A stretch of 64,000 nt of DNA from an uncultured Veillonellaceae bacterium (GTDB lineage: Bacteria; Bacillota; Negativicutes; JARBTT01): the NCBI GenBank assembly GCA_963805085.1, contig CAWDTA010000002.1, positions 1,024,001 through 1,088,000 of the forward strand, given 5' to 3'. The notes below the pieces were generated by a model. That model did not search any database. It was not told the DNA's origin and saw only the letters and a program-made list of their open reading frames with translations. Within the stretch, counting starts at the first letter, position 1; every line of letters begins with the position of its first letter. Shown one piece after another: positions 1 to 64,000 of this stretch. A program made the translations under genes and the position numbers.

Positions 1-2
1 CA

Positions 3-824
3 TCAATTACAGAAATAGCGCAAGGTGTGGAGAAACAATCGGCAGCAGCTGATGGCGTTAATGGTGTAGCGCAAAACTTCTCAAGTAGCGCAGAACAAAT
101 TTCTGTAAAAGCGCAAGGTATCGTGGAAATTGCCAAAGTAACGTCGGAAAATGCGGGTCAAGGTCGTGAAGCGATAGCGAAAGCCGTAAATGAAATGCAG
201 CAAATCGGTGAAGGCTCAGAAGCGATTCAACAGGCAATTACAAAACTAGATAAAGGGTCCCAAGAAATTAGTAATATTGTAGAATTAATTTCAAGTATTG
301 CAGGGCAAACGAATTTACTAGCACTCAATGCGGCAATAGAAGCGGCAAGAGCAGGCGAAGCTGGACGTGGATTTGCTGTTGTAGCCGAGGAAGTAAGAAA
401 GCTTGCTGAAGAATCCAATCAATCATCCCAAAAAATCGGGGAACTTGTAAATCGTAATCTGATGGATATGCAAGACGCTGTTGTTGCAAGTAAGGCAGGA
501 ACAGCGCGTGTAGCAGTCGGTATTGGTGCTGTACGATCAGCAGATGAAACATTCAAACATATCGTGAGTGCAATTGAAAATTTATCAGGAGAGATCACCG
601 TGATTTCAGCTGAAATTAATCAAATGGCAACTGGCAGTGAAGCAATGCTAACCTCGATTAGTCAAATCGATGAGATTAGCAGGAATAATGCGGCGGAAAG
701 CGAAGCGGTATCTGCTGCGACTGAGCAGCAATCGGCAGCAATGCAAGAAATTGCTTCGGCAAGCCAAAACTTAGCAAATTTAGCGATGGAATTGCAAGAA
801 GCCGTATCAAGATTTAAGGTTTAA
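3..824 (+). CDS. Methyl-accepting chemotaxis protein, C-terminal part (5'-truncated by window edge)
   Basis: Frame is open from position 3 ([11 protein letters not shown]...); MCP signalling motif [38 protein letters not shown]; ends ...VSRFKV. Confidence 0.95.
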
Positions 825-838
825 AATAATATAAGGAA

Positions 839-885
839 AAGACCAGTGAAATAATCTAATTTGTTTTACTGGTCTTATTCTATTT
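839..885 (+). terminator. Putative intrinsic terminator after MCP1
   Basis: Inverted repeat AAGACCAGTGAAA ... TTTTACTGGTCTT followed by a T-rich tract. Confidence 0.55.
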
Positions 886-1020
886 TATGAGGTATAACTA
901 GGATTTATTGAACACGTAGGTTTTTGGTGGAAAAGATTGAAAGTAATACTACTAAGGTGTAGAATTATAATGCAATCATATAAATTAATGGAAAATAGAA
1001 AATGCTAGAGGAGATGCACT

Positions 1021-3051
1021 ATGAAATTAGATCGTATTAGGACTAAATTTTTACTCATATTAATACCATTATTTTTAGTTAGTTTTATTATGTTATCAAG
1101 TGTAAGTTACTATGTTGCAAATCGTGCACTCATGGAAAGTTCTGTAGAAACGGCAAAAGCTGCTAGTGACAAATTCTCTACACAAATCAAAGATATTATA
1201 GAAGAAAAAATGATACGTCTAGATGATTTATCAAGAGAAGATGTGTTGATTAGCACAGATGATAATAGTAAAGTTACATTAATGCAGGCGACGTTAAAAG
1301 AAGTAAAAGGGTTTGATTCTTTATTACTTACGGATAATAAAGGTGCTGGTATCAATTCAAAAGGTCAACACTTGAACCGCGCAGATAGAGAATATATTCA
1401 GCAAGTGATAAAAACAAAAAAACCTTATGTATCAGAAGCATTAGCATCAGGAACGAGTGGGAATCTAATTGTTTCCTTGGCACAGCCAATCCTTAGAAAT
1501 GGGGAATTAAAAGGGATTATCGTAGGAACGGTCAGCTTAGAAAAATTGTCAGGTGTATTAGAAAATGTGAAATTTAAAGAGTCTGGTTATGGGTATATTG
1601 TGGATAGTTCAGGGATTGTTGTTGCCCATAATAAAAGACCAGAGTTAATCAATAAATTAAATATAAGTGAGAAGACTGTAAATCCAGAATTAAAAACCAA
1701 GAATCTAGAACTAGATGAACGGCTCATCACGGCATTTAAAAGTGTGAGTACTAGTGGGAAACAAGCAGAAAATATCTTTTATACAAGTACAGCAGGGGGA
1801 GCAGAATCTGCTGTTTTAACGCCGATAGATTTAGATGGTAGAAGATGGGTTATGGTAGTGACTGCGCCAGAACAAGAGCTGACAGCCGCCATCAATCAGT
1901 TAGCAAAATGGATGGTTGGATTATCTGTGATTGCAATTCTGATAGCAATCTTTGTGATATTTATGTTTAGCAAGAATATTGCAAAAAAGATAACCATGAT
2001 TCGTGATGAATCAGTGGCGTTGAATCAAGGTGATTTAAGAGAACGTGTCATTGATATTCATTCCGAAGATGAAATTGGTCAGCTGTCCAAAGGCTTTATC
2101 GGGATGCGTCAGACGCTAAATCAATTAATCACTACGGTGCAAACCAAGGCAAATCAAGTTACTGAGTCTAGTAATCAGTTAAAAGAAAGTGCCAATCAAT
2201 CCGCTATAGCGTCTACTCATGTTGCGGAATCAATTACCGATATCGCAGCGGGGGCAGATCGTCAATTCAGTGCGGTGAATGAAGTAAATACGATTGCCAA
2301 AGAAATTTCTAACTCAGCAAGTGATATTTCTAGAAAAGCCAGTGACATTGTCGAAGTGGTAAAAACTACAACAAAGCATGCTGAACAAGGTCGGTCTTCC
2401 ATTGCGAAGGCAGTGATACAAATGCAGCAAGTGAGTCAAGGTTCTGAAGCAATTCAAACTGCAGTAATGGATCTAGAAAAAGGTTCACAAGAAATTGGCA
2501 ATATTGTAGAACTTATTTCAAGCATTGCTGGACAAACTAATTTATTGGCACTCAATGCAGCAATTGAAGCGGCTCGAGCTGGAGAGTCAGGACGTGGGTT
2601 TGCCGTTGTAGCAGAGGAAGTAAGGAAGCTCGCCGAAGAATCGAACCAATCCTCACAGAAAATTGGTGAGCTGGTAAAACGTAATCAAATTGGGATGGAA
2701 CAGGCTGTTAACGCGAGTAAAACGGGTGCAGAAAGTATCAATTTAGGTATGGAAGCAGTTAGCTCTGCCGATGAGACTTTTAAAAGTATCGTTAGTGCAA
2801 TTGAACAGCTCGCGCAAGAAATCAATACAGTTGCCGAAGCTATCAATCACATGTCGGCAGGTAGTGCGACAATGTTGAATTCGATAAATGCAATTGATCA
2901 AGTAGCAAAAGCAAATACCTCAGAAGCACAAGATGTCTCCGCTGCGACTGAAGAACAATCGGCTTCTATGGAAGAAATTGCAGCAGCAAGCCAGAGCTTG
3001 GCAATGCTCGCGATGGAATTACAAGGAACGGTTGGAAAATTTAAAGTATAA
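1021..3051 (+). CDS. Methyl-accepting chemotaxis protein (TM-dCache-TM-HAMP-MCP signal)
   Basis: N-terminal TM; Cache motifs DREY and [15 protein letters not shown]; HAMP motif EDEIGQL; MCP hairpin motif; RBS GAGGAG. Confidence 0.95.
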
Positions 3052-3066
3052 TACTATTTCTATTAT

Positions 3067-3116
3067 AGTGTTAGGAATTTTATGAGAATAAAAATTCCTA
3101 ACACTTATTTTTTTTT
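3067..3116 (+). terminator. Intrinsic terminator after MCP2
   Basis: AGTGTTAGGAATTTT / AAAATTCCTAACACT stem followed by a T9 run. Confidence 0.85.
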
Positions 3117-3127
3117 AAGAATGAATT

Positions 3128-3216
3128 TAAAGTAAACCTAAAAAAATGTCGAAAAAACTACAAAAAACTACAAAAAACATGAAAAAATATATGTAAGTAC
3201 AAAAATGTGTTACAAT
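3128..3216 (+). promoter_or_regulatory. Candidate promoter region of MCP3 (sigmaD-like TAAA-N16-GTCGAAAA and extended -10 TGtTACAAT) with phased A-tracts
   Basis: TAAA 3128-31, GTCGAAAA 3148-55; A6 tracts at 3152, 3162, 3172 and 3182; TGTTACAAT 3208-16. Confidence 0.4.
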
Positions 3217-3263
3217 ATTATAGGTGTATTTTATAAGTTGTCGTAATTGAGGGGGAATTTAAA

Positions 3264-5288
3264 TTGAAAATTAGAAATATTAGGACAAAATTCTTAATTG
3301 TTTTAATACCGTTGTTTCTGGTAAGTTTCGTTATATTGTCGTCAATTAGTTACTATGTTGCGAATAAAAGCTTGACGATGGAAACCAACGAGACTGCTGG
3401 CGCCATGGGAGAAAAGTTTTCTTGGCAAGTGAAAGCTGAGATAGATGGTAAAATGAATATGCTGAATGAAATGGCTGTGAATCCAGTATTTCACACCAAT
3501 GATGCAGAAGCAAAAGTAAAGTTTATGGCAGAAGCTTGTAAACGCACTGGTTTTCCAACGGTAACATTTATTGGGCTAGATGGTAAAGGCGTTGGTAGTG
3601 ATGGCGTTCCAATAGTTAGAACTGATCGTGAGTTTTATAAAAAGGAAATGGAAACGAAGAAGCCTTATGTTGGTGCACCAGTTATTTCATCTTTGACACA
3701 TACGTTAATGGTTGCGCTGGTTACACCAATTATGGAAAATGGACAAATGGTAGGGATGATTACTGGTACGATTGATTTAGCAGCGTTTTCGAAAGAGTTA
3801 CAATCTGTTAAATTAAAGGAAACTGGCTACGGGTATATCGTAGATAATACAGGGCTTATAATTGCACACCCTAATAATCCTGAATTTATTAATAAACTCA
3901 ATATCTCAGAGAAAAACATCAATCCAGAATTTAATACCAAAAATAAACAGCTGGATGATCGATACACAAATGCTTTTAAAGAAGTCGAGCATACAGGAAA
4001 CCAGGTAACTGTTAATTATATTGAGCTAGACGGTCAAGATCATAAGGCAGTTTTGACTCCAATAGAAATATCGGGGAAGAGATGGGTAATGGTTGTTACG
4101 GCTCCGATGGAAGAAATTACTGCAGAAGTTAGTAAGTTAGCAAATGTAATGCTAGGGGTATCTATTTTATTTATATTGCTTGCAATTGCGACTATATTTG
4201 TTTTTAGTAAAAATATTGCAAAACAAATAGCCTGTATTCGAGATGAATGTCTTGAAATTGATCAAGGGGATCTCCGTGATAAAGAAAGTAAAATACATAC
4301 AGAAGATGAAATTGGTCAATTAGCACAAGGGTTTGTTAGTATGAGAAAAAAATTGGGTACTTTGGTTAGTGGTGTACAAGCAAAGGCAGAACAAGTTGCT
4401 GCTGCAAGTGAAGAACTTACTGCTGGAGCAGAGCAATCAGCGGAGGCATCTAATCAGGTTGCTATTTCCATCACGGAAATAGCACAAGGGGTAACGAAAC
4501 AATCTACTGCTGCAGATAATGTTGATGCTGTTGCAAAAGACATTTCACATAGTGCAGACGAAATTTCAGCAAAAGCACAGGAAGTAGTACAAATTGCGCA
4601 AGCGACATCAAAAGAGGCTAATCAAGGCCGAGAGTCAATCGCAAAAGCTGTAAATCAAATGCAGGAAATTGGTGAAGGATCTAAAGCAATTCAGCAAGCT
4701 ATTGTTAAATTAGACAAAGGGTCACAAGAGATTAGTAATATTGTAGAATTAATTTCAAGTATTGCAGGTCAAACGAATTTACTAGCACTCAATGCGGCGA
4801 TAGAAGCGGCAAGAGCAGGCGAAGCTGGACGTGGATTTGCTGTTGTAGCCGAGGAAGTAAGAAAGCTTGCTGAAGAATCCAATCAATCATCGCAAAAAAT
4901 AGGAGAACTCGTAAAACGTAATCAAGTTGATATGGAAGATGCGGTTATTGCTAGCAAAGCGGGAACAGAAAAAGTTGTGATTGGTATTGAATCGGTAACG
5001 TTAGCAGATGAAACATTTAAAAATATCGTAAATGCTGTTGGTAATCTTACGGAACAAATTGCAGTCATTTCTGAGGCAATTCATAAGATGGCAAAAGGTA
5101 GTGCGACGATGCTAACGTCTATTGAACAAATTGATAAAGTTAGCAAAACAAATGCAGCGGAATCCCAAGCAGTATCGGCTGCAACCGAAGAACAATCGGC
5201 AGCGATGCAAGAGATTGCATCCGCAAGTCAGAACTTAGCAAACTTAGCTATGGAATTACAAGAGGCCATTTCTATTTTTAGAGTGTAA
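3264..5288 (+). CDS. Methyl-accepting chemotaxis protein (TM-dCache-TM-HAMP-MCP signal), TTG start
   Basis: Paralogue of 1021..3051 with the same domain motifs; RBS GAGGGGG upstream of the TTG. Confidence 0.95.
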
Positions 5289-5346
5289 GCAAACGATATC
5301 ATTGTTCGTTACGAAAAATTTCAGGATAAATAATTGTAAAAAATAG

Positions 5347-5390
5347 AACAGGTCTAACTAAGCTAGAAAAACTTAGTTAGACCTGTTTTT
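5347..5390. terminator. Probable bidirectional terminator between convergent MCP3 and the vanW-family gene
   Basis: Perfect 16-bp stem AACAGGTCTAACTAAG / CTTAGTTAGACCTGTT with flanking T/A runs. Confidence 0.85.
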
Positions 5391-5426
5391 GTTGGCGATA
5401 GAGGCTGTGGGTCTTATATTGGCGAG

Positions 5427-6821
5427 CTAGGGCTGTTTCTTTGCCGTTGGCTTATTATCTTTGGGTCTCGGAGAAGGTTGTTCCTCTAGTAATCTAGTAC
5501 CAAAGACAATCACTTCATCTTCAGGGGAATATTCGTCGACATAAAGCAACTCGCGGTTAACTTCTTTGTTGTTGATACTTTTAATACGATAAGAGGATAC
5601 AATATAACCAGTTAAGCCATCTTCTTGAATGATTGCTTTACCAGCTGGTAAATTTGGATCATATCTGGTTACCGTATGGTATTCAAGTGTTTTATCAACA
5701 TTGGCGGTTATTGAAATTGATTCTTTGCTCAGATTGCTTGCACTACCCAAGATAACTACAGTTAAAGTTCCGTTGGAAATCTGGGCAATTACATAGGCAT
5801 TTTTGCTTAAAGTGTTCTTAAATTTGAAATCAAGTAAATTATCAGCGACTGTTGCATCTAAACCAATGGGAACATAACCGAGTGGATGAAAATGTGGTGT
5901 TCGTTCAATTGGTTTCATGTCAGCAAGTAATATCGAGTTATATAATGTACTGCTTACTTGACAAACTCCACCGCCGATATCAGGCACGGTTTTGCCCTCA
6001 ATAATAACTGGAGCTTCTTTAAAACCAGCCTGAGCAATGCGCAGACCAGTCAAATCGTTAAATGAGATAAGTTGATCTGGTTGTAACAGTAAATGATTGA
6101 TACTATTGGCGGCGATTCGAATGTTTTCACTGCGATTAGTATTAAACTGATCAAATTTTGAACTGTATACGGCTAATACGGTATCAATTTCTGCTAAATC
6201 TGCTTTGGTTACCTTAGGCACTGACGTTTCGATAGGCAATTCAAGCGAAATTGGCACATTTAATGCTGATAATTTTTGGGCTAAGTTGATAAATAAGTCA
6301 GCATTGTTTACTTTTTGACCAACAATTTCTGGAATGATGGAAATTGTTCCATTATTGAATTCAACGGAAGCATCTTTAGTTTCACTTGCTGTCTCAAGAC
6401 CAATTTGCCAAATGATTGCTTTTAGCTTTACTGGATCATATGTAAGGTCATAGGGTAACGTGATACCGTGGTGGGCACTTTCTAAACGCTCCCACAGACG
6501 GTGTAATATATTGTCTCTACGACCAATCAGATAAGCTTTTTGGACAGTTTGTTCAAACTCTATATGCAAGTCAATATCATCTGGAGTTATATTCCATGAT
6601 TTATCCTTGTAAGTGATTCGAATAATTGGCTTTTTACCAAGTTTATTTTGAAATGATTGTTCAAGCTTGGCGGTTGCCTCTTGTACAGTGTGCCCGCCAA
6701 TCGGAATATCTTCAACAGTAACCCCGTAAAAAATACGATCAGAAACAGATAAGGCCATACTAAGACTGATGAGAATGATAGAAGAAAACAAAATAATAAT
6801 CGTAGAAAATACAAGGCACAT
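5427..6821 (-). CDS. VanW/YoaR-family membrane-anchored protein (PG_binding_4, VanW and G5 domains)
   Basis: N-terminal TM; VanW core NRSENIRIA...GGGVCQVSSTLYN...HFHPLGYVPIGLDATV; C-terminal G5-like YDPNLPAGK...DEVIVFGT. Confidence 0.9.
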   Translation of the reverse strand: MCLVFSTIIILFSSIILISLSMALSVSDRIFYGVTVEDIPIGGHTVQEATAKLEQSFQNKLGKKPIIRITYKDKSWNITPDDIDLHIEFEQTVQKAYLIGRRDNILHRLWERLESAHHGITLPYDLTYDPVKLKAIIWQIGLETASETKDASVEFNNGTISIIPEIVGQKVNNADLFINLAQKLSALNVPISLELPIETSVPKVTKADLAEIDTVLAVYSSKFDQFNTNRSENIRIAANSINHLLLQPDQLISFNDLTGLRIAQAGFKEAPVIIEGKTVPDIGGGVCQVSSTLYNSILLADMKPIERTPHFHPLGYVPIGLDATVADNLLDFKFKNTLSKNAYVIAQISNGTLTVVILGSASNLSKESISITANVDKTLEYHTVTRYDPNLPAGKAIIQEDGLTGYIVSSYRIKSINNKEVNRELLYVDEYSPEDEVIVFGTRLLEEQPSPRPKDNKPTAKKQP

Positions 6822-6890
6822 TTTTGCATTTTGTGAAAGTCCTTTAAAGATACTTCATCCCTCCTTTCAACGTAATAAGACCAAAAGAAC

Positions 6891-6920
6891 ATAAAACCCC
6901 TGCATTAGCAGGGGTTTTAT
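6891..6920 (-). terminator. Intrinsic terminator after the PRC-barrel gene
   Basis: Perfect palindrome ATAAAACCCCTGC-ATTA-GCAGGGGTTTTAT. Confidence 0.85.
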
Positions 6921-6944
6921 TATTACCAAAATGCTGGCATTTTA

Positions 6945-7814
6945 TTATTGAATATTCATAGAAAGTTCAACGAATTTATTTGCTAATTTTGCTTTTTGTA
7001 ACACTTCTTCAGTGATGTCTGCGCCAGCTTCAACGATAACAATCCCATTATCAGTTGTAATGCGACGACTAGCTTTTTTGCCAAGCAAGAAGCGACGATG
7101 CCTATCATCAGCTACTTTATCAGCTTGTTGTTTGGCAGCTCCTGTTTCTAAAGGTTTTGTTTCTACTTTAGGCGTAGGCTCAGGTTTCACTTCTGCTTTA
7201 GAAACTTCCGCTTCAACCTTAGGAGCTTCGACTTTGACCTCAGCAGATTTTAATTCTTCTTTTGGAACTTCTACTTGAGGTACAGGTTTTACTTCAGGCG
7301 TAGAAGATATAGTTTTGGTTGGTTTTAGTGCATCGCTAAGGTTTCTTTCAGGGACTTCGCTATCGATAATCGTAACTTGTTTACCAAAAACAGATACTTG
7401 CTCTGCAGAAACTTCGGTTACTTCGCCTACTGGAGTAGTAATTTCACATTTTGCAATGCTACCATTGTCATCAACAATGATTTCATTCACAATACCATGA
7501 ATGCTACCAGACTTGGTAATTGCTTTTGTAGCAATTACTTTGATATTGGCAGTAAGTAATGGTTCAAATTCAGTAGCTTCATCTATGGATAGAATACTTT
7601 CGCTACTTGTAATAGTAATAGCATCATCGCCAATGGCTATTACGGACGTATATGGTAATATTTTAACGCCACGATACCAATCTTCATCTTCAATAACTAA
7701 AGCAGTAATCATTCCTTTTGCAGCGTCGATTACCAATGATTTACTGATACCTAATTCTTTACCTTCAGTAATACTTATGATTGGTAATCCTAAAATATGT
7801 ACACTTTTTTTCAT
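6945..7814 (-). CDS. PRC-barrel domain protein (YrrD-like, two PRC barrels, P/E/V/K-rich linker)
   Basis: ILGLPIISITEGKELG...LVID...IGDDAITI pattern; second barrel ITKSGSIHGIVNEIIVD; low-complexity linker. Confidence 0.8.
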   Translation of the reverse strand: MKKSVHILGLPIISITEGKELGISKSLVIDAAKGMITALVIEDEDWYRGVKILPYTSVIAIGDDAITITSSESILSIDEATEFEPLLTANIKVIATKAITKSGSIHGIVNEIIVDDNGSIAKCEITTPVGEVTEVSAEQVSVFGKQVTIIDSEVPERNLSDALKPTKTISSTPEVKPVPQVEVPKEELKSAEVKVEAPKVEAEVSKAEVKPEPTPKVETKPLETGAAKQQADKVADDRHRRFLLGKKASRRITTDNGIVIVEAGADITEEVLQKAKLANKFVELSMNIQ

Positions 7815-7837
7815 TTATAATCCCCCTAAATTTGAAT

Positions 7838-8956
7838 TTATAAGTTTTGTGTGCGCCAATTTTGAAACTCGGTTTCGATTTCGCTAAATGCTTTTTGCGA
7901 AATATCTTTAAACGGTGTACGAGTAATATTGCGTCTAAGCAAAGCGTTTTTTATGATACGCAAATACGCAATGTTATTAATAAACTCTTGTCTTAGCTCG
8001 TTATTATGAACTAATGCTGGTAATTTAAGAGCCTTATTATATATTACAATGGCATCGTCATATAAGCCAGTATTTTTGTAAATATTACCGATTTCTATGA
8101 CAATAAATGGAGCATAATCGTTAGTTTGGTATAATTTTAGTGCTTTTTTAAAGGCATAAAGTGCAGAATTTTGTTCATTATTATCCCTTTGATTCAAAGC
8201 ATAATCCAATAAATCATCTAACTTTTCTAGCTTTGCAACGTGATTGACGATGCAAAGGTTCTTTTGTTTTTTTGCTTCAGTAATTAAATCAATGACCTTC
8301 GTCTCGTGTTGTATTTCTTTCGGTGGGACAGGAACAACCAGCTGAGATTCTCGGTCATTTTTCACCAAGTACAATGGTACTTTAGTGGGTAGTTGCATGG
8401 GCTGGATGGATTCAACTGCGGTCGTTGCTGTTGCTAGGGCAATATTGAGGCTGGCTTTCTGTTTTGATGGAACAACAAAGGTCGCAGGTTCTGATTTTAG
8501 ACTAGGCCCAATTAGCTTCAATTCCGTTAAGAGAGATTCAGGATTAGGTTTTACAACTTCTGCGATTTTTATTTCTGATTTATCTGATTTATTTAAAGCT
8601 ACAGTTTCTAGTTTTTTTTCTAGTGGCTTTGCTATAGCTGGTTCAGCCACGCTATCCCCTTCAAGGACCAAATTGTTGATTGTCTGTTGATTTAAGGTTA
8701 GTTTTGCGTTATAACGTGCGATAAAATACGAGGACAAGATTGTAATGCCTAAAATCATAGGCAAGTGGTATTGAGCGAAATGCACGGTAATGATTGGCAA
8801 AGAAAAATTAATCACAAGTGCACAGAATGCACATAATATCAAAGGCTTAATATTTAATGAAAGTCCTAGGTAATTCATTATTTTAAATGCAAAAAAAATA
8901 CTGAGTACGATGGACAAGAATGTAATTGCAATATAATCCACTTTAAACATCACCAT
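7838..8956 (-). CDS. Hypothetical membrane protein with C-terminal TPR-like repeats
   Basis: Three N-terminal hydrophobic segments; ALYAFKKAL...IGNIYKNTGLYDDAIVIYNKAL TPR pattern. Confidence 0.7.
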   Translation of the reverse strand: MVMFKVDYIAITFLSIVLSIFFAFKIMNYLGLSLNIKPLILCAFCALVINFSLPIITVHFAQYHLPMILGITILSSYFIARYNAKLTLNQQTINNLVLEGDSVAEPAIAKPLEKKLETVALNKSDKSEIKIAEVVKPNPESLLTELKLIGPSLKSEPATFVVPSKQKASLNIALATATTAVESIQPMQLPTKVPLYLVKNDRESQLVVPVPPKEIQHETKVIDLITEAKKQKNLCIVNHVAKLEKLDDLLDYALNQRDNNEQNSALYAFKKALKLYQTNDYAPFIVIEIGNIYKNTGLYDDAIVIYNKALKLPALVHNNELRQEFINNIAYLRIIKNALLRRNITRTPFKDISQKAFSEIETEFQNWRTQNL

Positions 8957-9161
8957 AACTATACAAAATAATTTATCTTATTTTGTCCTATCTTCGACGG
9001 GTTTTACAAAAATCCTGTAATTTTTACAAGATTATTTTAATTATATTTTAAAATTGAAGGACTTTTGGACTATGGGCAGATTTGATTTGGTATCTAAGAG
9101 GAGTATGAGGTATAATAAAACCTATCAGATAAGTAAGTATGTTCGGAAAGAGGTTTGACAT

Positions 9162-11180
9162 ATGTTGTTTGAGAAACAAGCGACAATTAGGCATGAAAGT
9201 GGCGTTCATGCCCGGGTTGCAGCAATGATTGTGCAAAAATCAATGGATATTTATCAGAAGTATAGATGTAGGATGCAACTGAGAGCTGAAAATAGTGGAC
9301 GCTTTGAAATACAAGGACTAATGCCGATTGTTGCTTTAAAGATTGCTCAAGGTGAAAATGTTTGGGTGTCGGCAGAAGGTGACAAAGCCGAACAAGCAGT
9401 AGAAGCTATGGCTGTATTTCTTGAAGGTGATTTTACGGTACATACGCCAAATGAAATGCGTGAGGTTGACCAATTATTACATGAAAATGCCTTTACAGCT
9501 GAACAGATCTTCTATAATATGGCAAATGGACTAATTGTTACTAATCAACATGATATTATCACGGTTTGCAATCCAGCTGCGGCAAGAATTATTGGTATTC
9601 ACGAATCAAATGCGATTGGAAAAAATGTAGAAGATGTGGTGCCAAATACACGCCTCAATATTGTGAATAAAACTGGTAAGGGCGAAATAGCATCCCGACA
9701 AATGATGGGGCAAGCCATGACCGTAACCAATCGCACGCCAATTATTATTGATGGTGAAGTCCGGGGGGCAATTGCTGTTTTTGAAGATATTTCAGCGCTT
9801 GAAAAGATAAAATGGGAGTTCTATGAAGTCAAAGAACTCCAAGAACGTTTACAGTTGATTTTAGAGTCTGTACAAGATGGTATCTGCGTTGTCAGTAAAA
9901 CAGGTGAAGTGATTTATGTGAATTCTTCCTATCTAAGAATTGTCAAACGGCAGCGAGAGCAAGTTCTTGGCACGAATGTATATGAAGTTGCCTCGCAGGG
10001 CACGCGTTGCACGGTTCTTAAAACGGGCAAACCAGCTTTTAACAGCTTTAGTAAGAAACGTGATGGTACCATGGTGGTTGCTAATGTTAATCCAATCATG
10101 GTCGATGGTGAAATCTCTGGAGTTGTTTCGGTTATTAAGAATATCACTGAAGTGCAAAATTTGTTAGAAAAGCTTAGTACGATGTCAGCAAAAGCGGAAT
10201 ATCTTGAACAAGAGTTACTTAGAACGAAAAAAACTAATAAGGCGTTTGAACATTATATTGGCTCGAGTGGCCGTATTTTAGATTTACTAGCGATGGCAAC
10301 AAAAGCAGCCAAAAGTACGGCAACTGTTTTGATTCGTGGTGAAAGTGGCACGGGTAAAGAGCTTGTTGCCGAGGGAATTCATTACGCGAGCAGTCGATCA
10401 AAAGGGCCATTTATCCGGGTCAATTGTGGGGCAATTCCCTCGGCGCTCTTGGAAAGTGAATTATTTGGTCATGAGAAGGGTGCTTTCACCGGTGCGCTAA
10501 AACGAAAACTTGGTAAGTTTGAACTTGCGAATAATGGCACGATATTTTTAGATGAAATTGGTGAGATGGATAAAAATATGCAGGTAAAATTATTGCGCGC
10601 TTTGCAACAAAAAGAATTTGATCGAGTGGGCGGCGAGACGACCATTAAAGTGGATGTGCGCATTATAGCAGCGACAAATCGTGCACTAGAAGAAATGGTT
10701 CGTCAAGAGACTTTTCGGGATGATTTATATTACCGTTTAAATGTAATTCCGCTATGTTTACCGCCACTTCGTGAACGTGTGGAAGATATTCCGCTGTTAA
10801 CAGAACATTTTATTAAGAAATTAAGTGAGCAAGCGGGAAAACAAATAAGAGGAATTACCTCAGAAGCGTTGGGGGTTTTAATGGCTTATAAATGGCCAGG
10901 TAATGTGAGGGAATTAGAGAATATTATTGAGCGTGTGATTACCTTAATGGATGCAGATTATATTTCTATTGAACAGTTGCCTTCCTATATTACGGGAGAA
11001 ATCGTGATGAAGGAAGTGAAAAGTTTTGAGTGTGGGGCGGTCCTTCCTTGGGAAGAGTATGAGAAACAAATTATTAGTAATGCACTTAAACGATGTGGCA
11101 GTTTTAATGCTGCGAGCAAAATGTTGAAACTTACGCATAAAACAGTCGCAACTAAAGCAAAAAAATATGGACTCGTATAA
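9162..11180 (+). CDS. Sigma54-dependent enhancer-binding protein with N-terminal HPr domain, two PAS domains, AAA+ and HTH
   Basis: HPr motif GVHARVAA...SAEGDKAEQA; two PAS repeats; Walker A GESGTGKE; GAFTGA; FLDEIGEM; WPGNVRELEN; C-terminal HTH. Confidence 0.93.
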   Translation: MLFEKQATIRHESGVHARVAAMIVQKSMDIYQKYRCRMQLRAENSGRFEIQGLMPIVALKIAQGENVWVSAEGDKAEQAVEAMAVFLEGDFTVHTPNEMREVDQLLHENAFTAEQIFYNMANGLIVTNQHDIITVCNPAAARIIGIHESNAIGKNVEDVVPNTRLNIVNKTGKGEIASRQMMGQAMTVTNRTPIIIDGEVRGAIAVFEDISALEKIKWEFYEVKELQERLQLILESVQDGICVVSKTGEVIYVNSSYLRIVKRQREQVLGTNVYEVASQGTRCTVLKTGKPAFNSFSKKRDGTMVVANVNPIMVDGEISGVVSVIKNITEVQNLLEKLSTMSAKAEYLEQELLRTKKTNKAFEHYIGSSGRILDLLAMATKAAKSTATVLIRGESGTGKELVAEGIHYASSRSKGPFIRVNCGAIPSALLESELFGHEKGAFTGALKRKLGKFELANNGTIFLDEIGEMDKNMQVKLLRALQQKEFDRVGGETTIKVDVRIIAATNRALEEMVRQETFRDDLYYRLNVIPLCLPPLRERVEDIPLLTEHFIKKLSEQAGKQIRGITSEALGVLMAYKWPGNVRELENIIERVITLMDADYISIEQLPSYITGEIVMKEVKSFECGAVLPWEEYEKQIISNALKRCGSFNAASKMLKLTHKTVATKAKKYGLV

Positions 11181-11186
11181 ATACTA

Positions 11187-11256
11187 CTAGTAAAAAATAT
11201 CAACGCCTAGTAAAAAATATCAACATATTGAACAAAATTGATACTTTTTACTAGGC
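11187..11256. repeat. Three copies of an ~18-bp motif CTAGTAAAAAATATCAAC (two direct, one inverted); candidate enhancer (UAS) and/or terminator
   Basis: Direct copies at 11187-11204 and 11207-11224; inverted copy TTGATACTTTTTACTAGGC at 11238-11256 (1 mismatch). Confidence 0.8.
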
Positions 11257-11392
11257 ATTGTTTGTTTTAGGTATGATAATATAAATAATACTAATCATAT
11301 ATGTGTACGATATTAAGCTTTTTTAGCCGAAATATCAAAAAAGTATGTAATAAATAACGAATGTGCTGCGAAAAATGACGAAAATTGAAAGT

Positions 11393-11408
11393 TGGCACAA
11401 CACTTGCA
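11393..11408 (+). promoter_or_regulatory. Sigma54 (-24/-12) promoter upstream of ptsHI
   Basis: TGGCAC-AACAC-TTGCA; GG at 11394-95 and GC at 11406-07 match the consensus spacing; next to a bEBP gene. Confidence 0.9.
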
Positions 11409-11565
11409 TGTTATTAAGAATATAGTTGTACATTTTAAGTTTTTCAATTTATCTTATAAATTAAAAAAAATAGTAAATAATACATGGTGTTATTTGTAAT
11501 GTATAACGGCTAGTTTAATTTAAAAAAATTTAAAATATTAAAATTTGAATGGAGAGATTATTATT

Positions 11566-11829
11566 ATGGAAGCAAAAGTAGTTATCGCAAATAAAGCAGG
11601 TATTCATGCAAGACCAGCATCAATGTTAGTACAATCAGCAACTAAATTCCAAAGTAAAATCAAATTAGCTGCAAAAGGTAAAACAATTGATGCAAAAAGC
11701 ATACTTATGATCATGAGTCTTGGCTTAGTAAAAGGTACTGAAGTTGTTATTAGTGCAGAGGGTGCAGATGCAGATGCGGCTGTAAAAGCAATTAAAGATT
11801 TAGTAGAATCAAAATTCGGCGAAGAATAA
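11566..11829 (+). CDS. ptsH: Phosphocarrier protein HPr
   Basis: GIHARPA (His15) and DAKSIL (Ser46); ATG at 11566 after GGAG preferred over the TTG at 11545. Confidence 0.97.
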   Translation: MEAKVVIANKAGIHARPASMLVQSATKFQSKIKLAAKGKTIDAKSILMIMSLGLVKGTEVVISAEGADADAAVKAIKDLVESKFGEE

Positions 11830-11843
11830 GGAGGCTCACAAGT

Positions 11844-13550
11844 ATGCCAGAAGTGTTACGAGGTAAAGGTGTTATTTCTGGGATTGCTATTGGCAAAATT
11901 ATGCTTGTAAGTCAAAATATCGACGGTTATCTTGCCTCTTATCAAACAGGTGATGTGCAAGTTGAAACAGAAAAAGCAAGAAATGCTTTAAAAGCCGTTG
12001 CAGAAATATTACAAAACAATGTAAAAACTTTACAAGAAAAAAATATGCCTGAACAAGCTGCCATTATGGAAGCGCATCGTATGATGGCGCAAGATCCAAT
12101 GATGGAAGATTCCATTATGACAAAAGTAAAAGAAGGTATTGCTGCGCCGCGCGCTGTCCTTGCGGCAAGTGAAGAATCTGCAACGTTGTTTGAAAACATG
12201 GATGATGCCTATTTCCGTGAACGTGCTGTAGATATTCGTGATGTAGGTAGACGTATTGCAAAATACATCTTAGGCGTAAAAGAACCAGAACTTGGTGATG
12301 AAGCAGTTATCCTTTGCGGTAACGAAATCGAGCCATCTGTTATCGCTAATATTCCTACGGAAAAAATTCAAGGGGTTATTTTAGGTCAAGGTAGTACAAC
12401 CTGCCATGCGGTAATTATTGCAAAAGCAAGAGCGATCGCAACGGTTGTTGGTCTTGGTGAAAAAGTCGAGACCATAGCCGATGGTGCCAAAGTTTTACTT
12501 GATGGTGAAACTGGGGAAATTGTGATGAATCCATCCGATGAAATCATCGCAACTTACGAAGAGAAACTACAAAAACAGCATGAGTTAAAAGCTTATTATG
12601 CAAAACTTGCTCCACTTCCAGCAGAAACTACTGATGGTGTACGCGTACAATTGGCGGCAAACATCGGCGGTCATACGGATATGGATAGTGCGTTATCCTA
12701 TGGCTGTGAAGGTGTAGGCTTATTTAGAACTGAATTTGTCTTCATGGGTAGAGAAGATATTCCTACAGAAGAAGATCAGTATAAAGCCTATAAAGAAGCG
12801 ATCGAAAAATGTGCTGGTAACATTTGTGTTATTCGTACGATGGATATTGGTGGTGATAAACCACTTGCTTATTTAGATATTCCAAAAGAAGAAAATCCAT
12901 TCTTGGGTTGGCGGGCAATTCGTATTAGTTTAGCTAGACATGAATTGTTTATGCCACAGCTAAAAGCGATTCTTCGTGCTGGTGTTTTTGGTAAAGCTGC
13001 GATCATGCTTCCAATGGTGATCAGTGTAACTGAAGTAAAACAAGTAAAAGAATTGATTACGCAAGCAAAATTGGAATTGACACATGAAGGTAAAGCTTTT
13101 GCTGATAATGTTCCGCTTGGTATTATGGTAGAGACTCCTGCAGCAGCAGTATTGACACCAGTGTTAGCGAAACATGTTGATTTCTTTAGTATTGGTACCA
13201 ATGATTTGGTTCAATATACGCTTGCAGTTGACCGTGTAAATCATAACGTAAGTTATTTATATAGTCACTTCCATCCAGCTGTTTTAAAATTAATCCAGAC
13301 AACAATCAAAGCCGCTCGTGAGAATGGCATCTGGTCTGGTATGTGTGGCGAAATGGCAAGTGATCCATATGCAGCGGTTATCTTAATGGCGATGGGGATT
13401 CATGAACTTAGTATGAGTGCTCCTTCGATTCCAAGAGTAAAAGAAAAAATTCGTTCTATTAGTTCTCAAAAAGCAAAAGAAGTATTAGATGCAGTTCTTG
13501 AGTTAGAAGATAGTGAAGCTGTTAAAGAATATTTATACAAGAATTTATAA
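11844..13550 (+). CDS. ptsI: PTS enzyme I (PEP-protein phosphotransferase)
   Basis: TCHAVIIAKA (phospho-His); GVGLFRTEF; RTMDIGGDK; ENPFLGWRAIR; FFSIGTNDLVQY; GMCGEMA. Confidence 0.97.
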   Translation: MPEVLRGKGVISGIAIGKIMLVSQNIDGYLASYQTGDVQVETEKARNALKAVAEILQNNVKTLQEKNMPEQAAIMEAHRMMAQDPMMEDSIMTKVKEGIAAPRAVLAASEESATLFENMDDAYFRERAVDIRDVGRRIAKYILGVKEPELGDEAVILCGNEIEPSVIANIPTEKIQGVILGQGSTTCHAVIIAKARAIATVVGLGEKVETIADGAKVLLDGETGEIVMNPSDEIIATYEEKLQKQHELKAYYAKLAPLPAETTDGVRVQLAANIGGHTDMDSALSYGCEGVGLFRTEFVFMGREDIPTEEDQYKAYKEAIEKCAGNICVIRTMDIGGDKPLAYLDIPKEENPFLGWRAIRISLARHELFMPQLKAILRAGVFGKAAIMLPMVISVTEVKQVKELITQAKLELTHEGKAFADNVPLGIMVETPAAAVLTPVLAKHVDFFSIGTNDLVQYTLAVDRVNHNVSYLYSHFHPAVLKLIQTTIKAARENGIWSGMCGEMASDPYAAVILMAMGIHELSMSAPSIPRVKEKIRSISSQKAKEVLDAVLELEDSEAVKEYLYKNL

Positions 13551-13574
13551 TTATTTATAATTCGTGTATACAAG

Positions 13575-13610
13575 AAAAGTGCTACATTCCTTAGGAATGT
13601 AGCACTTTTT
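13575..13610 (+). terminator. Intrinsic terminator after ptsI
   Basis: AAAAGTGCTACATTCC-TTA-GGAATGTAGCACTTTTT. Confidence 0.9.
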
Positions 13611-13915
13611 GTATGTTTACAAACAACGTATAGCGTAGTATAATTATAAACAGCAAAGATGCTGTGCTTCTAAGAGAAGGTAAGCATCTTTTTGCCTATT
13701 TTTAGGCCTGCTGGTGATTAAATGGTAATGATGCTAGGTATAAATGTATTTTATCGTTGGATAAAGATAAAATAAATTTACAAATATCATGGATTTTCAA
13801 GATGGTATTTGGTATTATTGTTTATAGCATTTTAGATAAGGGACTATCCAAAAATGTAAGAGTCAATGTTACTTTTTATAAATTAATTTTGGTATATGAT
13901 TAAGGAGGCTGCTCT

Positions 13916-14116
13916 ATGAAAGCGGAAATATTGATTAAGCAAGAAAGATGTAAGGGCTGTGATATTTGTGTTTCATTCTGCCCGAAAAAAGTACTAAAAC
14001 TAGATACCTTAGGAAAAGTTCAAGTGATCGATGGCGAGGCATGCATTGCCTGCGGACAATGTGAACTACGTTGTCCTGATTATGCGATTTATGTAGATAA
14101 GAAGGTGAACGCTTAA
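13916..14116 (+). CDS. korD: 2-oxoacid:ferredoxin oxidoreductase delta subunit (2x[4Fe-4S] ferredoxin)
   Basis: CKGCDICVSFCP and CIACGQCELRCPDYAI; first gene of a TAATG-coupled operon. Confidence 0.9.
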   Translation: MKAEILIKQERCKGCDICVSFCPKKVLKLDTLGKVQVIDGEACIACGQCELRCPDYAIYVDKKVNA

Positions 14117-15264
14117 TGGGTAATATAAAACTTATGCAAGGCAATGAAGCTTGCGCTGAGGGAGCACTTGCTGCTGGAGTTAGATTTTTTGGTGGATATC
14201 CAATTACACCTTCAACTGAAATTGCTGAATCAATGGCGGTTATGCTGCCAAAGGTTGGCGGTACATTTATTCAGATGGAAGATGAAATTGCGGGCATTGC
14301 AGTTGTTTTAGGAGCGTCCCTTGCCGGTAAAAAAGTATTAACAGCGACCTCGGGACCTGGTTTTTCTTTAAAACAAGAATTAATCGGGTATGCGGCGATT
14401 GCTGAAATTCCACTTGTTATTGCCAATGTACAACGTCTTGGTCCTTCAACAGGACAACCAACATCACCAGCACAAGGGGATGTGATGCAGGCTCGTTGGG
14501 GTACACATGGTGATCATCCGATGATTGCATTGTCTCCATGGACAGTAAAAGAAAGCTTTGAAGTCGCAGTCAAAGCAGTAAATTATGCGGAACGTTTTAG
14601 AACGCCGGTAATTATCCTGCTTGACGAAATCGTAGGACATTTACGTGAGAAGGTAGAATTGCCTGACGCGAAAGATATAGAGATTTATCCACGTCGTAAA
14701 CCAGATTGTAGCCGTGAACAAGGGTATGAACCATATAGACCAGCAACTGACTTAGTACCAAATGTTGCTAATTTTGGTACTGGTAACCGTATTCATGTTA
14801 CTGGGCTTGTGCATGACGAAACAGGGTTCCCGTCAGGTAGCCCAAAAGTTACCGAAGACAGTATACGCCGTCTACATCAAAAAATTGAAATCGTCCAAGA
14901 TGAGATTACCCATTATGATGAATTCTTTATGGAAGATGCCGAGTATGCGGTAGTTTCCTATGGCGGTACGGCGCGCACAGCTTATGCAGCGGTACTAGAA
15001 GCACGTAACAAAGGAATCAAAGTGGGAATGGTTCGTTTGATGACAATTTGGCCATTTGCAGATAAGATTGTCAAAAAAATTGCCAATCAAGTGAAAGCAA
15101 TTTTGGTACCAGAGCTCAACTATGGTCAATTGGTGAATGAAGTAGAACGCGCAGCAGGTGGCAAAGCTAAGGTGAAACTGCTTGCTAAGTATAATACTGA
15201 AATTTTTACACCAAATGAAATTTGCACTGCAATCGAAGACCTTACTGCGGAGGTGACAGATTAA
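14116..15264 (+). CDS. korA: 2-oxoacid (2-oxoglutarate-type):ferredoxin oxidoreductase alpha subunit
   Basis: GNEACAEGA; GYPITPSTE; QMEDEIAG; TATSGPGFSLKQE; QRLGPSTGQPT. Confidence 0.93.
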   Translation: MGNIKLMQGNEACAEGALAAGVRFFGGYPITPSTEIAESMAVMLPKVGGTFIQMEDEIAGIAVVLGASLAGKKVLTATSGPGFSLKQELIGYAAIAEIPLVIANVQRLGPSTGQPTSPAQGDVMQARWGTHGDHPMIALSPWTVKESFEVAVKAVNYAERFRTPVIILLDEIVGHLREKVELPDAKDIEIYPRRKPDCSREQGYEPYRPATDLVPNVANFGTGNRIHVTGLVHDETGFPSGSPKVTEDSIRRLHQKIEIVQDEITHYDEFFMEDAEYAVVSYGGTARTAYAAVLEARNKGIKVGMVRLMTIWPFADKIVKKIANQVKAILVPELNYGQLVNEVERAAGGKAKVKLLAKYNTEIFTPNEICTAIEDLTAEVTD

Positions 15265-16079
15265 TGAGAAGTTATGATAAATATTTTCGCGAAAATAGAT
15301 TACCACATATGTGGTGCCCTGGTTGTGGTAATGGTATCGCGATGAAAGCAATCGTTCAGGCGATTGAAGCAAAAAAATTAGACCAAGATAAAACAGTTAT
15401 TGTTTCAGGAATTGGCTGTTCTTCAAGAGCATCTGGTTATATGAATTTTGATACCTTGCATACCGCACATGGTAGAGCAATTCCGTTTGCAACAGGGATC
15501 AAACTGGCAAATCCAGAGCTTAATGTAATCGTAATCACTGGTGACGGTGATTGCACTGCAATTGGTGGTAATCACTTTATTCATGGTGCGAGAAGAAATG
15601 TCGATTTGACGGTTATTTTATTCAATAATAATATTTATGGAATGACTGGCGGGCAAGCGTCACCATTGACACCACTCAATAAAAAAGCAACAACAGCACC
15701 ATATGGCAGCGTTGATAGACCATTTGACCCTTGTCATTTAGCAGAAGCAGCAGGAGCAACCTATGTTGCGCGTAGCACAGCGTTCCATGTCAAACATTTA
15801 TCTGATATGATCTTCCAAGGTATGGGGAATAAAGGATTCTCTTTTATTGAGGCGATTACCCAATGTCCGATTGCCTATGGACGTAAAAATAAATTAGGAG
15901 ACGCACCTGAAATGCTCAAATGGATGAGTGAAACAGCAGTGATGAAAGCTGCTTATGACAAATTGCCAGAAGAAAAACGCGAAGGCAAATTCCCAATTGG
16001 TGTATTCTATAATAGTGAGTTCACAGAATATACAACCGCATATCAGAAAGTAATTGACTTGGCCGGAGGTGCGAGATAA
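15264..16079 (+). CDS. korB: 2-oxoacid:ferredoxin oxidoreductase beta subunit (TPP-binding)
   Basis: WCPGCG; SGIGCS; HGRA; GDGD...NNNIYGMTGGQ; start at the TAATG overlap (15264) with GGAGGT RBS. Confidence 0.93.
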   Translation: MRSYDKYFRENRLPHMWCPGCGNGIAMKAIVQAIEAKKLDQDKTVIVSGIGCSSRASGYMNFDTLHTAHGRAIPFATGIKLANPELNVIVITGDGDCTAIGGNHFIHGARRNVDLTVILFNNNIYGMTGGQASPLTPLNKKATTAPYGSVDRPFDPCHLAEAAGATYVARSTAFHVKHLSDMIFQGMGNKGFSFIEAITQCPIAYGRKNKLGDAPEMLKWMSETAVMKAAYDKLPEEKREGKFPIGVFYNSEFTEYTTAYQKVIDLAGGAR

Positions 16080-16600
16080 TGAAACAAATACGTTTATCTG
16101 GTTCAGGTGGGCAAGGGGTTATTACCGCGGCAATTATTTTTGCCGAAGGGGCAGTAAGAGAAGGAAAAGAAGCAGTTCAATCACAATCTTATGGTCCTGA
16201 AGCGCGTGGTGGTGCTTCAAAAGCGGAAGTTATCATCTCAGATCAAGCAATTTATCATCCTAAAGTGACGACACCGGATATTGTGCTTGCCATGACACAA
16301 CAGGCAGCTGACAAATATTATGATGACTTGCATGAAGATGGCATTTTAATTGTGGATGAAGATTTAGTGCCAAACGTGCCGAACTTTCCTAATGTCATTA
16401 AGGTGCCGATTACACGAATCGCTGTTGAACAAGTAGGAAAATCGCTGTTTGCCAATATGGTAGCATTGGGCTTACTTGTTAAAGTATCTGGCTTGGTTTC
16501 TTTTGATGTGATCAAAGAAACAGTTGCGAAACGTGTACCGCCAGCAACGATTGAAAAAAATACGATGGCATTAGAGCTTGGCTTTGATGCGGTTAAATAA
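16079..16600 (+). CDS. korC: 2-oxoacid:ferredoxin oxidoreductase gamma subunit
   Basis: SGSGGQGVITAA; QSYGPEARGGAS; NMVALG. Confidence 0.92.
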   Translation: MKQIRLSGSGGQGVITAAIIFAEGAVREGKEAVQSQSYGPEARGGASKAEVIISDQAIYHPKVTTPDIVLAMTQQAADKYYDDLHEDGILIVDEDLVPNVPNFPNVIKVPITRIAVEQVGKSLFANMVALGLLVKVSGLVSFDVIKETVAKRVPPATIEKNTMALELGFDAVK

Positions 16601-16612
16601 ATTATAGGTTAG

Positions 16613-16660
16613 AAATCCCACTGCGATATGATAAAATATGAGCAGTGGGATTTTTATTTT
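16613..16660 (+). terminator. Putative intrinsic terminator after the kor operon
   Basis: AAATCCCACTGC ... GCAGTGGGATTT followed by a T-rich tail. Confidence 0.75.
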
Positions 16661-16675
16661 TAAGATAAGGGTGAT

Positions 16676-17353
16676 ATGATGCAGATATTTAAAAATGATT
16701 GGGCAGATTATTTAAATTTAGAATTAACAGAGCCTTATTATGTAAAATTACGTGAATTTTTGATCAGTGAATATAAAACCCGGACTATTTTCCCGAGTAT
16801 GTATGATATTTTTAATGCGCTTCATTATACAAGTTACGAAAGCACAAAAGTGGTTATACTAGGACAAGATCCATATCATGGTCCGAAACAGGCACATGGG
16901 CTTAGTTTTTCTGTACAACCAGGGGTGGAAGCGCCACCGTCACTTCTTAATATTTTTAAAGAACTTCATACGGATTTAGGTTGCACGATACCGAATAATG
17001 GCTGCTTAGTACCATGGGCAGAGCAAGGGGTATTATTACTAAATGCGGTTCTTACAGTTCGCGAGCGTCAGGCCAATTCACATCAAGGCTTAGGTTGGGA
17101 GCAATTTACCGATAAAGTGATTTCGCTTTTGAATGAACGCACAGAACCCTTGGTATTTATTCTTTGGGGCAAACCAGCCCAAAAGAAAAAAATGATGATT
17201 ACCAATCCAAATCACTTTGTGATTGAATCACCGCATCCTAGTCCATTATCAGCCCATCGGGGCTTCTTTGGCAGTAAACCTTTTTCTAAGGCCAATGAAT
17301 TTTTAATAAAAAATAACAGTCGACCGATTGATTGGCAATTGCCTAATTTGTAG
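16676..17353 (+). CDS. ung: Uracil-DNA glycosylase (family 1)
   Basis: GQDPYH; [11 protein letters not shown]; GVLLLN; HPSPLSA. Confidence 0.97.
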
Positions 17354-17482
17354 AAATTTAATTTAGACATGATTTTGCGAATAATTAGAAAAAAATAAAG
17401 GTTTTTTTAGTTTTAGATAGAATTTTGTGGATAGATAAAATGGAATAGAAAAATATAATACATTGATAGAGGAGAAAACGGT

Positions 17483-18727
17483 ATGGATTCTTTTGATATA
17501 CATCCTGTTAATTTAATCAAAGCGCTATCCATGGCTCTCGAACTTGCCGTCCATGGTATGTCCAGCCATCATTGGCGTACAGCGCTTGTTTGCGATCGAA
17601 TTGCCAAGAACATAAGATTGAATGCGGTAGAGCATCAACGATTGGTTTATACTGCATTATTACATGATATAGGGGCGGCATCAAGCTGGAGTGAACGTAA
17701 AAAAATTATAGCAAATGAACAAACCAACGATCAAGGGATGTATCGACATGCAGAAGATGGGTACCTTCTATTAAAGGATTCTGTGCAACTTGGTGATTTA
17801 GCGGAACCCATTCGTTATCATCATGATAGATGGGCGGGGGGCAACTATTCAGGGCTTAGGGGAGAACAGATCCCCTTGATTAGTCGTATTGTGCATATTG
17901 CGGATCGTATTGAGATCTTGATTCATAATAACGAGTTTATATTTGATCAATCTAAACGGATTTTAACTGTGATTGAGAAGGAATGTGGAATAGAATTTGA
18001 TCCTAGTTTAGTCACGGCGGTAAAGGAACTTACGAAAAAAGAAAGCTTTTGGTTAGATCTTGTGAATCCAAATTATTATGAAGTGTTTTTCAAAAGTTTA
18101 GATGTTTATGGATCGATACGTTATTCTTTGGATGATGCGATTAATATTGCGGAAATCTTCGCGACCATAATTGATAGGATGAGCTCTTTTACAGCGACGC
18201 ACTCGCGTAGTGTGGCTAAGATCGCAGCTTTTTTAGCAGAAATTAAAGGCTTCAGCGCAGATGAAGTTAAAAATATGAAAATTGCTGGTTTGTTGCATGA
18301 CTTAGGAAAACTGGCAGTTCCCAATGATATTTTAGAAAAACCAGGTAGGTTAAACAATGAGGAAGTTGTTATTATTAGACAGCATACCTATTATACATAT
18401 CGTATTTTGGAACAAATTGATAATTTTGATACTATTGCTAAGTGGGCGGCATATCATCATGAAACGCTAGATGGACAAGGTTATCCATTTAGAATTAAGG
18501 AAGAATCGATTCCGTTGGGATCAAAAATAGTTGCTGTTGCCGATATTTTTGTAGCACTTACAGAAAATAGACCATATCGTGAAAACTTGTCGGAAGCAAA
18601 AGTGAAATCAATTATTTCCAAAATGGTTGAGAATGGTAAAATAGACAGATCAATCGTAAATGACTTGTTTGAACATAATCATGAAGCGATGGTCATTATG
18701 CTTGATTTAAAGGCGATTGCAATATAA
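17483..18727 (+). CDS. Tandem HD/HD-GYP domain protein, probable cyclic-dinucleotide phosphodiesterase
   Basis: Domain 1: LLHDIG...HHDRWAGGNYS (degenerate GYP). Domain 2: LLHDLGK...HHETLDGQGYP...VADIFVALTENRPYR. Confidence 0.88.
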   Translation: MDSFDIHPVNLIKALSMALELAVHGMSSHHWRTALVCDRIAKNIRLNAVEHQRLVYTALLHDIGAASSWSERKKIIANEQTNDQGMYRHAEDGYLLLKDSVQLGDLAEPIRYHHDRWAGGNYSGLRGEQIPLISRIVHIADRIEILIHNNEFIFDQSKRILTVIEKECGIEFDPSLVTAVKELTKKESFWLDLVNPNYYEVFFKSLDVYGSIRYSLDDAINIAEIFATIIDRMSSFTATHSRSVAKIAAFLAEIKGFSADEVKNMKIAGLLHDLGKLAVPNDILEKPGRLNNEEVVIIRQHTYYTYRILEQIDNFDTIAKWAAYHHETLDGQGYPFRIKEESIPLGSKIVAVADIFVALTENRPYRENLSEAKVKSIISKMVENGKIDRSIVNDLFEHNHEAMVIMLDLKAIAI

Positions 18728-18850
18728 ATTTTATTGAAAGACCGTGCCGGAGGGCGTTGAGAGTCCTTGTGAGGTGTTTGCTTATCTGTGTATTTTGCAT
18801 ACTTCCAATGAAAACTGCCACCAGCACGTGCCCTGCCAAGGGCAATTTGA

Positions 18851-18988
18851 GAGATATCTATCACTAATATTCCGATTACGCTATTTGGCGTGGATAGAAT
18901 TCTTGATATGCTCAGAACAGCAGTAAATATTATCGGTGATGCTGCTTGAGCAACTATCGTAGATAATTTAAGGGATGAAGAAAAATAA
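18851..18988 (+). pseudogene. Remnant of a dicarboxylate/amino acid:cation symporter (DAACS, GltP/GltPh family), C-terminal TM8 only
   Basis: Frame reads ...LFGVDRILDMLRTAVNIIGDAA*ATIVDNLRDEEK*; matches the family TM8 motif (G-[IV]-D-x-x-L-D-M-x-R-T-x-x-N-x-x-G-D); in-frame TGA at 18947 and an upstream TGA at 18848. Not in the ORF track. Confidence 0.8.
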
Positions 18989-19000
18989 TTTACAATAAAA

Positions 19001-19033
19001 AATCCTAGAGCGTATGCTTTAGGATTCTTTTAT
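19001..19033 (+). terminator. Terminator of the decayed symporter gene
   Basis: AATCCTAGAGC-GTAT-GCTTTAGGATT followed by CTTTTAT. Confidence 0.7.
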
Positions 19034-19251
19034 GCCATTAATCAACGAAAAGCTTCAAGGAAGATTTAGAAAATTGAATAAGTTTGAAGGAATAAAGGAC
19101 AATAATGTATAAATAGTAAATGTATGGAGCTTTGTGCTGTTATAGTGGGAGGTGTTAAGAGTGTTCAGCTAGCAATAGAAACTGAGCGTGATGACTAAAT
19201 GAGGGGCATCCTACATGGTTAGATATGCAGATCATTAATATTTAAGATAGG

Positions 19252-20178
19252 GTGATAAATTTGAAAAATAAGAGAATATTCTGTTTAATTCTACTAATAT
19301 TAGTTGGAATCGTAAATGTAGCAGCTGCGAAAACAACGTATGATGTTTCTGCTGGTGATCGGAAGGATGAGGTAAACTTTAATTTTGCGAACGATACGAA
19401 TACACCTAATATATTATCTGAATTAAAATGGACGGATTTAAGAACCTATGAAGTCAGGCTGAATGGGAAAAGTGATATAAATAACAAATCATTTGTGGAA
19501 GGTTCGCTGGGGTATGGTTGGATCCATAGTGGGCATAATCAAGATTCCGATTATGCAGGGGACAATCGGACAGGGATGTCTTCAAGATCTGAAAATAATG
19601 CTGGGAATGGACATGTGGTGGACGGCTCCATAGGTTACGGATACTATATTAATAAACAAAAAAAGAGTAAGACAGCCCTAGTGGCTGGGTACTCAGTGAA
19701 TAAACAATCCTTGACACTCACAGATGGAAACCAAACTTTTTCTGATTTCGTGAATCAGTTTCAACCCATTGGTCCATTTTCTGGACTCAACAGTACCTTT
19801 GATACGCGTTGGAAGGGGCCTTATATTGGTTTGACTTTTGAAAAACAAGCGAGCGCAAAACTAAATCTTTTTTCACGATTTGAATATCATTTCACAAATT
19901 ACTATGCAGAAGGTAACTGGAACTTAAGTAGCGCATATGCTCATCCAAAAAGTATTGAACAAAGTGCCAGTGGATATGGTACAATTTTTAGTGTAGGGTC
20001 AGAATATCAAATGAATAAAGAATGGGCTTTAAAAGCAAAGATGAATTTTTCTCATTTTAAAACGAAAGCTGGAGTTCATAGAGCTTTTGCAGCTGATGGC
20101 AATACATATGAAACACGTTTGAATGAAGCAAACTGGGGCTCACGATCCTTTAATCTAAATGTAACTAAAAAATTCTAA
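19252..20178 (+). CDS. Outer-membrane beta-barrel protein (omptin-fold / Protochlamydia OMP-like)
   Basis: Signal peptide (...VNVAAA); PNILSELKW and NQDSDY motifs; alternating aromatic beta-strands; C-terminal Phe (LNVTKKF). Confidence 0.75.
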   Translation: MINLKNKRIFCLILLILVGIVNVAAAKTTYDVSAGDRKDEVNFNFANDTNTPNILSELKWTDLRTYEVRLNGKSDINNKSFVEGSLGYGWIHSGHNQDSDYAGDNRTGMSSRSENNAGNGHVVDGSIGYGYYINKQKKSKTALVAGYSVNKQSLTLTDGNQTFSDFVNQFQPIGPFSGLNSTFDTRWKGPYIGLTFEKQASAKLNLFSRFEYHFTNYYAEGNWNLSSAYAHPKSIEQSASGYGTIFSVGSEYQMNKEWALKAKMNFSHFKTKAGVHRAFAADGNTYETRLNEANWGSRSFNLNVTKKF

Positions 20179-20273
20179 TAATGGCGAAAGTCAATAGTAT
20201 GGATTGAGAAAGTATAGAAAGAGAACTACATTGGAATTTTTAACATTATAATTAAATAGGACAAAAGTCCCGT

Positions 20274-20302
20274 TTGACATAATTTGCTAAAAGATATATA
20301 AT
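20274..20302 (+). promoter_or_regulatory. Consensus sigmaA/sigma70 promoter for the riboswitch-agr operon
   Basis: TTGACA (20274-79), 17-nt spacer, TATAAT (20297-302); the riboswitch starts just downstream. Confidence 0.9.
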
Positions 20303-20311
20303 TTAGACAAA

Positions 20312-20398
20312 ATAATACGTTGGCAAACTCATTGAAAAGTGAGGACGCAAAGCTATGGGTCTAGAGGGTTTTTAACCTATGATTGCCAGGTTGCAACT
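20312..20398 (+). ncRNA. Cyclic di-GMP-I (GEMM-I) riboswitch
   Basis: GGCAAA-CTCATT-GAAA-AGTGAG-GACGCAAAGCTATGGGTCTA...TATGATTGCCAGGTTGC: P2 with GAAA tetraloop, the GACGCAAAGC junction and P3; G20 (20322) and C92 (20394) equivalents are the c-di-GMP type. Confidence 0.92.
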
Positions 20399-20400
20399 TG

Positions 20401-20433
20401 AAAAAGTGAGGCTAGATGTCTTGCTTTTTTTTT
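20401..20433 (+). terminator. Riboswitch expression-platform terminator
   Basis: AAAAAGTGAGGC-TAGAT-GTCTTGCTTTTT (G-U-rich stem) plus a T9 run directly 3' of the aptamer. Confidence 0.75.
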
Positions 20434-20596
20434 GACAACGAAAACGTTATTTCGTATTTGATTCGCATTTAATGGGAAATAAGGGGGGATTTTATTACCG
20501 TAGTTTAGTTAAGAAACTGTTGTGTGTGAAATAGATAAGAAAATCGTCATAGAAATAAATGGTTAATTCTAATATTAGTTTAAGGAAGGGAAGAAA

Positions 20597-21910
20597 GTGC
20601 CAGAAATTGATTTTAAGGTAGTAATTTTTAATTCTTTTCCTGAAGCGATGGTATTAGCATGGTTAAGCCTGTCGCTTTTAGGGATAAGGCCACGTTTTTA
20701 CCAAATACTATTGATCGGATGTTTACAGACCGTTTTTGTTATGATTCTTTATTTTGTTATTGGGAAATTGATTCCCATCCCTTTTGGTGTTCATACAATA
20801 ATGCAATTGGCTTGTTTGGCTGGAATAATACACGTTGTCACAAGGATTCCTTATAACAGCAGTTGCTTGGCTACTTTGTTCGGAATTAGTATTTATTGCT
20901 GTATTGATTGTTGGGTGACGCCAATATGTGTTTATATTTGGGGACAGTCTCTTGTCGATTTCGCAAATAACTGGTGGATGCGAATGTCTTATTTCACTTT
21001 GCAAATGTTCATTAATATAATGATTATTTTTTTGATTCGCAAGTTTAGTCTTTGGTTACCAGACGGAGCAGACTCTGGGCGTAGCAAAACGTTGCTAGGA
21101 TTGGCCGGGCTGTTGGCTACGCAAACGTTAATAATAGATTTTTTTTGTTGGAAATATTATCTGGCTTATGCGGATGCTTTTAAGGCGCCCATACATTTAT
21201 ATTTTGTTTTAATAAACGCAATCTTACCGTTGATTACGATGGTTATTATCAGGCAATTCATGGGGTTTATTCGTCGGGAAGTAGAAGATAAGACGCAACT
21301 CGATACGCTTAGTCATGTGGAAGGACTGCTGTATACAATGCGAACGCAGCGTCACGATTTTAGCCATGAATTACAGGTGATTTACGGTTTGTTGCAAGTA
21401 GAGGAGTATCAAGAAGCCCTAAATTATTTAAAAAAGAGTGTGACCGAGGTTGCTGCGACTTCAGAATTGGTCAAAACCGATAATCTTGGTGTCACGGCAT
21501 TGCTCTACACGAAGACTGGCTTGGCAGAAGCCCGCAAAATTACTTTGCATATTACCGTGGAAACGAGTTTGAAACAAGCTCCCTTAGAAGCAAGGGATAT
21601 CAATGTGATTCTGGGTAACCTGATTGACAATGCCATGGATGCGGTGGAAAAATTGCCAATACCAGAAAGGCAGGTGTCAGTTACCATTGGGCTGGGAATA
21701 GACGGGTACATATTGGAAGTACAAAACTATGGAGCACCAATTCCACCAGCTATAATTGGCAAAATATTTATGCCCGGTGTTTCGTCGAAAGGACAGGGGC
21801 ACGGCATGGGATTATACAGCATTCAAAAGCTTGTAAGTAAATACAATGGTAAAATCAAGGTGAAAAGCGATAACAATGGTACTTCTTTTCATGTCGTGAT
21901 TCCGGAGTAA
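20597..21910 (+). CDS. agrC: AgrC/VirS-like multi-TM sensor histidine kinase (GHKL)
   Basis: About six N-terminal TMs; H-box RTQRHDFSHELQV; N-box LGNLIDNAMDA; G-box GHGMGLYSI; adjacent to agrB, agrD and a LytTR regulator. Confidence 0.82.
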   Translation: MPEIDFKVVIFNSFPEAMVLAWLSLSLLGIRPRFYQILLIGCLQTVFVMILYFVIGKLIPIPFGVHTIMQLACLAGIIHVVTRIPYNSSCLATLFGISIYCCIDCWVTPICVYIWGQSLVDFANNWWMRMSYFTLQMFINIMIIFLIRKFSLWLPDGADSGRSKTLLGLAGLLATQTLIIDFFCWKYYLAYADAFKAPIHLYFVLINAILPLITMVIIRQFMGFIRREVEDKTQLDTLSHVEGLLYTMRTQRHDFSHELQVIYGLLQVEEYQEALNYLKKSVTEVAATSELVKTDNLGVTALLYTKTGLAEARKITLHITVETSLKQAPLEARDINVILGNLIDNAMDAVEKLPIPERQVSVTIGLGIDGYILEVQNYGAPIPPAIIGKIFMPGVSSKGQGHGMGLYSIQKLVSKYNGKIKVKSDNNGTSFHVVIPE

Positions 21911-21962
21911 TTAGAGATTAACAAGTTACAAGTGTTAATGATTTTGGATGGAGATGAGAAAT

Positions 21963-22604
21963 ATGAGAGATTTAAGAAGTGTTGCCGAAGATACGGCGCA
22001 TTATTTGGGGGCGGAATTGCACCTTGATACTAAAGAAACGGCGGCGATACGGTTCGGACTAGAATCGCTTTTGGACTTCATTATTAATCTTGGGGCTATA
22101 ATTGGTGTTGCCTGGTGGATGGGAATTACGTCGTACGTTTTGGCAGTTTTGGTTCCATCAAGTTTGTTACGACTTGTTTCTGGGGGGGCTCACTGTTCTA
22201 CTTTTTTGCGTTGCTTAGTTCTGAGTTTGGCTATTATGATCGGTTTTGGCCAGTTGGCTGCTAAAATAATGATATCGCAATCCTTACTTTACGCTTTAAT
22301 TGTTTTTTTAGCCGCTAGTGGAGTGTACACCATACATAACTGGGTACCAGCCGATACGCCAGCAAAACCGATTGTTTCAACTAGGAAAAGAGCGATGTAT
22401 AGGAAAATTTCTTATATCTATATGGCTATTTGGACAGTTGCGATGAGCGGGCTAACCTCTTGGGGAGAGTCGGTTTCGGGGGTCGCTTTCGCGAGTATAG
22501 GGGGAGTTGGCTGGCAAATTTTTAGTATTACGCCTGCTGGTTATCACTTCGTTGCTATAATGGAGAAGTTGGTTGATAAAACAATAGTGCTTTTTAAACA
22601 ATAA
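21963..22604 (+). CDS. agrB: AgrB-family autoinducing-peptide maturation protease
   Basis: LRLVSGGAHCSTFLRC (catalytic His/Cys motif) and PADTPAKP motif, multi-TM; alternative start at 21948. Confidence 0.92.
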   Translation: MRDLRSVAEDTAHYLGAELHLDTKETAAIRFGLESLLDFIINLGAIIGVAWWMGITSYVLAVLVPSSLLRLVSGGAHCSTFLRCLVLSLAIMIGFGQLAAKIMISQSLLYALIVFLAASGVYTIHNWVPADTPAKPIVSTRKRAMYRKISYIYMAIWTVAMSGLTSWGESVSGVAFASIGGVGWQIFSITPAGYHFVAIMEKLVDKTIVLFKQ

Positions 22605-22678
22605 AATAACCTTTTTGGACAAACATGCGGTCTTTTTTGACAAGAAATATTGTATGTAGTAAATACCTTGTCTATACT
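22590..22678 (+). promoter_or_regulatory. Putative LytTR-binding triple direct repeat plus promoter of agrD-agrA
   Basis: CTTTTTnnACAA at 22590, 22611 and 22632 (21-bp period); then TTGTAT (22650-55), 17 nt, TATACT (22673-78). Confidence 0.7.
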
Positions 22679-22724
22679 TAGGATAGTAATTATTATAACT
22701 TTTAGTCAGAAAGGAGGAGTCAAA

Positions 22725-22892
22725 TTGCTTAATTTTAAACAGAAGATGTTACATTATGCAGTTAATAAACAGAAGATGTTACATTATGCAGCTAAGGCAA
22801 TGCTTGGGGCATCGATTTTATTTTTCCTACCAGCTTGCATGGTTGGTGCATATCAACCACAAGTGCCAGAACATTTATTAGACCATGAATAA
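22725..22892 (+). CDS. agrD: AgrD-type cyclic autoinducer peptide precursor (55 aa, TTG start)
   Basis: RBS AAGGAGG at 22711-17; MLNFKQKMLHYAVNKQKMLHYAAKAMLGASILFFLPACMVGAYQPQVPEHLLDHE has the clostridial A-C-x4-[YH]QP-x-x-P motif; lies between agrB and the LytTR regulator. Confidence 0.88.
   Translation: MLNFKQKMLHYAVNKQKMLHYAAKAMLGASILFFLPACMVGAYQPQVPEHLLDHE
22736..22795 (+). repeat. In-frame 30-bp tandem duplication inside agrD
   Basis: TAAACAGAAGATGTTACATTATGCAG(T/C)TAA twice, 29/30 identical. Confidence 0.95.
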
Positions 22893-22922
22893 TAACATGA
22901 GGGTATAAAAGGTAAATTTCAT

Positions 22923-23672
22923 ATGCTAAAAGTCATTATCGCCGATGATGATCCTTTAATGCGGCGGATTTTAAAACGCGTGCTTACGGAGATTCCAGGA
23001 GTAGATATCGTTGGTGAAGCGGAAGATGGACGGCAGCTCGTTGATATGGTGGAGAAACTGGAACCAGAAGTTATATTCTTGGATGTTGATATGCCAGAAC
23101 TAAACGGCATTGAGGCATCCAAAGAAATCTTTGATGTTAATCCTAATATTTTTCTCATCTTCGCGACTGGTTTTAATTGTTATGCTCGTGAGGCGTTTGA
23201 AGTTTACGCCTTTGATTATCTGACGAAACCTTTTGATTTAGAACGAATTCGGCAAACAATAAACCGTATTGCAGGATTAAAAGCAGAAAAAGAGCAGGTT
23301 GAGTTACTAAAACGCGAAAAGCCGTTGCCTAGAGAAGAGAATCTCAAGCTTAAGGTTCTATCTAATGATAAAAGCACATTTATCAATGTTTCCGATATTA
23401 TATTTATTACCCGGAATGAGCGTAAAACTATGATTTATGTTACAGGAGAGATGGTAGTTCAAACGTATGAGCCACTGCAAAAGTTTGAAGAGTCCTTAAA
23501 AAAACACCGTTTTTTCCGTTGTCACAAGGGATTTATCATTAATCCAGATATGGTGATGGAACTTTCTCCTTGGGGGAATAAAACCTATTTGGTTAAGTTG
23601 GCGAATACAAAAGAAACAGCGTTGATGACCTTGGAACACGCCAAGGAATTTCAGAATCGATATTGTTTATAA
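22923..23672 (+). CDS. agrA: AgrA/VirR-like LytTR response regulator
   Basis: Receiver IIADDD...FLDVDMP...FATG...DYLTKP; LytTR motif FFRCHKGFIIN. Confidence 0.9.
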   Translation: MLKVIIADDDPLMRRILKRVLTEIPGVDIVGEAEDGRQLVDMVEKLEPEVIFLDVDMPELNGIEASKEIFDVNPNIFLIFATGFNCYAREAFEVYAFDYLTKPFDLERIRQTINRIAGLKAEKEQVELLKREKPLPREENLKLKVLSNDKSTFINVSDIIFITRNERKTMIYVTGEMVVQTYEPLQKFEESLKKHRFFRCHKGFIINPDMVMELSPWGNKTYLVKLANTKETALMTLEHAKEFQNRYCL

Positions 23673-23694
23673 ATAGAATACTAGAAGTTGGTTA

Positions 23695-23757
23695 AGTCTC
23701 CTTGGTAGATATATAGTATGTTACTACATGCTTGTATCTGCTAAGGGGATTTTTTTC
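23695..23757 (+). terminator. Terminator after agrA
   Basis: TCTCCTTGGTAGATA ... TATCTGCTAAGGGGA stem followed by T7. Confidence 0.8.
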
Positions 23758-23775
23758 TTTCTGTAAAGCGAATAG

Positions 23776-23863
23776 TTTCATTCATACAAATCGACCTTTT
23801 AATCAGGAAAGTTGCTTTTTCTGACAATATCTATAGAAATAGAGGCAAAATTTTGGTAAAAAT
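23776..23863 (+). promoter_or_regulatory. Putative LytTR-binding triple repeat plus weak promoter of the loaP/BGC operon
   Basis: TTTCATTCA (23776), TTTTAATCA (23797), TTTCTGACA (23818), 21-bp period; extended -10-like TGgTAAAAA at 23854-62, same distance from the last box as in the agrD promoter. Confidence 0.55.
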
Positions 23864-24056
23864 AAGTAGAAACAATAGGAATAATCACTTAAATGTTGTT
23901 ATGCATGTGTAATCAAGCAATGCAAAAAAATTCTCTTGTATTTTTATAGCGGAGGCGCGTGAAAAGGGTCGAGGGAATGTTATAAATTACATTGAATGAG
24001 GGCCGCTTTTTCGTCTTTTAATGGTTCTAGATGATATTTTTTAGGAGGCAATTGTT

Positions 24057-24557
24057 TTGGAATGGTATGTATTGCGTACGGTTTGTGGCAAAGAGGATGC
24101 AACGTTAACTATTTTACGAAAAATGTTTTCTGAAGTCGAGCTTATTTATCCTAGGAGAAGGATCAGTTGGCGTAAGCAAGGTAGTTATATTGATTTAGTA
24201 AGACCATTGTTTGATGGGTATCTGTTTATTTCATATCCGAAAGAGAAAATTAGAGTCTTTGATCAAATATTACGTATGCGTAATTTAAATATTGCTTGGT
24301 TAGTATATAGCGGTGGCGAATTAATCCCGATTTTAAGTGAAGAAAAGCAATTAATTCAAAAACTTATGGGTAGTGATGGAATCGTTGAAGTAAGTACAGT
24401 TGAGAAACAGAATGAACAATTGCAGGTAGTCAACGGGCCACTCGTAGGATTAGAGCATATAGTTACAAAAGTTTCCCGTAGGAATCGGCGTATTACAGTA
24501 GAAATCCCGATGTTAGACGAAGTAAGGAAGATAGAGTTAGAAGGGAATTTAATATAA
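24057..24557 (+). CDS. loaP: NusG-paralogue transcription antiterminator, LoaP-like
   Basis: NGN motifs WYVLRT..GKE and PLFDGYLFI; KOW motif NGPLVGLE..V.KVSRRNRRITV; RBS AGGAGG with TTG start; first gene of a long PKS/NRPS operon. Confidence 0.85.
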   Translation: MEWYVLRTVCGKEDATLTILRKMFSEVELIYPRRRISWRKQGSYIDLVRPLFDGYLFISYPKEKIRVFDQILRMRNLNIAWLVYSGGELIPILSEEKQLIQKLMGSDGIVEVSTVEKQNEQLQVVNGPLVGLEHIVTKVSRRNRRITVEIPMLDEVRKIELEGNLI

Positions 24558-24564
24558 AAGATGG

Positions 24565-24596
24565 AAAGGGGACGCTTTATGGCGTTTCTTTTTTTT
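24565..24596 (+). terminator. Intra-operon intrinsic terminator between loaP and the TEII gene
   Basis: AAAGGGGACGC-TTTATG-GCGTTTCTTT plus a T8 run. Confidence 0.75.
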
Positions 24597-24624
24597 GTAG
24601 TGAAGAATTAGGAGGAAGAGTAGT

Positions 24625-25425
24625 ATGACAGAAATAAGTATAGTAAATAAGTGGATTCCGTATAGAAGACCAAATAAGTATCCGGGGCTACGCCTTTTTT
24701 GTTTTCCTTATGCAGGAGGTAGTGCCTCCGTCTTTCGCGATTGGATTCATTCTTTTCCAAAGGGAATAGACGTTTGCCCCATACAGTACCCTGGAAGGGA
24801 AAAAAGAATATTTGAGGAGTCATTTACTTCAATGGAATGTTTAACGGAGGAGTTATCTAACGTACTACTGCCGGAATTAGATATTCCATTTGCTTTTTTT
24901 GGACATAGCCTAGGTGCCTTGATTAGTTTTGAACTAGCTCGTCGACTTCAACGAAATGGTGTCAGTCCAGTTCATTTATTTATATCTAGTTACCGTGCGC
25001 CTATAATAGCAAGAAGAAAGGCGCCCATGCATTTATTGCCAGATGCTGAGTTTGTAGAGAGATTGCGTGAATATAATGGTACTCCAGATGCCGTACTGCA
25101 AAACAATGAATTGATGAAGCTGCTATTACCTACGCTCAGAGCAGATTTTGCACTTCATGAAACATATGTATACTCAGCTGGCGTTCCATTAACCTGTCCT
25201 ATTTCTGCTTTTGGAGGACTGGAAGATCTAGAGGTCAAAATTAATGATTTGGAATTATGGAAAGACCAGACCACGGGAAATTTTCGACTGCAGATGTTTC
25301 AAGGAGATCATTTTTATATTCATAACAATGATAAAGGTTTAATTAATTCGATAGTTAAAGATATGACTATTGATTATCAAAGAGTTTTGACAAATCAAGA
25401 ATATAGGAATACTCAAAGTAACTAA
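24625..25425 (+). CDS. Type II (editing) thioesterase, RifR/GrsT-like
   Basis: LFCFPYAGGSAS; FFGHSLGA; LPTLRADF; GDHFY. Confidence 0.95.
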   Translation: MTEISIVNKWIPYRRPNKYPGLRLFCFPYAGGSASVFRDWIHSFPKGIDVCPIQYPGREKRIFEESFTSMECLTEELSNVLLPELDIPFAFFGHSLGALISFELARRLQRNGVSPVHLFISSYRAPIIARRKAPMHLLPDAEFVERLREYNGTPDAVLQNNELMKLLLPTLRADFALHETYVYSAGVPLTCPISAFGGLEDLEVKINDLELWKDQTTGNFRLQMFQGDHFYIHNNDKGLINSIVKDMTIDYQRVLTNQEYRNTQSN

Positions 25426-25532
25426 AATTTTATTGCGTAAACACTGTTAATATGAAGGATATCACAAAGTGATAATAGATGATTTAAAATAGCAACATTA
25501 TCTATTTAATCATCATATAAGGAGATTTCAAT

Positions 25533-27233
25533 ATGTTTAAAGGAAAAAGAATTTCATTATTAATACAAATTGTAGGTATGTATATTTTAATTATTGTTTT
25601 GTTTATCTCAACGGCTGTTTTTTCTGTTTATAGTATAGAAGCTATAGACAATGAGATAGATGCAGTTTCAGATCGTACGGTGCCGCGTATGATACAGATG
25701 AAAGAAGCTCAAAATTTATTTACGCGTGCGTTATTAAATATGAGAGGCTTTATACTGTATGCTGATGGATCAGCTTACGAAACTAATTACCGAAATGATA
25801 TTAGCAAAGCGATAAAAGAAGTGCAAGGGTATAGAGAAACTTCAAATGAAAAAGAAACCCAAGTACAAAGTGAAAAAATACTGCAAGAATTACAAGCATA
25901 TCAAATGGTTGGTGACAAAATAATAAATGCTAAAAAAAATAATGCTCCAAATCTTGGTGAGATAACGTCGCAAGGAAGAATTATAGTAGATAGAATTAAT
26001 GATGAATTTATAAAGTTGGCTGGCATACAAACGCAATACTTTAAGGATCAAACAGCTAATATGAATAACGATATGGATAAAACAATTTCAAGAATGCAAA
26101 TGGCTTCCTTAATTATTTCAATTTTGAGTATACTATTAGCATTTTTCTACACGAAAAGATTATTAAAACGTATTTCAGTATTAAATGACGTTATAGTTCA
26201 GATTGGCAGATTAGATTTAACACCTAGCTTATATAAAGTGTCAATTAATGATGAAATTGGTGATATGCTACAACATCTTGAAGAGGCAAAGAAAGGTGTT
26301 TGTCAAACCGTTGTTTATGTTCAAGAGTCAGCGGCTACGTTAGCCGCTTCTTGCGAAGAGTTGACGGCTACAACAGAAGAATTTTTACGGTCTATTGAAT
26401 CGGTTACGACGAATGTAAATGATATTGCTTCTAGCAGTTGTGAATCAGCAACTAGTATTACTGATATTTCGGCAACGATAGAAGAAGTTTCAGCGAGTGC
26501 AGAAGAAATGAGTGCAGGAACAATGCGAATAGAGAAAAATGCGCAAGACGCAGTAACTGAATCGCAAAAAGGTATGAATTTACTAGAAGAAGTAGTAAAT
26601 CAAAATGGGACGATTTCTAATTCTATGGGAAAAATGGGGAAAGCTGCAAATGCTTTAAATAAATCATCGGAAAAAATCAAAATGATTATTGATGTTATTT
26701 CAAATATTGCAGGTCAGACCAATTTACTTGCATTAAATGCTGCCATTGAGGCGGCACGTGCTGGTGAGGCAGGAAGAGGCTTTGCCGTGGTTGCTGAAGA
26801 GGTCAGAAAGCTTGCTGAACAATCTGAGGATTCAACGAAAGAGATTACTATTATTATTAAAGAAATCAGTGATGAAATAAACAATATGTCAGAGTTCTCA
26901 AGCATTGCATCAATTGAAACAGAAAAAGGCAAGGAATTCGCTTTAAATACCAAACAAGGTTTTGAAAAGATTATTGAACAATTAGAAAAAATTAGTGATA
27001 GCATCAAAGACATGTCTCATGCCTCGGAAGGAATTGCGCAAGGAACACAAGATACTGCTGGAAGTATACAAGCGATTAGCGAAACGGCTTCGTCTACTTC
27101 TAGTAAAACGCAAACGGTAGCAGCTGCTTCAGAGGAGCAGACAGCTAGCATGACAGAAGTGGCTAGGAGCATTGATCAACTAGCTAAATTAGCCATGAAA
27201 ATGAATGAAGAGATAGGCAAATTTAAAATTTAG
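25533..27233 (+). CDS. Methyl-accepting chemotaxis protein with four-helix-bundle-type sensor, embedded in the BGC
   Basis: TM, ~150-aa helical sensor (MRGFILY), TM, HAMP (NDEIGDM), MCP motif [26 protein letters not shown]. Confidence 0.92.
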
Positions 27234-27324
27234 ATATAGACTGATTTAAAGATTGGATGATGCAAGAATTTGAGTTGAAAGAATTGGCAAATAAAAAATC
27301 ATGAGTCATAAATAGAAGTAAAGT

Positions 27325-27350
27325 AAACGCCTTAAGGCGTTTTCTTTTTT
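27325..27350 (+). terminator. Intra-operon intrinsic terminator before the FAAL gene
   Basis: AAACGCC-TTAA-GGCGTTT followed by TCTTTTTT; sequence-similar to the 24572-24596 terminator. Confidence 0.8.
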
Positions 27351-27380
27351 ATGAAAAATATAAACTTTGGAGGTTAATTC

Positions 27381-29174
27381 ATGGAAAAGGCAGTTATTGA
27401 TTCAGTGGATAAAATTTTTACTTTAGTGGAACTTCTTCAATATAGGGCTCTTAAAAACTCTGAAAAAAGAATCTATACTTTTTTAGCAAACGGTGAAACA
27501 GAAGCTAGCTATTTAACGTATAAAGAATTGGACCTGCGGGCCAGAGCGGTTGGGGCTTATTTACAAAGTCTTAATTTGCAAGGGGAGCGTGCGTTACTGC
27601 TTTATCCTGCTGGATTAGATTATATCGTTGCTTTTATGGGGTGTCTGTATGCTGGAGTTATTGCAGTACCTGCTTATCCGCCACGGCTTAATCGAAATTT
27701 ATTAAGACTCCAGAATATTGTACAGGATTCAAAAGCGCAGGCAGTATTAACTACTTCAGCGATTATAGCAAAGTTTGAGCCTATGATTGTGCAGACACAA
27801 GGGTTATCTGAAGCGCAGTGGCTAACAACAGACAACCTTAATACGACAATTGCAAGCTTATGGCAGGAGCCGTCAATAACAGAAAATACGTTGGCGTTTC
27901 TCCAATATACCTCTGGTTCAGTAGGAGCACCAAAGGGAGTTATGGTAAGCCATGGGAATGTTCTTAATAATGAAAAGATGATTAAAACAGCTTTTGAACT
28001 TCATGCGAACAGTGTTATTGTAGGTTGGCTGCCTATTTATCATGACATGGGGCTAATGGCCAACGTACTTCAACCTCTTTATTCCGGTAGCTCTTATGTT
28101 TTTATGTCACCAGTTGATTTTTTACAAAAACCATATCGTTGGCTAAAGGCGATTTCTGATTATAAGGGGACTTTCTGCGGAGCACCAAATTTTGCTTATG
28201 ATTTATGCATTCATAAAATTACTGATGAGCAAAAGAAAACGCTGGATTTAAGTTCCTGGAAAGTAGCTTTCAATGGAGCTGAACCTGTTCGTTATGAAAC
28301 TCTTGAACAATTTGTGACTGCTTTTGAACCAGTCGGATTTAGGCGGGAAGCTGTTTGTCCATGTTACGGTATGGCCGAAACTACGCTAATGATTTCTGGA
28401 GGAGCGGTAAGCGAACCTTTTGTATACAAGATGTTCAGCGCGCAGGATCTGGAAAAAAATATTGTCTCTATTGGCAATAATCAGGAGAAGGATCATGTTC
28501 TAGTTGGCTGCGGGCATGCTTGGTTGGATCATAAGTTTACGATCACTGATCCTGAGACATTAGTTCGGTGCGCGCCTGATAAAGTAGGAGAAATATGGAT
28601 TTCTGGTTCTAGTGTTACGCAGGGCTATTGGGAAAAAACTGATATTACAAAAAATGTTTTCCAAGCATATCTAGCTGATAGTGGTGAGGGCCCTTTTTTT
28701 AGAACTGGGGATCTTGGCTTTATTCATGATGGTGAGCTTTTTGTTACAGGACGTCTTAAAGACCTCATAATCGTACGTGGAACAAATCATTACCCACAAG
28801 ATATAGAACTAACAGTTGAACAATGTCATGAAGCAATCCGTCCTGGATGCTGCGCAGCTTTTTCTATAGACGTTGACGGTGAGGAATGTTTGGGTATCGT
28901 TGCTGAGATCGAACGGCGGTATCGACCTCGCGTGTATAAGAATCAGGACGATACTAATAGACAAGAAATCGGTCAAAACAAAATCATAGAAGAAATTTAT
29001 ATGGCGATTAAGAAGAGTGTATTTAATAGTCACGAGCTTCAAATTCATGAAATATTGCTACTCAAACCAGGCAGTATTCCGAAAACTTCAAGCGGAAAAA
29101 TTCAACGGTATGCCTGTCGTAAGGGATTATTGGACGGAACGCTGGGGGCTGAAAGGGGAATTGTTAATGGATAA
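27381..29174 (+). CDS. Fatty acyl-AMP ligase (FAAL)
   Basis: AFLQYTSGSVGAPKGVMVSH; WLPIYHDMGL; PNFAYDLC; FNGAEP; CYGMAE; FRTGDLGF; GRLKDLII.RG.NHYPQDIE; PKTSSGKIQR. Confidence 0.95.
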   Translation: MEKAVIDSVDKIFTLVELLQYRALKNSEKRIYTFLANGETEASYLTYKELDLRARAVGAYLQSLNLQGERALLLYPAGLDYIVAFMGCLYAGVIAVPAYPPRLNRNLLRLQNIVQDSKAQAVLTTSAIIAKFEPMIVQTQGLSEAQWLTTDNLNTTIASLWQEPSITENTLAFLQYTSGSVGAPKGVMVSHGNVLNNEKMIKTAFELHANSVIVGWLPIYHDMGLMANVLQPLYSGSSYVFMSPVDFLQKPYRWLKAISDYKGTFCGAPNFAYDLCIHKITDEQKKTLDLSSWKVAFNGAEPVRYETLEQFVTAFEPVGFRREAVCPCYGMAETTLMISGGAVSEPFVYKMFSAQDLEKNIVSIGNNQEKDHVLVGCGHAWLDHKFTITDPETLVRCAPDKVGEIWISGSSVTQGYWEKTDITKNVFQAYLADSGEGPFFRTGDLGFIHDGELFVTGRLKDLIIVRGTNHYPQDIELTVEQCHEAIRPGCCAAFSIDVDGEECLGIVAEIERRYRPRVYKNQDDTNRQEIGQNKIIEEIYMAIKKSVFNSHELQIHEILLLKPGSIPKTSSGKIQRYACRKGLLDGTLGAERGIVNG

Positions 29175-32100
29175 GGAACGGCGTTGGAGAACAGGAGAAA
29201 CAAATATGAAAACAGCAAGTACTGGACTTACAAGAACAAGTCAAGAAATTCAAAGCTGGCTGGTCTCTCAAATGGCGGAAAGATTAAAAATAGCAGAGGA
29301 CAAAATAGACATTCGTGAACCTTTATCTATTTACGGGTTAGATTCAGCTGAAGCAGTAATTATTACAGGGGAGATGGGGGAGTGGTTAGGCCAAGATGTA
29401 TCGCCAACCTTAGTATGGGATTACCCTACCATTGATAGTATTACGCGATTTCTGACTAGTGTGCCTAACGATTCTGCTGCCAAGGCTATAGATAAGCAAG
29501 ATGCTATAGCAGAACCAATTGCAATCATCGGGATTGGTTGTCGTTTTCCTGGTGCTAATGGACCGAAAGCATTCTGGAATTTGCTCAAAGATGGTGTAGA
29601 TGCAATAAGTGAGCGCCCAGCAGATTATCGGAGAAATCAAGGATATTCGGAGCAAATTTGCAGCACAGACGCGAAAATGAGTTGGGGAGGATATCTTGAT
29701 AGCGTTGATGAATTTGATGCTGAATTTTTCGGTATTTCACCACGGGAAGCTGCCAGTATGGATCCACAACAACGATTATTATTGGAAGTAGCTTGGGAAG
29801 CATTAGAAGACGCTGGACAGGTACCTGAACGATTAAGTGGAGAATCCGTAGGGGTATTCGTTGGTATCTCTAGTTGTGATTATGGAACGATGTTAAGAAA
29901 TTTCTCGGAGATGGACATTTATGCTGCAACTGGAAATGCATGGAGTATTGCTGCTAACCGTATTTCCTATTTACTCAATCTCCAAGGACCAAGTTTATCG
30001 GTTGATACGGCATGTTCATCTTCGCTGGTATCGGTACATTTGGCTTGTAAAAGTTTACAAAATGGTGAATCAACGATTGCTTTAGCCGGCGGGGTCAATC
30101 TTTTGTTATCACCGGAAGTAACAGGCGCTTTTGCAAAAGCAGGTATGTTAGCACCCGATGGTCATTGCAAAACCTTTGCTGCAGAAGCCAACGGCTATGT
30201 CCGTGGTGAAGGTGCGGGGATTGTAGTATTAAAATCATTATCTAAGGCTCTTCAAGATGGCGATCCAATCTATGCATTGATTCCAGGGAGTGCTGTTAAT
30301 CAGGATGGGCGCAGTAACGGGCTGACAGCGCCTAATGGTCCGGCTCAAGAAGAGGTGCTATTGGAAGCATATAAACGGGCGGGCATTTCTCCTAGTAAAA
30401 TTCAATATATTGAAGCCCATGGGACAGGAACTTCTTTGGGAGATCCCATTGAGGCTAAAGCCTTAGGAAAAGTACTTGCGACAGAACGCTCGCCCGAAAA
30501 TCCTTGCTTAATTGGTTCAGTAAAAACCAATATCGGACATTTGGAAGCGGCGGCGGGGATTGCAGGGATAATTAAGGTTGCTTTGGCGATGAAACATCGG
30601 CAAATTCCAGCAGGCCTTCACTTCGATAAACCAAATCCTTATATTCCCTTTGAAGAATTACCTTTACGTGTACAAACAGAACTGGGTCCATGGCCAGATA
30701 TGTCTTCTTCTCTTCTAGCCGGGGTGAGTTCATTTGGTTTTGGAGGAACGAATGCCCATGTGGTTCTGGAGAGTTTTCAAGCTGCCTCTTTAAAGAAACA
30801 TAGTATGACAGATTATTTACCAAAGGTGGAGCAGTTGCTTACTATTTCAGCGTCTAGTCAGGAAGCTTTATGTGATTTGACAAGGGCTTATCTGGAGTAT
30901 TTAGGTGGAGAAGGCAAAAGTTTTTCTTGGAACGATATATGTTATACAACTGGAGCACGCCGTGGGCATCATGATCATCGCCTAGCTTTGGTTGCCAGCT
31001 CAAGGGAAGAAGCGGTAGATAATCTTGATAAATATCTTAAAGGAGAACTTCCATCGAATCTTCAATTTGGACCAAAACCATCTGGAGCTTCATCTAAGCT
31101 TGTTTTTGTTTTCTCTGGACAGGGACCTCAATGGTGGGCAATGGGACGGGAACTCTTTCAAAAGGAACCAGTGTTTCGGGAGACAATAGAAGAATGTGAT
31201 GTATTATTCAGTCAGCATGCGGATTGGTCATTGGTTACTGAATTAACAGCAATAGAATCAAAGAGTCGCTTGGATCAAACGCAATTTGTCCAACCGGCTC
31301 TATTTGCTGTACAGGTAGCTTTAGCTAGGTTGTGGATGTTATGGGGAATTCAGCCAGAAGGCGTTGTTGGTCATAGTATGGGTGAGGTTGCCGCAGCATA
31401 TATTGCGGGCGCTTTAAGTCTTTCTGATGCTGTACGGGTTATTTTTCATCGCAGCAGACTTATGCAGAGAACGACTGGTCAGGGGAAAACCGTGGCAGTC
31501 GAACTTGACGGGCAAGAAGCAAAATCGTTAATTGCTAGATATGAAAATAAAGTTTCTATTGCATGCTATAACGGTCCAACTTCATTGGTTTTATCCGGAG
31601 AACCTGACAGTGTTGAAGAAATCATAGCGACCTTAGAACAAAAGAATGTATTTTGTAAGGCGTTACCTGTAAGTTATGCCTTTCACAGTTATCAGATGGA
31701 ACCGTTGATGAGCGAATTGGCGGAATCTCTGCAAGGTATGCAGTCAAAATCTGCAACGATTCCTATTTATTCAACAGTTACAGGAGCGTTAATTGATGGG
31801 CAAGACCTTAATGCCGATTATTGGGTGAAAAATCTCAGAGAATCGGTACTGTTTTCCACTGCTGTAGAGCGTCTAGTAGAAGATGAATACAATGTATTTT
31901 TGGAAATTAGTCCGCATCCAGTCCTTTCAAGCGCTATTCGAAAAAATGTAAGTAAGCAGGATAAAGAGAACATTGTATTACCTACTTTGCGCAAACATAA
32001 ACCAGAGCAAGTTACCATGCTCAATTCTCTAGGGAGTCTTTATACCCTAGGTTATTCAGTGAACTGGAATGAGATTTATCAAGAAGGTGCACGGTGTGTT

Positions 32101-35100
32101 TGTCTGCCAACTTATCCTTGGCAACGGGAACAATACTGGTTTGAAATAAAAAAACATGCTCCAATGAATACAGCTGCTCCGCAAATTATTTCTGATGACG
32201 TGGATCGTTGGTTGTATAAGCTAGAGTGGCAGGCTAAGGAGTCAAATAAAGAAAATTTATTAGTTTCTGATGGTAATGGACAAGGATCTTGGCTGATTTT
32301 TGCTCAGCGGGATGGTATCGCTAAGCTGGTAGCGAATCGTTTAAATGAACAGGGCGAAAGAACGATATTAATTTATCCTGGGGAGTTTTTCGAATGCTTA
32401 GCAGAAGATGTGTTTAGTATAAGCCCTTCACGAAAGGACTTGGATAAACTTTTACATACGGTATTACATTCTGAACGGGATTTTTGTCGAGGGATTATCC
32501 ACGCTTGGAGCATTGGTTCAGTTGACAAAGACAATATAACTACAGCGGATCTGGAAAGGACACAAACTTTGGGATGTTTGCATATTCTCCAGTTAATCCA
32601 AGCGATTCATGATTTAAAAATAAACGTTAATGGCAAATGGCCTCGACTATGGCTTATTACAAGAGGCAGCCAAGCAGTTCTGGAAGAGGGAGAGTCTGTA
32701 GATTTTACTCAAGCACCTTTATGGGGGCTGGGAAGAACGATTGCTATCGAACAAAAGGAATTGTGGGGTGGCTTGGTAGATTTGGATCCTGAGATTCCAG
32801 GAGAACAGGCTGCAGGTATAATATTGGAAGCTATTTCTGCACGGAAAGGCGAGGATCAGATTGCTTATCGCAAAGGAACACGTTATGTAGCTCGGTTGAA
32901 ACGCCACAGTTTGTCATGCGAGCGAAATATCCCTTTCTATTGGCAGATAAACGGTACATATTTGATAACTGGTGGACTTGGAGATCTAGGAATGCAAGTT
33001 GCACACTGGATGGTGGAACAAGGAGCTAGAAGACTGATTCTAATGGGCAGAACGGAGCTGCCGCCCCGTACAGCATGGGATAATATTCTTGAAAACGAAG
33101 ATTGTTTGACAAATCAAATCAAGAATATTAAAGAACTTGAAGCTAAGGGAGCTAGTGTTCATTTAGCGGCGGTCGATGTGACGAATGAAGAACAGCTTAA
33201 GAACTTTCTTACAAGTTTTCGTAAAGAAGGGTGGCCACCGATAAGAGGTGTCGTTCATGCGGCAGGAACAGTGGCAGATCAATTGTTGACAGAGTGTGAT
33301 GCCCAAGCTTTTAATAAGGTTTTACGACCAAAAGTGCAGGGAGCTTGGCAACTTCACCATTTACTAAAAGATGTTCCCTTGGACTTTTTTATTATGTTTT
33401 CATCCATCTCAACGGTAGTTGGTTCACCTCGTCTGGGAAGCTACGCAGCGGCAAATTCTTTCTTGGATGCTTTGGCACACTATCGGCGTAATCTTAATTT
33501 ACCAGCACTGAGTATTAACTGGGGCCCATGGGCTCAGATCGGTATGGCGGCGCGCTTTAACATTTTGTCTGCTACGACCAGTATGGGAATAAATCCATTG
33601 TCACCTACGCGTGGGTTACAAGTATTAGATAGTCTAATGAATAAAGATATGACGCAGATGGTGGTCATGGATGTGGACTGGGAACGCTGGCGTATGGTAT
33701 ACCAGCAACTTGGGGAAACTGCGTTGGTTGCTGATTTGCTGTTGGCGGAAAACGAAACGGCAGGAACGATTGATACAATCAACCAAGAAAGCAGTATTCG
33801 TAAGGAAGTTATGACGGCAAATGGCAATGATCGTTATAACCTTTTAGAGAGTTATCTTTGTGAGCAGGCAAGCCAGGTATTGGGAATGTCAAGAGCAAAG
33901 TTGGATATTCATAGCTCTTTAAACAGCTTAGGACTTGACTCTATTATGGCCGTTGAGTTAAAGAATAAAATTGAAAAAACGTTAGGCGTAATGGTTCCAA
34001 TGGTATATTTCTTACAAGGATCAAGTATCGCGGAAATGGTTGTAAAAATTCAGGGATTATTAACAGCAGATTCTGAAATTTCAGTGATTCCTATCGCACC
34101 TAAGCAAGAATACTACCCAGTATCGTCGGCACAGAAACGAATGTTTATTTTAAATCAATTCGAAACGAATGACGTTGTTTATAACAATTTTGTAGCCTTT
34201 AAGGTTGAAGGTGCTCTGAATAAGCAGCAATTTGAGAATGCACTCAACAAACTTATTCAAAGACATGAGACACTACGAACTTCTTTTGAGATCATTGACG
34301 GCGAGCCTGTTCAAAGGATTCATCAAGAAATTAAGTTTGCAATCGATTTTATGCAAGAGGAAAAAGAAGATATATCAGATATTATTCAAAATTTTGTGCG
34401 ACCTTTTGATTTGAGTAAAACACCACTTTTTAGGGTTGGCTTGGTCGAATTGGCTGAAAAAGAGCATGTTGTATTGTTCGATATGCATCATATTATATCT
34501 GATGGTGTGACCGCAGAGATTTTTATAAAAGAGTTGGCTAGTCTATATGAAGGTCAGGAATTACCGGAACTAAGAATCCAATATAAAGATTTTGCAGTTT
34601 GGCAAAGCAGTGACTTCCAAAGGGAAGCCCTAAAGCAGCAGGAGGCATATTGGTTAAAGGCTTTTGCTGGAGAACTCCCGGTAATGAATATGCTAAGCGA
34701 TTATCCAAGACCACTCGTTAGAAGTTTTCAAGGAGAGGTTTTGCGGTTTGCCCTAGACGAAGAAGTGACGGGAGAGTTGAATAAACTCGCTATGGAAACG
34801 GGTACGACTTTATATATGGTACTGCTAGCGGCATATAATGTTGTGTTGTCCAAATATACCGGGCAGGAAGATATTATCGTAGGATCACCAATTGCAGGAA
34901 GGCAGTATGCGGACTTGCATAATATTATCGGTGTATTTGTTAATACGTTGTCGATGCGCAATTACCCTGAAAAAAATAAAAGCTTTTTAGAATTTTTACA
35001 AGAGGTTAAAGAAAATGCACTCAAAGCTTATGAAAATCAAGATTATCAATTTGAAGAACTAGTAGATAAACTGGATATACCAAGAAATTTAAGCAGAAAT

Positions 35101-38100
35101 CCGCTGTTTGACACTATGTTTGCTCTCCAAAATTTAGATATGACGGAAGTAGCAGTTGGAAATTTGAGATTTTCTCGCTATGAATTTTATAATAAGATTG
35201 CCAAATTTGATTTAACCTTAGAGGCAATAGAAAGAAACAATCTATTAGATTTTACACTAGAGTACGATACCAGACTATTTAAGAAAGAAACAGTCGAAAG
35301 ACTCAGAAGACACGTTGTAAACGTATTGAACAGCATCGTAGAAGAGCCACAAATTAAGTTGGCAGACATTGCGCTTGTTTCGGCAGAAGAAAAACGCCAA
35401 ATTCTCGTTGATTTTAACAATACGAAAACAGCTTATCCAAAGGATAAGACCATCCAAGAACTGTTTGAAGAGCAGGTAGAAAAAAATCCGGATCATATCG
35501 CTGTAATCTTTGAAAATCAGCAGCTTACCTATAAAGAGCTAAACAACAAAGCAAACCAATTGGCAAGAACATTAAAGAAAAAGGGCGTAAAAGCAAACTG
35601 CATAGTCGCCATCATGGTAGAACGCTCACCAGAAATGATCATTGGAATTCTGGGAATTCTAAAAGCCGGAGGAGCATATATGCCAATAGATCCGGAATAT
35701 CCAGAAGAAAGAATCAGCTATATGCTAGAAGACAGCAAAGCAGAGTTTATGGTTGCACAGAAATCACTAGAGAAAAAAGTTGTATTTAACGGGGATATTA
35801 TCCATGTAGACGATCCGCAAATATACCATGGTGAAACTGAGAATCTAGTAAAAGAAAATACCTCAAAAGATTTAGCATATGTAATCTATACCTCAGGATC
35901 GACCGGAAAACCAAAAGGGAATTTGACCATGCACTACAATGTAGCCCGTGTTGTAAAAAATACAAACTATATTGATATAACTGGAAAAGACGTACTATTA
36001 CAACTATCCAATTATGCCTTTGATGGATCGGTAATTGATATTTATGGATCATTGCTAAACGGAGCAAAACTAATACTTATTGACAAAGCCTGTGTGCTAG
36101 ATATGAATAGATTGTCCAAGGTAATCGAAAAGGAAAAAGTAACAGTCTTCTTTATTACTACGGCGCTGTTCAATACTTTGGTGGATGTCAATATTGAATG
36201 TTTTAAAAATGTAAGAAAGGTGCTCTTTGGTGGAGAAATGGGCTCGGTAAGTCATGTACGCAAAGCCTATGAATATATGGGAAGCGGCAGGATTATAAAT
36301 GGTTATGGTCCAACAGAGAGTACGGTTTTTGCAACCTGTTATGAAGTCAAGCATATAGATGATGGCGAATTGAGCGTACCAATCGGGAGACCGATAGCGA
36401 ATACCTCTATTTATATACTGGATCAAGGCGGAAATCTACAGCCAATTGGTGCGCCGGGAGAACTTTGTATAGCTGGTGATGGTTTAGCTAAAGGATATTT
36501 AAATAGACCTGAGCTGACAGTTGAAAAGTTTGTAGAAGATCCATTTGCGCTAGGGCAGAGAATGTATCGGACAGGCGACCTTGCTAGATGGTTACCGGAT
36601 GGTAATATCGAATTTTTAGGTCGAATTGATCATCAAGTCAAGATAAGAGGTTTCCGTATCGAATTGGGTGAAATTGAAGCCGAATTGTTAAAACATCCGG
36701 ATATAAAAGAAGCATTAGTACTTGCTAAAAATGATGTAAGTGGCGGGAAGTATTTATGTGCTTATGTCGTAACTGAGCAAGAGCTCGAAATTGCCGAGAT
36801 TAGAGAGCATTTAGCTAAAGGATTGCCTGATTATATGATTCCGTCAACTTTTGTACAACTGGATAAGATGCCGTTGACGCCAAATGGGAAGATCGACAGA
36901 AAATCATTGCCGGAACCGGAAGAAAACATGAGTAGCAAAGCAGAATATGTAGCGCCACGAAATGAAGCAGAAGAAAAAATGACTGAAATCTGGCAGGTAG
37001 TATTAGGAGTAGAAAAAGTCGGCATTGAAGATAACTTTTTTGAGCTTGGTGGTCATTCGTTAAAAGCGATAACTCTCGTTGCTAAAATCCATAAAGTTTT
37101 TGGGGTAGAGGTGCCAATGCAGGAGGTATTTAAAGCTCAGACAGTCAAAGAATTGGTTAAGACAATCAAGAGTTCTGTGAAAAATACCTATGCGGACATT
37201 GAACCAGTAGTTAAGCAAGAGTACTACCCGGTATCCTCAGCGCAAAAGAGGATGTTTATCTTGAACCAACTGGAAACAAATGATACTGCCTATAACATGC
37301 CAGCTGCGTTTAAGGTAAAAGGTTCTTTAGATAAGGAGCAATTTGAAAAAGCTTTACAAAAATTTGTTCAACGACATGAAACTTTACGCACCTCCTTTGA
37401 GCTCATCAATGGAGAGCCAGTACAAAGGGTTCATGAAGAAATTAATTTTACTCTCAATTATAGTAAAGGGGCAGAAGCCAATATAAAACACATTTTTCAA
37501 GCCTTTGTCCGTCCTTTTGATTTAAATAAGGCTCCATTACTTAGAATAGAGCTGGTGGAATTAGATGAAAATAAACACGTGGTGTTGTTTGATATGCATC
37601 ATATCATATCTGATGGCGTATCAGTAGGAATTTTAGTCAAGGAATTAGCAAGTCTATATGAAGGGCAGGAACTGCCGGAGTTAAGAATTCAATACAAAGA
37701 TTTTTCAGCTTGGCAAAATAATTTATTGACTACTGAAAGATTTAAACAGCAGGAAGCGTACTGGTTACAGGCTTTTGCGGGAGAACTTCCGGTATTAAAT
37801 ATGCCAATTGATTACGCAAGACCTCCAGTTAGAAGCTTTGAAGGTGCAGAACTCAATTTTGCCTTGGAAAAAGATCTAACAGAAGCGTTAAATAAACTTG
37901 CCAGCAAAACTGGTACGACCATGTATATGGTGCTGCTTGCGGCCTATAATATAGCACTATCAAAATATACTGGTCAGGAAGATATCATTGTAGGGTCGCC
38001 AATTGCAGGTAGATCTCATGATGATTTGGAAAATGTCGTCGGGATGTTTGTCAATACGTTGGCAATGAGAAACTATCCAGAAGGGAATAAAGGCTTTCTG

Positions 38101-41100
38101 GAGTTTTTACAAGAAGTCAAAATAAATGCGCTTGAGGGCTATGAACATCAGGATTATCAATTTGAAGAACTGGTGGACAAATTGGATATACCAAGGGATT
38201 TAAGCAGGAATCCTTTGTTTAGCACGCTGTTTAGTCTTCAAAATGTGGATATAGCAGAGCTTAAAATAGGAGAATTGCAATTTGTGGCCTATGAGCTTGA
38301 CAATAAGACCGCCAAGTTTGATTTGACCTTACGCGCAATTGAAAAAAATAATCGGTTGGAATTTTCGTTAGAGTATTATAGTAAACTTTTCAAAAAATCA
38401 ACAATCGAAGGATTTGGCAGACACTTTGTTCGTATATTAAGTAGCATTGTGGGTCAACCTGAAAGCAAGTTGATGGATATTGAGATGTTGTCAGAGCCGG
38501 AAAAAAATCAGGTATTGGTTGATTTTAATCATACGCAGACTATCTATCCGATAGATCAAACAATACCAAAATTGTTTGAGGAGCAAGTTGAAAAAGCACC
38601 AAATCATATCGCTGTAACTTTTGCAGAACAGCATCTAACTTATGAAGAGCTAAATAACAAAGCGAATCAATTGGCAAGGGTATTAAGAAATAAAGGAGTA
38701 CGACCAAATAGTATTGTCGGTATCATGGTGGAACGGTCTTTGGAAATGATGATTGGGATCGTAGGAATCCTAAAGGCTGGAGGCGCTTATCTGCCTATTG
38801 ATTCTGAGTGTGGTCAAGAAAGAATAGCGTATATGCTTGAGAATAGCCAAGCTAAAATTCTTCTTACACAAAACGATTTTATTGATAAGGTGCCTGCAAA
38901 CATAGAAAAGATTGACATTGCGGATGAAAGTATTGCTTGTGAGGAAAGTTCGAATGTCAGCATCATGAACCAGCCTTGTGATTTAGCCTATGTTATCTAT
39001 ACATCAGGCACAACTGGAAAACCGAAAGGAGTTATGATTGAACATCATAATGTCATAAATTTGGTTTATGGTTTGCAAGATCGTGTATATAGTGAATATG
39101 ATTCTGCTCTAAATGTAGCGTTACTAGCGCCATATGTTTTTGATGCCTCAGTCAAACAAATTTTCCCAGCCCTTTTATTGGGACATAACTTGTGCATTGT
39201 ACCAGAGAATATGCGATTTGAACGGGCGGGATTACTGGATTTTTATCGTCAAAATAATATTGATATTTCTGATGGAACACCAGCGCATCTTAATGTGTTC
39301 AACTCCATTTCCAAAGGTGAGGAATCTTTAGGTGTCAAAGAATTCTTGATTGGTGGCGAAGCGCTTTCCTACGTATTGGTAGAGGAATTTCTCAATCATT
39401 TTAGCAACTCAAAAATTAAGATTACAAATGTTTACGGGCCTACAGAGTGCTGTGATGTTACTACAGTTCATGCAGTGAATTGTGGTGAAGATCATACAGG
39501 TGATATTGTCCCTATTGGCAACCCAATCGCTAATGTAAAAGTTTATATTTTAGGAAAAAACTTAGAGCTTCTTCCAGTTAACGCGATAGGTGAGGTCTAT
39601 ATTTGCGGACAAGGCGTCGGCAGGGGATATCTAAATAAACCTGAACTGACGGCAGAAAAATTTATTAAAAATCCTTTTGTACTAGGGGAGACAATGTACA
39701 GGACTGGTGATTTGGGCAGGTGGCTATCAGATGGAACCATAGAGTTTTTTGGAAGAATAGATCATCAAGTGAAGATTCGGGGATTTAGAATCGAGTTAGG
39801 TGAAATCGAAGCCCAACTGCTAAAACATAATTCGATAAAAGAAGCAATTGTTATTGCGAAAGAGGATACGAATGGGCAGCAGTATCTATGCGCCTATATC
39901 GTAGCTGAGCAAGTGGTAACAATTGTAGAGCTTAGAAAACATTTGGCTAATGGCGTACCTGATTACATGATTCCGTCAAGTTTTGTGCAGCTTGAAAAAA
40001 TGCCGTTGACCATAAACGGGAAAATTGATAGAAAAGCATTACCGGAGCCAGAGGGAAGAGGAAATCTCGGAAGAGAGTATATAGCACCAAGAAACACGGC
40101 AGAAGAAAAATTGACGGGCATATGGAAGGAAGTCCTAGGGGTCGAAAAGGTTGGTATTGAAGATAACTTTTTTGAACTTGGCGGCCACTCACTGAAAGCT
40201 GTAAATATGGTAGCTAAAATCCATAAAGAGTTTGGGGTTGAAGTGTCGCTTACGGAAGTATTTAAGGCACAAACGGTCAAGGAATTAAGTAAAGCTGTCG
40301 AAGGTGAAGTCCAAGATAATTATGCAGCGATTAAACCAGTCGCCAAACAACAATATTATCCTGTATCCTCAGCGCAAAAGAGAATGTTTATCTTAAGTCA
40401 ATTTGAAACGGCAGATACAACGTATAACATGCCAGCGGCATTTGAAGTAGAAGGTGCTTTAGACAAAAATCAATTAGAGAAAGTATGGAAAAAACTTGTT
40501 CAGAGACACGAAACATTACGAACTTCTTTTGAGGTAATTAACGGTGAACCTATGCAAAGGATTCATGAAGAGGTTGCGTTTACTGTTGACTTAATCCAAG
40601 GAACAAAAGAGGATATACCGAATATCATCAAGAACTTTGTGCGTCCATTTGATCTAAGCAAGGCCCCGTTACTTAGAGTAGGCCTGGTAGAGCTAACCGA
40701 AAACTTGCATGTAGTATTATTTGACATGCATCATATCATATCTGATGGCGTATCTATGAGGATTTTAATCAAAGAACTGACAAAACTTTGTGAAGGGAAG
40801 GAATTGCCAGAGTTAAAGATTCAATATAAAGATTTTTCGGCTTGGCAAAATAACTTGCTGACAACTGAAAAATTTAAAAAGCAGGAAGCTTACTGGCTGC
40901 AAGCTTTTGCGGGAGACCTTCTGGTACTCAATCTGCCAAGTGATTATCCAAGACCAGCGATTCGAAGTTTTGAGGGGGATAGATTGAACTTTGAATTAGG
41001 CGAAGAATTAACAAAAGAGTTGAACCGACTTGCTATGGAAAATGGCACGACACTGTATATGGTACTGCTGGCAGCTTATAATGTAGTACTATCAAAATAT

Positions 41101-44100
41101 ACAGGGCAAGAAGATGTTATTGTAGGATCACCAGTTGCAGGCAGATCACATGCAGATTTAGAAAATATGGTCGGTATGTTTGTAAATACGTTGGCGATGA
41201 GAAGTTATCCAGAAAGAAATAAAAACTTCCTAGATTTTTTACAAGAAGTTAAAGAGAATGCTCTTATGGCATATGAAAATCAAGATTATCAATTTGAAGA
41301 ACTGGTCGACAAGCTGGATATACCAAGAAATTTAAGTAGAAATCCGCTGTTTGATACAATGTTTGCTCTTCAAAATACGGATAATGCTGTACTGGCAATA
41401 GGCGATCTAAGATTTTCTCGCTATGACTTAGACAATGAAATTGCAAAATTTGATTTAACTTTAGAAGCGGCTGAAAGAAACAATCGATTAGAGTTTACGT
41501 TAGAATATGATGTTAAATTATTTAAACAAGAAACGGCGAAAAGAATGGGAAGACACTTTGTTAGTGTATTAAGCAGCATAGTAAGTCAGCCGGAAATCAA
41601 ACTGGCGAATATTGAACTGGTATCAGAAAAAGAAAAGGATCAAATCCTCATTGACTTTAACAATACACAAACAGAGTATCCAAAGGATAAGACCATTCAA
41701 GAATTGTTTGAAGGACAAGTAGAAAAAAATCCAGATCATATTGCCGTAATCTTTGAAAATCAGCAGCTTACCTATAAAGAAGTGAACGATAAAGCAAATC
41801 AATTGGCAAGAACTTTAAGGGAAAAAGGTGTAAAAGCCAATCGTATAGTCGGCATAATGGTAGAACGCTCACCGGAAATGATCATTGGAATCATGGGTAT
41901 TTTAAAGGCTGGAGGAGGCTATATGCCAATTGATCCAGAGTATCCAGAAGAAAGAATCAGCTATATGCTGGAAGACAGCAAAGTAGAGTTGATGGTTACA
42001 CAGAAATCATTAGAGAAAAAAGCTGCATTTAGCGGTAGGACCATCCATTTAGATGATCCGCAAGTATATCATGGCGGCACTGAGAACTTAGTAAAACAAA
42101 ATACCTCGCAAGATTTAGCATATGTGATTTATACCTCAGGGTCTACAGGAAAACCAAAAGGAATTTTGACCATGCATTACAATATAGCTCGTGTTGTCAA
42201 AAATACAAACTATATTGATATAACCGGAAAAGACGTATTGTTACAATTATCTAATTATGCATTTGATGGCTCAGTGTTTGATATTTATGGATCACTGCTA
42301 AACGGAGCGAAACTTGTGCTCGTTGACAAAGAATGTATATTGGATATGAATAGGTTAGCAAAGGTAATCAAAGCAGAAAAAGTAACGATTTTCTTTATTA
42401 CCACAGCATTATTTAATACGCTGGTAGATGTCAATATTGCATGTTTGAAAAATGTAAGAAAGGTGCTGTTTGGAGGAGAGCAGAGTTCGGTAAGGCATGT
42501 ACGCAAGGCTTACGAATATATGGGAAGTGGCAGGATAGTAAACGCTTATGGACCGACAGAAACAACAGTTTTTGCAACCTGCTATGAAGTAAATCATATA
42601 GAAGAGGGGCAAATGACCATACCGATAGGAAAACCGATAGCGAATACCTGCATCTATGTACTAGACAAGGGCGGAAAACTACAGCCTATCGGTGCTCCGG
42701 GGGAATTATGTATTTCTGGTGACGGTTTGGCTAGGGAATATTTAAATAGACCGGAGTTAACAACTGAGAAGTTTGTAGAAGATCCATTTGCATTAGGTGA
42801 GCGAATGTATCGGACAGGCGACCTTGCCAAATGGTTACCGGATGGCAATATAGAGTTCTTAGGTCGAATTGATCATCAAGTCAAGATAAGAGGTTTCCGT
42901 ATCGAATTGGGTGAAATTGAAGCCGAACTATTAAAGCATTCGGCTATAAAAGAAGCATTAGTGCTTGCTAAAAATGATGTAAGTGGTGGTAAATATTTAT
43001 GTGCTTATGTTGTTGCAACTAAGCAAGGTCTCGCAACTACTGAGCTTAGAGAATACTTAGCCAAAGGATTGCCTGATTATATGATTCCAGCAATCTTTAT
43101 CCAGATTGACAAGATGCCGTTGACACCAAATGGTAAGATCGATGGAAGGGCTCTTCCTGAACCAGATGTTAGTATCAATGCGGGCACGGAATACGTAGCA
43201 CCTAGAAATGCAGCGGAAGAAAAATTAGCAAGAGTATGGCAGGATGTCCTAGGAGTTGAAAAAGTCGGAATTGAAGATAACTTTTTTGAACTTGGCGGTC
43301 ATTCGTTAAAAGCTATCACTCTCGTTGCTAAAATTCATAAAGAATTTGGGGCTGAAGTATCGCTACAGGAAGTATTTAAAGCGCAAACAATCAAGGGACT
43401 CATCAAACTCATTGATGGTGCAGTAGAAAACAGTTATGTAGCCATTGAATCGGTGAATGAGCAAGCGTATTATCCGGTATCATCGGCACAAAAGAGAATG
43501 TTTGTTTTGAACCAGTTCGAAACGAAGATTACGACTTATAATATGCCGGCCGCCTTTATGGTGGAAGGTCCATTAGACCGAGAACATTTTGAACAAGTCA
43601 TACAAAAACTTGTTGAACGGCATGAAACCTTACGCACCTCCTTTGCACTAATTGATGGACAGCCGATACAAAGGGTTCATCAAAAAATTGAGTTTACCGT
43701 TGACTGTATGCAAGGAAAAGAAGAAAATGCAGATGAATTTGTTAACGATTTTATTCGTCCGTTTGATTTAGGTAAAGCTCCGTTATTTAGAGTGAAGCTA
43801 GTGGATTTGGCGGAAAACAGGTATATGGTATTGTTTGATATGCACCATATCATATCCGATGGTGTATCCATGGGGATTTTGGTCAAAGAATTAGCTAGCT
43901 TATATGAAGGAGAAGAATTACCGAAGTTAAGAATTCAGTACAAAGATTTTTCGACTTGGCAAAATAATCTGCTGGCAAGCGAAGAAATTAAAAAGCAGGA
44001 AACGTACTGGCTACAGAAGCTTGCGGGAGAACTTCCGATACTCAATCTGCCAAGTGATTATCCAAGACCACCGATAAGAAGTTTTGAAGGTGAACGATTG

Positions 44101-47100
44101 GAATTCATTTTGGGAGAAGAAGTGACAGCAGAGTTAAACAAACTTGCTGGACAAACTGGTACGACTTTGTATATGGTATTGCTCGCAGCATACAATGTGG
44201 TACTGTCTAAGTATAGTGGGCAAGAAGACATCATTGTAGGCACCCCGATTGCAGGTAGATCTCATGCAGATTTAGAGAATATAATCGGGCTGTTCGTCAA
44301 CACGTTGGCGATGCGGAATTATCCAGAAGGCGATAAGAAGTTCTTGGATTTTTTACAAGAGGTCAAAGAAAATGCACTTACTGGCTATGAACATCAGGAC
44401 TACCAATTCGAAGAACTAGTCAATAAGCTGGACATACCAAGAAGTTTAAACAGAAATCCTTTATTTGATACTATGTTTACGCTGCAAAATCTGGATATAA
44501 AAGCACTTAGAATGGGAAATCTGCAGTTTTCAACTTATGAAATTAAAAGCAGAACGGCTAAAATTGATCTGACCTGTCAAGCTATTGAAAGAAATGGCTG
44601 CTTGGATTTTACCTTAGAGTATGATACCAAGCTATTTAAGAAAGAAACAGTTGAAAGACTTAGAAGACACGTTGAAAACGTATTGAACATCATCGTAGAG
44701 CAGCCACAAATTAAGCTGGCGGACATTGAATTTGTATCAGAGGAAGAAAAACGCCAAATTCTTGTTGACTTTAACAATACGAAAAGATCTTATCCAAAGG
44801 ATAAAACTATCCAGAAACTTTTTGAGGAACAGGTGGAAAAGAATCCAGATCATATTGCTGTAATTCTTGAAGAAAGGCAGCTGACTTATCAAGAATTGAA
44901 CAATAAAGCCAACCAATTAGCAAGAAATTTAAGGGAAAAAGGGGTAAAAAAGGACAGTATAGTCGGTATCATGGTGGAACGCTCGCCAGAAATGATTATT
45001 GGGATTGTAGGGATCTTGAAGGCTGGGGGAGCATATTTACCGATTGACCCGAAATATCCAAAGGAAAGAATAAGATATATTCTGAAAGATAGTGCAGCAA
45101 AAATATTGTTGACGCAGGGAAACCTAGCTGATGAGCTGGCGTTCAAGGGTCAAATTATTGACTTAAATGTTCAAGAATTATATCAAGGGGACGATACAAA
45201 TTTATTACCAAGAAATAGTGCGGATGACTTAGCGTATATAATCTATACGTCGGGATCGACAGGGAAACCTAAAGGAGTTATGGTAGAACATCGAGGAATA
45301 GCTAACCTTCAAATATTCTTCAGAGAAAGTTTTGGCATAAATCAGACCGATAGAATTATACAGTTCGCCAGTAGTTCATTTGATGCGTCAGTTTGGGAAA
45401 CTTTTATGGCACTACTTGCCGGTGCAACATTGTACCTAGCGCCGATGAAAGCAATTAATAACTATTTGAAATTCGAAGAATTTATTAATAACAATGAAAT
45501 TACAATAGCAACACTTCCACCAACTTATTTAGCAAATTTGAATCCAGATAAGGTCACTTCATTAAAACGGCTAATAACAGCGGGATCGGCAACAAACTTT
45601 GAGTTATTAAATAAGTGGGGAGAGAAACTGCAGTACGTAAACGCATATGGGCCAACAGAGACGACTATATGTACAACAGTTTGGCAAAACACGGAAGAAG
45701 AAATTACCTCTTCTTCTATTCCAATAGGGAAACCTATCAATAATACCAGGGTATTTATATTAGATGGAAATAGCAAGCTGTTACCTATAGGTATAGCAGG
45801 GGAACTTTGCGTATCGGGTGACATTTTGGCAAGGGGTTATTTAAATAAAGCTAAATTAACAGCAGAAAAATTTGTAGAAAATCCCTATGAGCCAGGAGAG
45901 AGAATGTATCGGACGGGTGACCTAGCTAGATGGCTGCCGGATGGCAATATAGAATTCTTAGGACGGATAGATCATCAAGTTAAGATAAGAGGATTCCGTA
46001 TTGAATTGGGTGAGATTGAAGGGGAATTGATAAAGCATCCGTTTATAAAGGATGCATTAGTACTTGATAAAGAAGATGTAAGCGGCGGAAAGTATTTATG
46101 TGCTTATATCGAGAATGAGCAAGAGCTCGCGATTGCCGATATCAGAGAGTACTTAGCAAAGAAATTGCCTGATTATATGATTCCGTCAACTTTTGTACAG
46201 CTTGGTAAGATGCCGTTGACGCCAAATGGGAAGATTGATAGAAAAGCATTACCAGAGCCAGAGAAACGGCACGGAACTGGAGCAGAGTATGTAGCACCAA
46301 GGAATAAAGGGGAAGAAACTCTAGTACAAATTTGGCAGGATGTTTTAGGAATTGAAAAAGTAGGAATCGAAGATAACTTTTTTGAACTTGGCGGACATTC
46401 GCTAAAAACAATAACCCTTGTAGCCAGAATTCACAAGGAATTTGGTGTAGAGGTATCATTACAAGACGTGTTTAAATTCCAAACAATTAAGGAATTGAGC
46501 AAACTCATTGGAGAGTCAGCTCAACAAACCTATACTGGCATTGAGAAGGTAGACGAGCGGGAATACTACCCGGTGTCTTCAGCGCAAAAGAGAATGTTTA
46601 TCTTGAATTTATTAGAAAATAACGGTACGGCTTATAACATGCCAGCGGCCCTTGAAGTGAAAGGTCTTTTAGATAAAGAGCGGTTTGAAGACGTATGGAA
46701 AAAATTAATTAAGAGACACGAGCCTTTACGCACTTCTTTTGAGCTAATCGATGGAGAAACTGTACAAAGAGTACACCAAGAGGTTGATTTTACGATTGAC
46801 TGTATACAAGGTGATGAAAAAGATGTACATGATATCATTCAAACTTTTGTGCATCCATTTGATTTAAGTAAAGCTCCATTACTTAGAGTGGGGTTAGTAG
46901 AGGTGGATGAAAGCAAGCATGTTGTATTATTTGATATACACCATATTGTATCTGATGGGGTGTCTATAGGGATTTTAATCAAAGAATTGGCAAGCTTATA
47001 TGACGGACAAGAATTGCCAGAAATTAAAATTCAATATAAGGACTTTGCGACTTGGCAGGGCAATATAGCTCAAACTGAGGACTTTAAAAAACATGAAGAA

Positions 47101-47886
47101 TATTGGATGAAGACCTTTGCTGGAGAGCTTCCAACATTGAGTATGCCAAGCGATTATTCACGACCACCTATTAGAAGTTTCGAGGGAGATCGGTTGAATT
47201 TTAAATTAGGAAAAGAAATGACGGGAGCGTTAAACAACCTTGCTAGCCAAACAGGCACAACTTTATATATGGTGCTGCTGGCAGCATATAATGTCTTACT
47301 GGCAAAACATACAGGACAGGAAGATATTATCGTAGGAACACCAATTGCTGGCAGACCACATGCAGATTTAGAAAATTTGGTGGGGATGTTTGTAAATACT
47401 TTGGCCATGAGAAATTATCCAGTAGGAGAGAAAAGCTTTCTAGAGTTTTTACAAGAGGTCAAAGAACATGCCATCAGTGCATATGAGCATCAAGACTATC
47501 AATTTGAAAATCTGGTGGAAAAGCTGGATATGTCTAGGACGTCAAACAGGAACCCATTATTTGATACCATGTTTGCTTTGCAAAACATTGAAATGGCTAC
47601 GTTAGAGACGGGGACGCTAAAATTTATTCCTTACGAATTGGCTAATAAAACAGCAAAATTTGATCTGACCTTATACGCTGCGGAAGGAAATGACGGGTTG
47701 GAGTTAATGATGGAATATTATACTAAATTATTTAGCGGAGATACGGTAAAAAGAATTTTAAAAGATTATTGTAAAATACTCCAAGAAGTTACGAGAAATA
47801 AAGACATATTAATAAAGAACGTTTCTTTAGAAAAACAGTATGTCAAGCGTAAAGGAATTAAACAGAATTTGAACTTTAATTTTTAA
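29167..47886 (+). CDS. Hybrid PKS/NRPS: ACP-KS-AT-KR-ACP-[C-A(Ile/Val)-T]-[C-A(Glu?)-T]-[C-A(Ile)-T]-[C-A(Phe)-T]-C
   Basis: GLDS ACPs; KS DTACSSS, HGTGT, IGHLE; AT GHSMG/YAFH; KR GGLGDLG/YAAAN; five HHxxSDG C domains; four A domains with codes DGIFLGGVFK, DAKDLGVDVK, DGFFLGAVFK, DAWTIAAICK; GGHSL carriers. Start is 29167 or 29206, not 29017. Confidence 0.95.
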   Translation: MDKERRWRTGETNMKTASTGLTRTSQEIQSWLVSQMAERLKIAEDKIDIREPLSIYGLDSAEAVIITGEMGEWLGQDVSPTLVWDYPTIDSITRFLTSVPNDSAAKAIDKQDAIAEPIAIIGIGCRFPGANGPKAFWNLLKDGVDAISERPADYRRNQGYSEQICSTDAKMSWGGYLDSVDEFDAEFFGISPREAASMDPQQRLLLEVAWEALEDAGQVPERLSGESVGVFVGISSCDYGTMLRNFSEMDIYAATGNAWSIAANRISYLLNLQGPSLSVDTACSSSLVSVHLACKSLQNGESTIALAGGVNLLLSPEVTGAFAKAGMLAPDGHCKTFAAEANGYVRGEGAGIVVLKSLSKALQDGDPIYALIPGSAVNQDGRSNGLTAPNGPAQEEVLLEAYKRAGISPSKIQYIEAHGTGTSLGDPIEAKALGKVLATERSPENPCLIGSVKTNIGHLEAAAGIAGIIKVALAMKHRQIPAGLHFDKPNPYIPFEELPLRVQTELGPWPDMSSSLLAGVSSFGFGGTNAHVVLESFQAASLKKHSMTDYLPKVEQLLTISASSQEALCDLTRAYLEYLGGEGKSFSWNDICYTTGARRGHHDHRLALVASSREEAVDNLDKYLKGELPSNLQFGPKPSGASSKLVFVFSGQGPQWWAMGRELFQKEPVFRETIEECDVLFSQHADWSLVTELTAIESKSRLDQTQFVQPALFAVQVALARLWMLWGIQPEGVVGHSMGEVAAAYIAGALSLSDAVRVIFHRSRLMQRTTGQGKTVAVELDGQEAKSLIARYENKVSIACYNGPTSLVLSGEPDSVEEIIATLEQKNVFCKALPVSYAFHSYQMEPLMSELAESLQGMQSKSATIPIYSTVTGALIDGQDLNADYWVKNLRESVLFSTAVERLVEDEYNVFLEISPHPVLSSAIRKNVSKQDKENIVLPTLRKHKPEQVTMLNSLGSLYTLGYSVNWNEIYQEGARCVCLPTYPWQREQYWFEIKKHAPMNTAAPQIISDDVDRWLYKLEWQAKESNKENLLVSDGNGQGSWLIFAQRDGIAKLVANRLNEQGERTILIYPGEFFECLAEDVFSISPSRKDLDKLLHTVLHSERDFCRGIIHAWSIGSVDKDNITTADLERTQTLGCLHILQLIQAIHDLKINVNGKWPRLWLITRGSQAVLEEGESVDFTQAPLWGLGRTIAIEQKELWGGLVDLDPEIPGEQAAGIILEAISARKGEDQIAYRKGTRYVARLKRHSLSCERNIPFYWQINGTYLITGGLGDLGMQVAHWMVEQGARRLILMGRTELPPRTAWDNILENEDCLTNQIKNIKELEAKGASVHLAAVDVTNEEQLKNFLTSFRKEGWPPIRGVVHAAGTVADQLLTECDAQAFNKVLRPKVQGAWQLHHLLKDVPLDFFIMFSSISTVVGSPRLGSYAAANSFLDALAHYRRNLNLPALSINWGPWAQIGMAARFNILSATTSMGINPLSPTRGLQVLDSLMNKDMTQMVVMDVDWERWRMVYQQLGETALVADLLLAENETAGTIDTINQESSIRKEVMTANGNDRYNLLESYLCEQASQVLGMSRAKLDIHSSLNSLGLDSIMAVELKNKIEKTLGVMVPMVYFLQGSSIAEMVVKIQGLLTADSEISVIPIAPKQEYYPVSSAQKRMFILNQFETNDVVYNNFVAFKVEGALNKQQFENALNKLIQRHETLRTSFEIIDGEPVQRIHQEIKFAIDFMQEEKEDISDIIQNFVRPFDLSKTPLFRVGLVELAEKEHVVLFDMHHIISDGVTAEIFIKELASLYEGQELPELRIQYKDFAVWQSSDFQREALKQQEAYWLKAFAGELPVMNMLSDYPRPLVRSFQGEVLRFALDEEVTGELNKLAMETGTTLYMVLLAAYNVVLSKYTGQEDIIVGSPIAGRQYADLHNIIGVFVNTLSMRNYPEKNKSFLEFLQEVKENALKAYENQDYQFEELVDKLDIPRNLSRNPLFDTMFALQNLDMTEVAVGNLRFSRYEFYNKIAKFDLTLEAIERNNLLDFTLEYDTRLFKKETVERLRRHVVNVLNSIVEEPQIKLADIALVSAEEKRQILVDFNNTKTAYPKDKTIQELFEEQVEKNPDHIAVIFENQQLTYKELNNKANQLARTLKKKGVKANCIVAIMVERSPEMIIGILGILKAGGAYMPIDPEYPEERISYMLEDSKAEFMVAQKSLEKKVVFNGDIIHVDDPQIYHGETENLVKENTSKDLAYVIYTSGSTGKPKGNLTMHYNVARVVKNTNYIDITGKDVLLQLSNYAFDGSVIDIYGSLLNGAKLILIDKACVLDMNRLSKVIEKEKVTVFFITTALFNTLVDVNIECFKNVRKVLFGGEMGSVSHVRKAYEYMGSGRIINGYGPTESTVFATCYEVKHIDDGELSVPIGRPIANTSIYILDQGGNLQPIGAPGELCIAGDGLAKGYLNRPELTVEKFVEDPFALGQRMYRTGDLARWLPDGNIEFLGRIDHQVKIRGFRIELGEIEAELLKHPDIKEALVLAKNDVSGGKYLCAYVVTEQELEIAEIREHLAKGLPDYMIPSTFVQLDKMPLTPNGKIDRKSLPEPEENMSSKAEYVAPRNEAEEKMTEIWQVVLGVEKVGIEDNFFELGGHSLKAITLVAKIHKVFGVEVPMQEVFKAQTVKELVKTIKSSVKNTYADIEPVVKQEYYPVSSAQKRMFILNQLETNDTAYNMPAAFKVKGSLDKEQFEKALQKFVQRHETLRTSFELINGEPVQRVHEEINFTLNYSKGAEANIKHIFQAFVRPFDLNKAPLLRIELVELDENKHVVLFDMHHIISDGVSVGILVKELASLYEGQELPELRIQYKDFSAWQNNLLTTERFKQQEAYWLQAFAGELPVLNMPIDYARPPVRSFEGAELNFALEKDLTEALNKLASKTGTTMYMVLLAAYNIALSKYTGQEDIIVGSPIAGRSHDDLENVVGMFVNTLAMRNYPEGNKGFLEFLQEVKINALEGYEHQDYQFEELVDKLDIPRDLSRNPLFSTLFSLQNVDIAELKIGELQFVAYELDNKTAKFDLTLRAIEKNNRLEFSLEYYSKLFKKSTIEGFGRHFVRILSSIVGQPESKLMDIEMLSEPEKNQVLVDFNHTQTIYPIDQTIPKLFEEQVEKAPNHIAVTFAEQHLTYEELNNKANQLARVLRNKGVRPNSIVGIMVERSLEMMIGIVGILKAGGAYLPIDSECGQERIAYMLENSQAKILLTQNDFIDKVPANIEKIDIADESIACEESSNVSIMNQPCDLAYVIYTSGTTGKPKGVMIEHHNVINLVYGLQDRVYSEYDSALNVALLAPYVFDASVKQIFPALLLGHNLCIVPENMRFERAGLLDFYRQNNIDISDGTPAHLNVFNSISKGEESLGVKEFLIGGEALSYVLVEEFLNHFSNSKIKITNVYGPTECCDVTTVHAVNCGEDHTGDIVPIGNPIANVKVYILGKNLELLPVNAIGEVYICGQGVGRGYLNKPELTAEKFIKNPFVLGETMYRTGDLGRWLSDGTIEFFGRIDHQVKIRGFRIELGEIEAQLLKHNSIKEAIVIAKEDTNGQQYLCAYIVAEQVVTIVELRKHLANGVPDYMIPSSFVQLEKMPLTINGKIDRKALPEPEGRGNLGREYIAPRNTAEEKLTGIWKEVLGVEKVGIEDNFFELGGHSLKAVNMVAKIHKEFGVEVSLTEVFKAQTVKELSKAVEGEVQDNYAAIKPVAKQQYYPVSSAQKRMFILSQFETADTTYNMPAAFEVEGALDKNQLEKVWKKLVQRHETLRTSFEVINGEPMQRIHEEVAFTVDLIQGTKEDIPNIIKNFVRPFDLSKAPLLRVGLVELTENLHVVLFDMHHIISDGVSMRILIKELTKLCEGKELPELKIQYKDFSAWQNNLLTTEKFKKQEAYWLQAFAGDLLVLNLPSDYPRPAIRSFEGDRLNFELGEELTKELNRLAMENGTTLYMVLLAAYNVVLSKYTGQEDVIVGSPVAGRSHADLENMVGMFVNTLAMRSYPERNKNFLDFLQEVKENALMAYENQDYQFEELVDKLDIPRNLSRNPLFDTMFALQNTDNAVLAIGDLRFSRYDLDNEIAKFDLTLEAAERNNRLEFTLEYDVKLFKQETAKRMGRHFVSVLSSIVSQPEIKLANIELVSEKEKDQILIDFNNTQTEYPKDKTIQELFEGQVEKNPDHIAVIFENQQLTYKEVNDKANQLARTLREKGVKANRIVGIMVERSPEMIIGIMGILKAGGGYMPIDPEYPEERISYMLEDSKVELMVTQKSLEKKAAFSGRTIHLDDPQVYHGGTENLVKQNTSQDLAYVIYTSGSTGKPKGILTMHYNIARVVKNTNYIDITGKDVLLQLSNYAFDGSVFDIYGSLLNGAKLVLVDKECILDMNRLAKVIKAEKVTIFFITTALFNTLVDVNIACLKNVRKVLFGGEQSSVRHVRKAYEYMGSGRIVNAYGPTETTVFATCYEVNHIEEGQMTIPIGKPIANTCIYVLDKGGKLQPIGAPGELCISGDGLAREYLNRPELTTEKFVEDPFALGERMYRTGDLAKWLPDGNIEFLGRIDHQVKIRGFRIELGEIEAELLKHSAIKEALVLAKNDVSGGKYLCAYVVATKQGLATTELREYLAKGLPDYMIPAIFIQIDKMPLTPNGKIDGRALPEPDVSINAGTEYVAPRNAAEEKLARVWQDVLGVEKVGIEDNFFELGGHSLKAITLVAKIHKEFGAEVSLQEVFKAQTIKGLIKLIDGAVENSYVAIESVNEQAYYPVSSAQKRMFVLNQFETKITTYNMPAAFMVEGPLDREHFEQVIQKLVERHETLRTSFALIDGQPIQRVHQKIEFTVDCMQGKEENADEFVNDFIRPFDLGKAPLFRVKLVDLAENRYMVLFDMHHIISDGVSMGILVKELASLYEGEELPKLRIQYKDFSTWQNNLLASEEIKKQETYWLQKLAGELPILNLPSDYPRPPIRSFEGERLEFILGEEVTAELNKLAGQTGTTLYMVLLAAYNVVLSKYSGQEDIIVGTPIAGRSHADLENIIGLFVNTLAMRNYPEGDKKFLDFLQEVKENALTGYEHQDYQFEELVNKLDIPRSLNRNPLFDTMFTLQNLDIKALRMGNLQFSTYEIKSRTAKIDLTCQAIERNGCLDFTLEYDTKLFKKETVERLRRHVENVLNIIVEQPQIKLADIEFVSEEEKRQILVDFNNTKRSYPKDKTIQKLFEEQVEKNPDHIAVILEERQLTYQELNNKANQLARNLREKGVKKDSIVGIMVERSPEMIIGIVGILKAGGAYLPIDPKYPKERIRYILKDSAAKILLTQGNLADELAFKGQIIDLNVQELYQGDDTNLLPRNSADDLAYIIYTSGSTGKPKGVMVEHRGIANLQIFFRESFGINQTDRIIQFASSSFDASVWETFMALLAGATLYLAPMKAINNYLKFEEFINNNEITIATLPPTYLANLNPDKVTSLKRLITAGSATNFELLNKWGEKLQYVNAYGPTETTICTTVWQNTEEEITSSSIPIGKPINNTRVFILDGNSKLLPIGIAGELCVSGDILARGYLNKAKLTAEKFVENPYEPGERMYRTGDLARWLPDGNIEFLGRIDHQVKIRGFRIELGEIEGELIKHPFIKDALVLDKEDVSGGKYLCAYIENEQELAIADIREYLAKKLPDYMIPSTFVQLGKMPLTPNGKIDRKALPEPEKRHGTGAEYVAPRNKGEETLVQIWQDVLGIEKVGIEDNFFELGGHSLKTITLVARIHKEFGVEVSLQDVFKFQTIKELSKLIGESAQQTYTGIEKVDEREYYPVSSAQKRMFILNLLENNGTAYNMPAALEVKGLLDKERFEDVWKKLIKRHEPLRTSFELIDGETVQRVHQEVDFTIDCIQGDEKDVHDIIQTFVHPFDLSKAPLLRVGLVEVDESKHVVLFDIHHIVSDGVSIGILIKELASLYDGQELPEIKIQYKDFATWQGNIAQTEDFKKHEEYWMKTFAGELPTLSMPSDYSRPPIRSFEGDRLNFKLGKEMTGALNNLASQTGTTLYMVLLAAYNVLLAKHTGQEDIIVGTPIAGRPHADLENLVGMFVNTLAMRNYPVGEKSFLEFLQEVKEHAISAYEHQDYQFENLVEKLDMSRTSNRNPLFDTMFALQNIEMATLETGTLKFIPYELANKTAKFDLTLYAAEGNDGLELMMEYYTKLFSGDTVKRILKDYCKILQEVTRNKDILIKNVSLEKQYVKRKGIKQNLNFNF

Positions 47887-47935
47887 GGACCAATAAATAG
47901 TAGATGGTGTAAAAAAACACACATCATTAAAATTA

Positions 47936-47981
47936 AGGGATGGTTACAAAATGCGCAGATGCGTCGTTTGCAACCATCCCT
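47936..47981. other. Long intergenic stem-loop just upstream of the NRPS2 RBS
   Basis: AGGGATGGTTaCAAA ... TTTGcAACCATCCCT with no U-tract; GGAGGT RBS at 47985. Confidence 0.7.
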
Positions 47982-47996
47982 ATTGGAGGTCGTTAT

Positions 47997-50900
47997 ATGT
48001 TAATAGATAAGCATTCTCAAAATATTATTGTATCCAGCGGTGAGTATGAAGAAGAAAGAAAATATTGGCTGGAAAAGTTAGATGGAGGCATCAATCTCAA
48101 TGGCTTTCCCGTTAATAATGAGCAATCAAGCGGCTATACAAAAGCCAGTTTTAAATGCACTATACCTAATGAAACTTTTAAGAGGATTGTGCATTTAAGC
48201 AATCATTCCGAATATGCAGTCTATATGATTATGCTATCTGGTATAAGGTACTTGCTGTATCGTTATACAGATAATAAGGATCTTTTAGTAGGTATGCCGG
48301 TGTTTAAGCAAGATATAGATGAGGTATATTTAAGTAACGTTTTATTAAATAATATTTTGCCAATCAGAAGCAGCTTGGATGTGATGAAGTCTTTTAGTAA
48401 TTTTTTAGGTGAAATAAAAAATTTAGTTATTGAAGCTGATCATTATCAAAATTATCCTCTTCATAAAATTTATGAGCAACTGAACCTGTGTACGGAAGAT
48501 GAAGAAGATTTAGCCTATAAAACCATTGTTTTAATGGAAAATATTCATGAAAAGGACATAATTGAAGCTTTTAAGTTTGATACAGTATTTTCCTTCTTAC
48601 TAACAGAAAAAGCGATTGAGGTTACTGTGGATTATAATGCTAAACTTTATACAGAGAAAATGATGAAACAGGTAATTCAATACCTGTTTCATTATTTCAG
48701 GGAAGTAACTCAAAATCCGCATAGTATACTTTCTGAAATAGAAATTTTATCTGAGACTGAAAAAAGCAATATACTGATTAATTTCAATAACACGGAGGCA
48801 GTTTACCCAAAAGAGAAGACAATTCGACAAGTTTTTGAAGAACAGGTTGGGAAAAATCCAGATCATATTGCTGTGGTTTTTGAGGATCAGCAGCTTACCT
48901 ATGGAGAATTAAATAGTAAGGCTAATTCATTGGCGAGAGTGTTAAGAAATGAAGGTGTTCAAGCCGATAGTATCGTTGGCATCATGGTGGAACGTTCTCT
49001 GGAAATGATTATTGGGATTATGGGAATATTGAAGGCCGGAGGAGCTTACTTGCCGATCTCTCCAGATTATCCAGAGGATAGAATCAACTACATGCTGGAA
49101 GACAGTGAAACAAGAATTTTATTAACCCAGAGCCGCTTCGTGAATAAGCTGTCCTTTAATGGACAACTAGTTAACGTAGATGATAAAAGTTTATATTTAG
49201 GTGATGGTTCCAACCTGCTTCTGGAAAATAATTCTCATGATTTAGCCTATGTAATTTATACCTCCGGTTCAACGGGAAAACCGAAAGGGGTTATGATTGA
49301 AAATTATTCGGTGATTAACCGCATTCATTGGATGCAAGATAAATATAGGCTGGAAGCAAGAGATGTTATACTGCAAAAAACCCCTTTTACTTTTGATGTA
49401 TCGGTGTGGGAAATTGTCTGGTGGTTTTTCGTAGGGGCCAGTGTTTGCATGTTAAGGCCGGGAGGCGAAAAAGAGCCGGAAGAAATTGTTCGATCCATTG
49501 AGAAAAATAAAATAACAACCATGCACTTTGTACCTTCTATGTTAACGGTATTCTTACATTATATTGAAAATTGCAGTCATTCCATTAAAATGGATAGTTT
49601 AAAACATGTATTCGCCAGTGGGGAAGCTTTAAATCCCGAGCACGCCAATAGGTTTAATAAATTATTGTCGGGACAAGCGACTAAATTGATCAATTTATAT
49701 GGGCCAACGGAAGCTACCGTGGATGTATCTTATTTTGATTGTTCCACAGACCAGATACTGAAAAGCGTTCCTATTGGTAAACCCATTGATAATATTCAAT
49801 TATATATCGTCAATCAGAATAATAAACTTCAACCTGTAGGGGTAGCGGGTGAACTTTGTATTGCTGGGGACGGTTTAGCTAGAGGATATCTAAACAAACC
49901 AGAACTAACCGCAGAAAAATTCGTGGAAAATCCCTTTGTGCCGGGAGGTAAAATGTACCGTACAGGAGATCTTGCACAATGGCGGATTGATGGCAACATT
50001 GAATTTTTAGGTCGGCTTGACCATCAAGTAAAAATTAGAGGTTTTCGGATTGAACTGGGGGAAATCGAAACGGAATTACTAAAATATCCGTCAGTCAAAG
50101 AAACAGTCGTCGTTGCCAAAGAAGATCAGGCTGGTGATAAATATCTCTGTGCTTACATTGTGACCGAGGAGGAGCTGACCATAACGGAACTAAGAGATCA
50201 TCTCTTCCGAAATTTGCCCGATTACATGATACCTTCCTATTTTGTGCAGCTTGAAAAGATGCCTCTTAGTCCAAATGGTAAAGTAGACAGAAAAGCTCTT
50301 CCGGAGCCAAATGGCAACATCCGTACAGGTGTTGAGTATGCTGCTCCTAGAAATGATATAGAAGAAAGCGTGGTCAAGGTATGGCAAGAGGTTTTGAAAG
50401 TAGAGAAAGTGAGTATAAAAGATAACTTCTTTAGTTTGGGCGGAGACTCCATTAAAGCTATACAAATATTATCGCAGCTGCGCCAGTACGGACTAAATCT
50501 AGAAATGCGGGATTTATTTCAGTATCCCACAATTGAGGCTTTGAGCAGCTATATAACAGTAATAAAACGGAAAATTGATCAAGGAATAGTTAAGGGAGAA
50601 GCAGGTCTTGCCCCTATGCAAAGCTGGCTATTCGAGCAAAGCTTTATGGATAAGCAGCACTTTAATCAAGCTGTTATGTTGTATGGTAAGAATGGATTTG
50701 AAGAATGGATTATCCGTAAAGTTTTTTCAAAATTGGTTGAGCGTCATGATGCTTTACGTATGGTTGTTAAGAATATGTCAGGTAAAGAGGGACTTTTCAA
50801 TCGCGGAATTGAGGATGAGCTGTATTCATTAGAGACGATAGATTTATCCAACAATTCTAAATATCGGGAACTAATTAAGGAAAAGGCAGAAGAAATTCAA

Positions 50901-51998
50901 CAAAGCATTGATCTTAAACATGGGCCATTGATTAAGTTAGGACTATTTAAAACTAATATTGGAGATCATCTCTTGATTGTTATTCATCATTTAGTCATTG
51001 ACGGAGTATCTTGGAGAATTATCCTTCAGGATTTATTTAGCGGATATAGCCAGACCCTAAATAATGAAGAAATACGATTTGCAGATAAGACCAATTCTTT
51101 TAAAGATTGGATCAATGCATTAGCTGTTTATGCCAACAGTCGGGAATTATTAAACGAAATCGAATACTGGCAAAAAGTTGAGATGACGGATATAAAGTCA
51201 TTGCCCCAAGATAAGGTCATTAAGGAAAGAAGAAGTGGCGAAAATAATCATATTCAATGCAAGTTAACTAAAGAAGAGACAGAAAAGTTGCTAAAACAAG
51301 TGAATTCAGCTTATAACACTGAAGTAAATGATATTTTGCTTACTGCATTGGCTCTTACGATCACAGAATGGACAGGAGAAGGTAGTGTATTAGTCAATCT
51401 GGAGGGACACGGCAGAGAAGAAATCATAAAGGAATTTGACATTTCAAGGACGGTGGGATGGTTTACTTCCCTATATCCGATAGTTTTGAATATGAGTGGT
51501 GAGCAGGATCTTGCGTATAAGATAAAGTCAGTAAAAGAAAGTATGCGTCAAATCCCCAATAAAGGGATTGGTTATGGGATTCTTAAATACATGACCTCAT
51601 CTGAAAATAAGGGAGTTCTACGGTGTAATTTGAAGCCGGAAATCAATTTCAATTATCTTGGACAATTTGATGGTGATGTGAATACTCAGCTGTTCACTGT
51701 GTCGGATATTGCAGCAGGAAAATCAATATCTCCCAATATGGAAGATCTATATAAGTTAGATATAAACGGTATAGTTACCAAGGGGCGGTTAACTTTAAAC
51801 TTCATGTATCATAAAGGTGAGTATGAAAATAGCACCATAACAACACTTGCTGAGCATTTCAGGAAAAATTTGCTTGATGTTATTGATCATTGTGTAGCCA
51901 TTGATGTAACAGAAATGACACCGAGTGATTTTACGCTAAAAGATATTACGATTGAAGGGCTTGAGGATCTTGAAGATGCCTTTAGTGATATTGAATAA
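47997..51998 (+). CDS. NRPS: partial C-A(Ser)-T-E (D-Ser module)
   Basis: N-terminal half-C lacking HHxxxDG; A code DVWHFSLVDK; GGDSI carrier; E motifs HHLVIDGVSW, EGHGRE, RTVGWFT, FNYLGQ; COM motif TPSDF; RBS GGAGGT supports ATG 47997. Confidence 0.93.
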   Translation: MLIDKHSQNIIVSSGEYEEERKYWLEKLDGGINLNGFPVNNEQSSGYTKASFKCTIPNETFKRIVHLSNHSEYAVYMIMLSGIRYLLYRYTDNKDLLVGMPVFKQDIDEVYLSNVLLNNILPIRSSLDVMKSFSNFLGEIKNLVIEADHYQNYPLHKIYEQLNLCTEDEEDLAYKTIVLMENIHEKDIIEAFKFDTVFSFLLTEKAIEVTVDYNAKLYTEKMMKQVIQYLFHYFREVTQNPHSILSEIEILSETEKSNILINFNNTEAVYPKEKTIRQVFEEQVGKNPDHIAVVFEDQQLTYGELNSKANSLARVLRNEGVQADSIVGIMVERSLEMIIGIMGILKAGGAYLPISPDYPEDRINYMLEDSETRILLTQSRFVNKLSFNGQLVNVDDKSLYLGDGSNLLLENNSHDLAYVIYTSGSTGKPKGVMIENYSVINRIHWMQDKYRLEARDVILQKTPFTFDVSVWEIVWWFFVGASVCMLRPGGEKEPEEIVRSIEKNKITTMHFVPSMLTVFLHYIENCSHSIKMDSLKHVFASGEALNPEHANRFNKLLSGQATKLINLYGPTEATVDVSYFDCSTDQILKSVPIGKPIDNIQLYIVNQNNKLQPVGVAGELCIAGDGLARGYLNKPELTAEKFVENPFVPGGKMYRTGDLAQWRIDGNIEFLGRLDHQVKIRGFRIELGEIETELLKYPSVKETVVVAKEDQAGDKYLCAYIVTEEELTITELRDHLFRNLPDYMIPSYFVQLEKMPLSPNGKVDRKALPEPNGNIRTGVEYAAPRNDIEESVVKVWQEVLKVEKVSIKDNFFSLGGDSIKAIQILSQLRQYGLNLEMRDLFQYPTIEALSSYITVIKRKIDQGIVKGEAGLAPMQSWLFEQSFMDKQHFNQAVMLYGKNGFEEWIIRKVFSKLVERHDALRMVVKNMSGKEGLFNRGIEDELYSLETIDLSNNSKYRELIKEKAEEIQQSIDLKHGPLIKLGLFKTNIGDHLLIVIHHLVIDGVSWRIILQDLFSGYSQTLNNEEIRFADKTNSFKDWINALAVYANSRELLNEIEYWQKVEMTDIKSLPQDKVIKERRSGENNHIQCKLTKEETEKLLKQVNSAYNTEVNDILLTALALTITEWTGEGSVLVNLEGHGREEIIKEFDISRTVGWFTSLYPIVLNMSGEQDLAYKIKSVKESMRQIPNKGIGYGILKYMTSSENKGVLRCNLKPEINFNYLGQFDGDVNTQLFTVSDIAAGKSISPNMEDLYKLDINGIVTKGRLTLNFMYHKGEYENSTITTLAEHFRKNLLDVIDHCVAIDVTEMTPSDFTLKDITIEGLEDLEDAFSDIE

Positions 51999-52040
51999 AA
52001 ATTGAAGTGAATATATCAAGTCGATTGGGAGGAGATTTAT

Positions 52041-55000
52041 ATGAGTAATGTAAAGAAAAAAGATAATAAAAAAATAAAAGACATATACTTGTTATCTCCT
52101 ATGCAGGAAGGCATGTTGTATCATTCGTTGCTGTATAGTGAGTCCAATGCGTATTTTGAACAGAGTTTTTTATCAATAGAAGGAAGTCTAGATGTAAAGT
52201 TTCTTGAAGAAAGTTTGAATATGTTAATTGAAAGATATGATATATTGCGAACTGTTTTTGTTTATGAAAATGTCGAAAGACCGGTCCAAGTTGTGATGAA
52301 AGCACGTAAGGGGCATATTCATTTTGAGGATATCACCAATTTTTCAGATCTGGAAAAGAAAGCATTTATTGAAAAATTTAAAATGGACGACAGGCAGAAG
52401 GGATTTGATTTAAGAAAAGACCTCCCTATGCGGATTAGTGTTGTTAGAACGGGAAATGAATCATACAAGTTGGTATGGAGTTTTCATCATATCATTATGG
52501 ATGGATGGTGCATGGGAATAATCCGTAAGGAATTTTTGGCGATTTATCACTCTTTAAAAGAAAATAGACAGCCGAATTTGGGACCAGTATATCCCTATAG
52601 TGATTACATTAAATGGCTTACCAAGCAGAGCAGGGAAGAGGCTGCATTGTACTGGGAAAGGTATCTAAAAGAGTATGAAGAACTCGTAGGGCTTCCTCAG
52701 AATCGGGACATAGTAATGGACGGGAAATATGAATTAGCAGAAGTGGTTTTTCAGATAAATGAAAATACAAGAATAGGTTTAGAAAATATAGTAAAGAAAA
52801 ATAATGTAACCCTAAGTACCATTGTTCAATCGGCATGGGGAATTCTATTGCAGAGATATAACAATACTGAGGATGTTGTATTCGGTGCAGTTGTATCAGG
52901 TAGACCACACGAGATAAAGGGTATTGAGAACATGGTCGGATTATTCATCAATACTCTGCCTGTTAGGATAAAATGCGGTGGGGATGAATCCTTTACGGAA
53001 TTAGTAGATAAGGTACAGCAATTTGCAGTAGAGTCTGAACGGTACAGCTATTGTCCTTTGGCCGAAATACAGTCAAATACAGGATTGAAAAGTAGCTTAG
53101 TTGATCACATCGTCGTTTTTGAAAACTATCCTATTGAAGAAGGTTTGGGGGCTAATGAAATTGGTTTTGCTGTAGGCGATAGTGAGGCCTATGAACAGAC
53201 AAATTATAACTTTAACATGATCGTCATTCTTGGAAAAGAATTAACTGTTAAGTTTAATTATAATGCATTGGTATATGATCAAATTTTTATAAAGAGAATA
53301 CAAGGACACTTTCAAGCGGTTATCAATAGCATAATTAAAAATCCTAATATTTTGGTAAAAGATATAGACATACTCACAGAAAAAGAAAGACAAGAGCTTT
53401 TATCTTTCAACAATACGCAAGTGGAATATCCCAAATATAAAAGGATTAATGAGTTATTTGAAGAACAAGTCGAAAAAAATCCAGATTCTATCGCTGTCAA
53501 ATTTGAAGAAAAAAAACTTACCTATAAAGTATTGAACAATAAAGCTAACCAATTGGCAAGATTGCTCTGTAAAAAGGGTGTAAAAAGAGATGGTATTGTA
53601 GGCATCATGGCGGAGCGCTCGCCGGAAATGATTATTGGAATTATGGCAATCTTGAAGGCTGGAGGGGCTTATCTGCCTATTGATCCAGAGTACCCTGAGG
53701 ATAGAATCAGTTATATGCTAGCAGATAGTGGGGCAGAGATATTATTAACACAGCAGCACTTAATTAGTCAAGAATATTCCGATAAAGAAATACTTAGTTT
53801 AGATGACCCCAAATTGTATTACGGAGATAACTCTAATTTATTCATTGAGCATAATGCACGGGATTTAGCGTATGTGATTTATACCTCAGGTTCGTCTGGT
53901 AAACCTAAAGGGGTTGAAATTGAGCATACTAGTCTTGTGAATCTTGTAGCTTGGCACCAGCGTGTATATAACATTACTTATATGGACAGAGCATCTCAAT
54001 TGGCAGGGCAGGCTTTTGACGCTTCGGTTTGGGAGATCTGGCCCTATTTGACCGCTGGAGCACAGTTATGCATACCTAGTAATGAAACCAGAGCATCGAC
54101 AACAGGTTTAATTCAGTGGCTTAAGGACAATTTGATTACGATAAGCTTTATGCCAACGCCTATGGCCGAAGCATTACTTGCTGAGGAGTGGCCCGGGGAC
54201 TTCCGGCTTAGAGCATTATTAACAGGTGGTGACAAGTTGCACCGCAGACCTTCAAAAGAGCTTCCATTTACCTTAGTTAATCATTACGGGCCAACAGAGA
54301 ATACGGTCGTTACAACTTGCGCTTCTGTCAGCTCGGCTGAGCCCAAAGATATTTTGCCTTCCATTGGTCGTCCTATTGATAATACACAAATTTATATCGT
54401 GGACAAAAACAATAATTTGCAGCCTGTTGGTATAGCTGGAGAACTTTGCATATACGGTGATGGTTTAGCAAAAGGATATTTAAACAGACCGGAATTGACA
54501 GCTGAGAAGTTTGTAGCAAATCCATTCGTACCTGGCAAGCGAATGTATCGGTCAGGTGACCTTGCTAGATGGCTACCTGACGGCAATATTGAATTTTTAG
54601 GTAGAATCGATTATCAAGTCAAGATTCGGGGCTTTCGGATTGAATTAGGTGAAATCGAAGCTGAATTAATAAACTACCCGTCAATGAAAGAAGCGGTAGT
54701 GATTGATAAAGAGGATACAAACGGGCAGAAGTATTTATGTGCTTTTATTGTGGCTGAACAGGAACTCAATACTAAGGAACTCAGAGCATATTTAAGTCAC
54801 ACGTTACCTGCATATATGGTGCCGTCAATCTTTATTCAGCTTGAAAAGCTGCCATTAACACCCAATGGTAAAATTGATAAGAAAGGGCTGCCTGAACCGG
54901 AGGGCAGAATTAGCATTGGAACGGAATACGTAGCACCAAGGAATGAAAGGGAAGAAAAGCTGGCACAAATTTGGCAGAATGTATTAGGTGTAGAAAAGGT

Positions 55001-58000
55001 CGGAATTGAAGATAATTTTTTTGAATTGGGTGGACATTCGTTAAAAGCAATAAGCCTTGTAGCCAAAGTACACAAAGAATTTGGGGCAGAAATATCCTTA
55101 CAGCAAATATTTAAAAACCAAACAGTCAAAGAACTAATTAAAACCATTGATGGTGTGACAGAAAATAACTATGCGGCGATTGAATCAATCGTTGAGCAAG
55201 AGTATTATCCGGTATCTTCCGCGCAAAAGAGAATGTTCATTTTGAATCAATTGGAAGCTAATAGTACCGCTTATAATATGTCTGTTGCATTTAAGGTCGA
55301 AGGCATTTTAAACAAGCAGCGCTTTGAAGAGGTGTGGGAAAAATTAATCAAAAGACACGAAGCATTACGGACTGCATTTGAATTAATTAACGAAGAGCCA
55401 GTACAAAGAGTATACAAAGAAGTTTCCTTTAACATTGAATGTTCTTGCGGAAAAAAAGAGGAAATCAAAGATATTTTCCAAAATTTTGTGCGTCCATTTG
55501 ATTTAAGCAAAGCTCCACTATTAAGAGTAGGCTTGATTGAATTGGCTGAAGATAGCCACGTGGTGTTATTTGATATGCACCATATTATCTCTGATGGCGT
55601 ATCTATGGGAATCTTGGCAAAAGAGTTGGCAAGTTTGTATGAAGGAGCGGAATTGCCGGAATTACAAATTCAATACAAAGATTTTTCGGCTTGGCAAAAA
55701 AAATTGCTGACAAGTGAAAACTTTAAACAACAGGAAGCTTATTGGTTACAGACTTTAGGTGGAGAACTTCCGGTACTCAATATGCCAACCGATTATCCAA
55801 GGCCATCGGTCAAAGGGTTTGAGGGAGACTTGCTAAAGTTTAGTCTAGACGAAGAACTGACGAGAAATTTAAATAAGCTTGCGATGGAAACTGGTACGAC
55901 TTTATATATGGTACTGATGGCAGCCTATAATATTTTATTATCAAAATATACGGCGCAGGAGGATATCATCATAGGTACACCAATTACAGGCAGACATCAT
56001 GCGAATTTAGATAATATTATCGGCATGTTTGTTAATACACTGGTGATGCGAAATTTTCCAGAAGGGAACAAAATTTTTCTGGAATTTTTGCGAGAGGTCA
56101 AAGAAAATGCGCTACAGGGCTTTGAACATCAGGACTACCAATTCGAAGAATTGGTGGATAAGTTGGATGTACCAAGAGATTTGAGTAGAAATCCATTGTT
56201 TGATATGATGTTTTCTTTGCAGAATATGGATATTGCAGCGTTAGAATTTAATGGTTTAAAACTATTTCCTTATGAATTTACGAACAAGGCTGCAAAATTT
56301 GATCTAAGCTTAGAGGTAGTGGAAGCAAACAAATGTTTAGAGTTTACACTGCAATACTATACAAAACTATTTAAGAGAGAATCGATTGAACGATTGTGCA
56401 GGCATTTTGTTAACATTCTGAAAAGTATTGTGATTCAGCCGCAAATCAAAATTGCAGACATCGAATTTTTATCAGAAAATGAGAAAAATCAAATACTTTA
56501 TGATTTTAATAATACAGAAGCTGCCTATCCGATAGATCAAACAATACCAAGAATGTTTGAGGCGCAAGTTGAAAAAATACCGAATCATATCGCTGTAACT
56601 TTTGCAGAGCAGCATCTAACTTATGAAGAGCTAAACAACAAAGCAAACCAATTAGCAAGGGTATTAAGAAATAAGGGAGTACGACCAAATAGTATCGTCG
56701 GAATTATGGTAGAGCGTTCACTGGAAATGATGATCGGAATTATGGGAATATTAAAAGCTGGAGGGGCTTATTTGCCCATTGATCCGAAATATCCGCTAGA
56801 CAGAATCTGCTATATGCTGAAGGATAGTGGAGCAAGCATTGTATTAACTCAGGAACATTTGTTGCATATAGCACCGTTTAAAGGAGAAACAATTCAGTTA
56901 GACCATCAAGGGTTATACTCAGGAGATTCTTCTAATTTGATACCTGTAAGCACTCTACGAGGCTTAGCTTATGTGATATACACATCAGGTACGACCGGAC
57001 ATCCTAAAGGCGTTATGATTGAACAGCGCAATGTTATAAATCTGGTTTATGACTTGCGAGATCGAGTATATGGGAAATATGCATCTAGTCTAAATGTAGC
57101 ATTACTATCGCCATATGTTTTTGATGCCTCAATTAAGCAGATTTTTCCGGCTCTTTTATTGGGACATAATTTGTGCATTGTACCAGAAAATATACGATTT
57201 GAACGGGCGGGATTACTTGATTTTTATCGTAAAAACAACATTGACATTTCTGACGGAACACCTGCACATCTTAGCGTATTTAATTCCATTTCCAAGAGTA
57301 ATGAATACTTAGGTGTCAAAGAATTTCTGATAGGCGGAGAAGCCCTCTCTTACTCAGTTGTGCAAGAATTTCGTAATCATTTTAATAAATCAAATATTAA
57401 GATTACAAATGTTTATGGGCCAACAGAGTGCTGTGACATTGCCACGACTCATGAAGTAGATTGTGATGAAAATCATTTAAGTGATATTGCTCTCCTTGGA
57501 AAACCAATTTCCAACGTAAAAATCTATATATTGGGGAAAAATTTCATGATTCTTCCCGTTAATAATATAGGAGAGGTGTATATTTGCGGACAAGGAGTTG
57601 GCAGAGGCTATCTAAACAATCCTGAATTGACAGCAGAAAAGTTTATGGATAATCCTTTCATGCAGGGAGAGAGGATGTATAGAACAGGAGATTTAGCTAG
57701 ATGGCTACCTGATGGAACCATAGAATTCTTTGGTAGAATAGATCACCAAGTGAAAATTCGGGGATTTAGAATCGAAGTAGGCGAGATTGAAGCCGAACTT
57801 TTAAGACATCAGTCTATAAAAGAAACAGTTGTGATTGACAAGGAAGGCATAAACGGAGACAAGTATTTATGTGCCTATTTTGTAGCTAAGCAGGAACTAA
57901 CTATAGCAGAATTGAGAAAATTTCTTTCAAAAAAAATTCCTGATTACATGATTCCGTCAGCTTTTGTACAGCTTACTAAGATGCCATTAACGCCAAATGG

Positions 58001-61000
58001 GAAAATTGATAGAAAAGTATTGCCAGAGCCTGAGGGGCGGATCAATACCGGAACGAAATATGTAGCTCCAAGAACCCAAGAGGAAGAAAAGTTAGTGGAA
58101 ATTTGGCAGACTGTTTTAGGGACGGAGAAGGTTGGTATTGAAGATAATTTCTTTGAATTGGGTGGTCATTCTTTAAAAGCAATTACTCTTGTTGGCAAGA
58201 TACATAAGGAGTTTGGAGCAGAAATATCGCTGCAAGAAGTATTTAAAGCGCAAACAATTAAGGAAATGATCAAAACCATAGAAGATGTTGGGGAAAGTGA
58301 TTATGCGACAATTGAACCAGTAGCTACACAAGAATACTATCCAGTTTCTTCGGCGCAAAAGAGAATGTTTATCTTGAATCAATTTGAATCTGAAAATATA
58401 ACTTATAATATGCCCGCTGTATTTATAGTAGAAGGAACTTTAGATAAAGAACGATTGGAAAATGGATTCAAGAAACTTATTCAGCGGCACGAAACATTAC
58501 GAACCTCCTTTGAAGTTGTTAATAGAGAACCAGTACAAAGGGTACACAAAAAAATTGAATTTACCATCGACAGTATGCAAAGGGGTAAAGAAGATATAAA
58601 GGAAATCATAAAAGCTTTTGTGCGTCCCTTTGATCTAGGCAAAGCAACATTACTTAGAGTGGGGCTAGTCGAACTAAATAAAGATAAACATATTCTGCTA
58701 TTTGATATGCACCATATTATCTCTGATGGTGTATCTATGGGGATTTTAGTCAAAGAACTGATAGGTTTATACCAAGGGCACGAACTGCCGAAACTACGGA
58801 TTCAATATAAAGATTTTTCGGCTTGGCAGAACGACTTGTTTCAAAGCAAAGCGTTAAAGAAACAAGAAGCGCATTGGCTAAAAATCTTTGCAGGAGAAAT
58901 TCCTGTACTAAATATGCCAAGTGATTATCCACGTCCAATCGTTAGAAGTTTTGAGGGAGACCGGTTCAACGTTTCTATAGAAGAAGAATTGACGGAAGCG
59001 TTAAACAAACTTGCTATGCAAACTGGTACGACCTTATATATGGTGCTATTGGCGGCGTATAATGTTTTGCTATCCAAATATACTGGTCAGCAAGATATTA
59101 TTGTAGGATCACCAATTACAGGCAGAGCGCATGATGACTTAGAGAATATGGTGGGTATGTTTGTCAATACATTGGCAATGCGGAACAACCCGGTGGAAAA
59201 CAAAAGTTTCCTAGATTTCTTACAAGAGGTTAAGGATAATGCATTGGATGCCTATGAGTATCAGGACTACCAATTTGAAGAATTGGTGGACAAGTTGAAC
59301 ATAGAAAGAAATTTGAGTAGAAATCCGTTGTTTGATACCATGTTTGTTGTCCAAAATACGAATACAACAACGTTAGAAATTAATAATTTAAGATTTTCAC
59401 CTTGTGAATTTGAGCATAAAGTAGCCAAATTTGATTTAACCGTGGAAGCGATTGAAATAAACAACCGTTTAGAATTAATTTTGGAGTATTATACTAAGCT
59501 GTTTAAGAAAGAAACGATTGAACGGTTCGGAAGGCATTTTGTCAACCTTTTAAAAAGTATTACAATGCAACCGCAATGCAAATTGGGAGATCTTGAATTT
59601 GTATCAGTGGAAGAAAAACGCCAAATTCTCGTTGACTTTAACAATACGAAAAGAGCTTATCCAAAGGATAAAACTATCCAGAAACTCTTTGAGGAACAGG
59701 TGGAAAAGAATCCAGATCATATTGCTGTAATTTTCGAAGAAAAGCGGCTGACTTATCGAGAATTGAACAATAAAGCCAACCAACTAGCAAGAACCTTAAG
59801 GAAGAAGGGCGTAAAAGCTAACAGTATAGTTGGGATTATGGTGGAACGTTCGCCGAAAATGATCATAGGAATCATGGGGATTTTGAAAGCTGGAGGGGCA
59901 TACCTGCCCATTGATCCGGAATATCCAGCAGAAAGAACTAACTACATGTTAGAAGATAGTGAAACAAGAATTTTAGTGACGCAACAAAAACTAATTGAGT
60001 CAATAACCTTTAATGGAGAAATTGTCGACATTGATGATTTTGAATTATACGAAGAAGATACTAGAAACTTAGTAGCAGTAAATACCTCGCAGGATCTAGC
60101 ATATGTGATTTATACCTCAGGGTCGACGGGAAAGCCTAAAGGAGTTTTGACCATGCATTATAATGTAGTTCGGGTTGCCAAAAACACGAATTACATTGAA
60201 ATCACTAGAAATGATGTATTGCTACAGTTATCCAATTACGCTTTTGACGGTTCAGTTTTTGATATCTATGGAGCATTGCTAAACGGAGCGAAACTTGTGC
60301 TGGTTGATAAGGAAAATGTAGTAGATATGAACAGATTGAGTAAGGTAATCGACCAAGAAAAAGTAACAGTTTTCTTTATTACCACGGCCTTGTTTAATAC
60401 GCTGGTGGACGTAAATATTGAATGTCTAAAAAACATAAGAAAAGTGTTGATTGGTGGAGAGCAGAGTTCGGTAAGGCATGTACGCAAGGCTTACGAATAT
60501 ATGGGAAGTGGCAGGATAGTAAACGCTTATGGACCGACAGAAACAACAGTTTTTGCAACCTACTATGAAGTAAATCATATAGAAGAGGGTCAATTGACTA
60601 TACCGATAGGAAAACCGATAGCGAATACTCGTATCTATGTACTAGACAAGGGCGGAAAACTACAGCCTATCGGTGCTCCGGGGGAAGTATATATTTCTGG
60701 TGATGGTTTGGCTAGGGGATATTTAAATAGACCTGAACTAACAGATGAGAAGTTTGTAGAAGATCCATTTGCGTTAGGTGAGCGAATGTATCGGACAGGC
60801 GACCTTGCTAAATGGTTACCGGATGGCAATATAGAATTCTTAGGACGAATTGATCATCAAGTGAAGATAAGAGGATTTCGGATTGAATTGGGTGAAATTG
60901 AAGCCGAGTTGTTAAAACATCCAGTTATAAAAGAAGTATTAGTGCTTGCTAAAAATGATGTAAGTGGCAATAGGTATTTATGTGCATACCTTATAGGTGA

Positions 61001-62120
61001 ACAAGAAATTGTCATTTCGGAGCTCAAAAAGTATTTAGAGCGAACATTACCTCATTATATGGTTCCGTCAGCTTTTGTACAGCTTGAAAAAATGCCGTTA
61101 ACATCAAACGGGAAAATCGATAGAAAGACACTGCCAGAACCGCAAGGAAGGGTGCAGACCAAAATGGAATATGTAGCACCGAAAAATCAAGTGGAAGAAA
61201 AGCTGGCAGAGATTTGGCAGGATATTTTAGGGGTTGAAAAAGTTGGGACTAAAGATAATTTCTTTGAACTTGGCGGTTATTCCCTAAAAGTTATAACCCT
61301 TGTTGCTAGAATATGTGAGGAATTTGGTGTAGAAATACCTTATGACCAAATTTTTAAGAATCCTACGATATCAGAACTTGCAAAATGCACTGAAAAATCG
61401 GATACGGCTAGAAAGGTATACAGCGATTATATAAGGTTTAACGAAAGTAATGGTAATAAACCGAACCTGTTCTTCTTTCCTCCGGCAGTGCCATTGGGGC
61501 TGATCTATAGGCAGCTAGCGGCTGAATTGGAAGAGTATACGTTATATTGCTTTAATTTAGTTGAAACTGAAGCTAAAATCAAAGAATATGTAAAAATGAT
61601 AACTGGCATACAATGGCAAGGTCCATACATTTTGGCTGGGTTTTCCGCAGGTGGAATCTTGACAGTTGCGGTTGCAAGAGAATTAGAACAGCAAGGTTAT
61701 GATGTAGCGGGAATCGTTTTGTTAGATTGCCAATATGTAAAAATACCAGAAGAGAGCATGGAACTTTTGATGGAACGTGTTGATGCCTACATGGTAAATA
61801 TGGATGTATCTAAAAAAGAAAAGAAGAATATCAAAAAATTCATTCAAAATAAGACAATGAATTATTTAACTTATCTTAATGGCATAATTAACGATGAAAA
61901 AATTACAGCCAATATATATCAGATATATTCTCATAAAGAGCAGCAAAACTGTTCCAAGGCTGATGAATGGAGGCAGAAATCCACAGGGACATATTTGGAA
62001 TACAAGGGCTTTGGCACACATGATGCTATGTTAGAAGCTGATTATGTAAAAGAAAATGCTCAGATTGTAAAACAAATAGTGGGTGTCTTGCAACCAGAAA
62101 AATGGGGTGGAAAAATATGA
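52041..62120 (+). CDS. NRPS: [C(DCL)-A(Leu)-T]-[C-A(Glu?)-T]-[C-A(Ile)-T]-TE
   Basis: LSPMQEGML and WSFHHIIMDGWC (DCL type); A codes DAWFLGHVVK, DAKDLGVDIK, DGFFLGAVFK; TE motifs GFSAGG and GTHDAML. Confidence 0.95.
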   Translation: MSNVKKKDNKKIKDIYLLSPMQEGMLYHSLLYSESNAYFEQSFLSIEGSLDVKFLEESLNMLIERYDILRTVFVYENVERPVQVVMKARKGHIHFEDITNFSDLEKKAFIEKFKMDDRQKGFDLRKDLPMRISVVRTGNESYKLVWSFHHIIMDGWCMGIIRKEFLAIYHSLKENRQPNLGPVYPYSDYIKWLTKQSREEAALYWERYLKEYEELVGLPQNRDIVMDGKYELAEVVFQINENTRIGLENIVKKNNVTLSTIVQSAWGILLQRYNNTEDVVFGAVVSGRPHEIKGIENMVGLFINTLPVRIKCGGDESFTELVDKVQQFAVESERYSYCPLAEIQSNTGLKSSLVDHIVVFENYPIEEGLGANEIGFAVGDSEAYEQTNYNFNMIVILGKELTVKFNYNALVYDQIFIKRIQGHFQAVINSIIKNPNILVKDIDILTEKERQELLSFNNTQVEYPKYKRINELFEEQVEKNPDSIAVKFEEKKLTYKVLNNKANQLARLLCKKGVKRDGIVGIMAERSPEMIIGIMAILKAGGAYLPIDPEYPEDRISYMLADSGAEILLTQQHLISQEYSDKEILSLDDPKLYYGDNSNLFIEHNARDLAYVIYTSGSSGKPKGVEIEHTSLVNLVAWHQRVYNITYMDRASQLAGQAFDASVWEIWPYLTAGAQLCIPSNETRASTTGLIQWLKDNLITISFMPTPMAEALLAEEWPGDFRLRALLTGGDKLHRRPSKELPFTLVNHYGPTENTVVTTCASVSSAEPKDILPSIGRPIDNTQIYIVDKNNNLQPVGIAGELCIYGDGLAKGYLNRPELTAEKFVANPFVPGKRMYRSGDLARWLPDGNIEFLGRIDYQVKIRGFRIELGEIEAELINYPSMKEAVVIDKEDTNGQKYLCAFIVAEQELNTKELRAYLSHTLPAYMVPSIFIQLEKLPLTPNGKIDKKGLPEPEGRISIGTEYVAPRNEREEKLAQIWQNVLGVEKVGIEDNFFELGGHSLKAISLVAKVHKEFGAEISLQQIFKNQTVKELIKTIDGVTENNYAAIESIVEQEYYPVSSAQKRMFILNQLEANSTAYNMSVAFKVEGILNKQRFEEVWEKLIKRHEALRTAFELINEEPVQRVYKEVSFNIECSCGKKEEIKDIFQNFVRPFDLSKAPLLRVGLIELAEDSHVVLFDMHHIISDGVSMGILAKELASLYEGAELPELQIQYKDFSAWQKKLLTSENFKQQEAYWLQTLGGELPVLNMPTDYPRPSVKGFEGDLLKFSLDEELTRNLNKLAMETGTTLYMVLMAAYNILLSKYTAQEDIIIGTPITGRHHANLDNIIGMFVNTLVMRNFPEGNKIFLEFLREVKENALQGFEHQDYQFEELVDKLDVPRDLSRNPLFDMMFSLQNMDIAALEFNGLKLFPYEFTNKAAKFDLSLEVVEANKCLEFTLQYYTKLFKRESIERLCRHFVNILKSIVIQPQIKIADIEFLSENEKNQILYDFNNTEAAYPIDQTIPRMFEAQVEKIPNHIAVTFAEQHLTYEELNNKANQLARVLRNKGVRPNSIVGIMVERSLEMMIGIMGILKAGGAYLPIDPKYPLDRICYMLKDSGASIVLTQEHLLHIAPFKGETIQLDHQGLYSGDSSNLIPVSTLRGLAYVIYTSGTTGHPKGVMIEQRNVINLVYDLRDRVYGKYASSLNVALLSPYVFDASIKQIFPALLLGHNLCIVPENIRFERAGLLDFYRKNNIDISDGTPAHLSVFNSISKSNEYLGVKEFLIGGEALSYSVVQEFRNHFNKSNIKITNVYGPTECCDIATTHEVDCDENHLSDIALLGKPISNVKIYILGKNFMILPVNNIGEVYICGQGVGRGYLNNPELTAEKFMDNPFMQGERMYRTGDLARWLPDGTIEFFGRIDHQVKIRGFRIEVGEIEAELLRHQSIKETVVIDKEGINGDKYLCAYFVAKQELTIAELRKFLSKKIPDYMIPSAFVQLTKMPLTPNGKIDRKVLPEPEGRINTGTKYVAPRTQEEEKLVEIWQTVLGTEKVGIEDNFFELGGHSLKAITLVGKIHKEFGAEISLQEVFKAQTIKEMIKTIEDVGESDYATIEPVATQEYYPVSSAQKRMFILNQFESENITYNMPAVFIVEGTLDKERLENGFKKLIQRHETLRTSFEVVNREPVQRVHKKIEFTIDSMQRGKEDIKEIIKAFVRPFDLGKATLLRVGLVELNKDKHILLFDMHHIISDGVSMGILVKELIGLYQGHELPKLRIQYKDFSAWQNDLFQSKALKKQEAHWLKIFAGEIPVLNMPSDYPRPIVRSFEGDRFNVSIEEELTEALNKLAMQTGTTLYMVLLAAYNVLLSKYTGQQDIIVGSPITGRAHDDLENMVGMFVNTLAMRNNPVENKSFLDFLQEVKDNALDAYEYQDYQFEELVDKLNIERNLSRNPLFDTMFVVQNTNTTTLEINNLRFSPCEFEHKVAKFDLTVEAIEINNRLELILEYYTKLFKKETIERFGRHFVNLLKSITMQPQCKLGDLEFVSVEEKRQILVDFNNTKRAYPKDKTIQKLFEEQVEKNPDHIAVIFEEKRLTYRELNNKANQLARTLRKKGVKANSIVGIMVERSPKMIIGIMGILKAGGAYLPIDPEYPAERTNYMLEDSETRILVTQQKLIESITFNGEIVDIDDFELYEEDTRNLVAVNTSQDLAYVIYTSGSTGKPKGVLTMHYNVVRVAKNTNYIEITRNDVLLQLSNYAFDGSVFDIYGALLNGAKLVLVDKENVVDMNRLSKVIDQEKVTVFFITTALFNTLVDVNIECLKNIRKVLIGGEQSSVRHVRKAYEYMGSGRIVNAYGPTETTVFATYYEVNHIEEGQLTIPIGKPIANTRIYVLDKGGKLQPIGAPGEVYISGDGLARGYLNRPELTDEKFVEDPFALGERMYRTGDLAKWLPDGNIEFLGRIDHQVKIRGFRIELGEIEAELLKHPVIKEVLVLAKNDVSGNRYLCAYLIGEQEIVISELKKYLERTLPHYMVPSAFVQLEKMPLTSNGKIDRKTLPEPQGRVQTKMEYVAPKNQVEEKLAEIWQDILGVEKVGTKDNFFELGGYSLKVITLVARICEEFGVEIPYDQIFKNPTISELAKCTEKSDTARKVYSDYIRFNESNGNKPNLFFFPPAVPLGLIYRQLAAELEEYTLYCFNLVETEAKIKEYVKMITGIQWQGPYILAGFSAGGILTVAVARELEQQGYDVAGIVLLDCQYVKIPEESMELLMERVDAYMVNMDVSKKEKKNIKKFIQNKTMNYLTYLNGIINDEKITANIYQIYSHKEQQNCSKADEWRQKSTGTYLEYKGFGTHDAMLEADYVKENAQIVKQIVGVLQPEKWGGKI

Positions 62121-63394
62121 AGCTCGTTCAACTGGCTGGCTTATATTTCTTAGGAACTGAGGCGTTTACTTCATCAAATAGCATGAGGGCAACAGTGGTT
62201 CTTAAGGAAAAAATTAATAATAAAAAATTGGTTCAAAGTTATAGAAAACTAATCTCTGAAAATCGATTACTCCAAACGAAAGTTATTGAATCCCCTGAAA
62301 AGAACAAATTTGAATGGGGACAGTTTTCTTCGGAAGAGCTAGAGCAATTACTCAAATTTGAAGAGTGGAAGCTTAGTAAAAAGTATGATAAAGATACTCT
62401 GTTAAAGGAGTATTACCCGACCAATACACGCCTGCCCTTCAACATATCTGTAGTGGATGAATACACGGTTGTTATTTGTATGAATCATATTATTGCAAAC
62501 GGTAAGTGTTTGGTTTTTTGGATTCAAAAATTGCTTCAATATTATGAGGGGAATCAACCCAAAAGCATACAAGAAAAAACCACAAATATGGATTTTTGGC
62601 ATGGTATATTACGCATGATGAAAAAGCTCATTGCTTTCCTATGGCTGCCAGTTTTTCTTACTGAATTTATCTGCAGAGCTGGCAAGAATGCTGGAAAGGA
62701 CGTTGTAGACTTAAGTTATGGTAAAACTCCTGAGAAAAGTAATAACTATGCCACCAAGTCATATAGTTTTGGCAGGGAGGACACTAAAAAATTATTGCTG
62801 CTATGCAAGGCTAAAAAAATGACGTTAACAGAATATATCTGCGAAAGGGTGGTCAACGGTTTATTTCAGTACGTACCTGATAAAAAACGTGTTGCTATTT
62901 CAATGCCTATGGATATAGGTCTAATTTCGCCTTATTCACCGGAAAATGCCTATGGAAACTTGATAGCAAGTCTTCCGGCACAATTTTTTCGAGATAGAGA
63001 AATAGATAAGCAAGTTAAATCTGTATTTCGTTGGTTTAAAAAGGGCATTCCTTATAGTTTGGCATGCTTAGCAGCTAATGTTTCTATATCTTACGAAAAA
63101 GTTAAAACACAATGGTTAGAGCAGAGTAAAAAACCTATACCAGAAAGGTCCCCGTTAGGGGACTTTTCGCTTACCTATTCCAATTTGGGCATTATATCAT
63201 ATCCTGTGATGGAGAGATTGGTCGATTCGATCTATTTCTCCTTTAAGACACAATCGGTCCTTTTGGTTTCCTCTACTATTTCAGGTAAGTTATGCATGAA
63301 AATAAGTTTATCAAAGGATCTCTATAATACTGAGGAAGTATTCAAGCTATTTGATCAAATACTATCTATAGAATATTTAGATAATTCAAAATAA
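62117..63394 (+). CDS. Stand-alone condensation-like / CoA-dependent acyltransferase-fold protein with variant motif NHIIANG
   Basis: ATGA overlap with the NRPS3 stop; MNHIIANG resembles HxxxDG; YGNLIAS and SNLG motifs are typical of AATase/PapA5-like folds. Confidence 0.6.
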   Translation: MKLVQLAGLYFLGTEAFTSSNSMRATVVLKEKINNKKLVQSYRKLISENRLLQTKVIESPEKNKFEWGQFSSEELEQLLKFEEWKLSKKYDKDTLLKEYYPTNTRLPFNISVVDEYTVVICMNHIIANGKCLVFWIQKLLQYYEGNQPKSIQEKTTNMDFWHGILRMMKKLIAFLWLPVFLTEFICRAGKNAGKDVVDLSYGKTPEKSNNYATKSYSFGREDTKKLLLLCKAKKMTLTEYICERVVNGLFQYVPDKKRVAISMPMDIGLISPYSPENAYGNLIASLPAQFFRDREIDKQVKSVFRWFKKGIPYSLACLAANVSISYEKVKTQWLEQSKKPIPERSPLGDFSLTYSNLGIISYPVMERLVDSIYFSFKTQSVLLVSSTISGKLCMKISLSKDLYNTEEVFKLFDQILSIEYLDNSK

Positions 63395-63416
63395 AAATTA
63401 AGGAGACGATAGTAAT

Positions 63417-64000
63417 ATGTGTAAAATAAACTCGGGATTAATCTACAAAGAGTATCCAATGACTTCGTATCAAAAAGATATCTGGGTAGAGCAGTGTCTA
63501 TACTCGGAAAAACCGATTTATAATCTAGGTGCATTCATAAATATTAATGGGAAAATAAATCAGGATATTTTAAATCAAGCAATTGATACATTAATAAAAA
63601 ATCATGACTCTTTACGAACGAATGTAATTGATAAGAATGGAGAACCTTATCTGAAAATATTAGCAGAAATTGCATATGAAGTTCCGTTTTATGATTTTTC
63701 TAACAAAGAAAATTCTAATGTAATGTGCTTAGATTGGATGAGAAAGGAATTTTTAAAGCCTATTGATTTTGGAGGTATTCTATTTCAATTTGCGTTACTT
63801 AAGGCTGATGATAATACCTACTTTTGGTTTATGAAATATCACCATATCATAATTGATGGCTTTGGGATAGGTATAGTATATAAGCAAGTTATTGAAACTT
63901 ATAACCAATTGATGGTGGGCTCTGCAGACAATGAAAGAATAACGTATTCCTACACAGATTTTATTGCCGATCATCAGAAATACCTTGATTCCCAGACTTT
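63417..64000 (+). CDS. NRPS beginning with a starter-type condensation domain (3'-truncated by window edge)
   Basis: RBS AAGGAG; MCKINSGLIYKEYPMTSYQKDIW...YNLG...HDSLRT...KYHHIIIDGFG; open to the window end; not in the ORF track. Confidence 0.88.
   Translation, partial: MCKINSGLIYKEYPMTSYQKDIWVEQCLYSEKPIYNLGAFININGKINQDILNQAIDTLIKNHDSLRTNVIDKNGEPYLKILAEIAYEVPFYDFSNKENSNVMCLDWMRKEFLKPIDFGGILFQFALLKADDNTYFWFMKYHHIIIDGFGIGIVYKQVIETYNQLMVGSADNERITYSYTDFIADHQKYLDSQT

Follow-up and report, generated by a model that had tools for sequence, protein, structure and literature searches.

A putative serial control region of riboswitch, agr genes and a loaP-like gene before a lipopeptide gene cluster in a Negativicute

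The agr system of Staphylococcus aureus is organized as agrBDCA with the P2 and P3 promoters, and pairs of direct repeats with a 21-bp period drive its autoinduction and one effector promoter. FAAL-primed hybrid lipopeptide synthetases are exemplified by the iturin/mycosubtilin type and the cyanobacterial puwainaphycin type. In anaerobes, most large PKS/NRPS clusters stay silent under cultivation, and little is known about their regulation. In Bacillus velezensis, the NusG paralogue LoaP is required for the expression of long PKS operons and needs a leader hairpin and terminators; the dfn and mln leaders have a small hairpin of the UNCG type followed by a terminator, the operons carry intrinsic terminators, and production depends on read-through (PMC12691694). 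In Clostridioides difficile, a class II c-di-GMP riboswitch controls cmrRST, which is a precedent for such a riboswitch before a signal-transduction operon (PMC11477304). The connection between c-di-GMP riboswitches and agr reported for this organism runs in the reverse direction, an agrA mutant having a lowered level of the Cd1 leader region (PMC3754575). We found no description of a riboswitch in front of agr in the open-access literature (supplements excluded), where the papers joining a c-di-GMP riboswitch with an autoinducing peptide concerned C. difficile only, with a different wiring. The same literature returned nothing joining LoaP with LytTR, and nothing on point for agr, NusG and gene clusters together.

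Here we describe a locus on a 64,000-nucleotide stretch of DNA (the window) from a Negativicute, a diderm, soil-type anaerobic bacterium, in which a lipopeptide cluster of more than 55 kb lies behind a co-directional control region on the forward (+) strand. The order is promoter, c-di-GMP-I riboswitch with terminator, agrC-agrB-agrD-agrA, loaP, thioesterase, chemoreceptor and FAAL, and each element listed in the original prediction is present in the window sequence at the position given for it. The parts, their order and their conservation are established by sequence and comparison. The response to the ligand, the binding of AgrA, the action of LoaP and the nature of the product are inferred; in our reading, the parts are known and their wiring is new. 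We consider it reasonably probable that the riboswitch, agr and LoaP act in series to control the cluster. In such a mechanism, a strong housekeeping promoter would feed the riboswitch, whose terminator would set the amount of agrC-agrB message, so that c-di-GMP would set the capacity to process and sense the autoinducing peptide. A boxed promoter between agrB and agrD would provide AgrA~P-dependent positive feedback on agrD-agrA, and the strong terminator after agrA would close the agr unit. A second boxed promoter would start a transcript whose leader, about 170 nt long, contains a conserved hairpin and whose first gene is loaP. By analogy with B. velezensis, LoaP might load on the elongation complex via the leader RNA and carry RNA polymerase across two terminators, T1 and T2, into the FAAL-PKS-NRPS genes, the thioesterase and the chemoreceptor being co-expressed with the cluster. 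Since loaP lies on the very transcript on which it would act, this step would be self-reinforcing.

The control region begins with a sigma-A-type promoter (20274–20302, TTGACA-17-TATAAT), which agrees with the consensus at 12 of 12 positions as predicted, is the sole perfect site among 44 promoter-like sites between 19000 and 30000, and is kept in Lucifera, G110 and L127. It precedes a c-di-GMP-I (GEMM-I) riboswitch aptamer (20312–20398), the only Rfam match in the window, which scores 72.7 bits with RF01051 (gathering score 35 bits; 77.5 and 74.5 bits for orthologous aptamers). Compensatory changes between orthologues occur in P2, and the orthologue comparison revealed no covariation in P1. 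A terminator hairpin of 12–13 pairs, several of them G-U, with a T-run (20401–20433), identified by folding, is the candidate expression platform and is kept in four orthologues; it starts 2 nt past the aptamer match and does not overlap with it. In folds of the window sequence and the orthologues, no alternative pairing was found by which the aptamer could act as an anti-terminator. A pairing of 6 bp between the 5' arms of P2 and the terminator is possible in the window, and we dropped this candidate because the P2 covariation of Lucifera and G110 has no counterpart in the terminator. Among the other c-di-GMP-I copies in this genome, four of eight use the 3' strand of the aptamer as the 5' arm of the terminator. 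We lean slightly towards an OFF riboswitch, with which a low c-di-GMP level together with a high cell density would license the cluster. Like the C. difficile riboswitches, the element has, within a 5' leader, a class I aptamer and an intrinsic terminator behind it; unlike there, it precedes agr, no agr locus being among the c-di-GMP riboswitch targets listed in the part of that source available to us (PMC11477304). When the GEMM-I covariance model was applied to 80 loci of AgrA relatives, a strong match occurred in Lucifera only, and the link between riboswitch and agr is therefore specific rather than background. Weak GEMM-I-like matches of 33–34 bits were also observed downstream of agrA on a Peptococcaceae contig (L029/L030), which is a different arrangement.

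All four agr genes were identified by family models in the predicted order. The agrC-like gene (20597–21910) encodes a polytopic histidine kinase of 437 aa with HATPase_c_5 (53.7 bits), SPOB_a and HATPase_c matches and, by hydropathy, 6–7 hydrophobic segments between residues 37 and 223. The staphylococcal AgrC model aligns with residues 48–414 at 47.8 bits, far under its equivalog cut-off of 500, and the protein is thus a distant member of the AgrC-type kinases, with their polytopic sensor and HPK10-type catalytic domain. The AgrB peptidase (21948–22604, 218 aa; PF04647, 109.4 bits, cut-off 23) is the single AgrB match in the genome. The precursor gene agrD (22725–22892, 55 aa; TIGR04223, 21.9 bits, cut-off 19) starts with TTG preceded by AGGAGG and contains a 30-nt tandem duplication at 22736–22795. 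AgrD matches an agr-type precursor in its amphipathic N-terminus, Cys/Ser-x4 ring and acidic, conserved C-terminal tail. Four orthologues have in common C/S-x4 followed by YQPxVPEHL, and the five-residue ring, predicted to be CMVGA in the window, varies; a variable ring with a constant tail would be as expected of a working agr system. The LytTR response regulator AgrA (22923–23672, 249 aa; Response_reg and LytTR) has orthologues with 61–93% identity. It is followed by a strong terminator read from the sequence (23697–23756), and in the alignment a hairpin with a T-run lies at the same place 3' of agrA in all five loci having this gene. The system thus resembles that of S. aureus in its AgrB peptidase, AgrD with a Cys-x4 ring, polytopic AgrC and LytTR AgrA, but differs in the gene order agrC-agrB-agrD-agrA, in the autoinduction boxes being internal to the operon, in the agrB-agrD spacer, in the first operon half lying behind a c-di-GMP riboswitch, and in an effector promoter that would drive a NusG paralogue and a biosynthetic operon instead of RNAIII.

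This layout is not a one-off; as judged by sequence comparison, it is conserved in a few relatives. A metagenome contig of a near relative (L127, 79–95% protein identity) contains a Pom-like gene, the riboswitch, agrCBDA and loaP up to the start of the thioesterase gene, and contig C65 of a member of another family (G110, 48–83% identity) extends from the riboswitch to the FAAL start. Lucifera butyrica likewise has the promoter, aptamer and terminator upstream of agrC, and neither loaP nor the cluster was found within 10 kb of its riboswitch-agr locus. In the genome G051, a second agr locus, also complete, lies away from the cluster (contig C171), with no riboswitch in 4.7 kb upstream, and the agrD linked to its cluster (contig C285) is frameshifted and lacks the Cys. 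Relatives thus do have agr without the cluster, an outcome that the original prediction had itself named as speaking against it. In G172 and G034, agrA-loaP-cluster occurs without adjoining agrCBD as an orphan arrangement. In the 99% complete G108, which has the cluster, a search with the window AgrB found no AgrB in the genome, and no agrA was found beside the cluster. In G001, from the same genus and 84% complete, the window queries detected neither LoaP nor AgrB. Because agr without the cluster (Lucifera, G051) and the cluster without AgrB (G108) both exist, the locus is, by these comparisons, a mosaic of separable modules instead of an obligate four-layer unit.

The same comparisons bear on a simpler, two-layer control, in which LoaP and AgrA, or a LytTR regulator related to AgrA, would by themselves control the cluster. 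The riboswitch would then tune a general-purpose agr system whose response regulator is by chance also that of the cluster, so that c-di-GMP would have little or no effect on production of the lipopeptide. The agrD and agrA genes have a candidate boxed promoter of their own downstream of the riboswitch-controlled genes, and may thus not lie strictly behind the riboswitch. The agrA-loaP-cluster unit without agrCBD or riboswitch in G172, G034 and on contig C285 of G051, the riboswitch-agr locus of Lucifera without a cluster, and the coupling between aptamer and terminator that was not found in the folds also fit this explanation. However, the only agr system found in this genome is the one in the window, given its single AgrB, and AgrA would get neither kinase input nor autoinducing peptide without agrC and agrB. 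Moreover, the complete chain is kept in G110 across a family boundary. We regard this two-layer control as unlikely and prefer the serial reading, for which the claimed gating of agr by c-di-GMP stands as far as the promoter, aptamer and terminator kept before agrC in L127, G110 and Lucifera, and is weakened by the pairing not found.

The product of loaP (24057–24557) is a NusG paralogue of 166 aa whose best family is LoaP (NF033641) by about 79 bits, as had been proposed, even though its score of 119.2 bits lies 6 bits under the cut-off of 125. UpxY, RfaH and NusG models gave 40.5, 34.3 and 29.2 bits, and the nearest solved chain is 8f5g_A (E 1.8e-14). RfaH with ops and the Bacteroides UpxY are likewise specialised NusG paralogues dedicated to one long operon, and UpxY is also encoded by the first gene of its operon, but the scores place the protein here in another subfamily. 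A leader block, GCGGAGGCGCGTG, presumably resembles the ops sequence. The gene lies directly 5' of the cluster in all six loci (the window and five other genomes), and six further LoaP homologues with 51–57% identity (G039, G060 and G006) are without exception beside PKS genes. The leader, about 170 nt from the proposed boxed promoter, contains a conserved stem-loop of 47 nt with the apex GCG-GAGG-CGC (23931–23977), identified with RNAalifold from six sequences, as a candidate LoaP recruitment site. A second hairpin (23997–24020), predicted in the same alignment, is weak in the window without a clean T-run, and might possibly, with low confidence, be a weak terminator or pause site. Together, the two hairpins have 26 pairs, five with compensatory changes. 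The stem-loop motif occurs upstream of loaP in six genomes: the pattern GCGGAGGCGCRTRAA had 16 matches in 15 of 401 genomes of the class (7 for the reversed-pattern control), of which ten were in unrelated, mostly coding, sequence and the six adjoining loaP are the meaningful ones. An Rfam search at E up to 1 over 23600–29200 returned only two chance-level sRNA matches, placing the loaP leader outside the described RNA families, and no UNCG-loop hairpin was seen by eye in 23673–24056, 24558–24624 and 27234–27380. The arrangement resembles LoaP of B. velezensis with dfn and mln in having a NusG paralogue beside a very long operon with internal intrinsic terminators and a leader hairpin. Compared with that system (PMC12691694), it differs in that the operon on which LoaP would act begins with loaP itself, the hairpin apex is GAGG instead of UNCG, and LytTR-type boxes lie in the promoter. 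Further differences are the NCBIfam score, 6 bits short of the cut-off, and the type of cluster, here a lipopeptide line of FAAL, PKS and NRPS whose host is a diderm anaerobe.

Two genes between loaP and FAAL were absent from the original prediction. One encodes a stand-alone (type II) thioesterase (24625–25425; PF00975, 176.8 bits), which follows loaP in 6/6 loci, and the other a methyl-accepting chemotaxis protein of 566 aa (25533–27233; MCPsignal, 160 bits), found in five of six cluster loci and having, by hydropathy, two TM segments around a periplasmic domain of about 160 aa. The fatty acyl-AMP ligase (FAAL, 27381–29174; AMP-binding) scored 365–451 bits with NCBIfam FAAL subfamily models, under their curated cut-offs. 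The following PKS/NRPS frame of 6289 aa (29017–47886), whose true start is probably later than 29017, was read by Pfam on ten 650-aa pieces as ACP-KS-AT-KR-ACP, four C-A-T modules and a terminal C or E domain. Pfam on sequential pieces then identified an NRPS with a partial C, A-T and a C or E domain (47940–51998), and an NRPS with three C-A-T modules and TE at its end (52041–62120). A 430-aa protein (62102–63394) had no match at 1e-5 in the domain search, its weak likeness to a condensation domain (PF00668, E 8e-5) being below the cut-off, and the start of a further NRPS by Pfam (63417–64000), 2966 aa in the genome, runs off the window. The predicted FAAL/PKS/NRPS line of more than 35 kb was thus recovered, with eight C-A-T modules before the first TE (up to 62120), and the layout of a FAAL-PKS-NRPS lipopeptide synthetase is complete with FAAL, carrier, KS-AT-KR, C-A-T modules and a releasing TE. 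As in the iturin/mycosubtilin and puwainaphycin types, FAAL is followed by ACP and one PKS module, the NRPS line and a TE at the end. Unlike these, the PKS module has KR and no aminotransferase, from which a beta-hydroxy acyl start is predicted, at least eight amino-acid modules precede the first TE with the 2966-aa NRPS after it, and the export genes are of the MacB/HlyD/TolC type.

Both predicted internal terminators exist. T1 after loaP (24568–24596), read from the sequence, is present in the window and G110 only (2/6 loci), and T2 directly before FAAL (27325–27351) is kept in 4/4 loci with a compensatory change in G172. Their description as near-identical was too strong, because the likeness is confined to the 3' arm and T-run (GGCGTTTCTTTTTT vs GGCGTTTTCTTTTTT). 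Because the conserved T2 ends 18 nt before the FAAL RBS and leaves no room for a promoter, the megasynthase genes would be reachable only by read-through. The proposed read-through by LoaP is consistent with this position of T2, but inspection of the leader by eye showed no UNCG hairpin like that of Bacillus. The locus might instead be a juxtaposition without processive antitermination, in which a mobile island lies beside agr, T1 and T2 are the ordinary gene-end terminators of loaP and the chemoreceptor gene, the megasynthase genes are transcribed from an unrecognised promoter of their own or by leaky read-through, and the function of the NusG paralogue is a different one. As for an island, the G108 cluster adjoins a tmRNA gene, a recombinase fragment and a truncated MFS gene, and T1 missing in four of six loci, LoaP under its family cut-off and the unseen UNCG hairpin also agree with it. 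We nevertheless find it improbable in view of loaP before the cluster at every locus, the conserved and covarying T2 so close to the RBS, the covarying leader hairpin that travels with loaP, and the further LoaP homologues beside PKS genes.

The serial reading also depends on the repeats shared between agr and loaP. As predicted, pairs of TTTTnGACAA repeats spaced 21 nt apart precede both agrD and loaP, as candidate LytTR/AgrA sites in the agr autoregulatory position and the loaP promoter. Their sequence differs from the S. aureus AgrA site, which counts against the serial reading. In the agrB-agrD spacer (22612–22643), TTTTTGGACAA at 22612 and TTTTTTGACAA at 22633 form direct repeats; three copies with the same period occur in this spacer in Lucifera and on contig C171 of G051, and one good and one degenerate copy in G110. 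In the loaP promoter (23795–23827), the proximal box TTTTTCTGACAA at 23816 is invariant in 6/6 loci, and the distal box CCTTTTAATCAG, degenerate and 21 nt upstream, is conserved. A homologous boxed promoter lies upstream of a trans-AT PKS cluster adjoining agrA in Sporomusa, and L025 has three copies before another gene. The window contains two occurrences of GACAA-N16-GACAA, where shuffled sequence would give 0.19. The same boxes in the agr spacer and in the loaP promoter of six loci lend comparative support to the proposal that AgrA starts transcription of loaP and the cluster. That the repeats are instead sites of another regulator or promoter elements (UP-like T-tracts with a -35-like TCGACA), AgrA regulating only unknown targets, is very improbable: although the near-consensus -35 (TCGACA) inside the proximal loaP box, the boxes kept before loaP in G108 with no agrA found beside the cluster, and the modest statistics (TTTTNNGACAA, 5 matches in the window vs 1.74 expected, 3/100 shuffles reaching 5) would fit, direct repeats with a 21-bp period have the LytTR binding geometry, and in nine loci from different genera they are neighbours of agrA orthologues, also at the classical autoregulatory position within agr. 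One isolated TTTTTTTGACAA at 20427 overlaps the T-run of the riboswitch; it is not conserved in Lucifera and is treated as chance.

Tentatively, and with some doubt, the serial reading could be extended to a quorum-sensing licence gated by a second messenger, in which c-di-GMP, sensed directly by RNA, would determine if the cell can produce and perceive its peptide pheromone. The response to the pheromone would in turn activate a self-loading NusG paralogue as the sole entry for RNA polymerase to the lipopeptide operon, which exceeds 55 kb, with a chemoreceptor co-expressed. If true, one co-directional control region would tie the lifestyle state of the cell and its density to chemotaxis and to the production of a surfactant or antibiotic. 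It would contain the first described riboswitch before agr, and no signal input to a loaP gene would have been described earlier. Such a riboswitch would be a direct RNA-level link from a nucleotide second messenger to peptide quorum sensing. The locus also offers three handles for switching the cluster on, namely the autoinducing peptide (predicted ring CMVGA), the c-di-GMP level and the LoaP dosage. As a testable case, it bears on the regulation of the NusG paralogue itself, on which the available part of the LoaP account is silent (PMC12691694).

Each sequencing run contained at most 0.10 of the sampled words, and contigs of four runs with at least 90% likeness to the window represent relatives. 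Contigs from one peat metatranscriptome, which derive from a relative, extend over parts of agrC and agrA, of the leader and 5' end of loaP, of the chemotaxis protein gene and of FAAL. They provide no ends, strand or level, might reflect DNA carry-over and are not evidence of expression or habitat.

All elements of the original prediction, which had joined a c-di-GMP riboswitch, an agr system, LoaP antitermination and a lipopeptide PKS/NRPS cluster into one cascade, were found in the window, and all of them are co-directional on the + strand. Directly downstream of a gene of the Pom family (Protochlamydia outer membrane protein; 19252–20178) lies a promoter matching the consensus perfectly (TTGACA-17-TATAAT; 20274–20302, +). 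Ten bases 3' of it begins a c-di-GMP-I aptamer (20312–20398, +; 72.7 bits against a gathering score of 35), the sole Rfam match within the 64-kb window, and a hairpin of 12–13 pairs, several of them G-U, with a T-run (20401–20433, +) comes after the aptamer. The agr unit comprises an AgrC-like kinase (20597–21910, +), which has 6–7 hydrophobic segments and whose GHKL domain is of the HATPase_c_5 type, AgrB (21948–22604, +), a 55-aa AgrD (22725–22892, +) scoring above the TIGR04223 cut-off, and the LytTR response regulator AgrA (22923–23672, +); a strong terminator (23697–23756, +) closes it. After a 385-nt spacer follows a NusG paralogue, loaP (24057–24557, +), for whose product LoaP is by far the best family, at 119.2 bits for a cut-off of 125, with UpxY next at 40.5 bits.

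Between loaP and the FAAL gene (27381–29174, +) we located two genes absent from the earlier description, a stand-alone thioesterase (24625–25425, +) and a methyl-accepting chemotaxis protein (25533–27233, +), hereafter the chemoreceptor. Terminator-like hairpins follow loaP (T1; 24568–24596, +) and the chemoreceptor gene (T2; 27325–27351, +). They had been called near-identical, which is true of the 3' arm and T-run common to both but not of the whole sequence. Downstream of FAAL, the assembly line consists of ACP-KS-AT-KR-ACP with four C-A-T modules and a terminal C or E domain (up to 47886, +), one further A-T module (up to 51998, +), three C-A-T modules with a TE at the end (up to 62120, +), a 430-aa protein with weak condensation-domain similarity after the TE-ending NRPS, and, at the window's end, the start of another NRPS, 2966 aa in full length in the genome.

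We searched for this layout among relatives using LoaP (61 genomes, the window's own and 60 relatives), AgrA (one genome per GTDB species, best 80 loci retained), the loaP leader motif (401 genomes of the class) and the riboswitch-terminator junction (metagenome contigs). The complete chain was found two more times. A metagenome contig of a near relative (L127; 79–95% protein identity) carries the Pom-like gene, promoter, aptamer, agrC, agrB, agrD, agrA, loaP and the start of the thioesterase gene, and contig C65 (8.9 kb; 48–83% identity) of G110, a genome of another family, covers the aptamer, agrCBDA, loaP, thioesterase, chemoreceptor and the start of FAAL.

Other relatives have parts of the chain. 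Lucifera butyrica keeps the Pom-like upstream neighbour, as does L127, followed by the promoter, aptamer, terminator, two agrC copies, agrB, agrD and agrA, with neither loaP nor the cluster within the next 10 kb after agr. Two further genomes, G172 and G034, contain agrA-loaP-thioesterase-cluster with unrelated genes 5' of agrA. On a short contig of G051, an agrD remnant that is frameshifted and lacks the Cys is followed by agrA, loaP, thioesterase and chemoreceptor; agrCBDA is complete on another contig of the same genome, where the 4.7 kb preceding it contain no riboswitch. In G108 (99% complete), loaP-thioesterase-chemoreceptor-FAAL-PKS adjoins a tmRNA gene, a recombinase fragment and a truncated transporter, a setting suggesting that the loaP-cluster module moves as a genomic island; no agrA lies beside this cluster, and the window's AgrB as query retrieved no AgrB from the genome. 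Two Sporomusa genomes have agrA directly 5' of a trans-AT PKS cluster without loaP. In one of them (L022) an AgrC-like kinase precedes agrA, and in the other (L023) tblastn found none before agrA. G001, a genome of the same genus (84% complete, 280 contigs), gave no LoaP match and no AgrB match. The partial chains thus indicate a mosaic of three modules: riboswitch with agr, agrA with a boxed promoter, and loaP with the cluster. The proposed four-layer interpretation is borne out in part: the serial wiring is conserved, its order retained across at least two families, but the modules also exist apart.

Several features of these neighbourhoods were seen in passing. A conserved non-coding block (CACCCATGTGGGTGATGGTGAAAGTTAAGCTG...) lies 5' of the orphan agrA in L024 (1–2095; the G172 contig) and in L014 (15146–15700, minus strand; G034). 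In L024, two tandem copies of an unannotated ORF lie on the opposite strand 5' of agrA, and a divergent LuxR-type regulator is encoded near the orphan agrA of G034. The two agrA copies of G051 belong to the remnant-linked locus L002 (G051:C285; 26–170) and to the complete locus with three boxes, L130 (G051:C171; 4762–7797). The G108 neighbours, on L117 (G108:C109; 2158–4259), are a recombinase zinc-ribbon fragment, a truncated MFS gene and the tmRNA gene.

The link between agr and loaP is suggested by a repeated box, TTTTnGACAA, present on the + strand at four sites within 20400–23830 (20428, 22612, 22633 and 23817). The strict pattern has 5 matches on both strands of the whole window against 1.74 expected from shuffles, and GACAA-N16-GACAA has 2 in the window against 0.19 expected. 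The agrB-agrD spacer contains two copies 21 nt apart; the corresponding spacers of Lucifera and of the second G051 agr locus each have three copies at 21-nt intervals, and that of G110 has one good plus one degenerate copy. In the loaP promoter, the proximal box is invariant in all six loci, with a degenerate copy 21 nt upstream. This promoter block is recognisable in full before the Sporomusa PKS cluster, and three copies in 21-nt steps precede another gene 3' of agrA in the locus L025. LytTR regulators bind direct repeats of this period, and the boxes neighbour an agrA orthologue throughout, except in G108. We infer that AgrA would bind them. Because no agrA adjoins the boxes kept in G108, we have to assume that their regulator is encoded elsewhere in that genome.

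3' of the boxes, six loaP leaders share a common block, AAAAATTCTCTTG, followed by GCGGAGGCGCGTG and then by GGGAGAACGTTAT. The block folds as a 47-nt stem-loop (23931–23977), with a second, weaker hairpin 3' of it; the consensus fold of the aligned leader, both hairpins included, has 26 predicted pairs, five of them with two-sided changes that keep the pairing. The window's genome contains a single copy of the motif. Among the 401 genomes it has 16 matches, six of which lie just 5' of a loaP homologue; the other ten are unrelated, a number comparable to the 7 matches of a reversed control pattern. The hairpin has no matching Rfam family. LoaP of B. velezensis needs a small leader hairpin and acts on NusA-dependent terminators, and difficidin and macrolactin production wholly depends on it (PMC12691694). 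The hairpin described there is of the UNCG type, whereas the apex in the window is GAGG; the conserved hairpin thus departs from the feature described as defining. By analogy, the conserved leader hairpin is a candidate for the equivalent of the Bacillus LoaP hairpin.

T2 is kept in all four loci with a readable chemoreceptor-FAAL junction, with arms AAACGCC/GGCGTTT in the window and G110, AACGTC/GACGTT in G172 and GCGCC/GGCGT in G108. The gap between its T-run and the FAAL ribosome-binding site is just 18 nt in the window. Its position provides the strongest argument that read-through into FAAL would be obligatory. T1, which lies 28 nt before the thioesterase gene, was found in the window and G110 only. 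Six more LoaP homologues (51–57% identity; genomes G039, G060 and G006) are all located beside PKS genes, in agreement with the known association of the LoaP family. The path that leads from the AgrA boxes to the megasynthases by way of loaP and T2 is, in our view, the best-supported part of the chain, and we place good confidence in it.

The promoter, aptamer and terminator in front of agr can be aligned almost base for base among the window, L127, G110 and Lucifera. P2 shows compensatory changes, reading CTCATT/AGTGAG in the window, CCCATC/GGTGGG in Lucifera and CTTATC/GGTGAG in G110. Using 11 aptamers we built a covariance model, which on 89 sources (1.4 Mb in total, including the 80 AgrA-relative loci) gave strong matches in the window, G110 and Lucifera only, so the riboswitch-agr association is specific to a small clade. 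The window's own genome has nine class I aptamers, the agr copy included. The other eight (L119–L126) precede three chemoreceptor genes, two genes for GGDEF proteins, an M23 peptidase, an epimerase fusion and one unclear target. In four of these eight, the 3' strand of the aptamer (GCCAGGTTGCA) doubles as the 5' arm of the terminator, which by sequence is clearly the classical design where ligand binding would prevent termination (ON). The agr copy is built otherwise. Its terminator is a separate hairpin, and we found no conserved alternative pairing of terminator with aptamer. The class I riboswitches of C. difficile are described as OFF switches (PMC11477304). This analogy and the lack of the ON design in the agr copy make us lean slightly towards an OFF switch. 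With a separate promoter in front of agrD and agrA, the main targets of the riboswitch would be agrC and agrB, which would supply pheromone sensing and processing. Gating of agr by the riboswitch, whichever its sign, is likely to be real. Three weak GEMM-I-like matches of the covariance model (33–34 bits) on one Peptococcaceae contig (JJNX02000021.1; L029/L030) are in another position, 3' of agrA-like genes, and could be a different riboswitch-agr neighbourhood.

Conserved among the AgrD orthologues are a Cys, replaced by Ser in L025, and the tail YQPxVPEHL; the other four ring residues are variable, giving the rings CMVGA (window), CLTGA (L127), CVSGD (G110), CYTGL (Lucifera) and SFIIL (L025). 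Such variation is the specificity divergence expected of a working pheromone, and the agr system looks functional by its sequence. The window's AgrB locus is the only one found in its genome. Within agrD of the window, a 30-nt tandem duplication with one mismatch (22736–22795) doubles ten N-terminal leader residues (KQKMLHYAxx); it is absent from the L127, G110 and Lucifera orthologues.

The riboswitch, agr and LoaP layers are each separately established. Agr genes close to PKS/NRPS loci are reported in reviews on the secondary metabolism of clostridia; if that holds, control of these clusters by quorum sensing would not be new per se. In the open-access literature, we found neither a c-di-GMP riboswitch before an agr operon nor a LytTR or quorum-sensing input to loaP, and no text naming both LoaP and LytTR. 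Open-access texts joining a c-di-GMP riboswitch with an autoinducing peptide concern C. difficile only, in which an agrA mutant has a lowered Cd1 flagellar leader (PMC3754575). What appears to be new is how riboswitch, agr and LoaP are wired in series before a lipopeptide cluster, a conserved arrangement assembled from separable modules. The whole four-layer reading, in its qualitative form, seems reasonably likely to us.

The chemoreceptor gene is kept in five of the six cluster loci, missing in G034, and may tie chemotaxis to the cluster product. The protein has two TM segments and a periplasmic domain of about 160 aa without a Pfam match. Genes beyond the window were inspected in L128/L129 (G000:C2:1087001–1127000). 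There, the 2966-aa NRPS is followed by an Sfp-type phosphopantetheinyl transferase, a MacB-like ABC exporter with an HlyD-type adaptor and a TolC-like outer-membrane protein, an ABC-2 transporter with a short-chain dehydrogenase, and trans-acting acyltransferases with a second megasynthase of 4331 aa; the last two probably represent a second PKS cluster, of the trans-AT kind and co-directional with the lipopeptide genes. Among the best 80 loci, with one genome per GTDB species, the nearest AgrA loci are those of Lucifera butyrica, classified in Negativicutes, and Sporomusa. The upstream Pom-family gene and the TolC-like export protein are both consistent with a diderm Firmicute. At the other end of the window (1–19000), three ORFs of about 670 aa (1021–3051, 3264–5288 and 9162–11180) lie among other genes.
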